64,000 bases of DNA from Rhizaria sp. SCN 62-66 (taxonomy: Eukaryota). The notes below the pieces were generated by a model. The model was not told the origin of the DNA and searched no databases. It saw only the letters and a list, made by a program, of their open reading frames with translations. The stretch is taken from positions 1-64,000 of the forward strand of contig MEDY01000224.1 in assembly GCA_001724265.1 (NCBI GenBank). Direction: 5' to 3'. Both the position numbers and the translations under genes were made by a program. Positions within the stretch are counted from its first letter, which is position 1. Every line of letters starts with the position of its first letter. Shown here one piece after another: positions 1 through 64,000 of this stretch.

Positions 1-123
1 GTAGAGGTTGGGGGCGTCAATCTGGGGGTGCTTCTTGAGGGTGATGTCGGCGGGGATCGCGATGGCGCCCTTGGCGAAGACGTGCGAGAGGACACGGAGA
101 CGAGAAGCCTTGTCGATGTACAT
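1..123 (-). CDS. RPS10: 40S ribosomal protein S10 (eS10), 5' part; runs off the window edge
   Basis: ATG at 123 gives MYIDKASRLRVLSHVFAKGAIAIPADITLKKHPQIDAPNLY, matching the eS10 N-terminal pattern (R..hh..hF..G.h....D....KHP.h..PNL). Codons are biased to C/G-ending. Not in the ORF track because it is truncated. Confidence 0.85.
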   Translation of the reverse strand, partial: MYIDKASRLRVLSHVFAKGAIAIPADITLKKHPQIDAPNLY

Positions 124-129
124 GTTTGT

Positions 130-517
130 CTAAGAAAAACCATGCCAAGCAAAGTAGGCCAACAAAGAGCAAGTTTGGTGGAGAACAATCGTTGTAAAGG
201 TGAGCTGGGCTGTGGAGTAGGGCAGAGCATGCAGAGCGACAATACAGGGTCCAACGCAACGAGACATCAGTGCGGAGTACGTGTAAGCACTCCAGGTGAG
301 AGAAATGACAGTGACCTATACATGCGGATTGTCAGCTGTGCATAATTTCTCCCGGGAGACACTGCGCCGAAGGCCAACGTCAAGCTCTACGACGTTCGCT
401 CAGACCTGGCACGGTGGGCAGAAAGCAAAGGGTCACAGAGCACGATAATATGCACTTCTGGGTACAGGAAGAACAAACGAGATAGTGAAATAGATAAACT
501 ATGCGGGATATACGTAC
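130..517 (-). other. Predicted 5'-UTR intron of RPS10 (388 nt) containing several hairpins
   Basis: Donor CAG|GTACGT at 517; pyrimidine-rich acceptor TTTTTCTTAG|ACAAAC-ATG at 130. Initiator-like TCATTC at about 562-557 on the minus strand. Confidence 0.7.
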
Positions 518-1260
518 CTGTTGATAAGCAGATAGTTGCGTTCAGAAAATCGGGTTTGAATGAGGGCCTCGTCTTCTCCGCAAAGCTTCGCTTCGAAAAT
601 GCTCGCATTTTTCCGACCAGCCGCCCACACTATTTTTCGGAACCAGCCAGTTTCGCAAGTGAGTCAAAGAGAAGAGGCAACATCCAGAGGCTTCATAATG
701 ACCACTTTAGAAAAATGACATTTGATGTGATACAAAAATAGTGTGCCTTAATTGCTTGGATGTTGGTACAATAATCGAGAACAGTGACCGCAACGGTGTT
801 TGGCAGTTATTTACGGTGTGTGGCTGAGCACAAACATGATTATGTCGTCGGCAAGACAGATGACAAAGCGCCAACATTTTTAAACCCTGTCCTGCAAGAT
901 TCTTGGTGGGGTAGTTCAGGCTGAGCGTACCAAGTTAAGGCCTGATTACTTTCGAACGAACACGTCTGTTACTCTTATTCCAAACCCTGAAATCTCTCAG
1001 ATGTATTGTTATAAGGTAGGAAGTGCAACTCAAACCATTCAATGAAAAATCAGTACCGAGCTATCATTCAAGTGTGATGCGACACGCTTAGAATGGATGT
1101 CTAAGATGTGAACAAAAAAATCAATCGCGATTGTGCGAGGCGGCAAATGGCCCCTTGTTGCACCCGACTCATAGCATAAACACAAACACACAACGTTCGA
1201 AAAACAGGGAAATCGAAATTGACCGTTCATGCGCGAAATAACGGTTTCCAGATATGAAAC

Positions 1261-3080
1261 TCACTTATCAACCCCAAACTCCCCAAATACAAAGCCCTGA
1301 TCAGGAGCACTCTCCTGTTGTCCAAGCTTCACGTTATAGTTCTTGCTAGTGGTAGCGTTCGCAAACCCAGTCTCTTCATCGTACTTGACACCACTGATAC
1401 CTCCAGCAGCAGGTCCAGGAGACTTGACAATGTTTTTAGCTCCCTCGCCGCCAGCAGCGCCGCCGCCTGGCGCGCTCTCACCGGCGGCCGTCTCGTCGCC
1501 CTCGGCGTCGCCGTGGCCGTCTTCGTGCTCGCCGGCCTGGGCCGCGGAGTCGCCGTGCACGAGCTGCATGCCGCGCACGCGCAGCATGAGCCCCACGACG
1601 GCGACGGTCAGCGCGGCCGCGGCCTGCGCCCACACGGCGCCGCCGACGCGGAACACCACGCCCTCGGCGCCCTGCCGCTGCACGTATTCGCCCGCGGCGA
1701 CGCCCGCGGGGGCCGCGGCGGCCGCGGCGGCGTTAAGGGCTGCGATGACTGCCTCGGAGAGCGCCGCCGTGGCCGAGGCCGTGACGGTGGGGAAGAGCGT
1801 GAGGCCCGAGGCGGAGAGCCAGCGCGTCGCCATCGCCGTGCCCAACAGGCCCACGACTGCGCAGAGGTAGCAAAGGCGCTCGAGCCACAGCGACGCGTTC
1901 AGGTCGTACACGAGCTCGGTGAAAACCATGTACGTGGGCATCGCAGCTGTGGAGACACCGCCGTGGTGATGGGCACCGGCGCGCTGAGAGCGGGAGTTGG
2001 CGCTCTTGGTCAGACTGGCCGTGGCGTCATTAGACTCGTAGTCGTCGTTGTCCTCGTCGTTGTCATCGTCGTTCTAGACAGTCGCATTGCCGTTGCTGTG
2101 GCTGGCTGTCGTGCTACTAGAGCTAGAGCTCTTCAGAGACTTGGGAGCTTCAGGGAACACGTGGCGGCCTAACTTCTTGCCCAGTGAACTGAGACCGAGA
2201 CCGAGAATGATCCAACGACGCCACCCACCGGCAGCTTTGATCAAGTAGGCAACCCTGTTGAACGCAAACAAAGAAATAATACAATTATGGGTGAGAACAG
2301 ATTACAGCGTGAGAATATTGCAAATGACAAAATGTGCGCGACCATTTTGTCAACAAGATCGATTGTCAACAATTCTTGTACATGTACTCTGTTGCTTCGT
2401 ACCGAGTGTTGAAGCGCGAGCCGAGGAAGGCGACGAGCAGCACCGCCGCCAAGACCGTGATGACGGCAGCGACCGTGAGCGTGGTGCGGGCGCCAACCAG
2501 CCGGTCGCAATGCGCGCGGGGCGGTAGGATCTCCTTGTGGCTGAAGCGGCTGTACGACGAAATGGGCAGGCAGGTAGGATAGCACTCGCGAGGTAACTAG
2601 TGTACAGTGTAAAAGCGTTACGAATTAGAGCCAAAGTGAGACAAGAACAAGGTGATAAGCGAATACAAATAAAAGTGCGTCTGATAGTACAGATATTCGG
2701 AATCTCTCAATTGCACAAGAATGTTGGCGAGCAGTGTTACGTTTAAGTCAGTTCTCTGCGCGACGTACGAAGGACACAGTGGGCGAGATGGTGTAGCACG
2801 CCTCGGTCAGCCCCACAGTAAGCGTGTCGCCCTCGTAGAACTGGTTGCTCATCACGTGCAGCGGCGCGCGCGGCACGAACCACATCTTGGAGGCGCGGCC
2901 CGCGCTGGCGAGCACTGCCGAGGCGACGAGAAAGGCTAGACAAAGGAACAGCAGCAGCTCGGAGGGGATGTGGCGGCGGCTTGTCTTTGATCCAATCGAC
3001 AAGAGACGGGAGACAAAGAAGACGGCCGTGACGATGAGAAACGCTCCGTAGAGCAGGAACATAAAGAATGCGAACGTCAT
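1261..3080 (-). CDS. Multi-pass membrane protein with a claudin/PMP22-like Cys-containing loop; 3 exons (3080-2769, 2596-2403, 2254-1261), ~499 aa, in-frame TAG at 2074-2076
   Basis: Introns 2768-2597 (GTACGT..TAG) and 2402-2255 (GTACGA..CAG) join three segments in matching phase. Several hydrophobic helices and a W...GL..AC...C..C loop. The frame continues through NGNATV*NDDDNDED to TGA at 1261. Confidence 0.7.
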
Positions 3081-4291
3081 CCTGAAGTTTTCGTGAGGTT
3101 GGCGTGTGTGTTGCGGCAGTTGTTCTTTGCTTGTTATGGGTTACACAAGACAAGGCTCGATCGCAAGGGGCTATAGAGTGGCCAAGTGGTAGCTGTTGCG
3201 CCAACCTACTGGCTGATGTGGGTGACATGAGTATAGTGAAGGAGGAACAGGTATGGCCGTTGTAGTAGTAAGGGTGAGGATAAAGGGCAGTTGGCTTTGA
3301 CGATGTAGAATTCGAATATTTGAATCATTATTGAGGATGATTCGGGAAATAAAGCAAAATTCAGCATTATGCAACACAAAAACCAAGATTCTAGCTTGTT
3401 TCTACCATGGGTGTCAGATTAAGCTCATTAGGAGGTCCGAAGATATGAAGGATCGGATGACGAAGAAGGGAGAAGCGAGCTGGGATGCAGATATGTTCAC
3501 AGCAACACAGAGACCAAATCAAGGCGAACAAAATAAAAACCATTAACGAAATGCTGGATTGCATTCGATTTAGCTGCCGATATATGTTTTGACGCTCGGA
3601 GCATGCCAAGCCGTGTTTGCTTAAGAGCTGGTACGAAGCTGTCGCGCCATGTCGCTGAAGTCACAGTGTGCATTTGTGGCCAGATCACGTTCGACTGCGG
3701 ATGCATGTAGGGTGATAGTTTCTTAGCATAAAACAGAGAAGTATCACATAGTACTTGTTGTGACATTGCAAAATCTTGTTATTCTTTGCAGCGGATGTGC
3801 TGCTACTGCCAAAAACAACAACACGCGAGGGACTTTTGTGACCAATCAACTTACACGACGAAAACTTCACATCATAAACGTGGATATAACACGCATGACA
3901 AGTATCGACACTTATCCAGCATAGCTGCCGTAACAGTGCAGCTATTTTGTTAATATACTACTTTTCTACGGCATTGCACCCGGTCTCACTTGCATAACTA
4001 CTCGCAGACGTCTCGTGCACCCATGTTTCAAGTTGTGAACACAGAGTATTGTGATGCTTCAGAAGTAGGACCTTGCAAAACAAGAACAGCAAGACGCTAC
4101 TCCTCGTAGAGCTTTAATTAACAACATACAGGGAAACAGTTAGAAAGCAGATGTGCAGCTCATGTTGGCTCTCGTGATTACATGCTGCACATAAGCAACG
4201 CACGGAGTCGCTCAAACAATGTCATGTCTATGTATTGACTGTTTTGGCGAGATAAAGCCCAATCAATGCGAATATGTATCTTCAAAAATGA

Positions 4292-7200
4292 TTAAGGTTG
4301 GTCAAATTCGCCTTTTTTTGCGTTAAACCTGACTGTCTTTGCATTGATGTTTAGTCGTGCCATGACCTCCATCATCCCGACGTCTCCAATTGCACCATCC
4401 TCTTCGTTTTCAGCGGCGGCTGCCAGTTGTTGAATGCTCTCAATCACGTTTGGCGCAATGTCCATCAGCATAGCCTGCACAGCGGTCCGCCACTTTGTGC
4501 TTAGGATACTTAGATTGTCCGATGTACTGACATCGACGCCAGTACCAGATCGTGCGCGCGCTTTAGTGGTCGCGGCAGTCAACTCCAACGCCGCCGCAGT
4601 CGTTGTCGCTGCCAGGGCCCGCAGTGCGCTTGCGTCTACAGTCACGCCATTTCCAACTGACACACTCTTAATGGCTGCTGCAGCGGCAGCCGTTGGCATT
4701 GCGGCTCGGTGTGGCTGCTGGACGCTGTTTGTGTGAAATTGCTCGAGGTTGGCAGCAGCAGTCATTGCCATGATCTCATGCCAGTTGGGACTTGGATCTT
4801 CTCTCCAAGTGGCACTTGGACTGGATGAGTTAGTGTCACTAATTGCATGCTGCTGCTGCGGCTGTGGGCTGAGAGGCCAGTTTGCGTGATTAGGTGCAAC
4901 TCCGATGCTCCAGTTCAGAACAGTCCCTGTGTTGATGCTCGTCGGCGTGCGGCTTTCACTTGCGCCCGAGCTAGTATTGTTGCCGCTGCCTGTGTCGACA
5001 AAGCAAACACTATCGTTAAAATTTGCTGCCTCAGTTGATAGAGTGACATGGCGAAAACCGCCGTAGCTTGGACAAATACTTGTACTGCTGGTGTTTGCGC
5101 TAATATTTGTGTTGACGCCGCGAGCTGCGGTGACTTCACGTTTCAGTGACTTTGTAATTGCAGAAATGTTGCTTGGACCTGGGAATCCCCAAGTAATTGG
5201 AAGCACACAACTGACCTTCGAGGAATCAAAGTACCCATGCGTTTGGTCATAGTACCTGTGTTTACTGTCACTGCAAGAGACAATGACGGGGGCAACTAAG
5301 CTTTGTTGCTATAACACAGTTGCACTTGTGATTGCGCTTGCTCCTGCAGCTGCTCCGGCGGCAGTCGTTGACTGCGCAAGTGAAAGTGGAAGCAACGTCG
5401 CAGCAAGACAAGGACCGGTAGACGGCCATGTTGGTGTGATCACAGTGTTGCAGCTACGGCTTGCGCTAGCGTTACCAGCTCTGCTCATGGTTGAGCTGCT
5501 ATTAGATGTGCTGTTGCTACCCGGAGCTAACGATACGAGCACCCGCGACGCCAAGTCAGAACCTGGAGTAGACGAGCGAATGGACCCGCAATCTTGATAC
5601 ATCTGTGAATACTTTGTTGTGCCAACATGGAGCAAAACAGTCCTAACGGGGATACTAACACTGGTGAAGTCAAGTGGGCTCTCAACGCAGTCGCTGTTAC
5701 CCACCTCGCAGCTCTGGTCATTGACTAGAACAGCGCTCACAACTACTACTTCGTCGTCACATAGCGCGGCAGCAATCGCCTCCGAATTAGAATCACCTGT
5801 CGCCTCGTTTACGGCAACGCTTACACCGGTAGCTGCCAACGCCGCTTTTGTCCAGCTTGCAATCACCGCGCCCGACGCAGCTACAATCAGTGCCCACAGA
5901 GCTCCGACGCGCGCAACGGCGTCCGTGCAAAACTCTGCTGCAATAGCCGCTTCCATCTGCAGGCCGACGGCCCACTCACTCACATCATCGTTATCCTGGG
6001 TACTCATGCTCGGATGTGCCATCACACTGGCTTGATCTAAGTAAGGAAAGCTAGGGTCGATTGCGTCCAGGTCCAAGGCGGGCGGAAATGCAAGTACTAA
6101 ACTAACGCTACCATCAAGATTGATAGTCATGCGGATTGCGCCTGGCTCGGTGCAATTACTATCATCTGTTCGGCCAGCACTTGCACTTGTACTAGCGCTG
6201 CTGTTACGTGTATGTGTAACAAATGCTGTTGCTGCCAGCTCTGCGGCAGTGGCAGCAATCGCCGGAACAGTAAGCGGAGCGCAGCACGGCGCAAGTGCGA
6301 GCGCTGATGCTGCAAGCCGTGTGCCAATTTGCATTAATGGTGCCGGTAACGGCCACGGCAATAACACAGCAGGAGTTTGATTACTGCCACTTGCTGAGGC
6401 CGTGTGGTCGAGCAAATCCGTAATGTTGGCGGCAAGAGTCTCAAGCATGTAAGCATCCTGACTTGGGCTAAGTGTTAAAGTGTCACTATCCAGGTCGTAC
6501 TTTGGCAGCGCTCCAATCTCTGCGAGTAAACTCTCCGGTAGTAATGTTTCTGCAAACACGCTCGCAGGCACAATGACCTCGGCTGCGTGAGTTAAAATAG
6601 ATTTCTGCGCTGCCGCGGCAGCGTCACCTTCATAGTCACCGCCAGTCTCAGTTGTTGCGCTTGATGAATCCTTGGTTTTGGACTTCCCTTCCTTTGCCGC
6701 AGCCTTTGCCTGCTCCTTTTCAAGGCGCTTGCGCTCAGCTTTTTCGAGCGCTTTCGCTTCTTTCTCGGCAGCCTTTTCTGCCGCGCGCGCCTCGCGCTCA
6801 CTTGCCCTTGCTTCCTTCTCGGCCGCGCGCGCTGCTTTCTCCGCTGCACGCGCAGCCTTCTCACGCTCACGCTCTGCCGCTCGCTCGGCGGCAGCAGCCT
6901 TCTCAGCGGCCGTAAGCACCGGGGCTAATGCGGGGGCGCGGCTCGCGCTGGCAGCGGCAGAGTATCGGGCAGCTGACAATGCGCCGCCGCTGTTAAGCGC
7001 GCGCACACGCGCTGGACCAGCCTTGGCAGCTGCAGCGGCGCGGGCACGCGCACGGGCCGCGCCACCGGTAGCAAGGGCAATTGGCGCGGCACCAGAGCCT
7101 ACAGAAGGTAGTGGCTTGCGGCCAAAAAGGAGCTTGCGAGGGCCCTTTGTCGGTCCCATGTCGTTGTCGTAGTCGCTGCTGGTATTACTGCTGCTTTCGC

Positions 7201-9013
7201 CATCTTTGTCAGCGTCGGATGAAGATGATGTTGTCGACAAGAACGGGTTCTTGCCGTCTGCATCTCCGGCGTCGCCTGTATATGTATCATATCCATCGTC
7301 TGCAGTCACGCCTTTGGGTAGCGCGTGTGCGGAAACGCTGGGCCGCTCCCACGGGTCTCGTACACTAAGACTGCTGCTCGCGGCACTGACATGTACGGGG
7401 GTGACTTCGAGGCCAAGGTTAGACGCGAGGCTGTCAATAGTGAGTGTAGATAGGCCGGTTTTGAGACTAATGCTTCCAGAAAACTCCGCAGAAGAAGCAG
7501 ACGCGCTGGTGCAAGAGCTACTACTATTGGCGTCAGTTCTGTTGTTAGCAGCTTGTTTGCGTAAGGCTGAAGCCGTCACAAAGAGCTGCGCCGCTGACTT
7601 GGGCTAAGCGAACACGGCACGGCGGGCGCCCTCCTCCATTTCCTTAGCTTTCCTGATAGCTGCGCGGCTGAGCGCACTGCCACCAGCACTGCCAGCTTGG
7701 GGTAAGTCTGCCTTAGAGCGGTCGCCGGTCTGCTTATCCGTCGTGTCGGCGTCACTAACGCTCTTGAGACTCGAGCCAGACACAAATGCATCACGAGCAT
7801 TCGCGCTAGTGCTGCTGCTTGTGCTCCTGTTGCAAGTCTGTAACTAACCTGCAATTGCCTGCGATCCCGCAAGAGACTGTGGGTTTTGCTCCCACACCCA
7901 CACTTCGTCCCAGTGTCCCCACTTCACGTCATACTAATCTTCCTCCTCCTCCTCTTCCGACAGCGCTCTCGCATTTGTTGCCGTTTTTGCCGCGGACTTA
8001 GAAAGCGGTGCGCGCGGCTGCAAGAGAGAGCGTGGCACTTCAAGTAGTGTGCCGCGCGGCTTGCCGGCCGCGGTTGGGCTGGGGCGAGATGTGTCATTGG
8101 TGTTTGTGCTGGCGCCGTTCTGAATGCTCTGCGCGCTGCGTGGCAGTGGCTGTGACTGCATCTTGGTAGTCTTGACACCGCTGCTAGCATCAATGGTGGG
8201 CTTGCGGCGACCGCTGCTGGGTAGGCTAGAGCTCGCGCTCACATCCACGGAAAACGTTGGCACAATTGGTGTTGCTGCGGGGCCTAAAGCAGAAGTGACT
8301 GCGTCAGGAGCATGGACAACAGCCGACTTAGTGTTCACCTTGACTTTGATCTTGGCTGGAGCTGGTGTTGTGGCCGCGGTTAGAGCTGCAGTGATTTCTT
8401 GTGCTGCTGTTGCAGTCAGTGTTGCGACGGGACTGCTTTGGGTGGTGGTGCCAGTTGTCTCAGCTGCACTCGTACTAGCTTTAGAACGCGGCTTCACTTT
8501 GACTGAGACCTTCTTCTGGGAAGCTAACGAGGGCACAGTCGCAGTAATTGCGTTGATGTCATTGGCTGCGGTAACGTTAATAGAAACCGCCTCTGTTGAA
8601 AGGGCGCCCGTTGAGATATCAGTAGCTGAAGGCTTGGTCTCCGCTTTGCGCTTCACAACGACCTTCTTGACTGTAGGTTTGGTCCCAGTGACGTCAGGTG
8701 TCTCGGATGCTAGCGGCTCAACGGCAGTTGCTGTAGCCTTGAGTTCAATCACTGTCTTGTTAGCTGTGAGGTCCGGTGGAACTGTGCTAGGCGCAGTGTC
8801 GGTAGTAGGGATTGTGCTCGTCGCAGAGGTAGGAACAGGCGCCGCCTTCTTAATCTTCACCACAACCTTCTTAGCCGACGGACCAGCCGGCTTAGTGGGA
8901 GCTGTTTGCGTAGCCGTTGTAGCGTTGGGACGTCGAGCATTGTTGCTGGTGCTTGGAGTGTCTGCTGCAGAGAGCATTTGGTTGAAGGTGTTTTCGACGT
9001 CGTCATCGTCCAT
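4292..9013 (-). CDS. Hypothetical protein, ~1573 aa, single reading frame with four in-frame TAG codons (7934, 7844, 7604, 5309)
   Basis: Track ORFs 7934..9160, 5309..7579 and 4292..5206 are all in one frame. The gaps between them, read codon by codon, contain only TAG and no TAA/TGA. Likely ATG at 9013 (MDDDDVENTF); terminal TAA at 4292. T/P/A-rich N-terminus and an E/K/A/R charged helix. Confidence 0.75.
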
Positions 9014-9114
9014 CTCTCTGTTGTTGAGACGAAACAAACGTATACATGCGGTACGAGGAAGAATAACAAAACAACCGGGTTGAATTTGAGTTAAACATCC
9101 TGGTTTGACAATTG

Positions 9115-9156
9115 AACAACTTGAAGCGGTATTAAAACAACTTGAAGCGGTATTAA
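9115..9156. repeat. Perfect 21-bp tandem duplication (AACAACTTGAAGCGGTATTAA x2)
   Basis: Identical copies at 9115-9135 and 9136-9156. Confidence 0.95.
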
Positions 9157-11182
9157 TCATTGCGGTTTCTTTGATGAAGATATTGGTGGAGGCGATCTCA
9201 AATGACCGTGTTTTTCAGGAACCCATGCATGCATTTGCACTCTTCTTGGACAAGCTATAATGGTGTACATGCATAATCTTTTAAGTCAATGTATCGCGTA
9301 CAAGTTTGGTCGTGTCAATACTATTCCAGCACGGTTTTGGTGCATGGCCTTGCAACTCGCACATCTTCGCTGATAAGCTCCGCAATCTCAAACCTCGGTT
9401 TCGACTCAGGTCCCATTGCCAGCCTGGTCCGCCCGCCCATTACTGCCATCTCTTCCGATTCGAGCTTCACCATCCTAGCCTTCAAGTTCCCTCACGACGA
9501 TAAAGACAATATTTTTCCCTCTTTGGCAGCCCTTCCGACGTTCGTTCATGCAGCTGGCGGAGACTTTTCGGCAGCCTCTCGCCCTGACCGACAGCTCTTC
9601 GATGGCAGAAGACATGAAACATACGCCTTTCACGTTGCCTAATCTCGACATATCAGTATCTAAGAGCGCGGCACTTTTCAACGCGAGTCTCATCAACTCC
9701 AGCTGTAGCTGCAGGTTCGCCTGCACCTGCGACCACAGCAACATAAGCCAGCATCGTTTGTCCAGACGCTACTGCGCCTTCGCGCAGTGCAGCAGCGACA
9801 GCGCACTGACCGCGGCAGAGTCTTGGTGGCCCTGGGCACCCTCAGCGCAGCAACACCGAGGCCACTTACCAGTGTGGCAGCAGCGAGCTAGTGAGGACCC
9901 TTGCTCGCGCTTTCACCTCGCGTACACACTGTATAGACAATATCATTGTTCTTATTCAGGTCTTAACTTTTAAACCATGTGTATTATACATGTAGAAGCA
10001 AGTTATTTGTTTACAGTAAGTGACGGAATCGATCAGATTGTCTCGTACCACCGCCACTTTTGATCTCGCTAACACAGTCAATCGCACAGACATGTCCCTC
10101 GCAAACACTGCAAACTCACGAGCTAAGATACCTTGACTTGCTTGGTTGCATATTCTGTTTGATTAATTGGCGATGTCAACGCAAAAAAATAATATGGATA
10201 GACGTAGCAGAGACACACAAAACAAGGTAATTGTTGTTGCAGTAATGGTGTAGTAGTCGTTGTTAAAGCTGTTCACCGTCTCATGACAACACGGCGACCA
10301 TTGTAAAATATGCAGAAAATTGATTCAAAAACACAAGCACATACGCATATAGTAAGGCGAAACAATACGTCCTTTACAATATAACTACACGGCACAACAC
10401 ACCGTACACGTGTAAGAGTGTGCGTGATGTGGTATGTGTGAACATATTGTTCAGACTGTAGTGTGACACGGAATATGAGCAGCTGGCTATGAGTGCAAAA
10501 ACGAACAAGAAACAAAAACAAATTGAATTACTTGACTTAAAGTGGAATGAAACGACGAGCAGGAAAGAAAAACAGCAGGTCTGTTAAAACGTGTGCGTTT
10601 GCGTTGAGCACGGTAGCTAATTAGACTAGGCCTCGCCAGCAGCAAGACAAGGCTTCGAGAGCTAAGCTGAACACAGACAGAGAGAAAGACATGGAAGACA
10701 CAGACGCGGTTAACGCACACGATAGTACACGTGTTACAGCTCACCTCCACGGCCTTATCATCACTTGTCCACTTCAACGTATGGCTAAGAAAGCTTATGA
10801 GTGTGCAAGATGCCTTCTAAGACAACGCCGAGTGGAAGCACATAATTTGTGTGTAAATATACGTGCGAGTGCAAGTGTGATTGCAAGTAGTGTGTTTAAG
10901 GTTGCATGTAACAAAAGACAGAACAAAGGGAGGGGGGGAAAAATACAGTGCTGTTAAAGAGGAGCAGCACATGGCGCCAACAATACCACACAGGACCGCA
11001 TGTTGGTGCGTGTGTGGAGGTGTCGTTGCAGCGGTGCGCCGTACGAAGTGGGAGCAAAGATATGATGGGACGATGCAACAGCAACTGCGGCTCATATGAG
11101 TGAATCACTGCCGACCGAAGCAGGCAGTTCCGAGACTAGTCGTTGTTAAAATGCTGTGGTGGTGGTGTTGGCCGCTGCGTGC

Positions 11183-11844
11183 TTACGCAGCCTCCTCAGC
11201 CTTGGGGGCCTCCGCAGTCTCAGCCTCGGCCTTGGGCTCCTCAGCCTTAGGCTCCTCAGCCTTAGCCTCGGGCTCAGCCTCAGACTTGGCCTCAGGCTCC
11301 TCAGCCTTAGGCTCCTCAGCCTTAGGCTCCTCAGCCTTAGGCTCCTCAGCCTTAGGCTCCTCAGCCTTAGGCTCCTCAGCCTTNCCTCAGCCTTGGGCTC
11401 CTCAGCCTTGGGCTCCTCAGCCTTGGGCTCCTCAGCCTTGGGCTCCTCAGCCTTGGGCTCCTCAGCCTTGGGCTCCTCAGCCTTGGGCTCCTCGGCAGCA
11501 GCAGCGGCCTCAGCCTTGGGCTCCTCAGCCTTGGGCTCCTCGGCAGCAGCGGCCTCAGCCTTGGGCTCCTCAGCAGCAGCGACAGGGGCAGCCTCAGCAG
11601 CCTTCTCCTCTGCCTTCGCCTCAGGCTCGGCCTTGGCCTCAGCGGCCGCAGCGGGCGCGGCATCGGCCTCGGCCTTCTTGTTGTCGGCGTCTTCGATGGT
11701 GATGCAGACGGGGGACGTCTCGCCGGCCGCGGGCGACGCGGGCGCGTCGGTCGCGACGGCGGCAGGGGCGGCCTTAGCGGTCGGCGCAGAGGCAGGCTTG
11801 GCCTGGGCGTCGGCGGGCGTAGTTTGAGAATGAGTGCAACCCAT
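11183..11844 (-). CDS. Dual-acylated (MGCxxS) hydrophilic Ala/Glu/Pro/Lys-rich repeat protein; contains an assembly gap
   Basis: ATG at 11844 gives MGCTHSQ (Gly2 myristoylation plus Cys3 palmitoylation pattern). EEPKA repeats lie on both sides of the N at 11384. TAA at 11183 is in the repeat frame. Confidence 0.8.
11295..11493 (-). repeat. 15-nt coding minisatellite (EEPKA), at least ~13 units, interrupted by N at 11384
   Basis: On the + strand the unit is GGCTCCTCAGCCTTA left of the N and GGCTCCTCAGCCTTG right of it. Confidence 0.95.
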
Positions 11845-12584
11845 GAGGTGAAAGCTAGAGGCGAAGAAACATGGATGGTGATGTAGGAGAGCGTGAGAGA
11901 AAAGGGGAAGCAAGGTGGCACGCGACGACCAGCAAGAAAAACATTGCAGCGGAAATCAGTCAGTGCGGAGTCCTTCTTAGTGCATTTCAAATAGCACACA
12001 AATGACTAAATTATTGGAAGTATCTTACAGTTCAAATATACCCCCAAATCACCACGCTTTGTAGCAACATGGCTCATACAAAGCTGCGGGGCGTTTCATT
12101 TTCGAGAAGGGGTTGAGCGCTCACGGTCACTTGCCTCCCCCAGTCAAATCACTTCTAAGAGCCGATAGTGCCAACATGAGTAATGACTTAAAATGTATTT
12201 CTATCATTATGTGTAATCGTTTTCTTAATGTATCATATTATTGCTATGAAGCGATTGACGGATGTTCTGACTACTTTGCTATCACATGAGTGTCGCCGAC
12301 GATGACTTGTGGTCTCCTTTCTTCCACATTGCCCGCCATCTACGCATTACATAGTAACTCATATGCTTGGCAACGAACAATTATACGCAATCACATGTTT
12401 GAGTGTATCTACTTCAACAGCCTTTGTTTTGCTGGCGCCCGGAAATCCCTCACAATTAGGCCTTTGCTCGCCCTGCCACACCATCCTCTCCGTCTGTCTG
12501 CGCTCTTTTAACACCTCGTATCCTCCGACAACACACTTGCTCTGGCAACATCACCCGGTCCCGGTACAGAGCTCGCGTTGTTTT

Positions 12585-13955
12585 ATGGGACAGACGTGCT
12601 CTGGTGACAATCGTCATCGTCTCCCGGCCTCTGGTTACGGTTTTCGCTACCGCCATGGTCCGTCACACTCATGCACAACACTAATGCAAACTTCTTTTTT
12701 TATGGTAGTCCACGCATATGTTCACTGTTGCTTGCAAATGCCACGTATAATCTCACCAAGAGAATTTTAACACGAACCATGTGTTTTCGTCTGGGATAAC
12801 AACATTTCTCGCTCACTAAAACTTTTGCATGACCGCTCGCCACTAAACCCCACTCATATCTCCTGCCACAACAACGCTCGCACACACAGACCCGGTGCAC
12901 GCGCGCCGCTTCCAGCTCTGCTTTGCGACGCCCCCGCAGTACCAGACGGGTCTTATTGTGCCCCTCTTCGGCGAGTACGAGGACGTCGCCGCGCTCTGGG
13001 ACGCCGCCGCCGCGGCCGCCGCGCTCGGCATCTCAGTGTTGTGTCTCATGCGGCCCTCAATCGACGACACGCCGCGACCCGCTGAGTCGCTGTCCCCGGG
13101 CTACACGACCGCGCTGGCCAAGCTCGTCGCCGCGGGCGCGCGCTGTCTCGGCTATGTGGAGACGGGTGAGTGCTCTAAGTCCGCCTGGCTCATCGACAAC
13201 GAGATCCGGGCCTTTGCAACCTGGGGCAGCGCCGGCTCCGCCACGGGGCTGTGCGGGATGTTCTTCGACCACACGGCGCAGGACGCGTCGGCCTACTCGG
13301 TCGCGTACTGCCGCCGCGCCGCGCAGACGACCCGCGAGGAGGTCGGACCCCTGGTCATCCTCAACCCCATGTGCGTACCGTTATCGCTCGAGTACAAGAA
13401 GTGGGCTAACGTCGTCGTCACCTTCGAGGACGTCTACAGCGCGTTCCGCCCGCGCGCCGGCGACGTACCCGCCAACCGCGTGTACACACGCCGCAAGGAC
13501 GGCAGCTCGGACGACCCCGCGCACCCGCCCGATGAGACCAAGGGCGTGGCGCACTACAGTGAGGGCGCGACGGCGACGGACAAGGTCGCCTCCGACGTGC
13601 AGATGGCGGCGCGCGCGATGAAGCAGTACGTCGCCGTGATCGACGATGACGACGACGTCTCTGGCAGCGCGAGCGAATGGGAGCACGACGACTCGCTGGC
13701 GCCCGAGGCCGCGGCGCCGTATGTCGCCAACTTGCACCGCGCCGAGCATGAAGTGGACCCCGAGGTGGCGGCGACGGTGATGGCCGCCGTGGAGGCCGTG
13801 CGCGACGACGACGACCGGTCCATGCCGGCGCCCGCGGAGGGACACGACGAGGTTGCGCAGGGCGCCGCTGCGGACGCGCTAGTGCCGGTGCCGCAGCTGG
13901 CGTGCATTGTGCTCGCGATGGCGCAGGGTGTTACCAACACCACAGTCTCGACGAC

Positions 13956-13987
<32 letters not shown>

Positions 13988-14577
13988 CTGAGGAGGAAGA
14001 GGAAGAAGACGGCGCCCTCGCGAGCGCCGGCGCCGCGCTGCGCAAGGCCGAATCCGTGACGACCAAGACCGACTCCGCCGTGTCGGCGTTCGAGGCGCGC
14101 GCGGGCGCCCGCATCCAGCGCCGCACGCGCCGCGCGCTGCGGTGGGCCAAACAGCGCGGCTTTGGCTGGGTCTTTGCCGTCCCGGGCAACTTCAGCGCCG
14201 GGACGACGGTCGGCACAGTGGCTGCGACCGGAGACCACCCGTACGAGTTCTCTCAAGACTGCTGGGACGCGATGATTGCAGAGATCACCGGCAGTCCCAG
14301 CAACAGCTCCGCCGGTGCCGCGAAGAGTGGGAACATGAGAGCTGTTGGCGTTGGCGCGGGCGCGGGTGCCAAGGGCAAGTCTGTGACGACTACGACGACA
14401 ACGACCACGAACAGTACTTCGAGCTCTAGCTCTAGCTCTAGTATCAGCGCTGGTGCTGCGGGCGCAAACGCGAACGCAAGCGAGGTTGTGATGTCGCCGC
14501 CTGTGTTTGTGGCCAAGGACGAGACTGATGGCGCGGCTGCGCCTGAGGAGAAGACCGAAACGGCAGCCGCGGCGTGA
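12585..14577 (+). CDS. Spherulin-4 / GH135 (Sph3-like) family protein with low-complexity insertions; exons 12585-12657 and 12890-14577, ~586 aa
   Basis: Motifs LIVPLF, LGYVETG, GMFFD, VILNP, VVVTFE and C-terminal AKQRGFGWVF...HPY.....W resemble Spherulin4. Intron 12658-12889 (GTCCGT..CAG, CACTAA branch-like) joins an MGQTCS first exon in phase. Confidence 0.75.
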
Positions 14578-14911
14578 ACAATTAGTACGCGTGCACACGG
14601 GTGGGAATGTAACAAGTGTTAGTGTGACTCTTGCTCTACTTAGTCGCTTAAACAGGCCGTATTAGAGGGCCAGTGTTGTAAACCTTGCCTCATCAAAGCA
14701 ATATACAGTAAATAGCGTTTTGTATCCGAAACTAACATCTTTGTCGTACGTGCTGTTGATAAATTGTATTCAAGTAGAACGAAGCACGCTCAGAACGTGC
14801 TGTTTCAGCTCCGAAACTCATTATAGCCAATGATGGCAGTATTTTGTACATTAATAAGTGAACACTCAAGTCAAACTCAAACTGTATGTCCATTCCTGCT
14901 GCTTTACCTGG

Positions 14912-15372
14912 TTAGATAGTGATGCCGTAGGTTGCAAAGAGGGCCACGACTTGGGGAACAGTGAGGCTTGAGATCTCCTTGCGGTCGCAAACGTCACCTG
15001 TCTCATCGTCAAAGTGGATAAAAACGCCCTATAGCAAGTGACATATACACAAGAGGTAAGAATCAAAACAACGGTGAGTTTGCGATGACAGTATGGTCAC
15101 GAAGCCGAGAATGGTAGCAAAGAGGAAGTGCCACGTGGTATATGAATTTCACGTACAGGGCACATAACACCGCCGGACTCCTGAATCACGCCACGCGCAA
15201 CGGCGTCTTCAATGTAGGACTTAAGAGCAGTGTTACCCTTAAAGCCAGTACCAACCTGGAAATAGAGAACAGTAAGTAGATTCGGAGGTGAGAACGAAGG
15301 CGAACTGGGTGGAAGGAACGAACAGAAGAAGCAAAGATATAGACGTACCCGCAGAGTCGCTACGACAGGCAT
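14912..15372 (-). CDS. Small 79-aa protein, probable thioredoxin-like fold (Sep15/SelM-like or L51/S25/CI-B8-like); exons 15372-15349, 15255-15157, 15028-14912
   Basis: Two GTACGT..AG introns give MPVVATLRVGTGFKGNTALKSYIEDAVARGVIQESGGVMCPGVFIHFDDETGDVCDRKEISSLTVPQVVALFATYGITI followed by TAA. Exon lengths 24/99/117 are all phase 0. The fold call is by eye only. Confidence 0.7.
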
Positions 15373-15611
15373 TATTTGATACCTATAAAAACACGCGTTA
15401 TATTTTGAGTGCGAGTTAACCGTTCTTTTAACGATGAGATTATGGAACAAAATACAGCCAAACTTCTTTTACGACCTGACTCCAAGGCGGGTCGCTGTCA
15501 CCACAAACTCTATTTTGAGTCAAGTCAAGATTTGTATTCTGGTAATTTTCAAGTTAATTCTAGCGCTGTTATACGCTGTATTTCTTATCAACATATTGTA
15601 CTCACTTGTTT

Positions 15612-18600
15612 TTACATCCACTGCGCGTTCAAAACGGCGCCGACTTCATCAAAGTCGTCGTTTTCGCCGTCTTCTTGCGAGTCGCCGCTGTTGTTCAACA
15701 TGCTCTGCTCGAACATAGGCGTCTGCGCTCCGAGCTGCACTTCGTACGTCGTGCGAGACAAAGTCTCAGTCGCTGCAGTCGCATTAACAGCTGCGTCGCC
15801 AATCTGATAGTGGGGAGAATTTTCAGATAACTCTGAACGTGCAGAGCCGTTATTGCTCGCGTTGATATTGTTGTTGTTGACTGAGAGGGACCTGAAGTAT
15901 TCCTCGCGCTCGGCAGCGAACTGCTGATGCATGCTTTGCTGACGGTTATCGCCGTCTTCAAGTTCGTCGTCATCCTCGTCGTGATGCTCACTTCCTTCGT
16001 TGTCTTCGTCTTCATATAATCCGTCGCCTTCATCATTGTTGTTCACATCACCGTCTTCGTCTTCGTCTTCGTCGTCATAATCTTCATCCACGACTTCCAG
16101 TCCAGCATCAGCGAACGTGGCGGCAGCGACTCGTGCCGCAGCCGCCTCGCGGCGCCGCTCTTGCATGAAAAACTCCGCGATCGCAGCAACAGCCGCCGCA
16201 TCCTCCTCGTCGATATCAACCGGCTCAGCAGCCTCCACCTCGTCCGCCACAGCCGCAGTCGCTGACTCAGACGCAGTCGCGACAGCAGCAACGCCAGAGT
16301 CTCTCGTGGGCGCTGGACTATGAGATACCGTGGCAGCTGCGGTCTCGACCGCAGTCTGTAAGTTCGCGACTTGCGCCTGCAGTGACTGCACTAGGCTCTC
16401 ATAAGCGCCCAGGCGGGCCTCGACAATCGCGCCAGCCAGCTCGCGGTCACTCTCGCCGGAAGCACTACTTGCGCTCTGACTGGCATTGCGAGAGCCCGCC
16501 CCGGGAAACGCGCTCTGCAGCGCCGCAGTAACAGCCGCAGCGGTCGCCGCGTCGGCGTCCGCGCTCGCCTGCGCCGCCTCGGAGCGCACGCGTGCCGAGT
16601 TGACCGCCGACGGCGGCGGCGGAGCCTCGCCCAACGCCTGCTGATACATGCTGTGCGCGACGGCGAGCAGCCCCGACGGCAGCGGCACCAACGCGCCGGC
16701 CTCGAGCCTCTCCGCGTCGGCCGCGAGCGCCGCCAGCCGCGCGCGCGCCGCGCAGACCGTGTCCATGGCCTTGCTGGCGAGCGCGCGCACGCGGGGGTCC
16801 GCCCACTGCACGCCCCACTGCGTGCGCGCCCACCCCGCGGCCGGCGCGCGGGCCGGCGGCGCGGCGTCGACCGTGGTGGCATCGGCGAGCCCCACGCCAG
16901 CGAGCGAGCGGTGCGCGACGTGGCTGCGCATGCGCGTGTCGGCGGCCGCGCCCGTCAGCTGCTGCACGGCCGCGGTCGCGGCGGCGGGGGAATCGGCGAC
17001 GACGGCAGCGATGGCGGCGTCGGGACCAGCGGCGTTGGTGGTGGTTGTGGTCGTCGTTGTCGTTGAGCCGTCATCACGCTTCTGCTGTTGCTGTGGCTCC
17101 GAGGAAGGGTAGCCAGCCGCGCGCTCTGTCGCCGCAGTAGCAGCGGACTCTGCAGCGGCTGCAGCGGCGCGATCACCCTCAGCAAGTGCGTCCAGCGCGG
17201 CGACAAAGCGTGCCACGGCCTCGACTTGCCACAGGCGCTGCAGCGGCGGCAAAGGCACGCTGCCCGTGGGCCGTGACCCGCCGTGGAGACTGAGATCCAA
17301 CTGCATCGAGTTAGAGTGCGCGCCAATGTGAGCGTTCGAGTTACTGGAAGATTGCGGTGTCGAAACGGTGGAGAGCAGAGGCAGAAGCTCCGCAGCAAGA
17401 GCGTCATGGCGCGCAGTCGATGCGTGGTCACCAGCGGCCGCAGCGGCTGCGCGTTCCTTGGCCAAATCGGCCATCAACGAGAGGCCATACAGCACAACAT
17501 CATTCTGATCGCCGCTATCCGCGCCGTCAGGAGTCGCGCTGGCGGTATGAGAGCGCGTGTTGCTGCTGTAAGAGTTAGACCCGCGGAAGAGCGAGCGCAT
17601 GTCGTTCATGATACGCCTCGCGCGCGCGGCACGGCCGGCGGCGTCGCGCGCCGACTCCGGCGGCTCGTCAGCGCCAAGCGTGGCCACGGTCACACCGCCG
17701 ACAGTCACCGCACCCATCGTCGCCGCGGTGGCGTTGGACAACGGCGCCGAGGCCGCACCGGGCCCTTGCACGCGCACGTGGTGGCGCAGTGCACGCAGAC
17801 GGCCGCGCAACACGTCGACAGCGCTGCACTGCGCGTGGAGCAGAGAGATAAAGAAGTTGATGCCGGCGGCAGACGCAGCGGCGGCGACTGCGGCGGCAAT
17901 GCCCGCAACGCGCGCGTCCGCAGCGGCCTCGGCGGCCCAGCCGTCGCCGGAGGAGCCCGAGTGGGTGATGACAGTGAGCGCGTGCGGCAGCGGCACCGGC
18001 GGCGCACGCGTGCGCGGCGGGGGCACGAGTCCCGTCCTCGCGCCGTTGACGTAGCGGATGTGGACTGTATCAGTGCCGGCACCTTGGTCAAGGTCGCCGA
18101 CGAACGTCCACGTCAAAGGGCCGTGCTCGGCCTCGTACGCGGCGAGCTTGCGCTGCACGAGCTGCATCTGCGACCGCGTCGCTGTGAGACGCAGAGAGGC
18201 CTCGGTGAGCTTGGCGCTGGACGCAGCGCCCGCCTCGCCTGCGGCCCGAGCCTCGGCGCGCGCGGCTTCGAGCGCGGTCTCCAGCGCCGCGATCGACTGC
18301 TTATGCTCAGCGAGGACCTCGGTCTGGCGCGCGACTGTCTTCTTGTACTGCGCAAGAGAAACGCGAAGCTTAGTCGCGGCCTCCTCCTGTGCAGCCGCGG
18401 CCTCGCAGCGCTGGGCCTGAGCTTCAACACGCGCCTTCATGCCGCGCAGGGCGGCGCCTTTGCGCGCGAGCTCCTCGTGTGCAGCTGCGAGATCGCGCTG
18501 TGCGTTCGCCAAAGCGTCCCCGCCTTCGCCATTGTTCGCACTCGCAGAAGATGCGTTGGGCTTGCCATCGGCATTCGCGGGGGCGTCGACGGTGGCAGCG

Positions 18601-21600
18601 ATGACCTCAAGCTTGTGCTTGAGCTCCTCGATAGTCGCGTTCTTGCTCTGCACGCTCTGCAACAACTTACGCTGCGCCTCTTCCGCACGCTTGGCGTTGG
18701 TCTCTGCCGTTGTCGCGCGGTCGCGGGCCTCAGCGGCTTGCAAACGCGCCTCGCGGAGCTCCTTGACCTTGTCAGTGTACTTCCGCTCGGCAACACGAGC
18801 CGCCTTACGCAGAGCCTCTGCATCAACCTCACTGAGAGACTCCGCGTTCACAGACGGATTCGTAGCAGAGCCAGTCGGCTTAGCGGTGAAAGCGGGCGGG
18901 GTTGCAGCGCGTGCGGCAGCAGCAGCCGTGGTAGCAGCAGTAGGGCGGATTAACGACACCGACACAGAGCCCGCAGTCACTGCAGCCGTCAGAGTCGAGT
19001 TGTTGTTGCCCACAGACATGTCACTCGCATCAGTGCCATTCGAAGCAGCGGCCGCGTTCGCGGCAGCAAGACGAGCCTTGAGTGAGCGCACGTCATCCCG
19101 TAGCGACTCAACGAGCCGTGTCTGGCCCACGGCAATTACGCGTTCAGCCTCCGCCTGCGCCAGTGCAGCCTCAGCAGCCGCGCGCGCGGCGTCAAGTTCG
19201 AATCGCAGCTCGGCGGCCGCGGCCTCGCTTGTCGCGGCAGCGGCGCGCGCGGCGTTGGCAGCCTCAGCGGCAAGCGCAGGAGGTCGAGCGAGGTGCCCGG
19301 ATACAGCGGCCGCAGCAGCAGCGGCAGCGGATGAGTAGTTGGTGATGTTGTAACCGCCGACGTCAGCCGCAGCTTCATCAGCGTCAGCCAGAGCAAGGTC
19401 AGCAAGAGCGTCGCCTCCGTTATGCTGTGCGTTTCCGCCGTTGCGGTCATTGCGTTTCCGCTGCGCCAGAGCGGCAGACCTGGTGGCTGGTGAGATGCCG
19501 ACAGCGCCCTCCGCTGCAGTTACGGCGTTCGCAGTAGCAGCGTTGAGCTGGGCGCGCAGGAGCGTCGCGTCGTGCTCAGCACGGCGCGTCTGCGCCTCGG
19601 CAGCAGCCTCGCGCGCTGCGGAGGCGGCCAACTGCGTCACCAGCACAGTGTCCTCCTGGAGCACCGAGGGGTCGTCTGCGCGCATCACGGGCAGGCGGCG
19701 TGCACCGCCAGCCGCAGCCCGCGCGCCGCCGCGTCCACCGCGTGTGGCACCGACAGTCTCTGCGTTGTCACGACGAGCAAGCAAGTTGGCGAACCGCGCC
19801 TTCCATGTGCGCGCCTCGGCGGCCTGGTCGAGAACAACGGCGGCGAAGCGACGCTCAAGTGCGCCAGCGACTGCAGCGGCCTCGCGGCGCGCGATGTCGC
19901 CGGCAGCGGCCACGGCGGCCAAGCGCGCGCGCAGTGCGTCGAGCTGTGCCCCGTGCGCGGCCTGGGCCTCTGCGAGCGTCGCCTCCGCCGCAACCGCGCG
20001 CTGTGCGGCGGCCGCAGCCGCGGCGCCCTGTTCTTGAGCAACCGCGCGCTCGCGAGCCAGTGCGGCACCGGCTTGCTGCTCGCCGGCACGCGCGTCTGCG
20101 AGATCCGCATTGACCCGGGCCAGTGCGGTCGCGAGACTGCGTGCCTCAGCGGCAGCGGCGTCGTGACGCGCGTTCGCCTCCGCGGTCTCACCGCGAGATG
20201 CAGTGAGCGCAATGGTGATGGCCTCGATCTGAGCGCGTGCGTGGTCAAGAGCGTTTTCAGCCTCTTCAGCGCGCGCAAGTGCAGCGGCAGTGGCGGCGCG
20301 CGCGGCGACGAGCGCAGCCTCGGCCTCGGCGCGCGCGTCGTCAGCCTCTTCGGCGCGCGCATCCATGCGCTTGGCCTGCTCGATCGCACGCTCTGCAAAC
20401 GCCTCGGCGGCGGCCAGCTCGACGCGCATGGCCCCGATGTCTTCCTCGGTCTCGGTCAACCGCGTCCGCAGCGCAGCGGCCTCGCCGCGCACGGCCTCGG
20501 TAGCCTCGTGTGCGGCGGTGGCAGCGGTGCGGGCAGCGGATAAGTCGCGGCGCTGCTGCTGCGCAAAGTCCACCAAGTACGTGAGGTAAGACAGCACGTC
20601 AGCAACAGAGCTCAAGTGCGCCTCGGCTGCAGCACGGCCCGCGGCGACACGCGCGGTATTGTCAACAGCAGCGTCAAGCGTGGTGTCCGCCACCGCGTCA
20701 GGCGCAAGCGTGGGGCGCAGTGTCCCTGCAGCAGCGGCCATCGCGTTCGGCTCAGCAGCATCAAGTTCGGCTCCAGCTTGCGTTGCGGGGGCAGAGACAC
20801 AAAGGCCCTGTGCAGCGGCGTCCACCGCGCGCTCAACGGCGCGAATGTGCGGCTCCAGCGCAGCGGCCACAGCGCGGAACGCAGCGCACTCGCGCCAGCG
20901 CGCGGTGACGGCGTCGCGCTCAGTGGTCACGCGCGAGAGATCGTCGCGCACGCGTTGCGTCTCGGCCACCGCGGTGGCGTGCGCAGCGGCGGCGCGGGCG
21001 AGCTCAGCCGCTGCGGACGACGTGATCTCGTCAAAGCGAGCGCGCGCCGCGGCGTGCTCGCCGAGGACGCGGTCGACGCGGGCGCGCGCTGCAGACGGGT
21101 GAGCGAGAGCCTGAAGGTAGAAGTCACGCAGAGCGGCGGCAACACCGCGCCAGTGGCGCGCGAGCCGTTCGGCACGCTCCAGGGCCGGTGCAGGCACAAG
21201 CGCAGTCGGCGCGGCTGCTGCCGAAGCGGAAGACAGAGGCTCATCCCAGGAAGGCGGCTCGAGTGCAAGCAGTGCAAGAGCTTGTTCACGGTCACTAACC
21301 TCGGCCTCGATAGCGCCAACGGTGTTACTCTGAGGACTCGGGCTCGCGCCAGAGACGCCGGACTCAACTGCAGCAATGAAGCGACGCTCGATCTCACTGC
21401 GCATAGCATCAGCAGCAAGCGCCTTGCTCTCCTGTGCTGCCCACGCTTCGCCCCAGCGCCGCTCCGCGGCGGCGACGGCAGCGGCGACGGCAGAGTCGGC
21501 GGCTGCAGCCTTGCCCTCAGCGCCGGCACGCGCGCGTGCGGCCTCGGCGGCGGCGGCACGCGCACCCGCGGCGGCCTCAAGCGCGCCAAGGTACTTGCCG

Positions 21601-24600
21601 CGGCCGGCGTCAGCCTCAGCGCGGGCAGCACGCAGCTCGGCATGCAGCGCAAGCATCACGCGACGCTGCGCCGACAGTGCGTCTGTAATGGATGCAGCAG
21701 ACGCGGTGCCAGCGGCAGAGGCAGCGACAGCGGCGGCCGCGGCAGGGCCCAGCGCGGCGTCGATTGCAGCGCCCCAGCGGGCCACAGCCTGTTCCGAGAC
21801 GGTTACCGCGTCGGTCATAGACGGCGTGACGGTGTCCGCGGCAGCGGTGGCGGAGTCAGCATCGTTGGCAGCAGGACGCGCACACTGACAGCGCTCGAGC
21901 AGCGCAACGTAGCGCGTCTCAAGCGAGCTGCACAGCGCACGCAGCGCTGTGACTGAGCCATTGGCACGCACGGCAGCATCGTCGGCCTCGGCTAGGCGCG
22001 TGCGCGCAGCAGCTAGCTCCTCAGCAAAGTCCCCGGCACCAGTCGTCGCAGAAGGAGAATTGGCAGCTGCATCGGCGGAAGGGGCAGCGCTGTGGCGCTC
22101 CATGAGTGCGATGTACTTGCGCTTCAACTCAGCGCCCGTGGCCTCAGCATCGGCCGTCGCAGCGGCAGCCTTCGTGGCAGCGGCGGCAGCGGCGTCGCGC
22201 TCAGCCTCTGCGGCAGCGCGGTCGCTCGCGGCAGCCTCTCGCTCACGGCCAAGTTGTGCCAGAACGGCGTCGCGCTCTTCACGGGCGGCAGCAACCTCGC
22301 TAGCGCGGGCAGTCGCAGTTGCATCGGCGCGCGCAGTTGCGGCAGCGACGTCGGCGACGAGAGCGGCCTCGCGCGCGGCGGCGGCGACAAGGGCAGAGCG
22401 CACGAGAGCGAGCTCCGACTCGACAGACGCAAGCGCGGCAGACAGCGCGCCGACAGTCGTTGTCGCGGTCGCAGTTGCAGAAACACTGTTGGCGTCAGTC
22501 GACGGAAGGTCGGGGAGCGCAGCTGCGGAAAGCGCCGATGCGAGCGAACGGGGCTGCGCCGCGGCGTCATCGTCCTCGTCCACCTCCTCGTCGCGAACAA
22601 CGGCACCCGTGGCCGCAGTGCGTGCGGGACTAGGCATAGCCTGCGCGGCCGCAAGCGCAGCAACAGCCTGCTGCTGCTGTTGAGCACCGGTCGCGGCACC
22701 TGCAGCCGAAATAGCGGCGGCCTCGAGTTGGTCCAAGAGCTTGGCATGCAAGTCACGGTTGATCTCCTCGAGCTGCGCAATCTGCGCGCGCAACACCGCC
22801 GTGGCCAATGGGTCCTCACCGACAGCGCTGTTCTCAGCAAGAGCAGCAGCATCAGCAGTCGGCGCAATGACAGCGTCAGCCGCAGTGGCAGCGCGGCCGG
22901 CAACAAGCGCAGCCATAAAGCGGCGCTGGAGCTCATCGTAACGATCGCGCAGCGAGCGCACCTCAACGCTCGCGTGCGCCAACTGCGCCGCGAGAGCCGC
23001 AGCGTCACGGACAGTGCCGCCCGGAGTAACCGCATATCCTGCGGCGCCGCCAGTGGCGGACGCAGACGCAGCGGGCTTCAGGGGCGTCGCGGGCGCGGCT
23101 AGCCGTGCAGCGGCCTCTGCAGCAGCTGCGATGGCGGACTCAGCAGCAGGGCGTTTTGCCACAGTGCGGGGCGCAACGGACGCGAGCGCGTAGTCGGCCC
23201 ACTTGTTATCTGCTTCGCGGTCGCCCGCGGCGGCGGCAAGACGCACGCGGAGCTGCACGTTGACCTCGCGGAGGTCGCGCATCTCCTGCTGCGCCTGCAC
23301 CAGCAGCGTCTCCACCTCGCTCAGCGCGCGGCGCGGCACCGAAGACAAGGCGCCCGCCGCGGCGGCCTCCTCGTCGTCCGCGGCGTCGGCGGCGGCTTCA
23401 AGCCCGCGCGCGCGCAGCCGCTGCCGCAGTGCGCCGTGCACGCGGCGCAGCTGCGCGAGCTCGGCGGCGAGCTTGGCGGCGGCGCGACGGGCAGCGCGGG
23501 ACTGCGTCTCGGCGGCGCGCACGCGCTCGCGCAGGGCAGCCGCAACGGCGCCGCCGGCGGTGACCGTGAGGCGCGCCGACAGCGGGCCCGCGCGGGCGTC
23601 GCGGTGTGCGGCGGCTGCGCTGGCGGCGGCGATTGCGTCGGCAGCTGCAGCAGCGTTGGCAGCGCTGGCGTTCGCGTCGGTCGCAACGCCCGCCTCGATG
23701 AGGTCCATAAGCCGCATTGCCTCGGCCTCCCATGTGTCCTGCAACAGCGTCTCGCTCCTGCCGTTCGCACCAACGCTTGCACTAGCGTTACGGGGAGAGA
23801 CTGCACGAGCGCCAGCGTTGTGAACAGAGGTATCAGGACCGGGGCCGCGAAGATCCTCTTCAATCGACGCGACGAGCATGCGAAGGCGCAACTCTCCGTC
23901 AGAAACATCAGTGGCATGAGTGCGAGTCTTAACAGCAGCATCCGAACTGTGGTTGTTACCAAGAGCAAGAGAATCCTCAGGAGTTTCGGACACTGCATAG
24001 CTGGCATCGTCAACGCCAACGTCTGTGACATCGACGTATTCTGCACCAACAGCTGCGCCAGTGTCAGCACGCAGCATCTCGCCACGGGCGGCACGCGCCT
24101 CGAGCAGTGCGAGATACTTGCTCTGCACAGAGCGGTACATCAAGCGCCAGTTCTCGGCGTCACTCTGCGCCTGCACAAGCTTCGCCTCGAGCGCGCGAGC
24201 AGCGCCAGTGCGCTCCGCCAGCGCCGCCGCAGCGGCCTCTGGCCCGCGCATCGCGGGAAGCAGGAACTCGGCCGCGAGCGGACCAGGGCGGCCGGCCGCG
24301 GCGTCGAGCTCGGCCTCCTGTGCGCGTGCGGCCTCGGCGTCGGCCAGTGCGCGCTCGAGCCCGCGCACGTGGCGCTCGGCCGCGGAGAGCTTGTTTTGAA
24401 GCTGCTCGTTGCACGCGACGAGGCTCTCGCAATCGCTCTGCGCGCGCGCAAGAGTGCGGCGCCACGCCGCCTCGGCGCGCTCGCGGGCGGCGCGGTCGTA
24501 ATCGGCCACCGCAGCGGGAGCGCCCAGGCGCAGCACTGCGCCGCCGTCGCTGCCCGCTGCAGCGGCACTGGCGCCGCATCCGCCGGCTGTGGCGTCCGCG

Positions 24601-27600
24601 TCTTCGGGACCGTTGAGCATGGCCGTAGCCTCAGCAAGACGGGCGGACAGGCGAGTGGTCTTGTTCTTTAGCACCGCGAGGTCAAAGTCACGCTCGCGCA
24701 GCGCGGAGATCAGCGCAGCCGCAGACATCCCAGTGTACGCCGCCGCCGAGGTGGCGGGCGCGGGTGCGCCGGGCTGCTCAAGCGCAATGGCGTCGCCACC
24801 TGCACGCGCGGCGACAGCGATGGCCTCTGCAACTGTCGCATCAGGGTCGACATGACCGCCGGCGCGCGCGGCAACAGCAGTGGCGTGCACCTGCATCAGG
24901 TGCGCCAGCTCGGCGCGCGCCACAGCGTCCGCCTCGGCAAGCACGTCGCCAGCAGCGGTTTCCAACAGAGCGCGCAGGCGCGCCTCAAGAGGCAGGGCTG
25001 CGAGGGCCACAGACGGGGGCTGGCCGGCAGCGGTCGCGGCGGCTAGCGCGGCCGCAGCGTCGCCGGTGTTCTGCGCGTACGCACGCGCCATCGCACGCAG
25101 GTCGTCGACCTTGCGCAGCAGCAGCGACTTGGCGGCTTCGAGTCGCGAGAGATAGCCGATGCGCTGCGCCTGCGCCGCGTTCGCCGTCTCCAGCTCCTGG
25201 ACATGCACGCGCAGCACGGCGGCGTCGCCGTCAGCGGCCACGGCGGCGGCCTCAGCGGCGCGCACGCGGGTCTGCAGCTCAGTCTCGCTGACGCGCACTG
25301 CGACGGCGTCGGCCTCCGCAGCCACGAGCGCGGCCTGCGTGGTACCGAGCTTGTCCGTGGCCAGCTGATACAGCCGCTGCTGCGTCGCGGCGTCGTTCTG
25401 CGCCATACGCAGCACAGCGGCAGTGGCAGCTGAGGCCGTCGACGCAGACGCAGCGCCAGCAGCCTCCGCGGACATCAGAGCCTCGAGCGCAGCCGGAGAC
25501 AGCGAGCTGCTGTCGCCGCACCACGACAGCGGGTCGGCAGCGTTGGCGGCGCCAGCACCAGGGATGGACGCGCCCAGCCCCGCTGTAGAGATGTTGCCTG
25601 GCACGAGTGCGCCGTTGAAACTGTTCGCAGCGCCGGCGGGGCGCGCTGCTGACAGTGCAGCGACAGTTGCGTTGGCAGCAGCAAGAGCGCGGCGAAGTGT
25701 ATCAATCTCGCGCTGGTGCTGCTTCCCTATCTTCGCCTGCAGCTGCGCGCGCACACTCGCCTCAGTCTCGGCGTCCTTCGAGCTCGCAGCGGACTTGTCA
25801 TTCGCGGCGGCGGCAGCCTCAGCGGCAGCAGCGGCAGCGACGGATTGGCGCAACGCATCAGCCGCGGCAGCGGCCTCAGCACGCGCGGCCTCGCGCTCAA
25901 GCGCCATCGCGTCGAGCCTGTGCTGCGCCGCAGTGAGCTCGTCTGCGAGACGGCGCACAGTGGTCTCGAGTGCCTCGGCCTCGGTCGCCGCGACTGCGCC
26001 GGAGCGCGGGCGCAGCACAAGAGTGCTCTTATCGCTTGGCACAACGCCCGCAGTCGCAGAGGCATTGTTCGCTACGTTCTCTGCATTGTTTCTGTCGTAG
26101 ACAGGAGCATGCTCGACGACAACAACGCCGCGGAGCTTGGCAAGCGCAGCCAATGCAAGACGCAATGCGTGGATGACAGCGTCGGCCTCGTCAAGCTGCG
26201 TCTCCGCAGCCGCAGATAGTGCATCGTAGCGGGCCGCGGCCTCGCGCTGCGCAGTGTGCAGCGCCTGGGCATGCTGACGACGCAGCAGCTCAGCATACTC
26301 AAGGCCCTCGGCGTTAGTGACCGGCACCGGCGCCGCAGGATGCGCAGTAGAGACGTCAGCTGGTGCAAGGGCCGCAGGTGTGCGGAGTAGCGACGATGTG
26401 GCGCTCACGTCGGCAGCGTTCGCGAATGTCGTGCTGAAGTCAACGCCTGTGCCCGCGCCTGCGCCGACGCCGCCAGCGAGTTGCGGCAGCGTTGAGTGCA
26501 GAGTGTTCCCGTACACGCGCGGCCCGGAGCCGACGCCGTTGCGGGGCACGGGGGCGGGCAGACCGGCGGCGCGGGCCGCGGCGGCAGCGGCTGCGTCTTC
26601 AATGCGCTCAGCTGCGGACCCGCCGGCAACGGCAGCGACGCGGAAGCGCGCGGCGTGGGTCGCCATCATCGACGTGAGCCGCAGCGCCTGGGCCTGCTCC
26701 TGTGCAGCGCGCGAATAGGCAAAGAGAACCTCGCCCTCAGCGCGCGCGAGCATCTGACCGGCCGCCAGCAGTGCGCGCTGGGCCGCGACGGGCCGCAGTG
26801 CGTTCTTGCTATCCGCAGCGCTTGTGGCGGAGCGCAGCCACGAGTCAATGGCGCGGTGGGCAGGGAAAGACGTAAACTCGCTAATGACACCGGAGGCAGC
26901 GGCGCGGACCGTCGGCAGCAGCGCGTCAACGTTGCGGGCAGTCCCAGCAGTACCCGCAATGTGAAGAGCAGTATGGTCGACAGCGCCAGCGGCGTCGGCG
27001 CCTGCAGCGCCGAGACTCGCGGTGAACGCGGAGTAAGGCGCGTGCACAGCGGCGCGCGCTGCGTCAGCGTCAGCAGCCTGGGGCGGCACAGCAGCCGCAG
27101 CAGCGGCATCAAGCGCAGTTAACGCAACGCGCCAGACCGACTGCGCCACAGCGGGCGCGTCAACCGCGGAAACACTTGGCACAGCAGTACCGGGCATGAC
27201 ATCGTCAGAGGAAGGCGCAGCATTAGTCGCCGCGTTCCTGTTGCTGCCCTGATCTGTGGCCGTGGCGGTGTCCTCAGGCTCGGGCTCGCCGGCAAGTGCA
27301 ATAGCATCAGCGATGGCAGCAAGTGCGTTCTCGCTCTCGCGCGCGGCGCTGGTCTTCCCCGCTCCGCCACGCTTGCCAACGGCGGTGGGCGCAGCACGGT
27401 TGCTTGTAGCGGCCAGCGGAGGCGGTGCGTTGGCCACAGCGGCTGTGGCAGCAACCTTCTTGCGCAACAGCTCCAGCTGGCGCACATGCAGCGTCTTGAG
27501 CTCCATGATACGGGAATCGCGACGCAACACTAAGGCACGCAGGTCCGCCTCGCTCTGCGCAACAGCAGAGAGCCGGACCCAAGCAGCAGCCTCAGAGCGC

Positions 27601-30600
27601 ACGGACTGCTCGAGAGCAGCGACCACCGCGGACGCAGCGCCCATCGACCGGACACCGCTCTGCGCGTGCGCAGGCATAGAAGCGGCAAGCGCGGGCGCGC
27701 CATGACGGCGGCCCGCGGCGTCTGCAGCCGCGGCAGCCACAGCAGCAGCGTTTGCCGCAGTGACGTGCGCGCCCGCTGAAATCGTATCGGCCTCGAGAGC
27801 AAATAGCTGCTGCTCAAGCCCTGCGATGCGGGACGAGAGCGCGGTAATCGCGCGGTCGCGCTGGGCAACCTCACCGGCGTGCGCGCGCGCCGCAGCGTCG
27901 CGCTGCGCCACTGCGAGCGTGAGCTCGAGCACTTGGCGGCGCACGTCGCGCTGGAACCACTTTTGCAGCCGGCGCGCCTCGGCCGCGCGCTCGGGCGCTG
28001 TGGTGCTGCCGTCGGCCGCGAGCGCTGCCATGGCACCGTCCTGGGCCTGCTCGGCCACGCGCGCCCACTCCTCCAGTCGGGGCGGCAGCGCACCGGCGCT
28101 ATTGGCGGCGCCAACAGCAGCAGATGCCGATGCAGAGCTACCGTTCGCAGCTGCAAAGGAAACGTTAGCGGGTGCGGCAAGTGCAGCAGCGATACGGTCA
28201 GTCGCGGAGACAGCGCGCGCCGCGGTTTGCCTGCGCACGGTGTCAGCAAGCGCAGCGATTTCACGCTGTGACGCCGCGGTGACCGAGGCCATCTTAGCGT
28301 CAAACTCGCGGCGCAGCTCGCGGCGCAGAGAAGCAGCGCTGGCGGAGACGCGCGCCGACCGCAGTGCGGGGGCAGCGACTGCAGTAGCAGCGTCGACAGC
28401 AAGAGAATGAGCGATTGCGGGGGCGGAGAGCGCGGCGAGGAACGAGTCATCTTCCGCGTAACCACTGGCATCGTCGTCATCGTCATCATCGTCATCGGTA
28501 GCGCTGTAACCAGCATCACCGTCATCGCTCTCGGAGTGGCGGCGGTGCTTACGCTTGCCCGTGTGTGTCGCGGGCGCAGTAAGCGCTACGTGCGCCTCCA
28601 TCAGGCGGCGCAGCGACTCTGCGTACAGCGAGCTGGCGGCAGCACGCACGCGGCCCAAGCCCAGCGTCGCCTCCGCAGCACTCGCGCTCGCGGCATCGGG
28701 CCCAGTGGCGCCCGGAGCCGTCGAGCCATCGTGAGTCAGCAGCAGCGGCGCCACGGCGTTGGCGTTGGAGCTGGCACGCTGGGGCTCTGCGTCTGCGGCG
28801 GCAGCGACGGCGAGCTCACGCAACGCCGCCTCGGCGGTCTGCAGTCGTGCGTATGCGTCGAACACGATCGCATTCTTGTTCTCGAGCTCCTCCAGCAGCG
28901 CGTCATGCTCCACCGCAGCGTCGGCCACACGCGCCTCCAGAGCCGCCACGCGCAGCCGCGCGGCCGCCAGCGCAGTGTTAAGTTCTTCGGCAGCAGTCAG
29001 CAGCGCCGATGACGCGCCGCTGCCGCGGCTGACGCGCGCGGCGGCCTCGAGAGTCGGGCGCAGCTCCAGCGCAACAGCCGCACACGCCGCGGCCTCCGCA
29101 CCCGCGGCGCGCTGCTCTGCGAAGGCAACAGCCTCGCCGAACTTGCTGGCAAGGTCGACGTTGCGCTGCGACACGACGCCGTCCAGCCGGGTCTCGGCGC
29201 GAGCCGCCGCGGCGGACGCAGCGGCGGCGGCGGCCTTGAGCTGCGTCTCGCGCGCCTCGGCAAGCCGCAGGTGCGCGGCCGCGGGCGCGAGCGCAGCTGC
29301 AATAGCAGCAGACTGCGAACGGACCCAGTCCTGCACTTCGGCGACGCGGCGGGCGGCTGCCACGGCCTGGGCGCCGAGCTGAGCCTCCAGGTCCGCGGCA
29401 GCAGCACGACTGACGCGCGCGCGGGCGGCGGCTTCATTAGAGCGCGCAGAGAGTACGCCGCACTGAGCGCGCAGCAAGTCGCGTTCGATGCGAGTCGCGG
29501 CGAGGTCAGAGGCGAGGGTCGCAACGTAACCGTCGTTGGCCACGAGTAACGCCTCGGCCTGTGCAAGCAAGTTCGCGAAGAATGCAGGAGTCGCAGCGGC
29601 ATCGCCATTGTCACTGACACTGCCGTCAGCCGCGCCGCCAATCTTTTGCTGTGCCGCCACGGCCGCTCGATTGACGGCAGAAGTAAGCTCCTGAAGCGCG
29701 GACACAAGGCGTGCCCCACCGATGATGGTCTTGTCCTGGGGCGGCGGCACAAGCGCGGCGGCCGCAGTCGCGTCGGCAGCTTCCTTGATAGCGCGCTCAA
29801 ACGCACTGTGCAGTTCGATGACCTCGCGGCGGACGGTATCGCCGCGGCGAGTGACCTCTACCTCGGCAGCAGTCGCGCGAGCCTCGGCAGCGCGCGCTGC
29901 GACAGCAGCCGCATCGGCGCGGGCAGAGGCAGCGCGGGCGGCCTCGCGCAGAGTTTCCTCCTCGAGCCGCCACGCGCGCTCACCCGCGGCGCCAGCCTCG
30001 GCATCTGCGGTCAGAACGGCAACGCGCGCGCGCAGAGACTCAGCTTCGCGCTCGGCCGCTGCAGCGCGCTCCTTGGCGTCCGCGGCCGCGGCCTCGGCGG
30101 CGCGGCGGGCACTGGTGGCGCGGCGTTCGCGGCCGCGCGCGGTGGCGATGGATAAGCGTGCGTCGCTGAGTTGCGCCCACAGAGCCGCAGTGCGGCCCGC
30201 GGGGGTCGTGATGGGCGGCGGCGACAGCAGGGCAGCCCAACGACGTTGCAACGCCTGCGCTGCGCCGACCACGTCGGAGCGACCCACGGACCGCGCGCCG
30301 TCACTGCTGCCACTTGCGGCGTTGCTGTTGTTTTCGCTGTGGACACTGCTATCGTGATTGTCATCGTCGTCGTCATCATCGTCATCGCTGAAGAGAGCGA
30401 CAACACTGCCGCGACGCGTCTGCTTCGCGACAGGCGGCGGCGCAGTATTGCTGCTGCTCGCAGTCCTGTCGTCGCCGTGGTCAACCTCGTCGTCGCTGGA
30501 CGCAACGGCCGCCGCAGCGGCCGCGGCGGCCGCGGAGGCCGCAAAAGTTGCCCGGCCCTCCTTGGTCGCGAGCCCACGCTCAAGCTCCTGCACCGTGTGC

Positions 30601-33600
30601 AGCAGCAACGCGGCCTGACGGTCCTTCTCGGCCACCACGGCTTCCAGCTCCGCCACGCGGGCCGCGGCAGCGCGCGCGGTCTCGTCGCGCGCGCGCTCAG
30701 CCTCGCGCGCGCGCGCGCCAGAGACGGCGACCTCTTGCTCGCGCGCGGTGACCGTGCGTTCGAGCGCCGCCTTCTCGCCGAGCCGCGCGATGGCATCGGC
30801 GCGGGCTTCACCAAGCGCGGTGCGTGCCGCCGCAGCCTCGTCCTCAGCGGCCGCGATGGCCGTGTTAAGTGCGGTGACAGCGCGCGCGTGCGCCTCTGCA
30901 GCGGCCTCGGTGGCGCGCATCGCGTCAGCCTCCGCAGCGTCCCGCTTGGCAGCCGCTGCGAGCCCCTCGGCTGAGAGGGACGCCACGTCGGCCTCAGCAC
31001 GGCGCGCGCGCTCAGTCGCGCGGGCGGCCGTCAGGCGGGCCTCCGCGCGCTCGCGGGACGCGCGGTCTAGAGCGACGGTGAGCGCGGCCGCACGCGTCTG
31101 CGCCGATAGAGCGGCGCGGCGCAGAGCGGCCGGGTCTGTAACAGCGCTCAGGTCGACCGCAGCCAGCGCCGCAGCGGACGATGACAATAACGAGGAACGC
31201 CCGTCAGCAGCCTCGCTCTCATTGTTGATGTCAGCCATGGTAGTATTGAGGGCGGCAACCAGGAGCTCCTCCTGGCGCAGCCGCAGCTCAGCGCGAGCGT
31301 GCGCCTCGCGCTGCCGCGCCGCAGCGGCCTCGGCGCGTGCAGCAGCGGCATCTCGGTCGACGCGCAGCAGCGCGGCATCGGCGAGAATACGCTCGATGAC
31401 CTCAACGTCGACGGTTGCACTCCTGTTCGAGTGCTGAGTGAACAGCGGGCTGATACGCAAAGCGTTGCGCACGCGGGCGACGGCACTACCAGGATCTGTG
31501 TTCTTGTTGATACCGGCAGCGTTGTGCGCCACAGACTCGTCGACGTCGCCACGTACCGCAGCGACCGCCTCGGCTAGCGCCAGCACGGGCGCGATGTCAG
31601 CCTCCAGCGCCGCCAGCGCGGCACGCGCAGCCTTGCTCTGCGCGCGCGCCTCGCGCTCGGCCTCCTCGGCGACCCCCGCGCGCGCCGCCTGTGCAGCGGC
31701 CTCGGTCCGCAGCGCCGCGGCCTCCGTGACGGCGGCGTGCGCGGCGCTCTGGGCCTGCGACTTGCCCGCCAGCGCCCGCAGCGCGCGCTCCAGCCCCTCA
31801 GACCGCGCGGCGTGCGCGGCGCGCGCGGCCTCGAGCTCGGCGCGCGCGCGGGCTGTCGCGGCGGCGGCGTCGGCGGCGTCCTCGCGCGCGGCCGAGACGG
31901 CGCGTTGCTGCGCCCCGGCAGCGGTCCCCAGCGCCTCGTGGGCGCGGGCGACGCGCGCGCGCTCAGCGGCGAGAGCCAGGATCAGCTCGTCAACACGCGC
32001 ACGCAGCGCCGCCGGCGAGTCCTCGCCGCTGGTGCTGATAATGCGCGCGTTGGATGCGGTTGCTTGTGTCGCGGCAGAGGCGGCGCGTGCAGCGCGTAAC
32101 TGCATCTCGAGCGCAGTCGCAGCGTCCTCGGCCTCGCCGCGCGCGAGCGAGTGCGCGGCAGCATCCGTAGCGGCGGCGTCGCGCGCCTCTACGGCAGCGG
32201 CTAGACGGGACTCTAAGGTCGCAACTGTGGACACCAGCGCAGTGCGCTCAGCGCGCCAGGCGCTCTCGCTCACGGTCACCGCCGCAATAGCGGCGTTCGC
32301 CGTGGACGGGGGCTCGGGGCCAGCGACGGCAGCCGCTAAGGGCGCAGGAGGCACGATCGCAGCTGCCTCAGCCAAATCAGCATCAGCAGCACTAGACCGC
32401 ATGTTAGTCGCACTGGTGGTGTTGCTGTTGCCGGATAGAGTAGTCTTTTGCAGCCGGTCGACCTTCATCGCAAGCGCGCGCGCCTGGCGCTCGCTGGCGT
32501 GCAGTTGCGCCGTCCTACGGTGCAGTTCGTCCGTCAACTCGCCCGCACGCGCGCTCGCGGCCGCCGCGGCCTCGGTCGCCGCAGCCTCGCGCGCGGCCAA
32601 CTGCTCGCGGGCACGCGCCAGCTCGGCGCGCGCTCCCCACTGGCGCTCTGAGCAGCAGTCGCGGCCGCGGCCGCATTCGCGGTGGCAGCGGCGGCGGCGG
32701 CGGTCGCGGTCTTGGCAGCGCGGTCGACGGCCTTGGCCTTCCGCTCGGCAGCCTCAGCACGCGCCTCGGCGGCGGCGGCGGCGGCGCGGGCGGCGGCCAG
32801 CGCGGCGGCGAGCTCCTTCGCAGCCGCCGCGCCCTCGCTGCCCTCGGCCACGACGAGGCCGAGCGCGGCGAGCTCCATCGACGCACTTAGTGCACTGGTG
32901 TTGCCCGCGCTCGCGGCGTTGTTTACAGCAGCGGCGGCGGCGGAGTCCACGGCGGCGGTCAGCTCGAGGCCGAGCTGGCGCAGTTGCCGCTCCTGGTCCT
33001 TCACGACGCCGCGCAGCAGCGCAAGCTCTGCGGCCGATTCGCCGCTCCCAGACTGGCTCGAAGTAGCAGCGGCGGAGGCCTTCGCGGCCTCGGCTTCGGC
33101 GACGGCAGCCTCAGCGCGCGCGCGGGCGCGATCGGCCTCGGCGGCGGCGTCAGCGGCCTTTTTGCGCCAGCGCCCCGCCTCGGCCTCGGCCGCGGCGACG
33201 GCGGACTGGGACCGGGCCAGCGCGGCCTCTGCGGCCCGAGCGCGCGCCCCGGCGTCGGCGGCCTGCGCGGTGAGAGCGTGCAGCTGCGCCTGCAGAGCGG
33301 CGACCTCGCTCTGCGCCTGCGCCAGCGCCTTGCTTGGCGTCACGCCGGTGCCAGAGCCGTACTGCGCGCTGGCGCTGGAGCCGGAGCTCGTGGTCAGCGC
33401 GGCCGTGAGGCGGGCGTTGGCGGTCGCGAGGTCGGCGGTCAAGCGAGCCGCGTAGGCGTCTTTGCTCTCCAGCAGGGCCAGGACCTTGCGGTTGCGGGCC
33501 TCCTGCTCGGCCTCGGTCTCGGCGCGCGCGCGCTTGCCACGGGCCCGCGCGAGGGAAACGACCGTGGGCAGCAGAGGGGACGGGACGCCCGCGGCGCGCG

Positions 33601-34948
33601 CTGCGGCGGCGTCGGCAGCGTCCATAGAACTGTCATCCTGCGGGTCGTAGTCTTCGCCATCGTCGTCGTCGTAGGCAGTGTTACCAACGTCAGGATTGGT
33701 ATTGCCTTCATCAGCATACACACCGCTACTGCTGCTGTTTCTCGTCCTGTTCTTAGCGCAAGCCTGAGAATGCTGAGGAGTTGCAGTCGCAACGCGGGCG
33801 CGGGCGGCCGCAGCAGCGGGCGCCACCGCAGGTGCGCCGCCAGCAGCGGCACTCGAGCTCAAGCTGCCGCTAGAGCTCGCTGCACTGGCGGCGACCGGCG
33901 GCGTCAGCTGTGCTTGCTTCGGCGCGCCGAGCGGAGTGATGGTGGCGTAAAACCGCTGCTCAGCCACGTCGGACTTGAGGTAGAAAGTGTCCCGGGCGGT
34001 ATACGTGCGCTGGCCGGCCGCAAACCGCGGCTGCAGCGCCTGCGGGAGGCACAACTTCACCTGCAGCAGCACGTTTCCCCCGGGCGGCAGCGTCGCTGAG
34101 AGGGGCGCGACTTGGAACCGCTGCGCGTTGCCGACGCGGAGGGAGAAAGCGACTGGCACGACTGTTGACGCGTTCGTCACGCGCACGTACTGAACGTAAA
34201 CCTGCTTGGGGGCGGCGTCGGGGAAAAACAGCTCGGGGGGGTCCACGATCAGCAAGCGAGACACCACCGATGACGACGACGATGAAGCTGTTGCTGTTGC
34301 TGTTGAACTGGCTGACGACTGCGTAGGAGTTACTCTTGAAGCTGGGGCTGGAGCGGGAGATGCTGAGAGGGGCAAGAAGGATGATGTTGCCGAAAGCTGC
34401 TGAGACCGTGCGTGGCCGTGGCTGCTGTTGTTGTTCCGACTGAGACTGTTGCTGTTGCTGTTGCTGTTGCTGCTATGATTGTAATGCGATGAAGGCGGGA
34501 ATACAGCATCGAACTCTGCGTCATCGTCCTCATCACCGTGATCGCCGTAGCCACCGGCGCCGACGTCGTAGTCGTCGTCGTCACCAGCCTCATATCTCGC
34601 ATTAGCACTGCTATGCGCTTGATCGCCCCTGCTAGCATCCGCTGTGGCAAAGTGTGACGCGTTAAACACAGCGCCCGCGGCAGCGCCAGAGACGGGCGCG
34701 GCGGGGCCGTGTTGCTGTGGCAACGCGACGCGGCGCGCGGCGGCGTCGCGCGGCGGGCCGTAGTGCGGGTAGGGCGCCGGGGCCGTCGCGGCGGTGGGGG
34801 CGGAGCCGGCGGCGAAGCTCGAGTTGGCGCTGAGCGGGTCGAGGCTCGACGCTGTAGTGTCCCACGGATCGCCGCGGTTGTCGTCCGACGCTTCGTGGAT
34901 CGGAGACAAAAGCTTGCTCCGGTGCGAACGGGCGTCAGAGGAACTCAT
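15612..34948 (-). CDS. Giant (~6445 aa) Ala-rich coiled-coil protein with an N-terminal ASH/MSP (PapD-like) Ig domain; probably centrosomal/basal-body; one frameshift near 32635
   Basis: ORF 32534..34948 and ORF 15612..32600 overlap with continuous coding style and switch frame at GGGGAGCGCGCGCCGAGCTG. Ig-like segment LLIVDPPELFF..VRVTN..FQVAP....LPPG..LQV at ~34256-33933. Long heptad-like E/A/R helices and an acidic tail. No introns evident. Confidence 0.75.
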
Positions 34949-35563
34949 GACGAGTGGTTGGGGGCGAAGCGGGCACGGAGGCGCCGGGGCAGGGGAAGAT
35001 GGAAGGTGGTGGAGAAAGGGCTGTGCTTCGGTCGTGTGCAGGAGAAAAACATGGAGATAGACATGAAAGTTCCGTCAGCGACAATGATTTTAAAATATAC
35101 ATTGTTTGCGTTCAATACCTATGTGGTTACATTATAACACTTTAAAAGTAATGAATATACACCGTTCTGCACTGAGTCGCGTGAGTCGACAAGTTCAAAA
35201 ATTCGGGTCTGCGCGAAGAAAAAACGCAGACCATTGTGCAAGTCGAGAGGATACTTTCGTATCTTCATCTCCATCCTTACACATCCGTTGTTCTGTCAAT
35301 GTCAGAGTTTGTCTTATTTTAATCATGGCATTGGTTTCAAATATATTTGTTAGAAATGACTCACAGTATGTATATGTCACTCCCGATCCCTCCGAACCTC
35401 GCCCTCCACAGCAGTCTCCTCTAAGCACCGCAAGCGACGTCGCCTCGCTTCATCCCGCCCCACACCCTCGCAGTGTTCCCCGCGAGCTCCCCCACACCAC
35501 ACACCACCGCTACATCTACTCCTAGCCCCTGCGTGAGGGTTATTGGTTTGCCTCTTGTCCACG

Positions 35564-37966
35564 ATGGCTTCGAAGCGCGTGCTGATCAGCCAGCAGGTGA
35601 CGCGCAACCTCGGCGACCGCTCCGACGAGAAGCGCAAGCAGGCCGCGCTGGAAATCGAGCAGTTCGTCAAGTCCCTCGGCGCGCCGTCGGCCGCCACGCA
35701 GGAGCGCGTCAACACGGTCATCTCCACGCTCGTGTCGGACTTCCTGCTCTCGTACCAGCCCAACATGCGCAAGGGCGGCCTCATCGGCCTCTCGGCTGTC
35801 ACCATCGCGCTGCTCGACTCCGCGGGGTCCTACCTCACGCGCCTGTTGCCGCCCGTGCTGCGCTGCTTCCTTGACCAGGAGCCGCGCGTGCGCTACTACG
35901 CCTGTGAGGCCCTCTACAACATCGCCAAGGTCGTTCGCGGCCAACTCCTCCTCTTCTTCAACGAGGTCTTTGACGGGCTCTGCAAGCTGTGCGCCGACAG
36001 CGACGCCGACGTGCGCGCCGCGGCCGCGCTGCTGGACCGCCTCGTCAAGGACATCGTCACTGAGTCGGCCGCGTTCGACCTGGAGCGGTTTGTCCCGCTG
36101 CTGCGCGAGCGCGTGCGGCTTCGCTCGCCGCTCATTCGCCAGCTCATCCTGGGCTGGATCGCGCTGCTCGACGCGCTGCCCGACGTCGACCTGCTCGAGT
36201 TCCTCCCCGAGTACCTCGGCGGGCTCTTCGACATGCTCTCGGACCCCGCGAAGGAGGTCCGCCAGCAGTCGTACTCGACGCTCGCCGTGCTGCTGCGGCA
36301 GATCGTGCACTCGCCCCGCGTCGACCTGGGCTCCCTCGTCCCCATCCTGACCGTCCAGGCCGGGCTGCGGGATAACTTCCGCCGCCTCACCGTGCTCACC
36401 TGGGTGCGCGAGTTCGTCCACCTCGGCAAGGGCGCCGTCCTGCCGTTTCTGCCCGACCTGCTCGCCGCCGCGATGCTCTGCATGGGCGACCCCGCGCGTG
36501 AGATCCGAGCGAAAGCGCAGCAGTGCAACGACGCGCTGCTCGCGCTCGTCGTCGACACCTCGGCCGCCGCCAACTCCGCCGCCAACTCCGCCGCCGCCGC
36601 TGCGACAACGACAGCAGCTGGCGAGAACACTGACGCAAACAACAACCCCGAGAATGCGACTGGTGCAACTGTGAGCGCGAGTGCGGGTAACAGCGCCGCG
36701 CTGCCGGCGGTGGACCTGGGCCGCATTGTTGGCACCGTCACCGGCGAGCTCTCGTCCCCGTGGTTGCCCGCGCGCCTCTCCGCGTTGCGCTGGACGGCGA
36801 TGCTCCTGGCGCAGCACCCGCGAGCGCTCTTCGCCCACCTGCACACGCTTTTTCCCGCGCTGCTCTCGACGCTGCAGGACGCCGACGAGCAGGTCGTGCG
36901 TCTCGCACTCGAAGTGCTGGCCCGGCTGGCGCTCGACGCGGACGGCACGCTGCACCCGGCCTCGCTCGACCTGCTGCTTAGCAACATTTTGCGCCTCTGC
37001 GCCAGCGACGTCGCCTTCCTTGAGGCCCGCGGCGGCCTCGTTCTACGCCAGCTCTCTTTGCTGTTGGACGCGCGCGCCGTGTTCACCCGTCTGGCGGAGC
37101 TGCTGGCGCGTAACGGCGACGTCGAGTTCACGGCTCTCATGGCGCAGACACTCGGGCTGCTGCTGCTGTCGGCGACCGAGCTCCACGGGCTCCGCAGCGA
37201 GGTGCGCGCGAGTCTGCGCTCCGCCGCGGGGCGCTCGCTGTTTGCGACGCTGTTCACGACGTGGGCCCACGCGCCCGTCGCCGCGCTTGCGCTCGCGCTT
37301 CTGGCCGAGGGCTACGAGCTCGCCGCGTGGCTGGTGGCCGAGCTGGCGCGCGGCGAGGCGACTGTGGGCGCGCTGCTGCAGCTGGACCGGCTCGTGCAGC
37401 TGCTTGAGTCGCCCATCTTCGTGCGCACGCGGCTGCACCTGCTGGATCCGGTACGCCGGCCCGCGCTGCACCGCGCGCTGTACGGCGTGCTCACGCTGCT
37501 GCCGCAGTCCGCCGCGTTCGCGAGCCTCAAGGAGCGGCTGCAGTCCGTGGCGCCTTACGTTGCGCTCACGGCCTCGCTCTCAGCTGCGAACGTGAACGCG
37601 ACCAGCAGCGCTGCGAGCTTGAACAGTAAGAGTGCTAAGGGGAAGAGTACAGCGGCGACTGCTGAGGACGACGACGACGACGACGGGGACGAGACGGAGG
37701 ATGATGGCGACGCGCCGGTGCCGCCGCTGCCGCGCGACATGGAGAAGGCGCTTAAAGAGACGTTCCGGCGCGTGCAGATCCAGCACCAGGAGAAGCGGCG
37801 GCGCGTAGCGGCCTTCGCGTCGCTCATGGGCGACGCAGACGGGGACCTGCTCGGCGACGAGGCGGCCGACGGCGAGGACGAGCAGGGCGCTGACGGCGAG
37901 GGCGACCTCGAAGACGTTACCACCGGAGACGGGAACAACAATGAGGCTGAGGAGGTCGCGAAGTGA
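35564..37966 (+). CDS. VAC14: VAC14, HEAT-repeat scaffold of the PIKfyve/Fab1-FIG4 complex, ~800 aa
   Basis: L.D...EKRK.AALEIE, RKGGLIGL.A..IAL, RVRYYACEALYNIAKV, LLDRLVKDIV and QLDRLVQLLESPIF..RL.LL...LYGVL.LLPQS.AF..L..RL are characteristic VAC14 motifs. ATG 35564, TGA 37964-37966. Confidence 0.97.
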   Translation: MASKRVLISQQVTRNLGDRSDEKRKQAALEIEQFVKSLGAPSAATQERVNTVISTLVSDFLLSYQPNMRKGGLIGLSAVTIALLDSAGSYLTRLLPPVLRCFLDQEPRVRYYACEALYNIAKVVRGQLLLFFNEVFDGLCKLCADSDADVRAAAALLDRLVKDIVTESAAFDLERFVPLLRERVRLRSPLIRQLILGWIALLDALPDVDLLEFLPEYLGGLFDMLSDPAKEVRQQSYSTLAVLLRQIVHSPRVDLGSLVPILTVQAGLRDNFRRLTVLTWVREFVHLGKGAVLPFLPDLLAAAMLCMGDPAREIRAKAQQCNDALLALVVDTSAAANSAANSAAAAATTTAAGENTDANNNPENATGATVSASAGNSAALPAVDLGRIVGTVTGELSSPWLPARLSALRWTAMLLAQHPRALFAHLHTLFPALLSTLQDADEQVVRLALEVLARLALDADGTLHPASLDLLLSNILRLCASDVAFLEARGGLVLRQLSLLLDARAVFTRLAELLARNGDVEFTALMAQTLGLLLLSATELHGLRSEVRASLRSAAGRSLFATLFTTWAHAPVAALALALLAEGYELAAWLVAELARGEATVGALLQLDRLVQLLESPIFVRTRLHLLDPVRRPALHRALYGVLTLLPQSAAFASLKERLQSVAPYVALTASLSAANVNATSSAASLNSKSAKGKSTAATAEDDDDDDGDETEDDGDAPVPPLPRDMEKALKETFRRVQIQHQEKRRRVAAFASLMGDADGDLLGDEAADGEDEQGADGEGDLEDVTTGDGNNNEAEEVAK

Positions 37967-38399
37967 AATATCTTGTGGTGGTGAGTGATCTATCTCTCCA
38001 AGTATTAGTTTTGCGCGACATATCCGCAACCAGGCCTGGTATAAAGACTCCACTAGTATTTGATTGATAGTTTAAATACAAAAAATGTATTTATAATTCA
38101 AAATATAAATCTCCCACGACACACAGCTGCTAAATGTGACATCTCCCAGTCAGATCCAGTCCACTAGCCAGCCAGACTGTGACTGTGAGCAGAGGGCGGG
38201 AAGTTAGGCCGGACCGCTGGCTGTGGTTCCGGTCTGGGTTGCAGTGTGGGGGAGGCAGTTGTGGAGTCGCGGGGTGTTTTGCAAGGTCGATTGCGCGACG
38301 AAGACACCGACAATACTGTTTCGGCTGGCTTTTTAGAGTTTCCCCCTCCAAGCGGCAATTACTCTTTTGTTTACAAGCGCACGGCGTAAGAAGTAACTA

Positions 38400-39686
38400 A
38401 TGTTCCGCCAGCTTCTGCGGACTGGTGTGTCGGCTGCTGGCAGCACGAGCGCCGCCCTCGCGAGCCACGCCAGCCTGGCGTCCTCCTCTGCGTCCAACGT
38501 CTGGGCTTCGACCGTGGTGTCCATCCCGTCGCTGTCCTTCGCCAAGTACCGCCCTACGGCGAAGAAGAAGAAGATCAAGACGCGCGAGGCCGTCAACATG
38601 CACAAGCTGCGCCAGGAGCACGAAAAGAAGTTCATCGCCGAAGATGAGGACTACGTCGAGCCCTCGCCGTCCGCGCTGGGCAACGCCCTCATCTCGGCCT
38701 GCACTATCCTCGAGCGCGTGCCCGTGGTCGTGCCCAAGATCCCCGAGTGGGAGCTCGTCTGGCTGGAGCGTGAAGACCGCATGCAGGAGCTGCGCTCTAT
38801 CGACCTGCCCATGAGCATGAAGAAGAGCGTCTACGGCAAGAACGCCTACTTCCCCGCACTGCCCAAGCTCGACATCCTGCCCAACTACACCGAGGACGAC
38901 GCCAAGAACGACCGCAAGTCGATCTACCGCAAAATTGACCGCCCGCTCTACCTAATCGTTAAGACGAAGCAGACGGCGGACCCTGCTCTGCCTGCCGAGG
39001 TCTGGCACTTCCCCTCGGGCGAGTGGCGCCAGGGCGAGACGCTGCGCAAGACTGCCGAGCGCGGGCTCTTCTACTCCATGGGCGACCTGCAGTCGTACTA
39101 CCTTGGCAACGCGCCCATCTGCGCGCTCGAGCGCGACGCCGCCGCCGGACACAAGAAGGACTACCCCCAGGTCGAGAAGATCAAGGTACGTTTCTTTCTG
39201 CCAACATCGCTGAGGTGTCATATATACTCAACTCAACGTGAATTGATGCTATATAGGTTATTTAGCTCTTTTTTGTCATTCATTGTCATTGTTTTTGCTG
39301 TATGCATCAATCTGTGTCATGTACTCTCACGTATCTTTCTTCGCACTCATCGTATCTTTGCTCGTCTCGTCCCTCTTGCGTCTTCTCCATCTGCTTCCCC
39401 CGCCCAGTCGTTCTATCACCACGCGCTGTACCTGGGCGGTAAGGTCGACCTGGAGGAGGGCTCCGAGTTCCTCGACTACGCCTGGGTGGCCAAGGAGGAG
39501 CTCGCCGAGTACTTCACATCCCCTCTGTCGGCGCCGCTGGTGCAGCTGGCCGAGTCCGTGCTTTACTACGACATCGACTCCGACCCCGAGGACTTCCCGC
39601 GCCCGCTGCCGCCCAGCGCCGCGGACCAGGAGGCCGCCGCCGACGCCGCTGCGTCCAAGAAGGGCGGCAAGGCCAAGAAGGCCTGA
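38400..39686 (+). CDS. MRPL46: Mitochondrial ribosomal protein mL46 (Nudix-like fold); exons 38400-39185 and 39408-39686, ~354 aa
   Basis: Transit-peptide-like N-terminus; ILERVPVV, TEDD.KNDRKS.YRK.DR.LYLIVK, W.FP......GETLR.TAER.L, GNAP and DYAWV.KEEL motifs. Intron 39186-39407 GTACGT..CAG. Confidence 0.9.
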   Translation: MFRQLLRTGVSAAGSTSAALASHASLASSSASNVWASTVVSIPSLSFAKYRPTAKKKKIKTREAVNMHKLRQEHEKKFIAEDEDYVEPSPSALGNALISACTILERVPVVVPKIPEWELVWLEREDRMQELRSIDLPMSMKKSVYGKNAYFPALPKLDILPNYTEDDAKNDRKSIYRKIDRPLYLIVKTKQTADPALPAEVWHFPSGEWRQGETLRKTAERGLFYSMGDLQSYYLGNAPICALERDAAAGHKKDYPQVEKIKVRFFLPTSLRCHIYSTQRELMLYRLFSSFLSFIVIVFAVCINLCHVLSRIFLRTHRIFARLVPLASSPSASPAQSFYHHALYLGGKVDLEEGSEFLDYAWVAKEELAEYFTSPLSAPLVQLAESVLYYDIDSDPEDFPRPLPPSAADQEAAADAAASKKGGKAKKA

Positions 39687-40197
39687 GCGCCGCGCAGCAC
39701 AAGCAGAAGCGTGAGCTGAGGCTGAGAGTCGGTTGGGGTGAGGTTGGGTTAGAGGCGCGACGGTGTGCGCCGCCAAAAGTATATTTAAGATGTTATAAAT
39801 CGTGTAATAATACAACAATTAGTTATAAATATCTACGACCTTGCTACCTTTGCGGAAATTCGGGTTATAAATAATCGAATCAAGATGGATATGCGTTGTG
39901 AAAGCAAGATGCGAGATGCTCCAACGGCTGTGACCAGACCAGAAGCAGCAATCGGTGACAATGTATGCGGTGCTCTCGCGCAAGAGAAAAGAGGGCATTC
40001 GAATCGGCATCTGTGCAAGATCAATATACGTTTGTACAGGGATTTGTCGGACTAATCCGATAGTCGCGTGAATTTTCTATCATATATTTTATATTCACTT
40101 TTCCAATCACCTTACATCCTTGTTTATTTTACGTTACAAAGAGAGAGCTCTCAGACAGTAGGAACGGCTTCTCTCGCCTCCCCCGCTCAGAGCCGCC

Positions 40198-42915
40198 ATG
40201 CTGTCACGCGCGCCTGCCGCGAGCGCTGCCTTCCAGCGCGTCCTGCAGCGCGTTGGCGCCACCACCTCGGCCGCATGCGCCCCCGCGCCCGCGCTTTCCC
40301 AGCCCGCGCTCGGCCCATATCTGCCCGTCGCAGTCTCAGCGCTGGCCTCAGTCGCATCTGCCTCCGCCTCCGCCTCGTCGCCAACCGTGGCGGTCTCAAG
40401 CAGCAGCCGCGATGCGGCCGCTGTCTGCGCCGCGGCGGCCCCGCGCCCCGTGCTGCCGCCGCCGTACGCGCCCGCGGCGGCCACCGCCGCCGAGGCCTGC
40501 ACTTCGTCGCGCTCGCCGGCCACTCCGCTCACAGGCGCAGGCGCAGGCGCATGCAACTTCGCCGTCGCTGCCTCGCCGGGCTCGCCGCGAGTAACGCACT
40601 CGCGCCGCGCATTTGCGACCGGTGCCGCGCTCGGAGCGAATGCCTCAGCGCGAGCGCGAGCAGGGGCGGTGACGATGACGGGGTTAATCGGTGCGTCATC
40701 GTCGTATGCCGCTTCGTTCTCGTCGTCTGCTGTCACATCCAACAGCAACAATGCGAACAATAGCCGCCAAATTGGCGACATCCCTACTGCCAAGTTTGAC
40801 TCCATTGCGCCGCCCGTTGCGCCCGGACAGACGCGCGCGCGCACGCGGACGCAGACGCAGGCACCTAGCAACCACAACAAAGCAAGCGCTAAGAACCCCA
40901 GCAGGAACAGTGGACAGCCGCCATCGACAGCGCCTGGTGCAAGTCCTCCCGCGACCGTTTCCGCAAGCGCCAGTCATAGTAGCACTAACGCCAACAAGCA
41001 GTCGAGGCACGCGAATATCACTGCTACTCCCAGTCAGTCCGCGACCGTGACACACGGTCACTCCCTGTCACCCTCCGCCCCTCCGATGCCGACGCCGACG
41101 CCGGCGCCGGTGTCTGTGCCGATGGGCCACAACTACGCGCGCGCGCGGCTCGGCGATCCTTACTACGGCTTTGGCAACGCGCTCTTCGAGGACCACGCCG
41201 CTGCCGCCGCCATCGCTGCCCCGCTCGACGCCGCGGTCAACGGCTACGGCTACAGCGGCAGCGGCAGTGACCGTGACAGTCGCCCACTTGGTGCCAGCGC
41301 GAGCGCAAGCGAGGCTGACAGTGCGAGCGTTGCTGCGCTGGAGGCGGGCGACATGGACACGCTGCGCTCGCTCGCCGCAATGCACGCCGTGCGCGCAGAC
41401 CTGCTCGCGATCCGACGCGCCACGCTGGCCCCGCGGACCAACGCGGCGGGCGGCACGGCGGCCGGGCAACACGACGACGACAACCTCGACTACGACGACG
41501 ACGAGTACGACTACGCGCTGAGGAGGGCTGACGCAGGCGTGTCCTCTGTCGCCGCCACGGCCGCCGCCGCCGCCGCCGCGCTGGCCGGCATGTCCGCCGC
41601 GTCCGAGACGCTGGCGCTGGGGTCGCGGCGTGTGGCGTGGCTCGACGACTCGATGCCGCCCGCCGAGACCGTGGCCGAGCTCACGGTCACCCTCGCGGTC
41701 GGCGACGCGGACACGGTCGCCGGCCACGACCGCAGCCTTGACGATGGTCACGGGCTCGCTCACGGTCACTCGAGCGCTGGCGCGGTCTCTGGACACAGTT
41801 TCGTGGATGACGTCTCCGCCGCCGCGATTGCGCGCAGTCGCAGCGTCGTCTTGCACAGCGGTCTGCTGGGGACCCACGGCCGCGACCACGCGAGTCAGGC
41901 GGTGTCCTCGCTGTTCATCGCCGTGAGCGCGCCCAAAGACGTGGCGGCGCTCGTGGCCTCGATCGTCGACCCAGAAGGACCCTTGCCGTTCAACAAAAAC
42001 AACGCCAACAGCAATAATGATGACGCAACCGCCGCTGCTAGCTGCGGCAGCAACGACGCTCATGACGCTGACGTGATCCCGCTCCCTAACGCGAAGCCTG
42101 GTAATAACAGCGGCAAGAGCCATGCCAACACCAAAGCCGCGCCGGAGCCCGCGCTCTCGGCCGCCGCGGCGGCTGCGGCGCTGCAGCTCCGCGACGCAGC
42201 CGCGTCGCTCGGGGGCTTCCCGCTGTCCTCGTTTCTGGCGACCGACGACGGGCACCAGCGGCCCGCGGCGCTGCTCTACCTCCGCGTGCGCGCCGCCCAC
42301 GCCGCGGGCCGCGCGCCGGCGGCCGCGTTGCTGCTGGCAGGCCGCCGCCTCGCCGCCGTGGCCGCCGAGGCGCTCGCGCCGCTGCCGGCGGGGTATTTGA
42401 CTGCGCTGACAGACGCGCTGCGGCGGGACGGCGCCGCGACCGACGCCGCGGTGTGCGAGCTGCTCATCGCGGGCTGGGCGCGCGCGGGCCACCCGGCCGT
42501 GGCGGCCGCAGTGGCCGAGGCCGCGCTGGGGCTCGAGTCGCCCGCCGCGCGCGCCGGCCGGGCGCTGCTGGGCGGCACCGCGGCGAACCCCGTCGCGCCG
42601 CTCGGGCTCGGCGCGCTCAGCAAGCTCGTCCAGGCCTGTGCGCGCGCGCGTCTGGGCGGCGTCGCCGTGCGTGCGTGCGCGCTGTACGCCTCGCGCGCGG
42701 GCCAAAGCCCGCTGGGCGACCCCGCGCTGCTGTCGTCGCTGGTGACCGCGCTCCTCGCCGCGGGCCGCTTCGGCGCCGCGCTGGCCGTGATGCGCGCGGC
42801 CGAGCTGCCGGGGCGCGCGTCAGCGCTGCCCGCAGCCGCTGCAGAGAGCTGGCTCGTCGCCGTCAGCGACACCCTCGGCCGGGGGCACGCGCTGATGCTG
42901 CCGGTGCCTCACGCT

Positions 42916-42971
<56 letters not shown>

Positions 42972-45900
42972 AACGAACACGAATTCAAACACAGGTAACT
43001 CCAATCGTGCGACGGACACGAGTGCGTCAAGGAGTACTGCTGCTGCTGTAGGTAATAATCGAGAGGCGCAGCGGCCGGACTACAACTGGGACCGCGTCAC
43101 GGTGCCCGCGACCGCGGCCGCCGTCCCCGCCTCCTCCCTCCGCGGGCCCCTGCTCTGCGCGCTCTGGAGCACCACGCACGTGCCCGCGGCCGAGCGCGCG
43201 CCGCTGAGCGCGCTGCTGCGGCTGCTGCTGGCGCTGCTGGGGGCGCGCGCGGCGCCGCTGCCCGCGCGCGCCGGCAACGCGCTGGTGCAGGCTGCCGCGC
43301 GCGCGGGCGACCCGGCGCTGGCGACGGCCGTGCTGCTGGCGCAGACGCGCGCGCTGCGGGCCGCGCTCGCCGCCGCGCTGCAGCGAGGCGCGCTGGCGAC
43401 GGGCGCGCTCGCGACTGTGGAGCATCCCGCGCTGGCGCCGCTGTTCGCTGAGCTCGAGGACGCGCTTGCGGCCGCGCAAAGCGTCACCAGCGAGCCCGCG
43501 GCGGCCACGACGGGCGCCGTGCTTGGAGTCGCCGGCGGCGGGGACGGCGTGGACCTGCTGGGTGACCGTGAACTGAGCGACCGTGAGCATCAGTTCGACA
43601 TCGGCGGCAGCGGTGACGGTGAGACAAACTGGTCGACAACAATGGCACAAAGTCAGACTGCGGCGGCTCTCGTTGCGGCGCTGCCCGGCGTCGAGCCGCT
43701 TGACAGCGTCGGCCTCGCGGCGGCGCTGACGACGCTGCTGCGCGCTGCTCCGCTGCTGACGCGCGAGACCGCCCACCTGCGTACACACGCGCACGCACTC
43801 CACCGGAGCGCGAGCGCGGGCGCGGGCTTTATGAATCGCAGCAATGGTCAGGAGAATGCAAGCGAAGGCGCTGTGACTGAGAGCGAGGTGGACGGCGAAA
43901 CGGTGTCTGAGACTGGAGTCAATGACAACAACAGCAACAACAACTACGGCGCGGCGAGGATTGTTCTCCCTGACTCTCTGCTTTTGAGCAGCGATGGCTC
44001 CATCTCGAACTCTGTTGCCGCGACTTGCAGCACTGCCAGTGTCAACAGCGTCGAAGGCGTCCTGACACGCTCCTGTGTCACTCAGTCTGGATCTGAGTCA
44101 AATCCTGTGTCTCTCTCAGTCTCCGCGTCCAACGCCCCGGTGCCCGCGCCCGTGCCCGCCGAAGTCGTCGCGGTCGCGCGCGCCACGGACTGCGCGCTGT
44201 CGCTCGTGCACGCGACCGCGCTCGACGCCGCCACCGCGCTGCGCCTGACGCTGCTGCTGCGGGTTGCTGACGGTCACGGCATCACCGCCGCGACCGCGGC
44301 CGAGGCCACCTCGCACCTCGCCCTGCCCGCGGCCGCCGCGGCCGCCGTGGCCGCCGCGCCGCCGCTGCAGCCGATGCTGGCATGCACGCGCGCTCTGTCG
44401 GGCGCCGCGCTGACCCCGGCGATGCTGCAGGCGCTCGCGGCCGCGCTGCAGTCGTTTCCGCGCTCGTCGCAGGCCGTTGGGCTGGCCGCCGCGGGCGTGC
44501 TAGCGCGCACAGTCGCGGCCGCCGCAGACTGCGCCGCCGGCATCCCGCCCTCCAACAACACCACGAGTCACACTCCAAACGGGCTGGCGGTGAGCGTGGG
44601 CGGCGAGGAGGCCGCGAACGCGCGGATCATGGGTGCCGGGGCGAGCGCCGAGGCCGACTGGGCCGCGGTGATCGCCGAGCGCTGTCTCCACTTGGCGGAG
44701 CGCGACGAGGTGAGTGCCGCTGGGAACGGTCGAAATCGCTCGTTTAATGACGACGATGTGGAGGATACGGACGTAATGCTGCGCGCTTTGGCTGTGGACT
44801 TTGCCCCCGAACTCACTGCCCACGGCCACATCACGGCGAAGCACTCCGCGAGCCGCAGTATCCATGAGATCATTCTCGACGGCGAGAGCAACAACAACAA
44901 CAACAACAACAAGGACGACGACGACGGTCACAGTGGCGAAACTGACGACGACATGACTGATGTTGATCGCGCCGACGCGAGCGCGAGCCTTAACACTGTC
45001 TCCGAGTTCGAGGCTTCCCTCGTCTCTCGCTACAACAGGTATCGTGCCTCGCTGCCGCCCCCGTCCGCTCTCGCGCTGCCCGCCGCCGTGCCCGCCAAGC
45101 TCCCCGCCGCCGCAGCCGCCGCCGCTGCGCTGGCCCAGGTCTCGGCCACCGCCGCCGTCCAGGCCGGCGTGCGCGCGCGCGTGTCTGCCCTCGTCTCCGC
45201 TCTGCTGACCTCGGTGCGCGCGACGCACCGCGCCCGCCACGCGCTGCCCGCTCTCGACTTGCGCGCCTGCGCCACGGCGGTGCTGTCCGCGCTGGGCGCA
45301 GCGCTGACGTACGAGCTTCCCGGCGTCAACGGGCTCGCCGCGGCCGACGCGAGGCTGAACAAGCACATGAACCTGTGGCCCGCGCCGCCCGGCGTCGCTG
45401 CGCGCTCGCTGGCTGAGGCCGCGGCGGCGCAGTCGGCGCTCGCATCGCTCGCCCCCGAGCATCCTTTGCTTGCTGCGCTATAGCACGCGACCAAGCGCGC
45501 TCCTCTCAACGCCAATGCTGCTGCTGACCCCAGGACTTACCCCAGTGTCAGTGGCAGTGGCGGCGCTCGCAGTGGCGGCGTTCGCAGTGACGACGGTGTG
45601 TCTGTGAGCCCGCGCGGCCTGCAGCTGGCGACGCTCGCGCTGGCCCACGCGCAGCACGCGCGGCGGCTAGACTTCCCGGCCCGCGCGCGCGCCGCGCTGG
45701 CGATCGCGGCCGTGCGCAGTGCCGTCCCGCGGTCCTCGCACGACACGGACCTGGCCATCGCAACGCTGCGCGCGCTCGTCGGACTGGGCCTCCATAACGC
45801 CGCGACGGCGGTCGCCTGCGAGGCGCTGGCGCTGCTGCACCGCGAGAGCGCGCTCAGCGCCGCGGAGCTCGCCGCGCGCGGCGGCAGCGCGGGCATCGCG

Positions 45901-47490
45901 GCGGGCGCGGCTGTGCGCGTGACCGAGGCCTACTGCGCGATGCTGCGCGTGCGCTACGAAGGCACGCACACGCTGCGATTCCTTGATAAAGTGCGCGCTA
46001 TCTTCGCCAATCCCGTTGATATTCCTAACAACAGCGGAAACATCATCAACAGTGCGCTCTCGAAGTTCTATCTCCCCAACAATCGCAACAGCGTCAACCC
46101 GAATGACTTACTTTCTCTGCTGAGTTCAACTGCACCCGCGGCGACTGTCCTGCAGCAGCGCGGCGTCGGCCTCGCGGCCGGCGGCGGCGTCGCCGCGGGC
46201 GCTTGGGCCGGGCTGTCGAGCGTCATGGATCCGCTCTCCGGCCGCTCGCTTGCCGCCGTGGCCTCGCAGTGCGCGCTGCGCGCCCTCTCGACCGCGCCGG
46301 GCCTCTCCCGCGAGGCGCTGCTCTCGCACGCGCTGTCCGCGCTGCTGCAGTCCGCGCGCGCGCGCGCCGCAGAAAGCGGCGATGTCGACAGCGACAGCGC
46401 CGCCGCAGAGACCGTCCCGACCATCGACGCGGTCAACGAGGCCATCACGGCGCTGGCGCGCGCGGGCGCGGAGCAGCAAGCCATGGAGCTGTTTCTCTGG
46501 GCGGCCTCGCCGTCCACCTTCGTTGGGCTCGTCAACCGCGCCCTCCGCCCCCACAACAACAACGCCGTCGCGAGCACGACCGCTGATGCAAACTCTACTC
46601 TGAGTGCGAGTGCGCATGTGCGTGCAAGCAGTGCTAGCGCGTTCCGGCCGTCTGCGTTCATCGTTGCGCTCTTAGCCAAGCTCGGCCGCGCTCAGCAGCT
46701 GCGCGTGCCCAAGAAGTTAGGCCGCGGCGCGCTCTCGAGCCTCGCGCCGCCGCTGGCCGCTGGCGCGCTGCCGCCAACGCGCGCGCCCTCAGTCACCGCT
46801 CTGACTTATCTCGCGGTGATGAAGGCGGCGCAGCACAGCGCGGGCGGCGCAGGGAATGTTTTCATCCCCACAACGCACTCCGCTGCCACTGCCACTGCCA
46901 CTGCGGCAGCGACAGCGACTGACGCGAGTGTTGGTCTTATCACTAGCTCGCCTGGCGCCGCGGCTACGCTCGGCCGCGAGTGGGCGCGCCCACTGGCCCG
47001 CGAGCTGCTGCAGTGCTTTTCCGGCGTCTCTCCCGCGGCCGCGCTGGGCTGCCGCGTCTGGGGCGTCACCGTCGTCTCGGAGCGCTCCGCGGGCCGCGCG
47101 CACCGCGGCGGCGCCGCGATCCTGCTGCCCGCGCTGCCGCTGCCGCCGCCGCCGCCGGTGCTGCGCGCTTTCGTCGCGGCACACGCGCTCGCGCCCGCCG
47201 ACGCCGAGCGTCCCGCCGGCCCGCTGCGCGCGGGCGCGATGGCCACGCTTGCGCGGCTCAGTCCGGCGGCCGCGCAGCAGCGCTGGGTGGCGGCCGCGGC
47301 GGGTCAGCGCGTCGGGCACGTCGACGCGCTGTTTGTGCTGCAAATGGCCGCAGAGGCCGAGGAGGAGGCGCGCAAGGGCTGGGCCGCCGCTGATGCGTTG
47401 GGCGACAATGTGAAGAGCAACAGCAACAAAGGCCACAATGACAAAAGCAACAACAGCGGCAACGTCAAGGTCAAGGTCAAGGAGACTTAA
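40198..47490 (+). CDS. Large organelle-targeted divergent PPR-like protein, ~2430 aa, in-frame TAG at 45481-45483
   Basis: Transit-peptide-like MLSRAPAASAAFQRVLQR. PPR-like helix pairs (CELLIAGWARAG, LSKLVQACARA, LSSLVTALLAAGRFGAA, GNALVQAAARAGD) occur before the TAG and AVNEAITALARAGAEQQAMELF occurs after it. ORFs 40198..45483 and 45598..47490 are in one frame with an open linker. Terminal TAA. Confidence 0.7.
42916..42969 (+). repeat. (AAC)18 coding microsatellite, poly-Asn
   Basis: 18 consecutive AAC codons within the PPR-like CDS. Confidence 0.95.
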
Positions 47491-48584
47491 ATGCAGCTTT
47501 CAGCTCTGAAGCTTTGTGATTGCGACGTATCCTCACTAATTATTATTATTGTTATTATTATCAACCAACCTTAATTATTTATTTATTAATAGAAACTTTC
47601 ACTTCAATTCTACTCTGATGTGCTGATCTGAATCTTGTTAGTGCCTTAACAACGGGGGATGTTGTAGTTGTTGAAAATCAAGAGTTGTTTGTTTGTGTAT
47701 GATTAACCATTGGTGATTGATTGATCGAAAATGATGCTTGTAATTGTCATGGCAAGATTAGATTGATGAATAGAAAGTGCCTTTCGAGGCGTCTCATCGA
47801 CAATGGAAAGACAAATTTGATTTTCGAACTAAAAATCTACTCCTTGGTGATTGAAATTGTTTTGTCTTCATTTTGTTATTTTGCTTTGAAAGTTGTAATT
47901 CCTGCGCCTGTCGAGGTGTTCCTAAAGACACCACGAGTGTTGTCGTCGTACAATTATACATGTACGCGTCGTTACAATCACTCAGTGCACATCAAATTAG
48001 GTGCACCACTTACCTGACGCTTCTTTAACGGCAACTAGAGCCAGCACTTGCTTTGTGAAACGAAAACAACAAAACAAGCGCCCCTCTACTGCACACAAAC
48101 ACACACATATCTATCTATACCCCACCGTCCCACACAAAAAACATATATATAAGTTAAGCTACCCCCTGCATACGCACCGCAGAGCAGCCGCAACACCCCC
48201 AACAGACCCTCACGGGCGAACGAGAGCCAGAGAGAGTGAAAGAAACACAACAACAATACGACCACAACGGAGTCACAAACACACGAATCGTATGGACATC
48301 GCAGTACTCTGAGAACTTGATACGTAAAAGAAAAAAACAGGACTTAAAGAAAGAAACAAAGTTCTGAAGTGAAAAACGAAAAGGACGATGACGACTCTTC
48401 AACGGAAATTGTGTGATTGTTGTTTTAGCGGAAATGTTCGGTGATGTTGTAATGACCCCATTTTCTCTCTGTTTTACCCTCGCTTTACGACCACCCCCCT
48501 TAGACATCAAGTAAACTCAAAGCCACTTCGACTAAAAGAAGCCGCCCGGTATTTACTTCGACGGCACCTCATAGTCGCGGCTAC

Positions 48585-50039
48585 TTAGACGTCGATAGGC
48601 TCGCGGCGGATGGCGCGCGACTTGAGCATGGCAATGACCTCGGCGCGCGACAGCTTGCCGGTGTTGACCCAGACCGAGGGCGTGGTGGTACCAGTAAGGT
48701 CGACCGAGCCCTGCTTGATGAGCTCTTCCTCGGAGAGCCGGCCCTCCTTGGCGGGCTCGTCGTTGAACTGCACGTAGAAGTCGGCCAGACGCTCCCACTG
48801 CTTGAACAGGATCAAGATCGCGAGCTCAACAATGGACACGGTGTGGAACACCATGGCGTTGTACTTCTTGAACTCCTCGACCTTGGTCTTGCGGTACTCG
48901 GGCAGATCACGCCAGTACACGTGGGTCGCGTAGTGGTGCGCCATGTGGTCGTCCTCGCCAAAGTAGTCGTCGTTGCCGTCAACGATGCACGTCGAGTTGA
49001 CGCACCCGATGGGCTTGCCCTCATCGTCGTAGTCGACGAAGGCGTGGAAGGCGAAGTTCATGAACGAGAGGAAGAAGGTCATGCCGATGAAGGGCTGAAC
49101 GTACATGAAGAAGACGAAGGACCAGGAGCCGGTGAGGAGGTAGATGGCCAGCGGGTAGACGATGAGGTACGACACCATGCCGCGCGCGAGCTTCTTCCAC
49201 TGCTCGCCGAGGCCGCGGCGGTACATAATGAGCACGGACGAGATGCCCAGGCAGTGGAGCGTGATGCGGTGAAGGAAGACCATGAAGTCCTTCCAGGAGG
49301 TGCGGTCCATGTCGAACTGGTAGAACGAGTCCTGTGAGCCGGCCTGGAGGAAGTGGTGCAGGTAGATGTGCGAAGTGGAGAAGTTGTAGGGCACGTTGCC
49401 GAAAAAGGGGCCCAGAAGGTTCTCGAAGAGGTTGCCCACGGAGTTCGCGATGGCGGGCTTGTAGAAGTTGGGGTTGTGGCCCTCACGGTGGGCCAGCGAG
49501 TAGGCGCCGCCGAGCGTGCCGCCGCGGATGCCGACCCACATGCAGTAGTAGAAGTAGACCTGCCACCAGCTCAGAGTGCCGTTGAGACGCTGCTGGATGA
49601 CGCAGTAGCCGAAGGGCAGCACCCAGCTCAGCAGGACAAGGATGGACTGCGCAAAGTAGTCGGCGTGGATGGGCCGCTGGTAGATGTACTTGGAGGCAAA
49701 GTCGCGGAGCTTGGGGTGGCGCTCCATCCAGTTGTAGATGGGCTGCAGCACCGGCTTGAGTGCGTGGTGCCAACTGGCGCCCATGCCGAAGATTGGGATC
49801 GCCCAAAACACAATGAAATTGATGGTCATGAGGATGCCGAGGCCGAGACGGAGCGCGTAAGGCCACGAGTCGCCAGACTGGCGGCCCGAATCGCCGCCGT
49901 AGCGCGTCGACGGGTGCGGAACGGACTTCGAGCAGGAGCTGGTGGAGGAAGCGGCGGGGGCACTCTTTGAGTCCTCGGCGGTCTTGCCGCCACGCTGGAT
50001 GACGTCAGAGTCGGACGGGACACCGACAGCAGAAGCCAT
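48585..50039 (-). CDS. Membrane fatty-acid desaturase/hydroxylase superfamily protein, 484 aa
   Basis: Three His boxes (HREGH, HIYLHH, HMAHH) and multiple hydrophobic helices. No cytochrome b5 HPGG motif. Strong C/G-ending codon bias. TAA stop. Confidence 0.88.
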   Translation of the reverse strand: MASAVGVPSDSDVIQRGGKTAEDSKSAPAASSTSSCSKSVPHPSTRYGGDSGRQSGDSWPYALRLGLGILMTINFIVFWAIPIFGMGASWHHALKPVLQPIYNWMERHPKLRDFASKYIYQRPIHADYFAQSILVLLSWVLPFGYCVIQQRLNGTLSWWQVYFYYCMWVGIRGGTLGGAYSLAHREGHNPNFYKPAIANSVGNLFENLLGPFFGNVPYNFSTSHIYLHHFLQAGSQDSFYQFDMDRTSWKDFMVFLHRITLHCLGISSVLIMYRRGLGEQWKKLARGMVSYLIVYPLAIYLLTGSWSFVFFMYVQPFIGMTFFLSFMNFAFHAFVDYDDEGKPIGCVNSTCIVDGNDDYFGEDDHMAHHYATHVYWRDLPEYRKTKVEEFKKYNAMVFHTVSIVELAILILFKQWERLADFYVQFNDEPAKEGRLSEEELIKQGSVDLTGTTTPSVWVNTGKLSRAEVIAMLKSRAIRREPIDV

Positions 50040-50706
50040 TCGTAGTCCTATTACAGCGCGATGTCAAGAGAAAAAGCACAGCGTGAGAAATGTGGGGTAT
50101 AAAACGGTCTTTTGGTTCCCCGCCGCAGCCGCCAGGGCTCGGCCCCAAGAGCACGTGCGGAGGCGAAGGTCCGATTGATATAGCACGTGATAACGACACT
50201 GCTTCAACTGAACAAGATAATCTAAAAATAAACCCAGTGCAAACAACACCAAAATCGCAATAATACACCGCCACTGGCGCTCCCTTGCCTCATAATAGCA
50301 GTTGAGAAATCCATCCAACGTCCCGAAAGCGCGACGGGCAACACTGGACCGACTTGACTGGCCAGTCAGTTTCGCGGTCAAACTGACCGAGAGCTTCCGT
50401 CTGCCCGACACGTGGAATGAGGCAGATCTTGAGGTATATGGAAGGGTTGATGGGGGTGGATTAAAAAATAAAGAATTTGTTGAAAGGCGATATGAAGTGG
50501 TAATCTCAGTTGGGAATGTATTTTGTGAAATCTACAACTGGTTGAATGACAAATTGGGGGAAGAAAAGAGAGCCAAGAAAGCTCTCAGCTTTCCCTCTCT
50601 CGCTCTCCGTCCCCCTTTTTCCTCTTCCTAACGTGCTCACACAGCAAACAAAGAGAGCAGAAAACAGTTCGGTTGGCTTCTGCACGACACCATGCTGCGT
50701 GCTTAC

Positions 50707-51446
50707 TTAGACAGCATCGCCGAAGTCGAGGTTGAACTGGCGGCCGAGCTCGGCAGCCTTGTCCATGAGCTCGCCCGCACGGACGAAGGTCGACTGCTTG
50801 AGGACCTTGGCGGTGGAGACGTCGATGTCGGTGTACTTGGCCTCCTGCGTGACGGGCACGGGCATCTGCTGCACCTCCTTCTTGGTGGTGTTGAACTGCG
50901 ACGCGATGCGCTGCTCGTGGAGAGCAAGCTCGCGCTCGAGGGCAGTGTAGGTGTCGTAGTCGAGGAACTTGACAAGGTTGAGCTGGTTGCGGGCAGTGAA
51001 CATGTCGTTGGACGACAGCGCGCGGTAGAAAAGGCGCTGCGCGTTCTGGACGTTGAGACGCTTGACCTCGCGCTGAGCGGCCTCGGCGACGAGGACCTTG
51101 ATGGCGTTGGGCGAGCCGGAGACGGCCTGGATCTCGAACACCTGGCGGGACATGTTGGCCACAACGGTGGTCAGGTTCTGGAGGCGCTCGAGCTCGGCGT
51201 TGCGCTGCTCAAACAGGGGCGAAGGGCGCTCGCACCACTGGCCGGTCCACTGGGGCGCGCAGTAGCACACGTTGTTCTTGCAGGTGGCGCCGTTGTAGCA
51301 GCCGCACTGCGCGTGGGGGTTGGGCACAAGGGGGAACACGGTGGGGGTGATGGTGACGTTGACGCCCGAAGCATCGGCGACAGCGGCGGTGTTATTCACG
51401 GCAGGCGTGTCAGCGGTCTCGATCAGGGCGACGTCCTCAGTCTCAG

Positions 51447-51481
<35 letters not shown>

Positions 51482-52012
51482 ACGTCAGCCTCCTCATCGG
51501 CATCAGCATCGGCATCGGCATCAGCCTCGGCCTCGTACTCAGCCTCGGCGTCCGCCTCGAGCTCGTACTCGGCGTCCTGCTCGACGTCGGCCTCAGCCTC
51601 AAGCTCGGTCTCAGCCTCGGCATCGACCTCGGCCTCGGCGTCAACCTCAGCCTCGGCGTCGGCCTCGGCGGTCAGGGCGAGGTCGAGAAGGGACTCGCCC
51701 TCGACCTCAGCGTCCAGCTCGAGCTCAGACTCGGCGAGAAGCTCCACCTCGGCGCCCGTCTCGATGAAAGCAGGGCTCTCCTCAGCGTAGACATCAATCT
51801 CGTGAGAGACGTCTGCAAAAGCAAAAACAAAAGGGGCGAAACACGCGCGTGGGAAGGCACAATAGAGGTCAGCAAAGCAGAGCTCGAAAGGAGAGATGGG
51901 GGTGGGGGCCAACAAATGGAAGCATACAGCGCGTCGAAAACGTACCCTGGGCCGACACAGCAAAGGCGCCAAACGAAAGCGCCAGTAGAACGGCGAAAAT
52001 AGCCAAACGCAT
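50707..52012 (-). CDS. Secreted protein: signal peptide, very acidic E/D/A region, one EGF-like domain, helical C-terminus; exons 52012-51946 and 51812-50707, ~390 aa
   Basis: Signal peptide MRLAIFAVLLALSFGAFAVSA. Intron 51945-51813 GTACGT..CAG in phase 1. CGCYNGATCKNNVCYCAPQWTGQWCE is EGF-like. TAA stop. Confidence 0.85.
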
Positions 52013-52514
52013 TGGATACCTCGGGTTCTTAACACAAGCAAAGACCTCTTTTTCGTCTTGCCTGGTCGTCTCTCTGGCTGGGGCACAGCCTTGCTCCTGG
52101 CGGCTTACCTTCCTATTTTTGAGAACCATTCCACCTCCATCCCTTATTTGCACTTTAAACACGCCTAAGTCTTTTTCACAAGCAAAATAAAAAATACAGA
52201 TTTTTTAATAAAGCTAAATCCGTCAAACTATTACGTTCATATGTATGATACTGTTGGCATTGTACATTAAATCGACGAGAATCCAGTGCGGGAGCATGCA
52301 AGATTCTACGTTGGAAACAACTGTTACCATTAAAGCGCCCTCTATGAGCGCATACATAGTGTATTAATACGTTTTGTTTACAATATATCATACGTTTACT
52401 ATCATACAGAAAAACAAAAATCCTGTTTCACGCGCAGAAGACAAGACACCCTCCTTCCAAGCATCACTCAATCACGGTCACAACCTGTCACAGTCTTCTC
52501 GCTGACATGTCGGT

Positions 52515-55500
52515 TTACATCTGGAGCGCCTGCTGCGCCATGGCAAGCAGCGGGGGCGGCACGTCGACGATCCCGGCGCGCTGCCAGTCGGCGCCGACGA
52601 CCCTGGCGGCCACGGCCCGCGCGGCAGCGGGATCGCAGCCCGCGTCGCCGATCTGGGTCAGCAGCGCGCCCATCATCGTCTTGAGCTCGTCAACAGCGTA
52701 CGTCCGCGCCACGGCCTCACCCAGCGCCTCCTCCAGCCGCGGATCGCGCTCCATCTCGGCCGTCGCGGCGGCCTGCAGCGGCAGCGGCGACAGCGCGTCC
52801 ATCTCCTCCATCGCCTCGCAGAGGGAGAGCACGCCGGCCTGTAGCTCGCCCGCGCCGCGCGCCGTCTGCAGCTGCGCCACCAGCGAGCTCAGCGCAGAGG
52901 CGGTGGTCTCGTAGTCGTCATCCAGGGCCGAAAGCCACGCGCCGACGCTCTCGGAGACTGACGCCACGCCGGGCTCCAAAGCAGCAGCAGCAGCAGCAGC
53001 AGCAGTCTGTTGCTGTTGCTGAGGCTGCTGCTGCTGCTGAGACTGATGCTGTTGCTGGTAAGCAGAGTCGTCAGGGCCATACGCGTCGTTGAACTGCGGC
53101 TGATGCTGCTGCTGGTCATCGTGATAGTGATTGTTGTTATCATCATGGTGACCACTGTTGTTCTTGTTCGCACGGAGCAACGCCTGACGCAGCTCCTCCT
53201 GCAGCGCAGCATCGACCTGGCCGTTGCCGCCGTACTGCTGCTGCTGCGCGTCGTTACCAGGATAGTTGTTCACATGGTCGTTGTTGCTGTTGCCGTTATT
53301 CCACCAGGCCTCCTCGTCGCCGTAGCCAAACGCACCGTTGTTGTTGTTGATGTTGTTGTTGCTGTAGTCGAAGTCCTCGTCGTCGTAGCGCGATTTGAAC
53401 CCGTGGTTGCCCCGCTGCCGCTGCGCGCCGCCCGCCGAGGCAGTCACCGCACTGCCGGTCCCGGTACCAGTCCCGTTGAGGTCGGTGACGGGCGAGAGGA
53501 TGGCGTGCGGGTCCAACGGACGGGCGCGGCCGTAGCCGGTCCTGAACGGGGCCTTGCTGGGCGCCTCGCGGACCGGCAGCGGCGCCGCGACGGGCGCCAG
53601 CGCGTGCATCTCCTGCATGCGCTTGACGCTGGCCTTGGCGCTGGTGGCGGCCGACTCGAGCCTCTTGTGGATGGCCGAGGCGACGAGGAAGATGCAGCCG
53701 CCCAGGAACTCGGGCGGCAGGCAGCGCGGGCACACGTCGCCGTACGAGGTCCACTCGTACAGGAACGGGGAACCGGCCACCGAGGCGGGCTCCTCCTGCG
53801 CCGCGTTGCCGGCGCCGGGAGGCGCGTCCTGCGCCAGCGAGAGCACGCGGTCGGGGTGATTGCGGTTGGCCTCGGGGAAGGCCACGGCGGCGGCCGACGC
53901 GGGCGGGTACTGGCGCTCGTAGCAGATCCACGCGTAGTAGAGCGATACGCGGCACAGGTACTGCACGAACGTCTCGAACGGGATGTTGATGCCCTTGTTC
54001 TTGAACAGCAGCGAGCCCTCAGTCAGCTGCAGCAGCAGACAAGTGTGGTTGTCCAGCACGAAGCGCGGGGAGATGCCGTAGTCGTGCAGCAGCTTCACGA
54101 ACTGCGGGAACTCGAGCACGTGCTCTCTCGCGCCCGCCGCGCCCGCCGCCGCCGCCGACGTCGTGGTGGTGCCGAGCGCGGCCGCGTTGTCGCGGCTGCC
54201 GCCTCCCTTCCCGCGCAGATCGAGCCCCTGGCCGGCGGGCCGCTGTGACGCCGCGTTGCCGCGGCCGGCGACGCCGCCGACGGACTGCGCGACGGCCGAA
54301 AGTGCGGCGTAGCGGTCGTAGATCTTGCGCAGCATCGGCTCGTACTCGCGCCACGCGCGCCGCGCCTCGTGGAGGTCAATCGCCGACGGGTACAGCGGCC
54401 GGTGGCGCTGCAGCGCCGACACCACGCGCGAGCGCTGCTCGCGGTCTCCGTACGCCTCAGCGTCCCACTCGCCCTCGAGCGTGACGGTGCGGACCAGCGT
54501 CTCGGGCTGCTCGTTGGGGATGTGACGCGCGCACGCGCCGATGAGCAGCGCGCCCGGGGCAACGCCCGTGGCGGGGCGGTGCACCGAGGGCGGCGGCGTG
54601 AAGAGCGTCATGACCGACGAGAAGGTCTCGAGCGACGCGCCGTCGAGCTGGCAGAGCTGCGGCAGCAGGTTAGCGACGATGGCGCGCGAGAAGGACGCCT
54701 GCTTGGTCAGCGGCGACCCTGCGAGCCAGAGCAGGCGCAGGCGCGGGTTGAAGGCGAGGATGCGCAGTGCCGCGGGCGTCTGCACCTGGTTAAAGGCGAT
54801 GTCCAGCGCGCTGAGCGAGACAAGCCCGCCGAGCCCGTCGAGCTGCCTGACGTTGTTGTACATGGCGCGCAGCTCGACGAGCGTGGTAAGCGCGCCTACG
54901 GTCGCCAGCGATGGCAGCGCGTTGTTGTTGACGTTGAGCACGAGCAGCTTGCGCAGCCCCGACAGCCCCGTAAGCGAGCGCAACTTGTTGTGCGAGAGGT
55001 CGAGCTCCTCGAGGTTGCGGGGCAGGTTCGCGGGCACGCGCGCGAGCCCGCAGGCCGTGATGCGGAGCACGCGCAGGCGCGAGTAGTTGGCCACGGCGCA
55101 CTCGACGAAGGCGGGCAGCGGCATCGCCTCGCCTTCGCCCCACTGCGGGAACCGGGACTGCGTGTCGTCGTCGTCACCGCCGTCCCCGTTGCCGCCAGCC
55201 TTGCCCTTGCCCTCTCCAGCGCCGGCGCCGGTGCCGGTGCGCGCACGGGCGCTGTTACCGCCGGAGGGTGTGAGCGATGAGCGGCCGCCCGTGGCGCAGG
55301 CCGGCAGCGGCGAGCGCGCGCGCCCGTCCGCCGCCGTGGTCGCGCTCGGCCGGTTGCCGTAGTCGAAGCGGTCTGACCCGTACGCGTAGTTGCGGGGCGT
55401 GCCGGCCTCGCTCTTGCGCGCCGCGATCTGCCGCTCCACCGCCTTGTAGGCGGGCACGCCGCGCGGGGCGGGGGACCGCGCCGGCGTCGCCGTCGCGCCG

Positions 55501-57338
55501 CTGCTGCTACTATGGGCGGGGCGGGGGGGCGGCGAACCCGTGCGGCGGCCGGTCGCGGTGGCGGCGGCGGTGTTGCGAGAGGCAGTGCCGGGGCGAGACT
55601 GCTGCGGGCGCGCCGTCGCGTTGCTGGCGCCGTTGCGAGAGGCTGAGGCCGAGGCCGGGCCGGGAGCGGGACTGCGGGCAGGGGTCGCGGTCGAGGTCGC
55701 GGTGGGGGGGCGGCGGGCACTGGCGCTGGCGCCGGCGCTGGAGGCGCTAGAGTGGGCAGGTGCGTTCGCAGTGACGGGGCGGCTCGCGGGGGCCGGGCGC
55801 GCCGGGGCGGGGATGCGGCTGGCGCTCGCGGGCACAGGTTCGGGCGCGGGTGCGCGCGCGCTCTCGATGTTGTAGCCGTTGCTGGTGTAGCCGTTTGGGT
55901 TGTCATAGCCGTCGCCGTCTGCAGCGCCGACGTTCAGCGGAGCCAGTCTACGATGGACAGCAGCAGCAGCAGTATTCGCGGCAGCAGCGGGGCTATAGGC
56001 GCTCTCAGCGGGCTGCGGGGGCTCGGGGGTCGCGGCGGCCTTCTTCGCAGGGGCTGCGGCCGTGACAGGCTCAGCCTCCTGGTGGGACGCGGGCGCTGAC
56101 GCTGAGACAGACACCGACTCCGGCTCAGGCTTGGCGTGAAGGTCACTGTGATGGTCCTCGTGCTCATGGTGATGAGGTTTCTCATTGCCGTGCGCGTTAG
56201 TAGAGTGGGCGTCGAGTCCGACGTGGAGCCCCCCGTCGAGACTGGCGTCAAGGTCGGCAGTGAAGTTCAGGTCCAGGTCGAATCCGTCATCGTCGTCGTC
56301 GTCGAGGCCGGCGCCGTCGAGTTCACCACCGGCACCTGTCTCTGCCTCCGCCTCGGCCTCGGCCTCGGGCTCGGGCTCATCCTTGGCCTCAGCAGCAGGC
56401 TCAGCCTCGGCCTCAGCAGCAGCAGCAGCAGCAGCAGCAGATTCAGCCTCAGGCTCGGGCTCTGCAGCAGCAGCGACAGCGGCGGCAGCGGCAGCGGGCT
56501 CAGGCTTGGCAGCAACAGGAGCAGCAGGAGCAGCAGCAGCAGCAGCAGCAGGAGCAGCAGGGGCGACCGCAACGGCGACAGGCGCGGGAATGGGAGCGCG
56601 GATGGGGGGCACTATGCTGGCGGCCGAGACGGGCTCGGGGGTCGGCACGGGCGTCAGCTCGTTCTCATTCGCGGCCGCAGCCACGGGCGCAGCTACAGGC
56701 GCAGGGGCAGCTACAGGGGCAACAGGAGCAGGAGCAGGAGCAGGAGCAGCAGCGGCGGCAGCGGCGGGGGCAAAGCCTGGTTTGTTGAGGTCTTCGTCGT
56801 CGCTAAAGTCGAGGTCCAGTTCCAGGTCAGAGGCGTCGTCGTGGGCAGGCGCAGGCGCCGCAACTGGAGCGGGAGCGGGAGCCGCGGCAGCAGGAGCAGC
56901 AGCAGCGGGCGTGGGCGCGGGCACGGGCGCGGGCGCAGCGGCAACAGGGGCCGGAGCCGGGGCTGGAGCAGCAGAGACAGCAGCAACGGCGGCGGTGGGA
57001 GCGACAGGAGCGGCAGCGGCAGCGGCAGCGGCCGGGGAAGGGGCGACGGAGTCGTTCAGGAGCTGGCTGATGTCCAGGTCATCGTCCGACGCGTTGCCGT
57101 TGGCAGCAGCCGCAGCGGCAGGCGCGGCGGCAGGAGCAGGGGCAGCAGCAGCAACAGGTGCAGGCTCCGGCACAGCAGCAGCAGGAGCAGCGGCGGCAGG
57201 AGCAACAAGCGGCGTACTGTTACCGTTGCTGTTGTTGCTGTTGTTGTTGGGGACGGAGGGCGACGTGGGGATATCGTGCAAAAGGTCGCCGATATCGTCG
57301 TCGTCGCCAAAGTTAAAGTCGCTGTCGCTGTCGGACAT
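52515..57338 (-). CDS. Leucine-rich-repeat (SDS22-like) protein with a long Ala/Pro-rich disordered N-terminus and an EF-hand-like helical domain, ~1607 aa
   Basis: LEELDLSHNKLRSL, LLVLNVNNNAL, LVELRAMYNNV, LSALDIAFNQV, LRLLWLAGSP and an LRRcap-like LPQLCQLDG at ~55100-54640. LEFPQFVKLLHDYGI and IPFETFVQYLCRVS follow. ATG 57338 (MSDSDSDF). Confidence 0.85.
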   Translation of the reverse strand: MSDSDSDFNFGDDDDIGDLLHDIPTSPSVPNNNSNNSNGNSTPLVAPAAAAPAAAVPEPAPVAAAAPAPAAAPAAAAAANGNASDDDLDISQLLNDSVAPSPAAAAAAAAPVAPTAAVAAVSAAPAPAPAPVAAAPAPVPAPTPAAAAPAAAAPAPAPVAAPAPAHDDASDLELDLDFSDDEDLNKPGFAPAAAAAAAPAPAPAPVAPVAAPAPVAAPVAAAANENELTPVPTPEPVSAASIVPPIRAPIPAPVAVAVAPAAPAAAAAAAPAAPVAAKPEPAAAAAAVAAAAEPEPEAESAAAAAAAAEAEAEPAAEAKDEPEPEAEAEAEAETGAGGELDGAGLDDDDDDGFDLDLNFTADLDASLDGGLHVGLDAHSTNAHGNEKPHHHEHEDHHSDLHAKPEPESVSVSASAPASHQEAEPVTAAAPAKKAAATPEPPQPAESAYSPAAAANTAAAAVHRRLAPLNVGAADGDGYDNPNGYTSNGYNIESARAPAPEPVPASASRIPAPARPAPASRPVTANAPAHSSASSAGASASARRPPTATSTATPARSPAPGPASASASRNGASNATARPQQSRPGTASRNTAAATATGRRTGSPPPRPAHSSSSGATATPARSPAPRGVPAYKAVERQIAARKSEAGTPRNYAYGSDRFDYGNRPSATTAADGRARSPLPACATGGRSSLTPSGGNSARARTGTGAGAGEGKGKAGGNGDGGDDDDTQSRFPQWGEGEAMPLPAFVECAVANYSRLRVLRITACGLARVPANLPRNLEELDLSHNKLRSLTGLSGLRKLLVLNVNNNALPSLATVGALTTLVELRAMYNNVRQLDGLGGLVSLSALDIAFNQVQTPAALRILAFNPRLRLLWLAGSPLTKQASFSRAIVANLLPQLCQLDGASLETFSSVMTLFTPPPSVHRPATGVAPGALLIGACARHIPNEQPETLVRTVTLEGEWDAEAYGDREQRSRVVSALQRHRPLYPSAIDLHEARRAWREYEPMLRKIYDRYAALSAVAQSVGGVAGRGNAASQRPAGQGLDLRGKGGGSRDNAAALGTTTTSAAAAGAAGAREHVLEFPQFVKLLHDYGISPRFVLDNHTCLLLQLTEGSLLFKNKGINIPFETFVQYLCRVSLYYAWICYERQYPPASAAAVAFPEANRNHPDRVLSLAQDAPPGAGNAAQEEPASVAGSPFLYEWTSYGDVCPRCLPPEFLGGCIFLVASAIHKRLESAATSAKASVKRMQEMHALAPVAAPLPVREAPSKAPFRTGYGRARPLDPHAILSPVTDLNGTGTGTGSAVTASAGGAQRQRGNHGFKSRYDDEDFDYSNNNINNNNGAFGYGDEEAWWNNGNSNNDHVNNYPGNDAQQQQYGGNGQVDAALQEELRQALLRANKNNSGHHDDNNNHYHDDQQQHQPQFNDAYGPDDSAYQQQHQSQQQQQPQQQQQTAAAAAAAALEPGVASVSESVGAWLSALDDDYETTASALSSLVAQLQTARGAGELQAGVLSLCEAMEEMDALSPLPLQAAATAEMERDPRLEEALGEAVARTYAVDELKTMMGALLTQIGDAGCDPAAARAVAARVVGADWQRAGIVDVPPPLLAMAQQALQM

Positions 57339-57950
57339 GGGACGCGAGCGGGCTGAGGCAGAGGGGCGGGGTGCCCTGAGCAAGACGCGGGAGAGCGAAA
57401 GTGGGTGTTTGCAGGCGATGAGACAGCCTGGGTGGAGAGGAAAGCGCGCTCAGAAGGGCAAGAGCGGCCAGGAGCGGGGTAAAAGTAGCACTGAGGGAAA
57501 TAAAAGTAATAGAAAGGTGATATATGTGAGGGATATGAGTTGGCAAAGTCGTTAAGTTGTCGAGCAAGGCGAGGAAGAGATTCCCAACGACATGAAGAAA
57601 CGTGAGAGCGTGTCGGAGATACAAAGCAATTACATCGGCCATAGTGAGCGTTGGTAGCGCATTAAACCAAATTGATCAACGTAAAAGACTTCGGTTCATC
57701 CTTTTTTTCAATGGGAGCTTTACTGTGCGTCGGGGAAGCGAGATACACGACGAAACATCGAAGCTAGGTCGGGAGCAACAGGCCGTTGTGGACAATTTTT
57801 GAGAACCGCCCCGAGTCGGTCGATCGAACTGTGGCAGCGAAGCGAACGAATGGACACCGTCTAGGGCGGTGTAGTTTCCGTCAGGGTCGCTATTTGTGCA
57901 CTGTTATGTGTTGAATCGTGTTTTCACACCTTTTCGCAACAACAAAAAGC

Positions 57951-58217
57951 ATGCCTAGTGTCGCCACCCGCCGTCGCCGCTTCGACGCTGCCCAAGAGCG
58001 CAACGCTGACGAAGAGCGCGGCTTCGCTGCCGCCACGTCGTCCTCTTCCTCGGCGACCCTGATGCCGTCCCGCAACGGCGCGTCTCCCTACGCGCTGAAC
58101 CGCCCCACCGCGGAGGGCGAGAAGATGAACCCGCTGCTGCGGCTGCTGGTCAATTTCCCCGGCATCCCCATCCTCGCGCTCGTCTTCGCAATCTACTACT
58201 TCGTCTTCCGCAAGTGA
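57951..58217 (+). CDS. Small tail-anchored membrane protein, 88 aa
   Basis: ATG in an A-rich context, GC-rich codons, C-terminal hydrophobic helix IPILALVFAIYYFVF followed by RK and TGA. Confidence 0.7.
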   Translation: MPSVATRRRRFDAAQERNADEERGFAAATSSSSSATLMPSRNGASPYALNRPTAEGEKMNPLLRLLVNFPGIPILALVFAIYYFVFRK

Positions 58218-58768
58218 GTGCAAAGCGGCGAAATGAGCGCAAATGTGACATTATATGATTTTATAGCTGCGCTTGTGTTGTTATGTTGCTGTAGACTGCT
58301 GTGCCTTGCGACGATTCTCCGTGGCAGCGCACTCTTGTGCAGGCTGCTGTTGATGGCATCACCGCTGCACTGTTCGCTGTTGCACTCTGAGTTCGTTCAC
58401 AACAGCTTTCACGCTGCCCAGTTGTACTGCTCCGTTACTGCGTCTGCTGACTCTGTGTTGGTTTACGACTCGCAAACCAGGCAAAAAGAAATGGCTATAT
58501 CTCTGTATTGTAGCGTCATCAGACGGCGTACGCTTCTGCGTGCTGTCAGTCAGGCCTTGCGTGCTGAAGGCCACTGCTCTGACTCGACTGCTCCTGGCCC
58601 AAACGCTTGATTCAAGTCGAATATATGGACTATTTACACCGCGACAAGTAGCATGCAGGTGCCATCGCGAATACACACGTTCCAAACATTATCTTCACAA
58701 CACTACCTTCAACTCACTGCTTGGACTTAATCAACTGCAATATCGTGACTCAAACGTTATCAGTCAGT

Positions 58769-60376
58769 TCAATCGCTGCTAGTGCTAGCATCGATGCTGG
58801 TGCCAGTGTTGGTGTCAGCGCTCGCGCTCGGGGTCGTCCTGTCGGCAGAAATGGACTTTGACTCCTCAACCTTGACCTTCGCACCGGCATCATCAGCGTT
58901 CTCGCCGCGAGAGACAGCCTCGGCCCTGTGGAATGCAATACAATCAGAAGTCACAAGAGTAAGCGCAGATGTTGTGAGCACAAAGAAACAGTAAAATCAC
59001 TCGACACCGTTCCAAATACATACAAATCATAGTTAAACATTGCAAGATACATCGCACACGCAACGGGAGACCCATGCTGGCACACCCAACGTACCGCGCG
59101 ATACCGCTCTGGTCCGTGACGCCGCGCAGCAGCTGCTCGAGACCGGTCTCGTACGACTCCGGGCTCCTGTCCCGGCGGCGGGCCACCGCGCGCGGCGACG
59201 CCGAGGCCGTGGCGGGCAGACGCACCGCGGAGCCGGGGGTCGCGGGCGCGCCGCCGGACGCCAGCAGCGCCGCCGCGCGCGCGGCGGAGTGCGGGGGAGT
59301 CATGGCCACGGACGCCGCGGCGCTCGCAGCCTTGGTGGGGGTTGCTGAAGTAGATGTCGTGGATGTCACTGCTGCTGTTGATGTTGCTGTAGTTGACGGA
59401 GACTTCGCCACGGCGGTCGCGGTGTTGGCGCCGCGGACGGGGGTGGACGGGGCAGAGCGCTTGGCCGCCGCGCTCGAGCCCGCGCTGGCACCAGAAGGAA
59501 GCGCGCTGGCGTTGAGAGTGTTGTTGGTGGGGGTGCGAGACGGCGAGCGGGAGACACTTGCTCTCGCGCTCGAGCCGTCATCTGTCGTAGCAGCGGCGGC
59601 GGCGGAAGCAGCAGCAGCTCTACGGCTGGGAGAGCGCGAGCGCGACCGTGAGCGGGAACGGGTGCGAGAGCTGGAGCCAGAAGCACCCGCAGCAGCTGCG
59701 GGATGGGCATTGCGAGTGGCATCTGCGCTTGCACTGCTGCTGCTAGACTCAGTAGCGTCAAGAGTTGGAACAGCGGGGGGCGAAAACATCGGCGGGCGCG
59801 TCGACGGCCCCGCGCGCGCCGAGCTTCCAGTGCCAGCAGCGCTAGCGGCGCCGCTGCTGCTGTTCATAGGCGAGGCGAAGGTGGAAGGGGTTTTGGCAGG
59901 GCGCACGGGAGAATGCTGCAAGCGGTCGTACATGCGCTCCAAGATGTTGCCGCCGGGTGCCATGGCGCAGCCAGGGCGGCGCAGAGGGGACGCTGGAACG
60001 GGACGGGCATTTGGACGCAGCGGGGACTTCATGGGCACCTTCATCGGCGAAGATAACAGCTGCGTGGGGGGAATGTGACGCACCATTGGGTGCGCAGCGC
60101 TGGAGCGGGGACACAGGAACAGAGAGCAAAACGGGCATGAAACAGAGTCAAAAATTAGCCCATAGTAAAACAGTTGCGCTATTATGTCATATCAAGTTGC
60201 TGCAGCTAAGGACAAAGATCTGAAAGGTGAGGAGCGTACCGAGTGTCACTGTTGGGATCGGTGGAGGCGGTCTCTGAATTGGGGGGAGCAAGATAGTCGA
60301 CGGGGGCATACCCCGCGCCGGCGACGCGACGGCGCTTCGACTCTTGTTCAATCGAGTTTGCGTCACGATCGGACAT
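58769..60376 (-). CDS. Ser/Thr-Pro-rich disordered, probably nuclear protein; exons 60376-60240, 60099-59095, 58925-58769, ~432 aa
   Basis: Introns 60239-60100 (GTACGC..CAG) and 59094-58926 (GTACGT..CAG) are both phase 2 and join three track ORFs. KRRR NLS-like motif, RS dipeptide run, many SP/TP sites. TGA stop. Confidence 0.75.
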
Positions 60377-60711
60377 TTTGTCTGTGCGCAATTTTAACAA
60401 CTGTGCCCATCGCATATCGTGTCCAAAGTTGGCCTACCATCGGGCGCCAAACGGACAAGGCGGCCAGCTCCTGGTTTTTCGGAACAACTCACAAACGACG
60501 TAGCCCAACTTTCACGGTCAAATAACCCTCGCTATCAATCGTCAAGTGCTTATCGGGTCAATTTATAACGCATTAATGTGAGTTAAAGATGCTATAATTT
60601 CATTACTTGCTGCTTTGAAAGCAGTCTACCGCGTGCAAACCACATTCTTCTTACCCATCTATTTCGGGCCTCGCAATCCTCTCTTGCTTTCACATACAAT
60701 TACAGGCTGCG

Positions 60712-61680
60712 ATGTTCTTCTGTGTGACAGCGCGCAACCGTCTCCGCTCAGTCGCGTTTTTCGGCGCGCTCTACTCGCTCGCGGTTGCCTCGTACTGGGT
60801 TGCGACCAAGATGCGCGTGTTTTCCTTCCCTGACTGGCGCAACGAGGTGCACGAGTCCCTCGAGGAGTCCAACCTGGTGGCCGACGCAGTCGTCTTCTTC
60901 TTCCTCTTCCTGGGCTCCCTCACGCTTGGCTGCACCGCCGGACGCCCGCCCGCGCGCCTTGTCTCCTCCGCCGACATGTACGCCTCGGCCGGCAGCGTCC
61001 CGCGCACGTCCACCAAGCGCGGCGCGCTACTCGCCGACGATGTCGACAGTAACAGCAGCGCCCACGCTTACGACGACGGCCGCATCGCCAACGACAACTC
61101 CCCGCGCGCGCGCTACTTTGCCGCGTACGAGCGCATTGGCGTCAGCGACCCCACGTCGACGGGCTCCGTCCTGGGCCGCTTCTTCACCACGGTCGGCGCG
61201 TCGGCGATGCTGCTCTCGGGCGCCTTCCGCCTCCGCCTCGCGCTCGCGCTCAAGATCGCCACCACCGAGTCCCGCAGCGCCGCCGCATTCGAGATCACCA
61301 CCGCCGGTTTCTGCGTGCTCTACGGCTTCAGCGCGCTCTGCGTGCTCTTCCTGGCCGACCCCGGCCGTCTCCCGCCGCCGCCGCGTGAGGTCCTCAACCC
61401 GGAGGACACCTCCTTTTACGGCAGCCACCGCGCCGGGGCCGCGTCCTCCGCGCGCCAGGGCGGCGCCGCGGCCTTTCCGGGCGCCGACAGCGACGGGCTG
61501 TCGTTCCTCGACGGCGCCAACGGCAACGGCGGTGGCGCGGCGTCCGGCCGCGGCAGCGCCAACTCGGCCTACGGCGCGCGCAACGCCTACGGCGGCGGTG
61601 CGCAGGGCCGCGGGGAAAACAACTTCTACGGCGCGGGCGCGGTGCAGAGCTCGTACGCGCGCCAGGGCAACCGCTATTGA
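60712..61680 (+). CDS. Hypothetical four-TM membrane protein with a Gly/Tyr-rich cytoplasmic tail, 322 aa
   Basis: GC-rich ORF between AT-rich flanks, four hydrophobic segments, TGA stop. Confidence 0.75.
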   Translation: MFFCVTARNRLRSVAFFGALYSLAVASYWVATKMRVFSFPDWRNEVHESLEESNLVADAVVFFFLFLGSLTLGCTAGRPPARLVSSADMYASAGSVPRTSTKRGALLADDVDSNSSAHAYDDGRIANDNSPRARYFAAYERIGVSDPTSTGSVLGRFFTTVGASAMLLSGAFRLRLALALKIATTESRSAAAFEITTAGFCVLYGFSALCVLFLADPGRLPPPPREVLNPEDTSFYGSHRAGAASSARQGGAAAFPGADSDGLSFLDGANGNGGGAASGRGSANSAYGARNAYGGGAQGRGENNFYGAGAVQSSYARQGNRY

Positions 61681-63032
61681 GCGCAGAGAACGCGGAAACA
61701 CAAAGCAGAAGGGCGCTTGAGTGACCTCTGCATGTGACTTTGACTTGAGCTGGCCTGTCCAGTTTGCAGAGCCGAAAGCCAATTATTTGCTCAAGCTTAA
61801 TACAATATTACATTCAGTAAATTTTTTATGAAATATACGTGTGGTCATTTTCTTTATTTAAATTCTGTATTTTTAAATGACTATGATGTTTTTTAAATTG
61901 AATCGAGAGTGTTTAAAAACTGCATCCGGTCAAGAGTACAAGTGATTGGAGGTACGAATAGGTTTTAAAATGATATATTACCATGAGAAAAAAGATGTCA
62001 AAATCTATTGATATTATATGGATTAAAACAAGGAATGTACATACACAAAACACGTCACGTCTCATAATCAACATCTGTACGATCTATTCATCTCCTTCAC
62101 ACAGAGCAGCTCTCTTCCCTGACTGTTACCGCGATGATGCAGCGCGTGGCATAAGCTCGTAGGGCGTCGATGTTGCCGAAATTATTGCGTGTCGCTTTAC
62201 CTCACCTCTTGGACTGTGCTCCGCCACAAGCAAACTCCCTCCTCAACGTTAACGTTGCCAAGGTGCAGGGTGAGACTTTCAGCCAAGGTAACACCGTCTC
62301 CAACGCAGGTACGAGCTACGGTCTCTCTGTATCTCGCCTGCCACTCGTGGCGTCTTTGCACCTTGCCACACCATCCAAGCTCAGTTTACCATTGTCCCAG
62401 AAACAATCTCCCCGTATTCTGCCAATGGGAGCTGCGTCGTCCTTGGGTGTCATCACTCGCGCATTTGCCACGGCGGCGCGGGCAGTGATCGACTCTCGGT
62501 CCGTTTGTGGCTGCTGCTAGGTTCTCGGTTAAAGTGGCTGTTGACGAGGTAAATCTCAAAATGAACGTATTGACAACTGCGAGGGAGCGGTCCCTCCTTC
62601 TTGATATTCCGGCGGCTGAGTTCGACAAATTTAGATGATAGTTACGTCTGTACGTAGTACGTATGAGGCATTGATGCAGAAGAAGTACTATATTTCATGA
62701 GAAAGCAAGCTGAAAATCGGTGGTAAACGTCAAATTAGAGGTCATGATTGAATGAATAACATTCGTTCTATTGTGGATTATGTTGAACAACTTATAATCA
62801 ATTTCGCATCAACTGCAAATGCAGACAGTTTGATACGTACGACGTATTAGTCCGGAAAATTGTGGAATGGGACAGTCAAACAAATTAGAACAATACACTT
62901 GAAGAGAAGCAAATACGAAAGCTTAACAACACGTCAAATATCGAACAGAATAAGTAACAAACAGCAGCAACTAAAACACTTCTTGTATCAGTGTAAGTCC
63001 GCTGTACACAGTAAACAGCAGTCCTTTATAAC

Positions 63033-64000
63033 TTACTCGAAGTCGTCGAACGAGATGTCGAGGTCGAACGGGTCGTCATCGTCATCGTCCTGAGCAATGA
63101 TAGCCGCGGGAGCAGCAGCAGCAGCGCCGCCGGCCTTCCGGGGGGCAGGCTCGGGAATGCGCTGCACAGACTCGAACTTGTCGTCATCGTCGTCGTCATC
63201 AACGTCGTCGTCGTTGTTCTCATTGTCGGTGTCGTTGATGGACTGGCTGAGGTCCACGTCGCTGCTCGCAGGACTGGGCTCCAAACTGCTCGGCTCCACA
63301 GCCTCCGCCCCCGCGCCCGCGCCACGGAGGTTCGCAGGCGCCAGCGACGGAGTGCTGACCGTGAGAAGCGACGGCGTGCTCGCGCCGCCAGCGCCGCGGG
63401 CGTTGTTGCTGGGGGTTGCCTTGGCCGAGCTGGCAGCGCTGGCCTTGCCCTTGGCGGCCGCGGCGGGCAGCGGCGTGGGTGCGACGACAACGTCCTCATC
63501 GCCGCCATAGTCCGCAAGCTCAGGCGCAGCAGCAGCAGCAACAGGAGTGGCGTGATTGTACGCAGGCGGCGAGCCCGAGCCCTTGGGCTGGGACGGCTGC
63601 GCGCGGGGCGTCTGGTGCGGCGTGCGCTGCGGCGGTGGCGGCATGTTGCTGTGCAGCGTCGGCGCGAACACCGACTCGCGACGGTTCGCCGCGTCGTTGT
63701 CGTCCTTGTCATCGGCCTCAGCGCCAGCGTCGTTGCCCTTGGCATTGGCTCTGTGCGCGGCGAGCTCGGCCTGGGCGTCCGCCTGCGCCTGCGCCCGCGC
63801 GCGCGCACGGCGCGCCTCGGCGGCGTCGGCGGCCTCCTGGCCAACCGCCGCGAGCGCGGCCGCCGCGTCACCGCCGCTGCCGCCGTCTTCCTCGGCAATC
63901 GGCGCGGGCACGCCGCGCGGGCGGGAGCTCGCGGGTGCCAGGCGACGGCGGCTCGCGCTGCCGGGCGGGGACCCGCCAGCGGCGTTCTCGCTCTCGTTGG
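63033..64000 (-). CDS. 3' part of a hypothetical low-complexity protein with an acidic C-terminus; 5' end outside the window
   Basis: Frame open toward the window edge. Ends DDDDDDPFDLDISFDDFE then TAA. Confidence 0.75.
   Translation of the reverse strand, partial: NESENAAGGSPPGSASRRRLAPASSRPRGVPAPIAEEDGGSGGDAAAALAAVGQEAADAAEARRARARAQAQADAQAELAAHRANAKGNDAGAEADDKDDNDAANRRESVFAPTLHSNMPPPPQRTPHQTPRAQPSQPKGSGSPPAYNHATPVAAAAAPELADYGGDEDVVVAPTPLPAAAAKGKASAASSAKATPSNNARGAGGASTPSLLTVSTPSLAPANLRGAGAGAEAVEPSSLEPSPASSDVDLSQSINDTDNENNDDDVDDDDDDDKFESVQRIPEPAPRKAGGAAAAAPAAIIAQDDDDDDPFDLDISFDDFE

Follow-up and report, generated by a model that had tools for sequence, protein, structure and literature searches.

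In-frame UAG codons in two long genes of an uncultured, GC-rich protist and the probable reading of UAG as a sense codon

The locus and its in-frame TAG codons

The stretch of DNA analyzed here, hereafter the window (64,000 nucleotides), is nuclear-type DNA from an uncultured, GC-rich, intron-poor protist of wastewater and bioreactor metagenomes. Genes in the window are separated by AT-richer spacers of 0.4–2 kb, and most of the encoded proteins lacked a known family in Pfam searches. Vac14 (35564..37966, plus strand; Pfam Vac14_Fig4_bd, 6e-55; Vac14_Fab1_bd, 8e-42) ends in TGA and was used both as a marker of organism type and as an anchor in the search for related loci. Its nearest named relatives are from oomycetes, Tribonema, streptophytes, and Colponema (~40–45% identity); the Vac14 comparison did not place the window organism in Rhizaria, and no sign of a metamonad affinity was seen. 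The window contains neither tRNA genes nor a gene for eRF1. No in-frame TAA or TGA was found across 11 tabulated open reading frames (ORFs), and the conserved genes (Vac14, a desaturase, and a Spherulin4-like gene) are free of TAG.

The original prediction held that six in-frame TAG codons lie inside three genes of this organism. All six were recovered at the predicted positions and strands and in the predicted peptide contexts, and are listed here with the genes concerned:

4292..9160, minus strand: g4292, an ORF of 1622 codons with four in-frame TAGs and a TAA end at 4292-4294; no Pfam family
7934..7936, minus strand: TAG no. 1 of g4292, codon 409, EEEEEED-TAG-YDV, inside an acidic run
7844..7846, minus strand: TAG no. 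2 of g4292, codon 439, AIAG-TAG-LQT
7604..7606, minus strand: TAG no. 3 of g4292, codon 519, AVFA-TAG-PKS
5309..5311, minus strand: TAG no. 4 of g4292, codon 1284, ATVL-TAG-QQS, followed by 338 sense codons to the TAA
40198..47490, plus strand: g40198, an Ala-rich ORF of 2430 codons with one in-frame TAG and a TAA end at 47488-47490
45481..45483, plus strand: TAG of g40198, codon 1762, LAAL-TAG-HAT, followed by 668 sense codons to the TAA
2074..2076, minus strand: TAG in the frame of the gene at 1261-1941 (minus strand), 44 codons upstream of its first ATG

Five of these TAGs lie in two maintained frames, both of which lack TAA and TGA, as had been predicted. The sense frame of g4292 (4295-9160, minus strand) contains four TAGs and no TAA or TGA among 1622 codons, and each of the five remaining frames contains 16–83 TAA plus TGA. 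Likewise, the frame of g40198 (40198-47487, plus strand) contains one TAG and no TAA or TGA among 2430 codons, with 18–54 TAA plus TGA in the other frames. The sixth, at 2074, could not be placed in coding sequence, which reduces the predicted three genes to two. In this frame, no ATG follows the upstream stop before the TAG is reached, which suggests that it may sit in the 5' UTR of the gene at 1261-1941; no workable upstream exon was found, and the base that follows it is A, unlike that of the other five. We give the TAG at 2074 no weight in the case for a sense UAG.

The two genes that carry TAG differ in composition. The GC content of g4292 is 55%, its codon usage is unbiased (GC3 of 0.51), and it scores as non-coding under a model trained on the other genes of the window. 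Codons that are rare in those genes are enriched 3–9 fold in g4292, including TTA (19 of 1622 codons versus 20 of 13,693 in the other genes) and AAA (24 of 1622 versus 22 of 13,693). TAG follows a similar pattern (4 of 1622 versus 1 of 13,693), as if UAG were a rare sense codon occurring mostly in a gene of unbiased usage, like other disfavored codons. The last 113 residues of g4292 match, at 47% identity (E 1e-18), a 118-residue protein of a different organism, P0125. The two share a C-terminal end, and the matched region lies downstream of all four TAGs, although P0125 could instead be an independent small protein. In a strain variant, a database ORF that differs by one residue (P0123) stops exactly before the TAG at 5309.

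For g40198, neither a Pfam family nor relatives were detected. Its TAG is separated from the next ATG (45940) by 152 codons, over which the codon log-likelihood of the sense frame leads that of the other frames by 10.9–30.9, with a GC3 of 0.62–0.96. True intergenic stretches, unlike this one, have strongly negative codon scores.

Gene ends and the stop codon census

Seventeen gene ends were identified in the window, nine with TAA and eight with TGA. The 16 ends listed by the original prediction all carry TAA or TGA as described and could all be tied to plausible genes, but a further TGA end was missed. Ends of particular structure are as follows:

11183: end of an EEPKA-repeat protein; a single N at 11384 interrupts its frame
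14912..15372, minus strand: three-exon gene with a TAA end at 14912 and introns at 15029-15156 and 15256-15348, both GTACGT...AG
32534: TGA end absent from the original list
58217: end of an ORF of 88 amino acids
58769: end reached only with a GTACGT donor at 59094; the unspliced ORF ends at TGA 58944

Both introns of the gene at 14912 appear as joints in one contig from a cDNA library (X5; depth 28.4), and their removal (128 and 93 nt) leaves one open frame of 79 codons from ATG to TAA.

The absence of TAG among 16 gene ends had been offered as evidence that UAG is not a stop. This holds in that none of 15 code-independent ends is TAG, yet the argument is partly circular, since TAA counts as the end at 4292 and at 47490 only when UAG is taken as sense; with the standard code, two of 17 ends in the window would be TAG, an unexceptional number. 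The chance of finding two or fewer in 17 is about 0.16 if TAG makes up 25% of stops, and the chance of finding none in 15 is about 1.3% at a share of 25% and about 20% at a share of 10%. The census alone is therefore weak, and 15 genes are too few to argue against a low share of TAG or occasional termination at TAG. The end of g4292 is the sole gene end with homology support (P0125).

The distance to the next stop separates the two classes of codon. After the five in-frame TAGs, the next TAA or TGA in frame is 339, 669, 1104, 1184, and 1214 codons on, versus 6–131 codons (median 26) after the 17 true stops.

Independent assemblies and alternative explanations

Contigs assembled from other runs were compared with the window, including DNA contigs (X4), contigs from a cDNA library (X5), contigs from polyA-RNA (X14), and a further set (X3). 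Runs carrying the TAGs come from several studies (2015–2025), with X3 and X5 each derived from other studies. An X5 contig (7596-8227) holds TAG nos. 1–3, the third only 8 bases from its end, and among the differences listed departs from the window only at 8050. X3 has the window letter at 7936 and thus retains TAG no. 1. At this same place, X4 (one contig, depth 6.65 of 6.65) and X14 (one contig) carry C instead of A, which on the minus strand converts TAG to GAG (Glu) in the X4/X14 population; a sense codon at this very place favors translation of UAG. The TAGs are thus real, are reproduced in independent assemblies, and lie inside frames that continue without TAA or TGA, and in coding style, for hundreds of codons.

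Because these TAGs lie deep within two long, otherwise intact genes and gene ends are TAA or TGA, UAG is probably a sense codon. We consider it likely that this organism inserts an amino acid at UAG and terminates translation at UAA and UGA. The original prediction proposed the same code, and it remains the best fit to the window and to the independent assemblies, with a foundation of five codons in two genes.

The main rival is a leaky or dual-use UAG, i.e., a stop that is read through efficiently in weak contexts by a natural suppressor or near-cognate tRNA and that serves as sense in some genes and maybe as stop elsewhere, an ambiguous intermediate stage. We regard this as rather unlikely, but the sequence context of the TAGs speaks for it. 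The base after the codon is C or T at all five in-frame TAGs versus 4 of 17 true stops, against a pyrimidine background of 0.30–0.36 at first codon bases (p about 0.003, or about 0.005 by Fisher's test, in a post hoc comparison), and the preceding base is A or T at all five. Selection against residual termination would be expected to leave a +4 pyrimidine at every site, such that UAG may still partly terminate. TAG is also very rare (5 in about 15,300 codons, or ~1 per 3000), and the 15-gene census leaves room for occasional termination at TAG. Programmed read-through of viral and cellular leaky UAG codons usually involves one stop per gene and often a downstream structure. The window resembles such systems in the pyrimidine after UAG, including TAG-CAA at 5309, and departs from them in the four TAGs of g4292 and in the lack of a consistent structure: folds of the 100 nt downstream of the five TAGs gave z-scores of -1.95, -0.77, +0.24, -1.22, and -1.88, none common or unusually stable. 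In ambiguous codes of the Condylostoma or Blastocrithidia type the reassigned codon also terminates, whereas here none of the 15 independent ends is TAG, albeit in a small sample.

It is far less probable that the TAGs end separate genes, with the downstream frames being neighbors or chance openings, or that the contig is not nuclear (e.g., from a giant virus). GC-rich DNA in the window does yield spurious frames free of TAA and TGA, of up to 1158 codons antisense to a 5618-codon gene, and the scarcity of known protein families also speaks for this rival. However, the GC content of g4292 is no more than 55% and stops abound in its other frames, five successive genes in the same frame with no spacer stop are not credible, and the stretch after the TAG at 45481 keeps a coding score over ~150 codons in which no ATG occurs. 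The window also has a full-length Vac14, GT-AG introns, contigs from a polyA library, and spacers richer in AT, all of which argue against this rival, and Pfam searches of the window proteins, which were general rather than specific to giant viruses, revealed no viral hallmark.

That both genes are broken under the standard code, as pseudogenes or nonsense alleles with a residual open frame downstream, appears very improbable. The atypical codon usage and non-coding score of g4292 would fit decay, as would the observations that 7 of the 12 differences listed between g4292 and strain X4 alter the protein and that the first TAG is GAG in one population. Against this, no TAA, TGA, or frameshift occurs in the 1214 codons past the first TAG, where the off-frame density predicts eight or more stops in the last 338 codons alone. 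Moreover, all five interruptions are one triplet, the TAGs persist across runs of several studies, the GC3-rich g40198 behaves alike, and the C-terminus of g4292 is conserved.

Removal of the TAGs by splicing or RNA editing before translation is comparably improbable. Spliceosomal introns with GTACGT donors do occur in this organism, and the TAG at 7844 falls within AG|GTTAGT...ACAG; the intron so defined would span only 11 nt, versus 93 and 128 nt for those observed, and the other four sites have no adjoining donor-like motif. The X14 contig (7737-8083) aligns colinearly and without gaps to the DNA across TAG nos. 1 and 2, which indicates that no splicing occurs there, and the X5 contig is colinear and gap-free as well. 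RNA evidence had been proposed as a check on the prediction, and these contigs suggest that the sites of TAG nos. 1 and 2 are unspliced, with X14 reading no. 1 as GAG. Contigs from RNA libraries span TAG nos. 1–3 but not the other two sites, and, being contigs rather than reads, allow for DNA carry-over and for partial editing.

Least probable of all is an assembly or sequencing artefact: the single N of the window falls within a collapsed tandem repeat, but assemblies from other studies (X3 and X5) show the same letters at TAG sites, so the TAGs are not sequencing errors, and independent contigs join g4292 to its neighbors (X4 3037-4689, X4 7806-11323, and X3 8454-9909).

Decoding of UAG and comparison with known codes

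If UAG is sense, an amino acid would be inserted there by a CUA-anticodon tRNA or some equivalent decoder, eRF1 would recognize UAG poorly, and decoding as sense would presumably apply genome-wide. No homologue aligns at any of the five TAG sites, both genes being low-complexity orphans, which agrees with the earlier remark that none of the TAGs lies in an alignable domain; the residue is consequently not readable from conserved columns. The prediction had preferred Gln, for which we found no support. The sole direct hint is the TAG/GAG polymorphism at 7934-7936 within an acidic run, which is weak evidence for Glu or for a residue resembling it, for example Gln. Gln is not favored over Glu by the present data.

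The two precedents that had been cited and that we checked, a sainouroid rhizarian and a fornicate, are as described in PMC5304391. In the rhizarian exLh (Sainouroidea), UAG encodes Leu while UAA and UGA are stops: 384 UAG codons in 71 transcripts align to conserved Leu, and the bona fide ends tallied there are 56 UAA and 15 UGA with no UAG (Panek et al., 2017; PMC5304391). The window organism is similarly a non-ciliate protist, probably with UAG alone as sense, and has no UAG among the 17 ends identified (nine TAA and eight TGA), but UAG, frequent in exLh, is here rare, seen only in orphan genes, and without an aligned residue. In Iotanema spirale (Fornicata), UAG was assigned to Gln from hyperconserved positions and likelihood tests (PMC5304391). 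A change in the meaning of UAG alone, UAA and UGA remaining stops, would be shared with this species; unlike it, the window organism is GC-rich, and its single polymorphism is with GAG rather than CAG. The list of precedents left out the phyllopharyngean ciliates, in which, according to McGowan et al. (2024; PMC11687900), UAG encodes Leu in one lineage and Gln in two. These genomes are partly metagenome-derived, some carry suppressor tRNA(CUA) genes, and UAA is the preferred stop (PMC11687900). They would share the UAG-only reassignment and differ in stop usage, TAA and TGA being about equal in the window.

A reading of UAG as Glu, if the TAG/GAG polymorphism is synonymous, would match two further systems, the ciliate Oligohymenophorea sp. 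PL0344 and Blastocrithidia nonstop. In PL0344, the assignment of UAA/UAG is reportedly Lys/Glu. Both systems differ from the window in that UAA is also reassigned or dual, whereas nine of the 17 genes in the window end in TAA, which is never found in frame. UAA and UAG specify different residues in PL0344 (PMC10553269), and UAR specifies Glu in B. nonstop (PMC12153298).

A distant relative from the same Vac14 clade (L004) has a TAG 4–8 codons before the next TAA or TGA in three of its seven long ORFs, and these three TAG-ending genes include a release-factor-like gene whose C-terminus ends at the TAG. The contrast with the window, where none of the code-independent ends is TAG, adds to the case for a sense UAG. 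We tentatively raise the possibility, short of favoring it, that the window represents a previously unsampled non-ciliate lineage early in a UAG-only reassignment, in which UAG has been dropped as a terminator but is still seldom used as a sense codon, occurs only in genes of weak codon bias and in poorly terminating contexts (+4 pyrimidine), and is possibly read as Glu. Because the relative in the same Vac14 clade still terminates at UAG, such a change would be recent and datable, and an assignment to Glu would be without a reported precedent among codes in which UAA and UGA both remain stops. Reassignment of UAG alone from stop to sense is a rare kind of change in the genetic code, and the window organism would probably provide a further case beside exLh, Iotanema, and the phyllopharyngean ciliates.

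Reading frames maintained across in-frame TAG codons

The original prediction reported six in-frame TAG codons within three genes of the window. All six were present as written, but only five of these, in two genes, lie within maintained reading frames; the sixth, at position 2074, and its gene were set aside. The genes concerned are as follows.

4292-9160, minus strand: g4292, a gene of 1622 codons with TAGs at 7934, 7844, 7604 and 5309 (codons 409, 439, 519 and 1284; TAGs 1 to 4)
40198-47490, plus strand: g40198, a gene of 2430 codons with one TAG at 45481 (codon 1762)
1261-1941, minus strand: a gene in whose frame the TAG at 2074 lies

The frame of g4292 (4295-9160, minus strand) contains no TAA, four TAGs and no TGA in 1622 codons, while the five other frames of the same DNA contain 16-83 TAA and TGA codons each. 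Likewise, the frame of g40198 (40198-47487, plus strand) contains no TAA, one TAG and no TGA in 2430 codons. The five TAGs are followed by the next in-frame TAA or TGA only after 339-1214 codons, whereas 6-131 codons (median of 26) separate the 17 definable true stops from the next such codon.

Under the standard code, g40198 would be read as a gene of 1761 amino acids ending at the TAG and a separate gene of 516 amino acids starting from the ATG at 45940. The roughly 150 codons between TAG 45481 and this ATG score as coding in the same frame, with a log-likelihood lead of 10.9-30.9 over other frames and a GC3 of 0.62-0.96; true spacers in the window have strongly negative codon-model scores. 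Two separate genes are thus an unlikely explanation of this frame. The TAG at 2074 has no ATG upstream in its frame and, unlike the other five, is followed by A. An upstream exon was considered for it, with GTACGT at 2768 as donor and an acceptor near 2257, but these fail to join the frames. We therefore left TAG 2074 out of the evidence for UAG as a sense codon.

The two genes differ in composition from one another and, in the case of g4292, from the rest of the window. GC3 in g4292 is 0.51 versus 0.72-0.90 in the other long genes, and g4292 scores as non-coding under the codon model of those genes even though its frame is clearly maintained. Codons that are rare elsewhere are several-fold more frequent in g4292, including TTA (19 of 1622 codons versus 20 of 13,693 in other genes), AAA (24 versus 22) and CTA (14 versus 26). 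TAG follows the same pattern, with four occurrences in g4292 and one in the other genes, which would be the behavior expected of a rare sense codon. Two of the five TAGs are directly preceded by the rare leucine codons TTA and CTA.

No Pfam family was detected in the protein of either gene. The search of g40198 yielded no relatives among proteins of 1336-4253 amino acids and, among shorter ones, no match other than a fragment of g40198 itself. Its product is alanine-rich, with helical-repeat-like motifs recurring on both sides of the TAG; these are, by our impression by eye, reminiscent of PPR or TPR proteins. A search of residues 423-1622 of g4292 against 1.84 billion representative proteins yielded three matches, two of which are fragments of g4292 itself, cut at TAGs by standard-code gene calling. 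Such calling has thus already fragmented these genes in public protein collections (entries P0123, P0124 and P0126). The third match, P0125, is a protein of 118 amino acids from another organism that shares the last 113 residues of g4292 at 47% identity (E-value of 1e-18) and has its C-terminal end at the identical position. The region 3' of all four g4292 TAGs is thus conserved as protein, although P0125 could in principle represent a separate small protein.

Independent assemblies and RNA-library contigs

Contigs from four other sequencing runs were compared with positions 1-20000 of the window, a stretch that does not extend to TAG 45481. Among the differences listed for a contig spanning 7596-8227 in X5, a cDNA library from another study, there is one, at 8050, indicating that TAGs 1 to 3 are present in X5. 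X3, also from another study, carries the window's letter at 7936 and has a perfect contig across 2074. An assembly artefact is unlikely to account for the TAGs. X4 represents a strain that is ~99.4% identical to the window. In both X4 and X14, the latter a polyA metatranscriptome of the study that also produced X4, an A-to-C difference at 7936 converts TAG 1 to GAG (Glu) on the minus strand, within the context EEEEEED-TAG-YDV. The 12 variants listed for g4292 in X4 comprise five synonymous and seven nonsynonymous changes, too few to show selection.

Removal of the TAGs by splicing or RNA editing is likewise unlikely. The X14 contig spanning 7737-8083 runs colinear with the DNA without gaps, indicating that nothing is spliced out around TAGs 1 and 2, although the RNA-library data consist of contigs rather than reads and could include DNA carry-over. 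An 11-nt stretch around TAG 7844 (GTTAGT...ACAG) was considered as an intron and rejected as too short. The X5 and X14 contigs fall mostly on genes, and uncovered stretches such as 2669-4669 are no evidence in either direction; depths are given per contig and are unfit for ranking expression. Short, GC-rich repeats of the alanine codons GCC and GCG (at approximately 1711-1732, 13002-13022 and 19304-19330) draw dozens of unrelated metagenome contigs, which gives rise to numerous spurious joints and loose ends in X3.

Gene content, relatives and gene ends

The 64-kb window has a GC content of 52-72%. Long open reading frames lie on both of its strands, and the AT-richer spacers between them receive non-coding scores under the codon model. 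Eukaryote-type proteins were recognized by Pfam. Features other than the TAG-containing genes are as follows.

35564-37966, plus strand: full-length Vac14 (Pfam Vac14_Fig4_bd, 6e-55)
within the window: fatty-acid desaturase (Pfam)
within the window: Spherulin4-like protein (Pfam)
within the window: LRR protein (Pfam)
within the window: MSP-domain and NUDIX matches (Pfam, weak, below cut-off)
15612-32468, minus strand: open reading frame of 5618 codons, 70% GC, without an in-frame stop of any kind
15029-15156, minus strand: intron, GTACGT...AG, with its joint in a cDNA-library contig (X5)
15256-15348, minus strand: intron, GTACGT...AG, with its joint in the same contig (X5)
11183-11900, minus strand: EEPKA tandem-repeat gene starting MGCTHSQ, with a TAA end at 11183

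Excision of the two introns yields a single open frame of 79 codons ending at TAA 14912, and spliceosomal introns are thus present in this organism. A non-nuclear origin of the contig is unlikely. The GTACGT at 59094 (minus strand) probably starts a third intron, in the gene at 58944-60086 (minus strand), in which case its last exon would end at TGA 58769, as originally predicted. The only N in the window (11384) lies inside the EEPKA repeat, where the frame is shifted, and looks like an assembly collapse. No Pfam family was detected in the 4999 residues tested of the 5618-codon frame, the product of which is a giant orphan protein. The window contained no tRNA genes identifiable with ARAGORN and no Rfam matches.

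A protein atlas confirmed the identity of Vac14 but was uninformative as to taxonomy. The closest relatives of this protein are two unnamed proteins (62 and 56% identity), followed at ~40-45% by named homologs from oomycetes, Tribonema, streptophytes and a transcript assigned to Colponema vietnamica in a preprint (10.1101/2022.09.26.509509). DNA of the window was present in metagenomes from bioreactors and wastewater, in 13 runs from seven studies; no RNA run was listed for this stretch. An initial scan with the Vac14 protein found no match in metagenome, genome or viral contigs, while a second scan of metagenome contigs with a Vac14 alignment (A1) recovered 80 loci. Among these, the window's organism was represented only by L001, a 3.7-kb contig lying within the window.

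All 16 gene ends in the original prediction were present as written. The 17 gene ends that we recognize comprise nine TAA, eight TGA and no TAG. This count, like the 0 of 16 put forward originally, is partly circular because g4292 and g40198 end at TAA only if TAG is read through. The other 15 genes contain no in-frame TAG, and the code-independent count is therefore 0 of 15, which has a probability of ~1.3% if TAG made up 25% of stops. Under the standard code, 2 of 17 genes would end at TAG, which is not unusual (probability of two or fewer, ~0.16).

The only sizeable relative reached was L004, with a Vac14 49% identical to that of the window; 21.8 kb of its 115-kb contig were examined. The two share only Vac14 in gene order. 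None of its seven long open reading frames contains an internal TAG, and in three of them a TAG lies 4-8 codons before the next TAA or TGA.

9722-12340, L004: open reading frame with an apparent TAG end
18341-19876, L004: open reading frame with an apparent TAG end
19941-21461, L004: open reading frame with an apparent TAG end

One of these three genes is release-factor-like, a family that we take it to belong to by eye, and its C-terminus ends at the TAG. The position of these TAGs near the ends of frames, including the release-factor-like C-terminus, suggests that the L004 relative terminates at TAG, as it appears to do in three of seven genes. The difference between the window (0 of 15) and L004 (3 of 7) corresponds to a Fisher p of ~0.02.

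Decoding of UAG and comparison with known codes

Collectively, these observations make it very probable that the five TAGs are translated. Most economically, UAG would specify an amino acid and no longer serve as a terminator, by way of a UAG-decoding tRNA and a change in eRF1, both of which we infer. The broader claim of the original prediction, that UAG is a sense codon throughout the genome and only UAA and UGA terminate, is supported in part, and we consider it reasonably likely.

The main competing explanation is that UAG is leaky or serves a dual use. C or T follows all five in-frame TAGs, versus a background of 0.30-0.36 and 4 of 17 true stops (13 of which have a purine at +4), and A or T precedes all five, although these +4 and -1 tests were post hoc and involve small numbers. 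The resulting context, invariably [A/T]-TAG-[C/T], is the one predicted by continued competition of eRF1 for UAG. Classical programmed read-through, in contrast, is difficult to reconcile with four TAGs in one gene, and folding of the 100 nt 3' of the TAGs reveals neither a shared nor an unusually stable structure (z-scores of -1.95 to +0.24). Pseudogenes or nonsense alleles are unlikely, since a decaying gene would be expected to accumulate TAA, TGA and frameshifts as well, and g4292 has none.

Searches with the g4292 and g40198 proteins found no homolog aligning at any TAG site. The preference for glutamine in the original prediction found no support, the sole polymorphism being TAG/GAG. Its occurrence in an acidic run fits UAG as glutamate, if the change is synonymous, or as a glutamate-like residue such as glutamine, with other residues also possible.

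UAG and UAA are almost always reassigned jointly. In the papers searched, the lineages described as splitting them are a handful, namely exLh, Iotanema and some ciliates (PMC5304391, PMC11687900). In exLh, a sainouroid rhizarian, UAG is reported to encode leucine with UAA and UGA as stops, based on 384 in-frame UAGs in 71 transcripts and gene ends comprising 56 UAA, 15 UGA and no UAG; in Iotanema spirale, UAG is reported as glutamine, with the same two stops (PMC5304391). For the eRF1 of exLh, the same paper reports L69A. UAG-only changes in phyllopharyngean ciliates are described as having led to leucine once and to glutamine twice (PMC11687900). A literature search recovered no UAG-only case in a GC-rich, non-ciliate wastewater protist, which does not prove absence from print. 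The organism of the window probably joins the UAG-only reassignments already described, from which it is distinguished by a very low UAG frequency and by context bias.

If true, this would represent another independent split of UAG from UAA, in a GC-rich protist encountered repeatedly in wastewater reactors, and would help to show how splits of this kind originate. Codon-capture and ambiguous-intermediate models differ in their account of the intermediate stage of reassignment, and the low frequency and context bias of UAG in this organism may offer a view of that stage.

Follow-up and report, generated by a model that had tools for sequence, protein, structure and literature searches.

To our knowledge, nuclear code changes that affect UAG alone are limited to a small number of lineages: one rhizarian, one fornicate and some ciliates. 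Every described case is at a mature stage in which conserved genes commonly use UAG. Two such reassignments are those of Rhizaria sp. exLh, where UAG = Leu, and Iotanema spirale, where UAG = Gln; for exLh, 384 in-frame UAG codons were counted over 71 genes (PMC5304391). Among ciliates, UAG reassignments are described in phyllopharyngeans (PMC11687900), as is a code in which UAA and UAG have differing meanings (PMC10553269). Ambiguous codes, in which a codon is both stop and sense, are described for Condylostoma, karyorelicts and, for UAA, Blastocrithidia (PMC4967479, 10.1101/2022.04.12.488043, PMC12153298). Our literature search for a report of an organism like the present one returned only known ciliate, rhizarian, fornicate, trypanosomatid and Amoebophrya cases. 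Here we describe DNA of an uncultured eukaryote that several studies have captured repeatedly in data sets from wastewater and bioreactors, and we consider it somewhat probable that in this organism UAG is translated, is not a stop, and is still very rare.

We analyzed a window of 64,000 nucleotides, by which we mean the whole stretch of DNA under study. Its contig is 50–73% GC and carries long intronless genes. The original prediction was that a single gene on the minus strand is divided into three ORFs by four TAG codons. The frame in question contains the following features.

4292–9013, minus strand: single coding frame of 1,573 codons, from the ATG at 9013 to the TAA at 4294–4292
7934–7936, minus strand: TAG1, codon 360, right after EEEEEED
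7844–7846, minus strand: TAG2, codon 390, within GGTTAGTTA
7604–7606, minus strand: TAG3, codon 470, within GCTTAGCCC
5309–5311, minus strand: TAG4, codon 1235, within TTATAGCAA
7580–7933, minus strand: linker 1, joining ORF 1 to ORF 2 over 118 codons; holds three TAGs, coding-like and in the same frame
5207–5308, minus strand: linker 2, 34 codons past TAG4; open in frame, not coding-like

The table-11 ORF listing showed three minus-strand ORFs in one frame: 7934–9160, which begins with ATG, and 5309–7579 and 4292–5206, which begin with GTG. As predicted, all four internal stops that divide them were TAG (4 TAG, 0 TAA, 0 TGA). Translation gave 1,573 residues with stop symbols at residues 360, 390, 470 and 1235, followed by the terminal TAA. 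The statement that the linkers lack TAA and TGA extends to the entire frame, which has 0 TAA and 0 TGA before its terminal TAA. Position-specific base composition predicted 10.1 TAG, 9.0 TAA and 7.3 TGA in this frame, against the observed 4, 0 and 0, and the other five frames contained 52, 111, 58, 21 and 110 stops over 4292–9160. When this DNA was simulated 500 times with a first-order Markov model, the longest stretch free of TAA and TGA reached 467 codons, compared with at least 1,573 observed. Four random nonsense hits would all be TAG with P ~0.04–0.05. It was also correct that ORF 2 and ORF 3 start only with GTG; neither has an ATG near its start, and the first ATG of ORF 3 (4292–5206) lies ~150 codons inside. 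Public protein collections keep the gene as three proteins: P0128 (408 aa), P0124 (756 aa) and P0125 (304 aa).

The two linkers behaved differently in the codon model. Linker 1 scored 34.0 (in-gene controls 45.6 ± 12.0; flanks −20.7 ± 12.9), and the interval between TAG2 and TAG3 scored 25.1 (in-gene controls 31.2 ± 9.2), where the flank maximum was 9.7. That is, the 354 bases of linker 1 share the in-frame codon pattern of the rest of the gene. Linker 2 had been thought to look coding at 5308–5207, a claim that failed: its score of −7.5 was at the level of the flanks (−7.2 ± 8.6; in-gene controls 12.3 ± 4.9), and in sliding windows at 5299–5210 frame +1 slightly outscored the gene frame. Linker 2 may be a stretch of odd composition or a short intron.

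Beyond the last of the four TAGs, the end of the frame is conserved in a relative.

4295–4633, minus strand: conserved C-terminal 113 residues, ending ...GEFDQP; match to a relative's 118-aa protein, which ends ...GEFDKP

The relative's protein (P0126) is encoded on an 11.8-kb contig, and it matched the C-terminus with 50% identity by phmmer (E = 1e-18) and 45% over 93 aa by BLASTP. The alignment begins at the relative's first residue, and both proteins end at the same residue. For the rest, the product is an Ala/Ser/Thr-rich orphan that is mostly of low complexity. The read-through protein had 0 families in a Pfam search, no match in a word-indexed homologue search over the length range 865–2,753 aa, and no paralogue by tblastn against the window; cluster look-ups yielded no length variant of ORF 1, and homologue and metagenome searches found no orthologue covering any of the TAGs. 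The best ESM Atlas score with P0125 was 0.79, under any useful level, and AlphaFold2 with the C-terminal 130 aa and its one relative gave a mean pLDDT of 46.7. The one match in a scan of JGI metagenomes was a 1.8-kb contig from this organism, 100% identical over residues 1–186, and searches of viral contigs and GTDB genome contigs for more DNA of the organism or its relatives had no match. Because linker 1 is coding-like, the downstream ORFs have no nearby ATG, the C-terminus behind the TAGs is conserved and no spliced form was seen, we concluded that 4292–9013 is one gene rather than three. This part of the original prediction is well supported.

We compared contigs from four runs (X3, X4, X5 and X14); a further 18 differences in the compared stretch fall outside the listed set used below. 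TAG1 was TAG in X3 and X5, and GAG (Glu) in the strain of runs X4 and X14 (7936 A>C, plus strand). Colinear contigs from X4, X5 and X14 spanned TAG2 and X4 record 22 spanned TAG3, with none of the listed differences on either codon; TAG4 was bridged without change by X3 record 10 and X4 record 18. An assembly error confined to a single data set does not explain the TAGs. The X4 strain had four indel events in ~3.9 kb of flanks (3464, 3738, 9579 and 10912) and 0 in ~4.4 kb of the frame, where ~4.5 were expected (P ~0.01). Downstream of TAG2 alone, ~3.3 indels were expected and 0 were present (P ~0.04). The 11 listed differences inside the frame comprised 4 synonymous changes, 6 non-synonymous changes and the TAG>GAG change, and this ratio suggests weak constraint on the protein.

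Splice joints were absent from the contigs of all four runs, a result that cannot prove splicing absent. Contigs of X14, an RNA-library run (7737–8083), and of X5 (7596–8227) were colinear over TAG1 and TAG2, with DNA carry-over or unspliced precursor as possible sources of such contigs; none of the listed RNA-library contigs bridged TAG3 or TAG4. X5 is labeled an ‘RNA-Seq cDNA’ library and was judged to be probably DNA. It covered 4607–9121 and 9724–11500 and lacked 2500–4606 and 9122–9723. This uneven cover does not count as evidence of transcription, and none of the data sets containing the sequence is recorded as RNA.

Stop usage was then tallied over the window. The codon model picked 21 coding-like ORFs with an ATG, which ended in TGA (10), TAA (8) or TAG (3). 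The three TAG-ended ORFs were two segments of 4292–9013 and the ORF at 40198–45483, and each runs on in frame as coding sequence. Thus TAG ends 0 of the other 18 coding-like ORFs of the 64-kb window, and only UAA and UGA end genes among them; since TAG makes up 23% of the window's stop trinucleotides, this outcome has P ~0.009. Ten GC-rich ORFs contained no TAG in 13,080 codons, where ~108 were expected from position-specific composition and TTG occurred 86 times. These TAG-free ORFs include every conserved gene; the Vac14, desaturase, NUDIX-like, Spherulin4-like and LRR genes are in the set. In-frame UAG was therefore not spread over many genes of the window, conserved ones included: four lie in 4292–9013 and one at 45481. 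The code change proposed originally is strengthened by the lack of TAG terminators and by the second TAG-ended ORF that runs on, and it is weakened by the absence of TAG from the 13,080 GC-rich codons.

40198–47490, plus strand: gene with one internal TAG (45481–45483); a 1,761-codon ORF followed by a 630-codon ORF in the same frame

In this second gene, the 456 bases from the TAG to the next ATG (45940) are 76% GC, compared with 41–53% in five intergenic spacers. In-frame coding scores are regained from ~45570. The 38 codons past the TAG scored 3.8, which places them within the bottom 3.7% of the in-gene controls. A search with the joined 40198–47487 protein found no homologue. We also considered an A[RK]AG motif as a tie between the two halves and rejected it; the motif is common to all Ala-rich ORFs.

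All five internal TAGs lie in a W-TAG-Y context, a pattern noticed post hoc. Against in-frame NAG codons, which are the only valid control, the +4 pyrimidine had P ~0.011 and the −1 A/T had P ~0.004. A comparison of the +4 bias with all TAG trinucleotides was discarded as invalid, because AGC/AGT codons place a C or T after 37 of the 42 out-of-frame TAGs. Programmed readthrough of the tobamovirus type uses UAG followed by CAR-YYA. The five TAGs are followed by TATGAC, TTACAG, CCCAAG, CAACAA and CACGCG, none of which fits CARYYA.

The window contained 0 tRNA genes (ARAGORN), 0 Rfam matches and no eRF1 gene. Its intergenic spacers measured 430–1,560 nt with 41–53% GC. Another of its long genes has an apparent 1-nt frameshift; disrupted genes do occur on the contig. 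In a tree of Vac14, the window's sequence grouped with metagenome and NCBI sequences and stood separate from those of plants, oomycetes and Colponema (GILI01 is Colponema vietnamica; PMC9765531).

Under the standard code, 4292–9013 could be a decaying gene, either a unitary pseudogene or a dispensable gene with nonsense alleles. TAG1 to TAG4 would then have arisen as nonsense mutations on four separate occasions, and the gene would make no more than the N-terminal 359 residues, if it made anything. GC3 of the gene is 0.52, the level of non-coding DNA, versus 0.8–0.9 for neighbor genes; it is an orphan with neither a Pfam family nor a homologue; among its listed strain differences, 6 are non-synonymous and 4 synonymous; and the gain or reversion of TAG1 took place within the species, as expected of a nonsense polymorphism. 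No conserved gene holds a TAG, and a frameshift is present in another gene of the contig. Set against these points, the 1,573 codons contain no frameshift, TAA or TGA, all four stops are TAG (P ~0.045), and the C-terminus behind all of them is still conserved in a relative. Decay lasting until codon bias was gone would have ruined the frame, which is free of indels relative to the second strain although its flanks have four. Decay would also need a second coincidence at 45481 and would leave the lack of TAG terminators unexplained, and on this balance we regard it as unlikely. We regard as very improbable indeed that three or four separate genes, each ended by TAG, share the frame by chance. 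Callers that use the standard code do store P0128, P0124 and P0125 as separate proteins, but eukaryotic starts are missing: both downstream ORFs are GTG-initiated, with their first in-frame ATGs far inside. Moreover, the supposed spacer at 7580–7933 is coding-like in frame without TAA or TGA, unlike the true spacers of this DNA, which are 430–1,560 nt long and 41–53% GC.

Introns under the standard code, open in frame by chance and enclosing some or all of the TAGs, would be spliceosomal, and the likeliest are a short one around TAG4 (for example ending at CTCTTGCAG, 5271) and one around TAG 45481. Linker 2 scores as non-coding (−7.5) and a pyrimidine tract with CAG lies downstream of TAG4, while the 38 codons past 45481 score low and CTTTGCTTGCTGCGCTATAG precedes that TAG. 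TAG2 falls within GTTAGT and TAG3 within TTAG, and GT..AG pairs that keep the frame number 70 around TAG4, 39 around TAG5 and 28 spanning TAG1–3. However, a GTRAGT donor occurs in 0 of these 137 frame-keeping candidates, judged for an organism without its own splice-site model. The natural pair of GTTAGT (7848) and TTAG (7604) spans 245 nt, a length not divisible by 3; it would break the frame, as had been anticipated. The TAG2–TAG3 interval is coding-like, none of the four runs has a joint, the RNA-library contigs are colinear over TAG1 and TAG2, and X5 record 25 is colinear over 4923–5267, across other acceptor candidates at 5179–5265. In another strain, moreover, a plain GAG codon stands in place of TAG1. 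Introns can at most be rare in this DNA: the original prediction had referred to the window's introns, for which we found no evidence, and ORFs of 5,662, 1,761, 1,622 and 807 codons are uninterrupted. We consider splicing around the TAGs quite improbable.

We return to the reading that we prefer, translation of UAG. Here, 4292–9013 would be one gene, whose product evolves fast, is largely of low complexity and keeps a conserved region of ~110 residues at its C-terminus, and ribosomes would translate the gene's four UAGs. Decoding might be by a UAG-reading tRNA, or by efficient near-cognate decoding combined with poor recognition of UAG by the release factor. Because only UAA and UGA end genes in the window, translation of UAG would be a property of the organism and not of 4292–9013 alone; judged from the sequence, a genome-wide code change is plausible. 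The apparent confinement of UAG to two weakly codon-biased or orphan genes would fit a recent or inefficient reassignment. Because TAG1 is polymorphic with GAG, there is a weak hint that UAG encodes glutamate. UAG reportedly means glutamate in a ciliate code where UAA and UAG differ. The fullest version, in which UAG was lost as a terminator and is decoded, possibly as glutamate, in a change so recent or inefficient that only weakly constrained, weakly codon-biased genes carry it, is possible though rather doubtful.

If UAG is translated, annotation under the standard code cuts this organism's genes into pieces. A lineage in which UAG no longer ends genes and is almost unused would test models of code change, codon capture versus an ambiguous intermediate, on real data. 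It would be a natural snapshot of an early phase of nuclear stop-codon reassignment outside ciliates. Because the organism turns up repeatedly in wastewater and bioreactor data, it should be feasible to get samples for work on its tRNAs, eRF1, transcripts and peptides.

Compared with described systems, the present case is like exLh and Iotanema in that every in-frame stop is UAG and the terminators are UAA and UGA only (PMC5304391). That study reports terminator counts of 56 + 15 and 104 + 15, compared with 8 + 10 in our window, and it likewise describes UAG as rarer in strongly codon-biased genes, for exLh the ribosomal protein genes (PMC5304391). According to the same study, UAG often occupies hyperconserved Leu or Gln positions in those organisms (PMC5304391), whereas here the five UAGs lie in two orphan genes, none is aligned to a conserved residue, and the window is without a tRNA(CUA). 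The ciliate cases share with ours the shift of UAG alone with another stop fixed, and their discovery in uncultured metagenome organisms (PMC11687900, PMC10553269). They differ by AT-rich macronuclei, widespread sense UAG and identified suppressor tRNAs (PMC11687900, PMC10553269); our contig has 50–73% GC and long intronless genes, and its Vac14 stands apart from the named sequences tested. As in the ambiguous codes, a stop codon can be tolerated in frame yet disfavored, and by this analogy the W-TAG-Y context of the five TAGs could reflect remaining competition with termination. Under those codes the codon in question serves as a gene terminator too, whereas no ORF of our window ends in TAG once the three that run on are joined. 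Finally, the locus resembles a unitary pseudogene in its premature stops, orphan status, codon usage like that of non-coding DNA, and weak protein constraint, but it differs in having no frameshifts, a single type of stop, a frame that is free of indels between strains, and a conserved C-terminus.

The target gene (minus strand, 4292–9013) reads in a single frame as three standard-code ORFs, split by four TAG codons:

7934..9160, minus strand, first ORF (table 11)
5309..7579, minus strand, second ORF (table 11)
4292..5206, minus strand, third ORF (table 11)
7936, minus strand, TAG1, codon 360
7846, minus strand, TAG2, codon 390
7606, minus strand, TAG3, codon 470
5311, minus strand, TAG4, codon 1235

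From the ATG at 9013 to the TAA at 4292 the frame comprised 1,573 codons, which confirmed the frame, stops and coordinates of the original prediction of one 1573-codon gene seen as three ORFs. The ORF listing likewise bore out that the two downstream ORFs have GTG as their sole start. Position-specific composition predicted 10.1 TAG, 9.0 TAA and 7.3 TGA codons, versus 4, 0 and 0 observed; the longest TAA/TGA-free run in 500 Markov simulations was 467 codons, and the remaining five frames held 21–111 stops each. A perfect 21-nt direct repeat in two copies (AACAACTTGAAGCGGTATTAA, 9115–9156) lies ~100 nt upstream of the ATG, within a non-coding-looking extension of ORF 7934–9160.

We scored the linkers between ORFs with a codon model trained on the target's three ORF segments. 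Linker 1 (7580–7933), which holds TAG1 to TAG3, scored 34.0, compared with 45.6 ± 12.0 for in-gene controls (minimum 18.2) and −20.7 ± 12.9 for flanking DNA (maximum 9.7). The TAG2–TAG3 interval, earlier considered as a candidate intron, scored 25.1 versus 31.2 ± 9.2 in-gene. An exhaustive HMMER search returned P0126, a 118-aa protein from an 11.8-kb JGI metagenome contig, as the sole relative beyond the window's own ORF products. It matched the target's final 113 residues with 45–50% identity (E 1e-18), and both proteins end at the identical position (GEFD[QK]P); therefore the part behind all four TAGs is under selection, now or very recently. This part behind the TAGs lacks an ATG start within ~150 codons. 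Because homology begins at residue 1 of P0126, with its M aligned to a V of the target, the P0126 ORF looks like a fragment of a longer coding sequence, presumably cut by an in-frame stop in this relative too. We concluded that the target is one coding unit, not three. The claim of a single gene held for coding-like linker 1 and the conserved C-terminus, but not fully for linker 2 (5207–5308, 34 codons after TAG4), whose score of −7.5 resembled flanking DNA (in-gene 12.3 ± 4.9). The protein is rich in Ala/Ser/Thr; besides the conserved C-terminal region it has N-terminal repeats rich in K and a charged helical stretch of AEKA type. It matched no known family and no atlas entry, and no fold was predicted with confidence.

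Parts of the target stretch occurred in 13 sequencing runs from 7 studies, with at least half of its words in 4 of the 13. The TAGs were present in independent data sets: TAG4 in runs X3 and X4, TAG3 in X4, TAG2 in X4, X5 and X14, and TAG1 in X3 and X5; this comparison holds 18 differences outside those itemised. Runs X4 and X14 represent a second strain, which shows 24 letter differences and 2 gaps across contig record 17 (3037–4689, mainly 3' flank) and ~28 letter differences across ~4.4 kb of target frame. Four indels occurred in ~3.9 kb of flanks (3464, 3738, 9579, 10912) versus none in the frame, where ~4.5 were expected (P ~0.01; downstream of TAG2 alone P ~0.04; our own arithmetic). Strains with three or more TAGs preserve the reading frame. 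Among 11 itemised in-frame differences, 4 were synonymous and 6 non-synonymous, indicating weak protein-level constraint; the other changed TAG1, which closes an EEEEEED run, to GAG (Glu).

Splicing was considered at each TAG. The four runs compared reported no splice joints. One contig from the poly(A) RNA library X14 (7737–8083) and one from X5 (7596–8227) were colinear through TAG1 and TAG2, which argues weakly against splicing, as DNA carry-over or unspliced RNA is a possible source. The GTTAGT(7848)...TTAG(7604) intron would be 245 nt long and, as originally predicted, would break the frame. Frame-keeping GT..AG pairs able to excise the TAGs numbered 137, none of them with a GTRAGT donor. 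Introns failed as an explanation of TAG1–3. A short intron may exist at TAG4, where linker 2 scores like flanking DNA and contains a pyrimidine tract and CAG with their end at 5271; frame +1 also marginally outscores the target frame at 5299–5210. The same may apply in a second long orphan gene:

40198–47490, plus strand, orphan gene carrying one in-frame TAG (45481–45483), with a 630-codon ORF next in the same frame

Here, the first 38 codons after the TAG scored 3.8 (lowest 3.7% of controls); the 456 bases to the next ATG have 76% GC, and coding scores are regained from ~45570.

A codon-model ORF picker found 21 coding-like ATG ORFs, ending in TGA (10), TAA (8) or TAG (3), the last being two target segments and 40198–45483. 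TAG accounts for 23% of the window's stop trinucleotides, so that 0 TAGs among 18 terminators has P ~0.009. All five internal TAGs were in W-TAG-Y: T-TAG-T (7936, 7846), T-TAG-C (7606) and A-TAG-C (5311, 45481). Against in-frame NAG codons this gave P ~0.011 (+4 pyrimidine) and ~0.004 (−1 A/T), post hoc with n=5; out-of-frame TAGs proved a naive, invalid control for +4 context. The pattern may reflect a weak-termination context or chance. TATAGCA is common to TAG4 and the TAG at 45481.

The contig in the window is eukaryotic and comes from a wastewater or bioreactor metagenome. Its GC is 60–73% over most of the length and 41–53% in spacers between genes, and it has very long uninterrupted ORFs of 5,662, 1,761, 1,622 and 807 codons. 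Its recognisable genes (GC3 0.8–0.9) include NUDIX-like and LRR proteins and:

35543–37966, Vac14
48585–50039, fatty-acid desaturase
12895–14577, Spherulin4-like gene

The Vac14 protein clusters with metagenome and NCBI sequences, separately from plants, oomycetes and Colponema. GC is strongly heterogeneous, at 50–59% in 1–16000 versus 60–74% in 16000–47000. The low value stems from the target, with its low GC3, and from lengthy spacers; the remaining genes of the low-GC part keep GC3 0.73–0.85. At 50692–52086 two long antisense ORFs overlap; the minus-strand ORF (GC3 0.80, TAA) is the likelier gene, the plus-strand ORF ending in TAG but having the antisense-frame pattern GC1 > GC3. A small minus-strand gene (11146–11955, N-terminus MGCTHSQ...) has EEPKAE repeats (11224–11592), whose coding DNA is a 15-nt tandem array with ~23 copies. 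The array is probably mis-assembled: the frame shifts inside it, beside the window's single N (11384), and loose contig ends occur there in every run compared. On the minus strand at 32530–32760, an 804-codon ORF (32534–34948) and the 5,662-codon ORF (15612–32600) overlap by ~220 nt in different frames. Coiled-coil-like sequence crosses between them near a GGGG run (~32640), where one extra base would give a single fused ORF of ~6,480 codons. An assembly indel or a real frameshift could account for the change of frame, as could something else; given this apparent 1-nt frameshift, broken genes do occur on the contig.

The target could be a gene decaying under the standard code, and its GC3 of 0.52 is at the non-coding level. 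We consider this unlikely: its stops are exclusively TAG (P ~0.04–0.05 for four random nonsense mutations), its frame has no frameshift and no indels between strains, its C-terminus is conserved, a second gene has the same feature, and TAG terminators are absent among the window's other coding-like ORFs. Because a pseudogene needs several independent coincidences and introns fail at TAG1–3, we lean towards UAG being translated in this organism rather than used as a stop, with a weak hint that it encodes Glu.

UAG would still be very rare, implying recent or inefficient reassignment. Against a simple code change stand the target's GC3, the apparent frameshift near 32640 and the lack of TAG in ten GC-rich ORFs (13,080 codons; ~108 TAG predicted from composition), nor were any tRNA genes found in the 64-kb window. 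Sense use of UAG is reported to be widespread in phyllopharyngean ciliates (PMC11687900), and described UAG-only reassignments have the codon abundant in conserved genes (PMC5304391). The window's GC-rich genes, without TAG, are unlike those of Rhizaria sp. exLh, a UAG-only reassignment with 384 UAG in 71 genes (PMC5304391).
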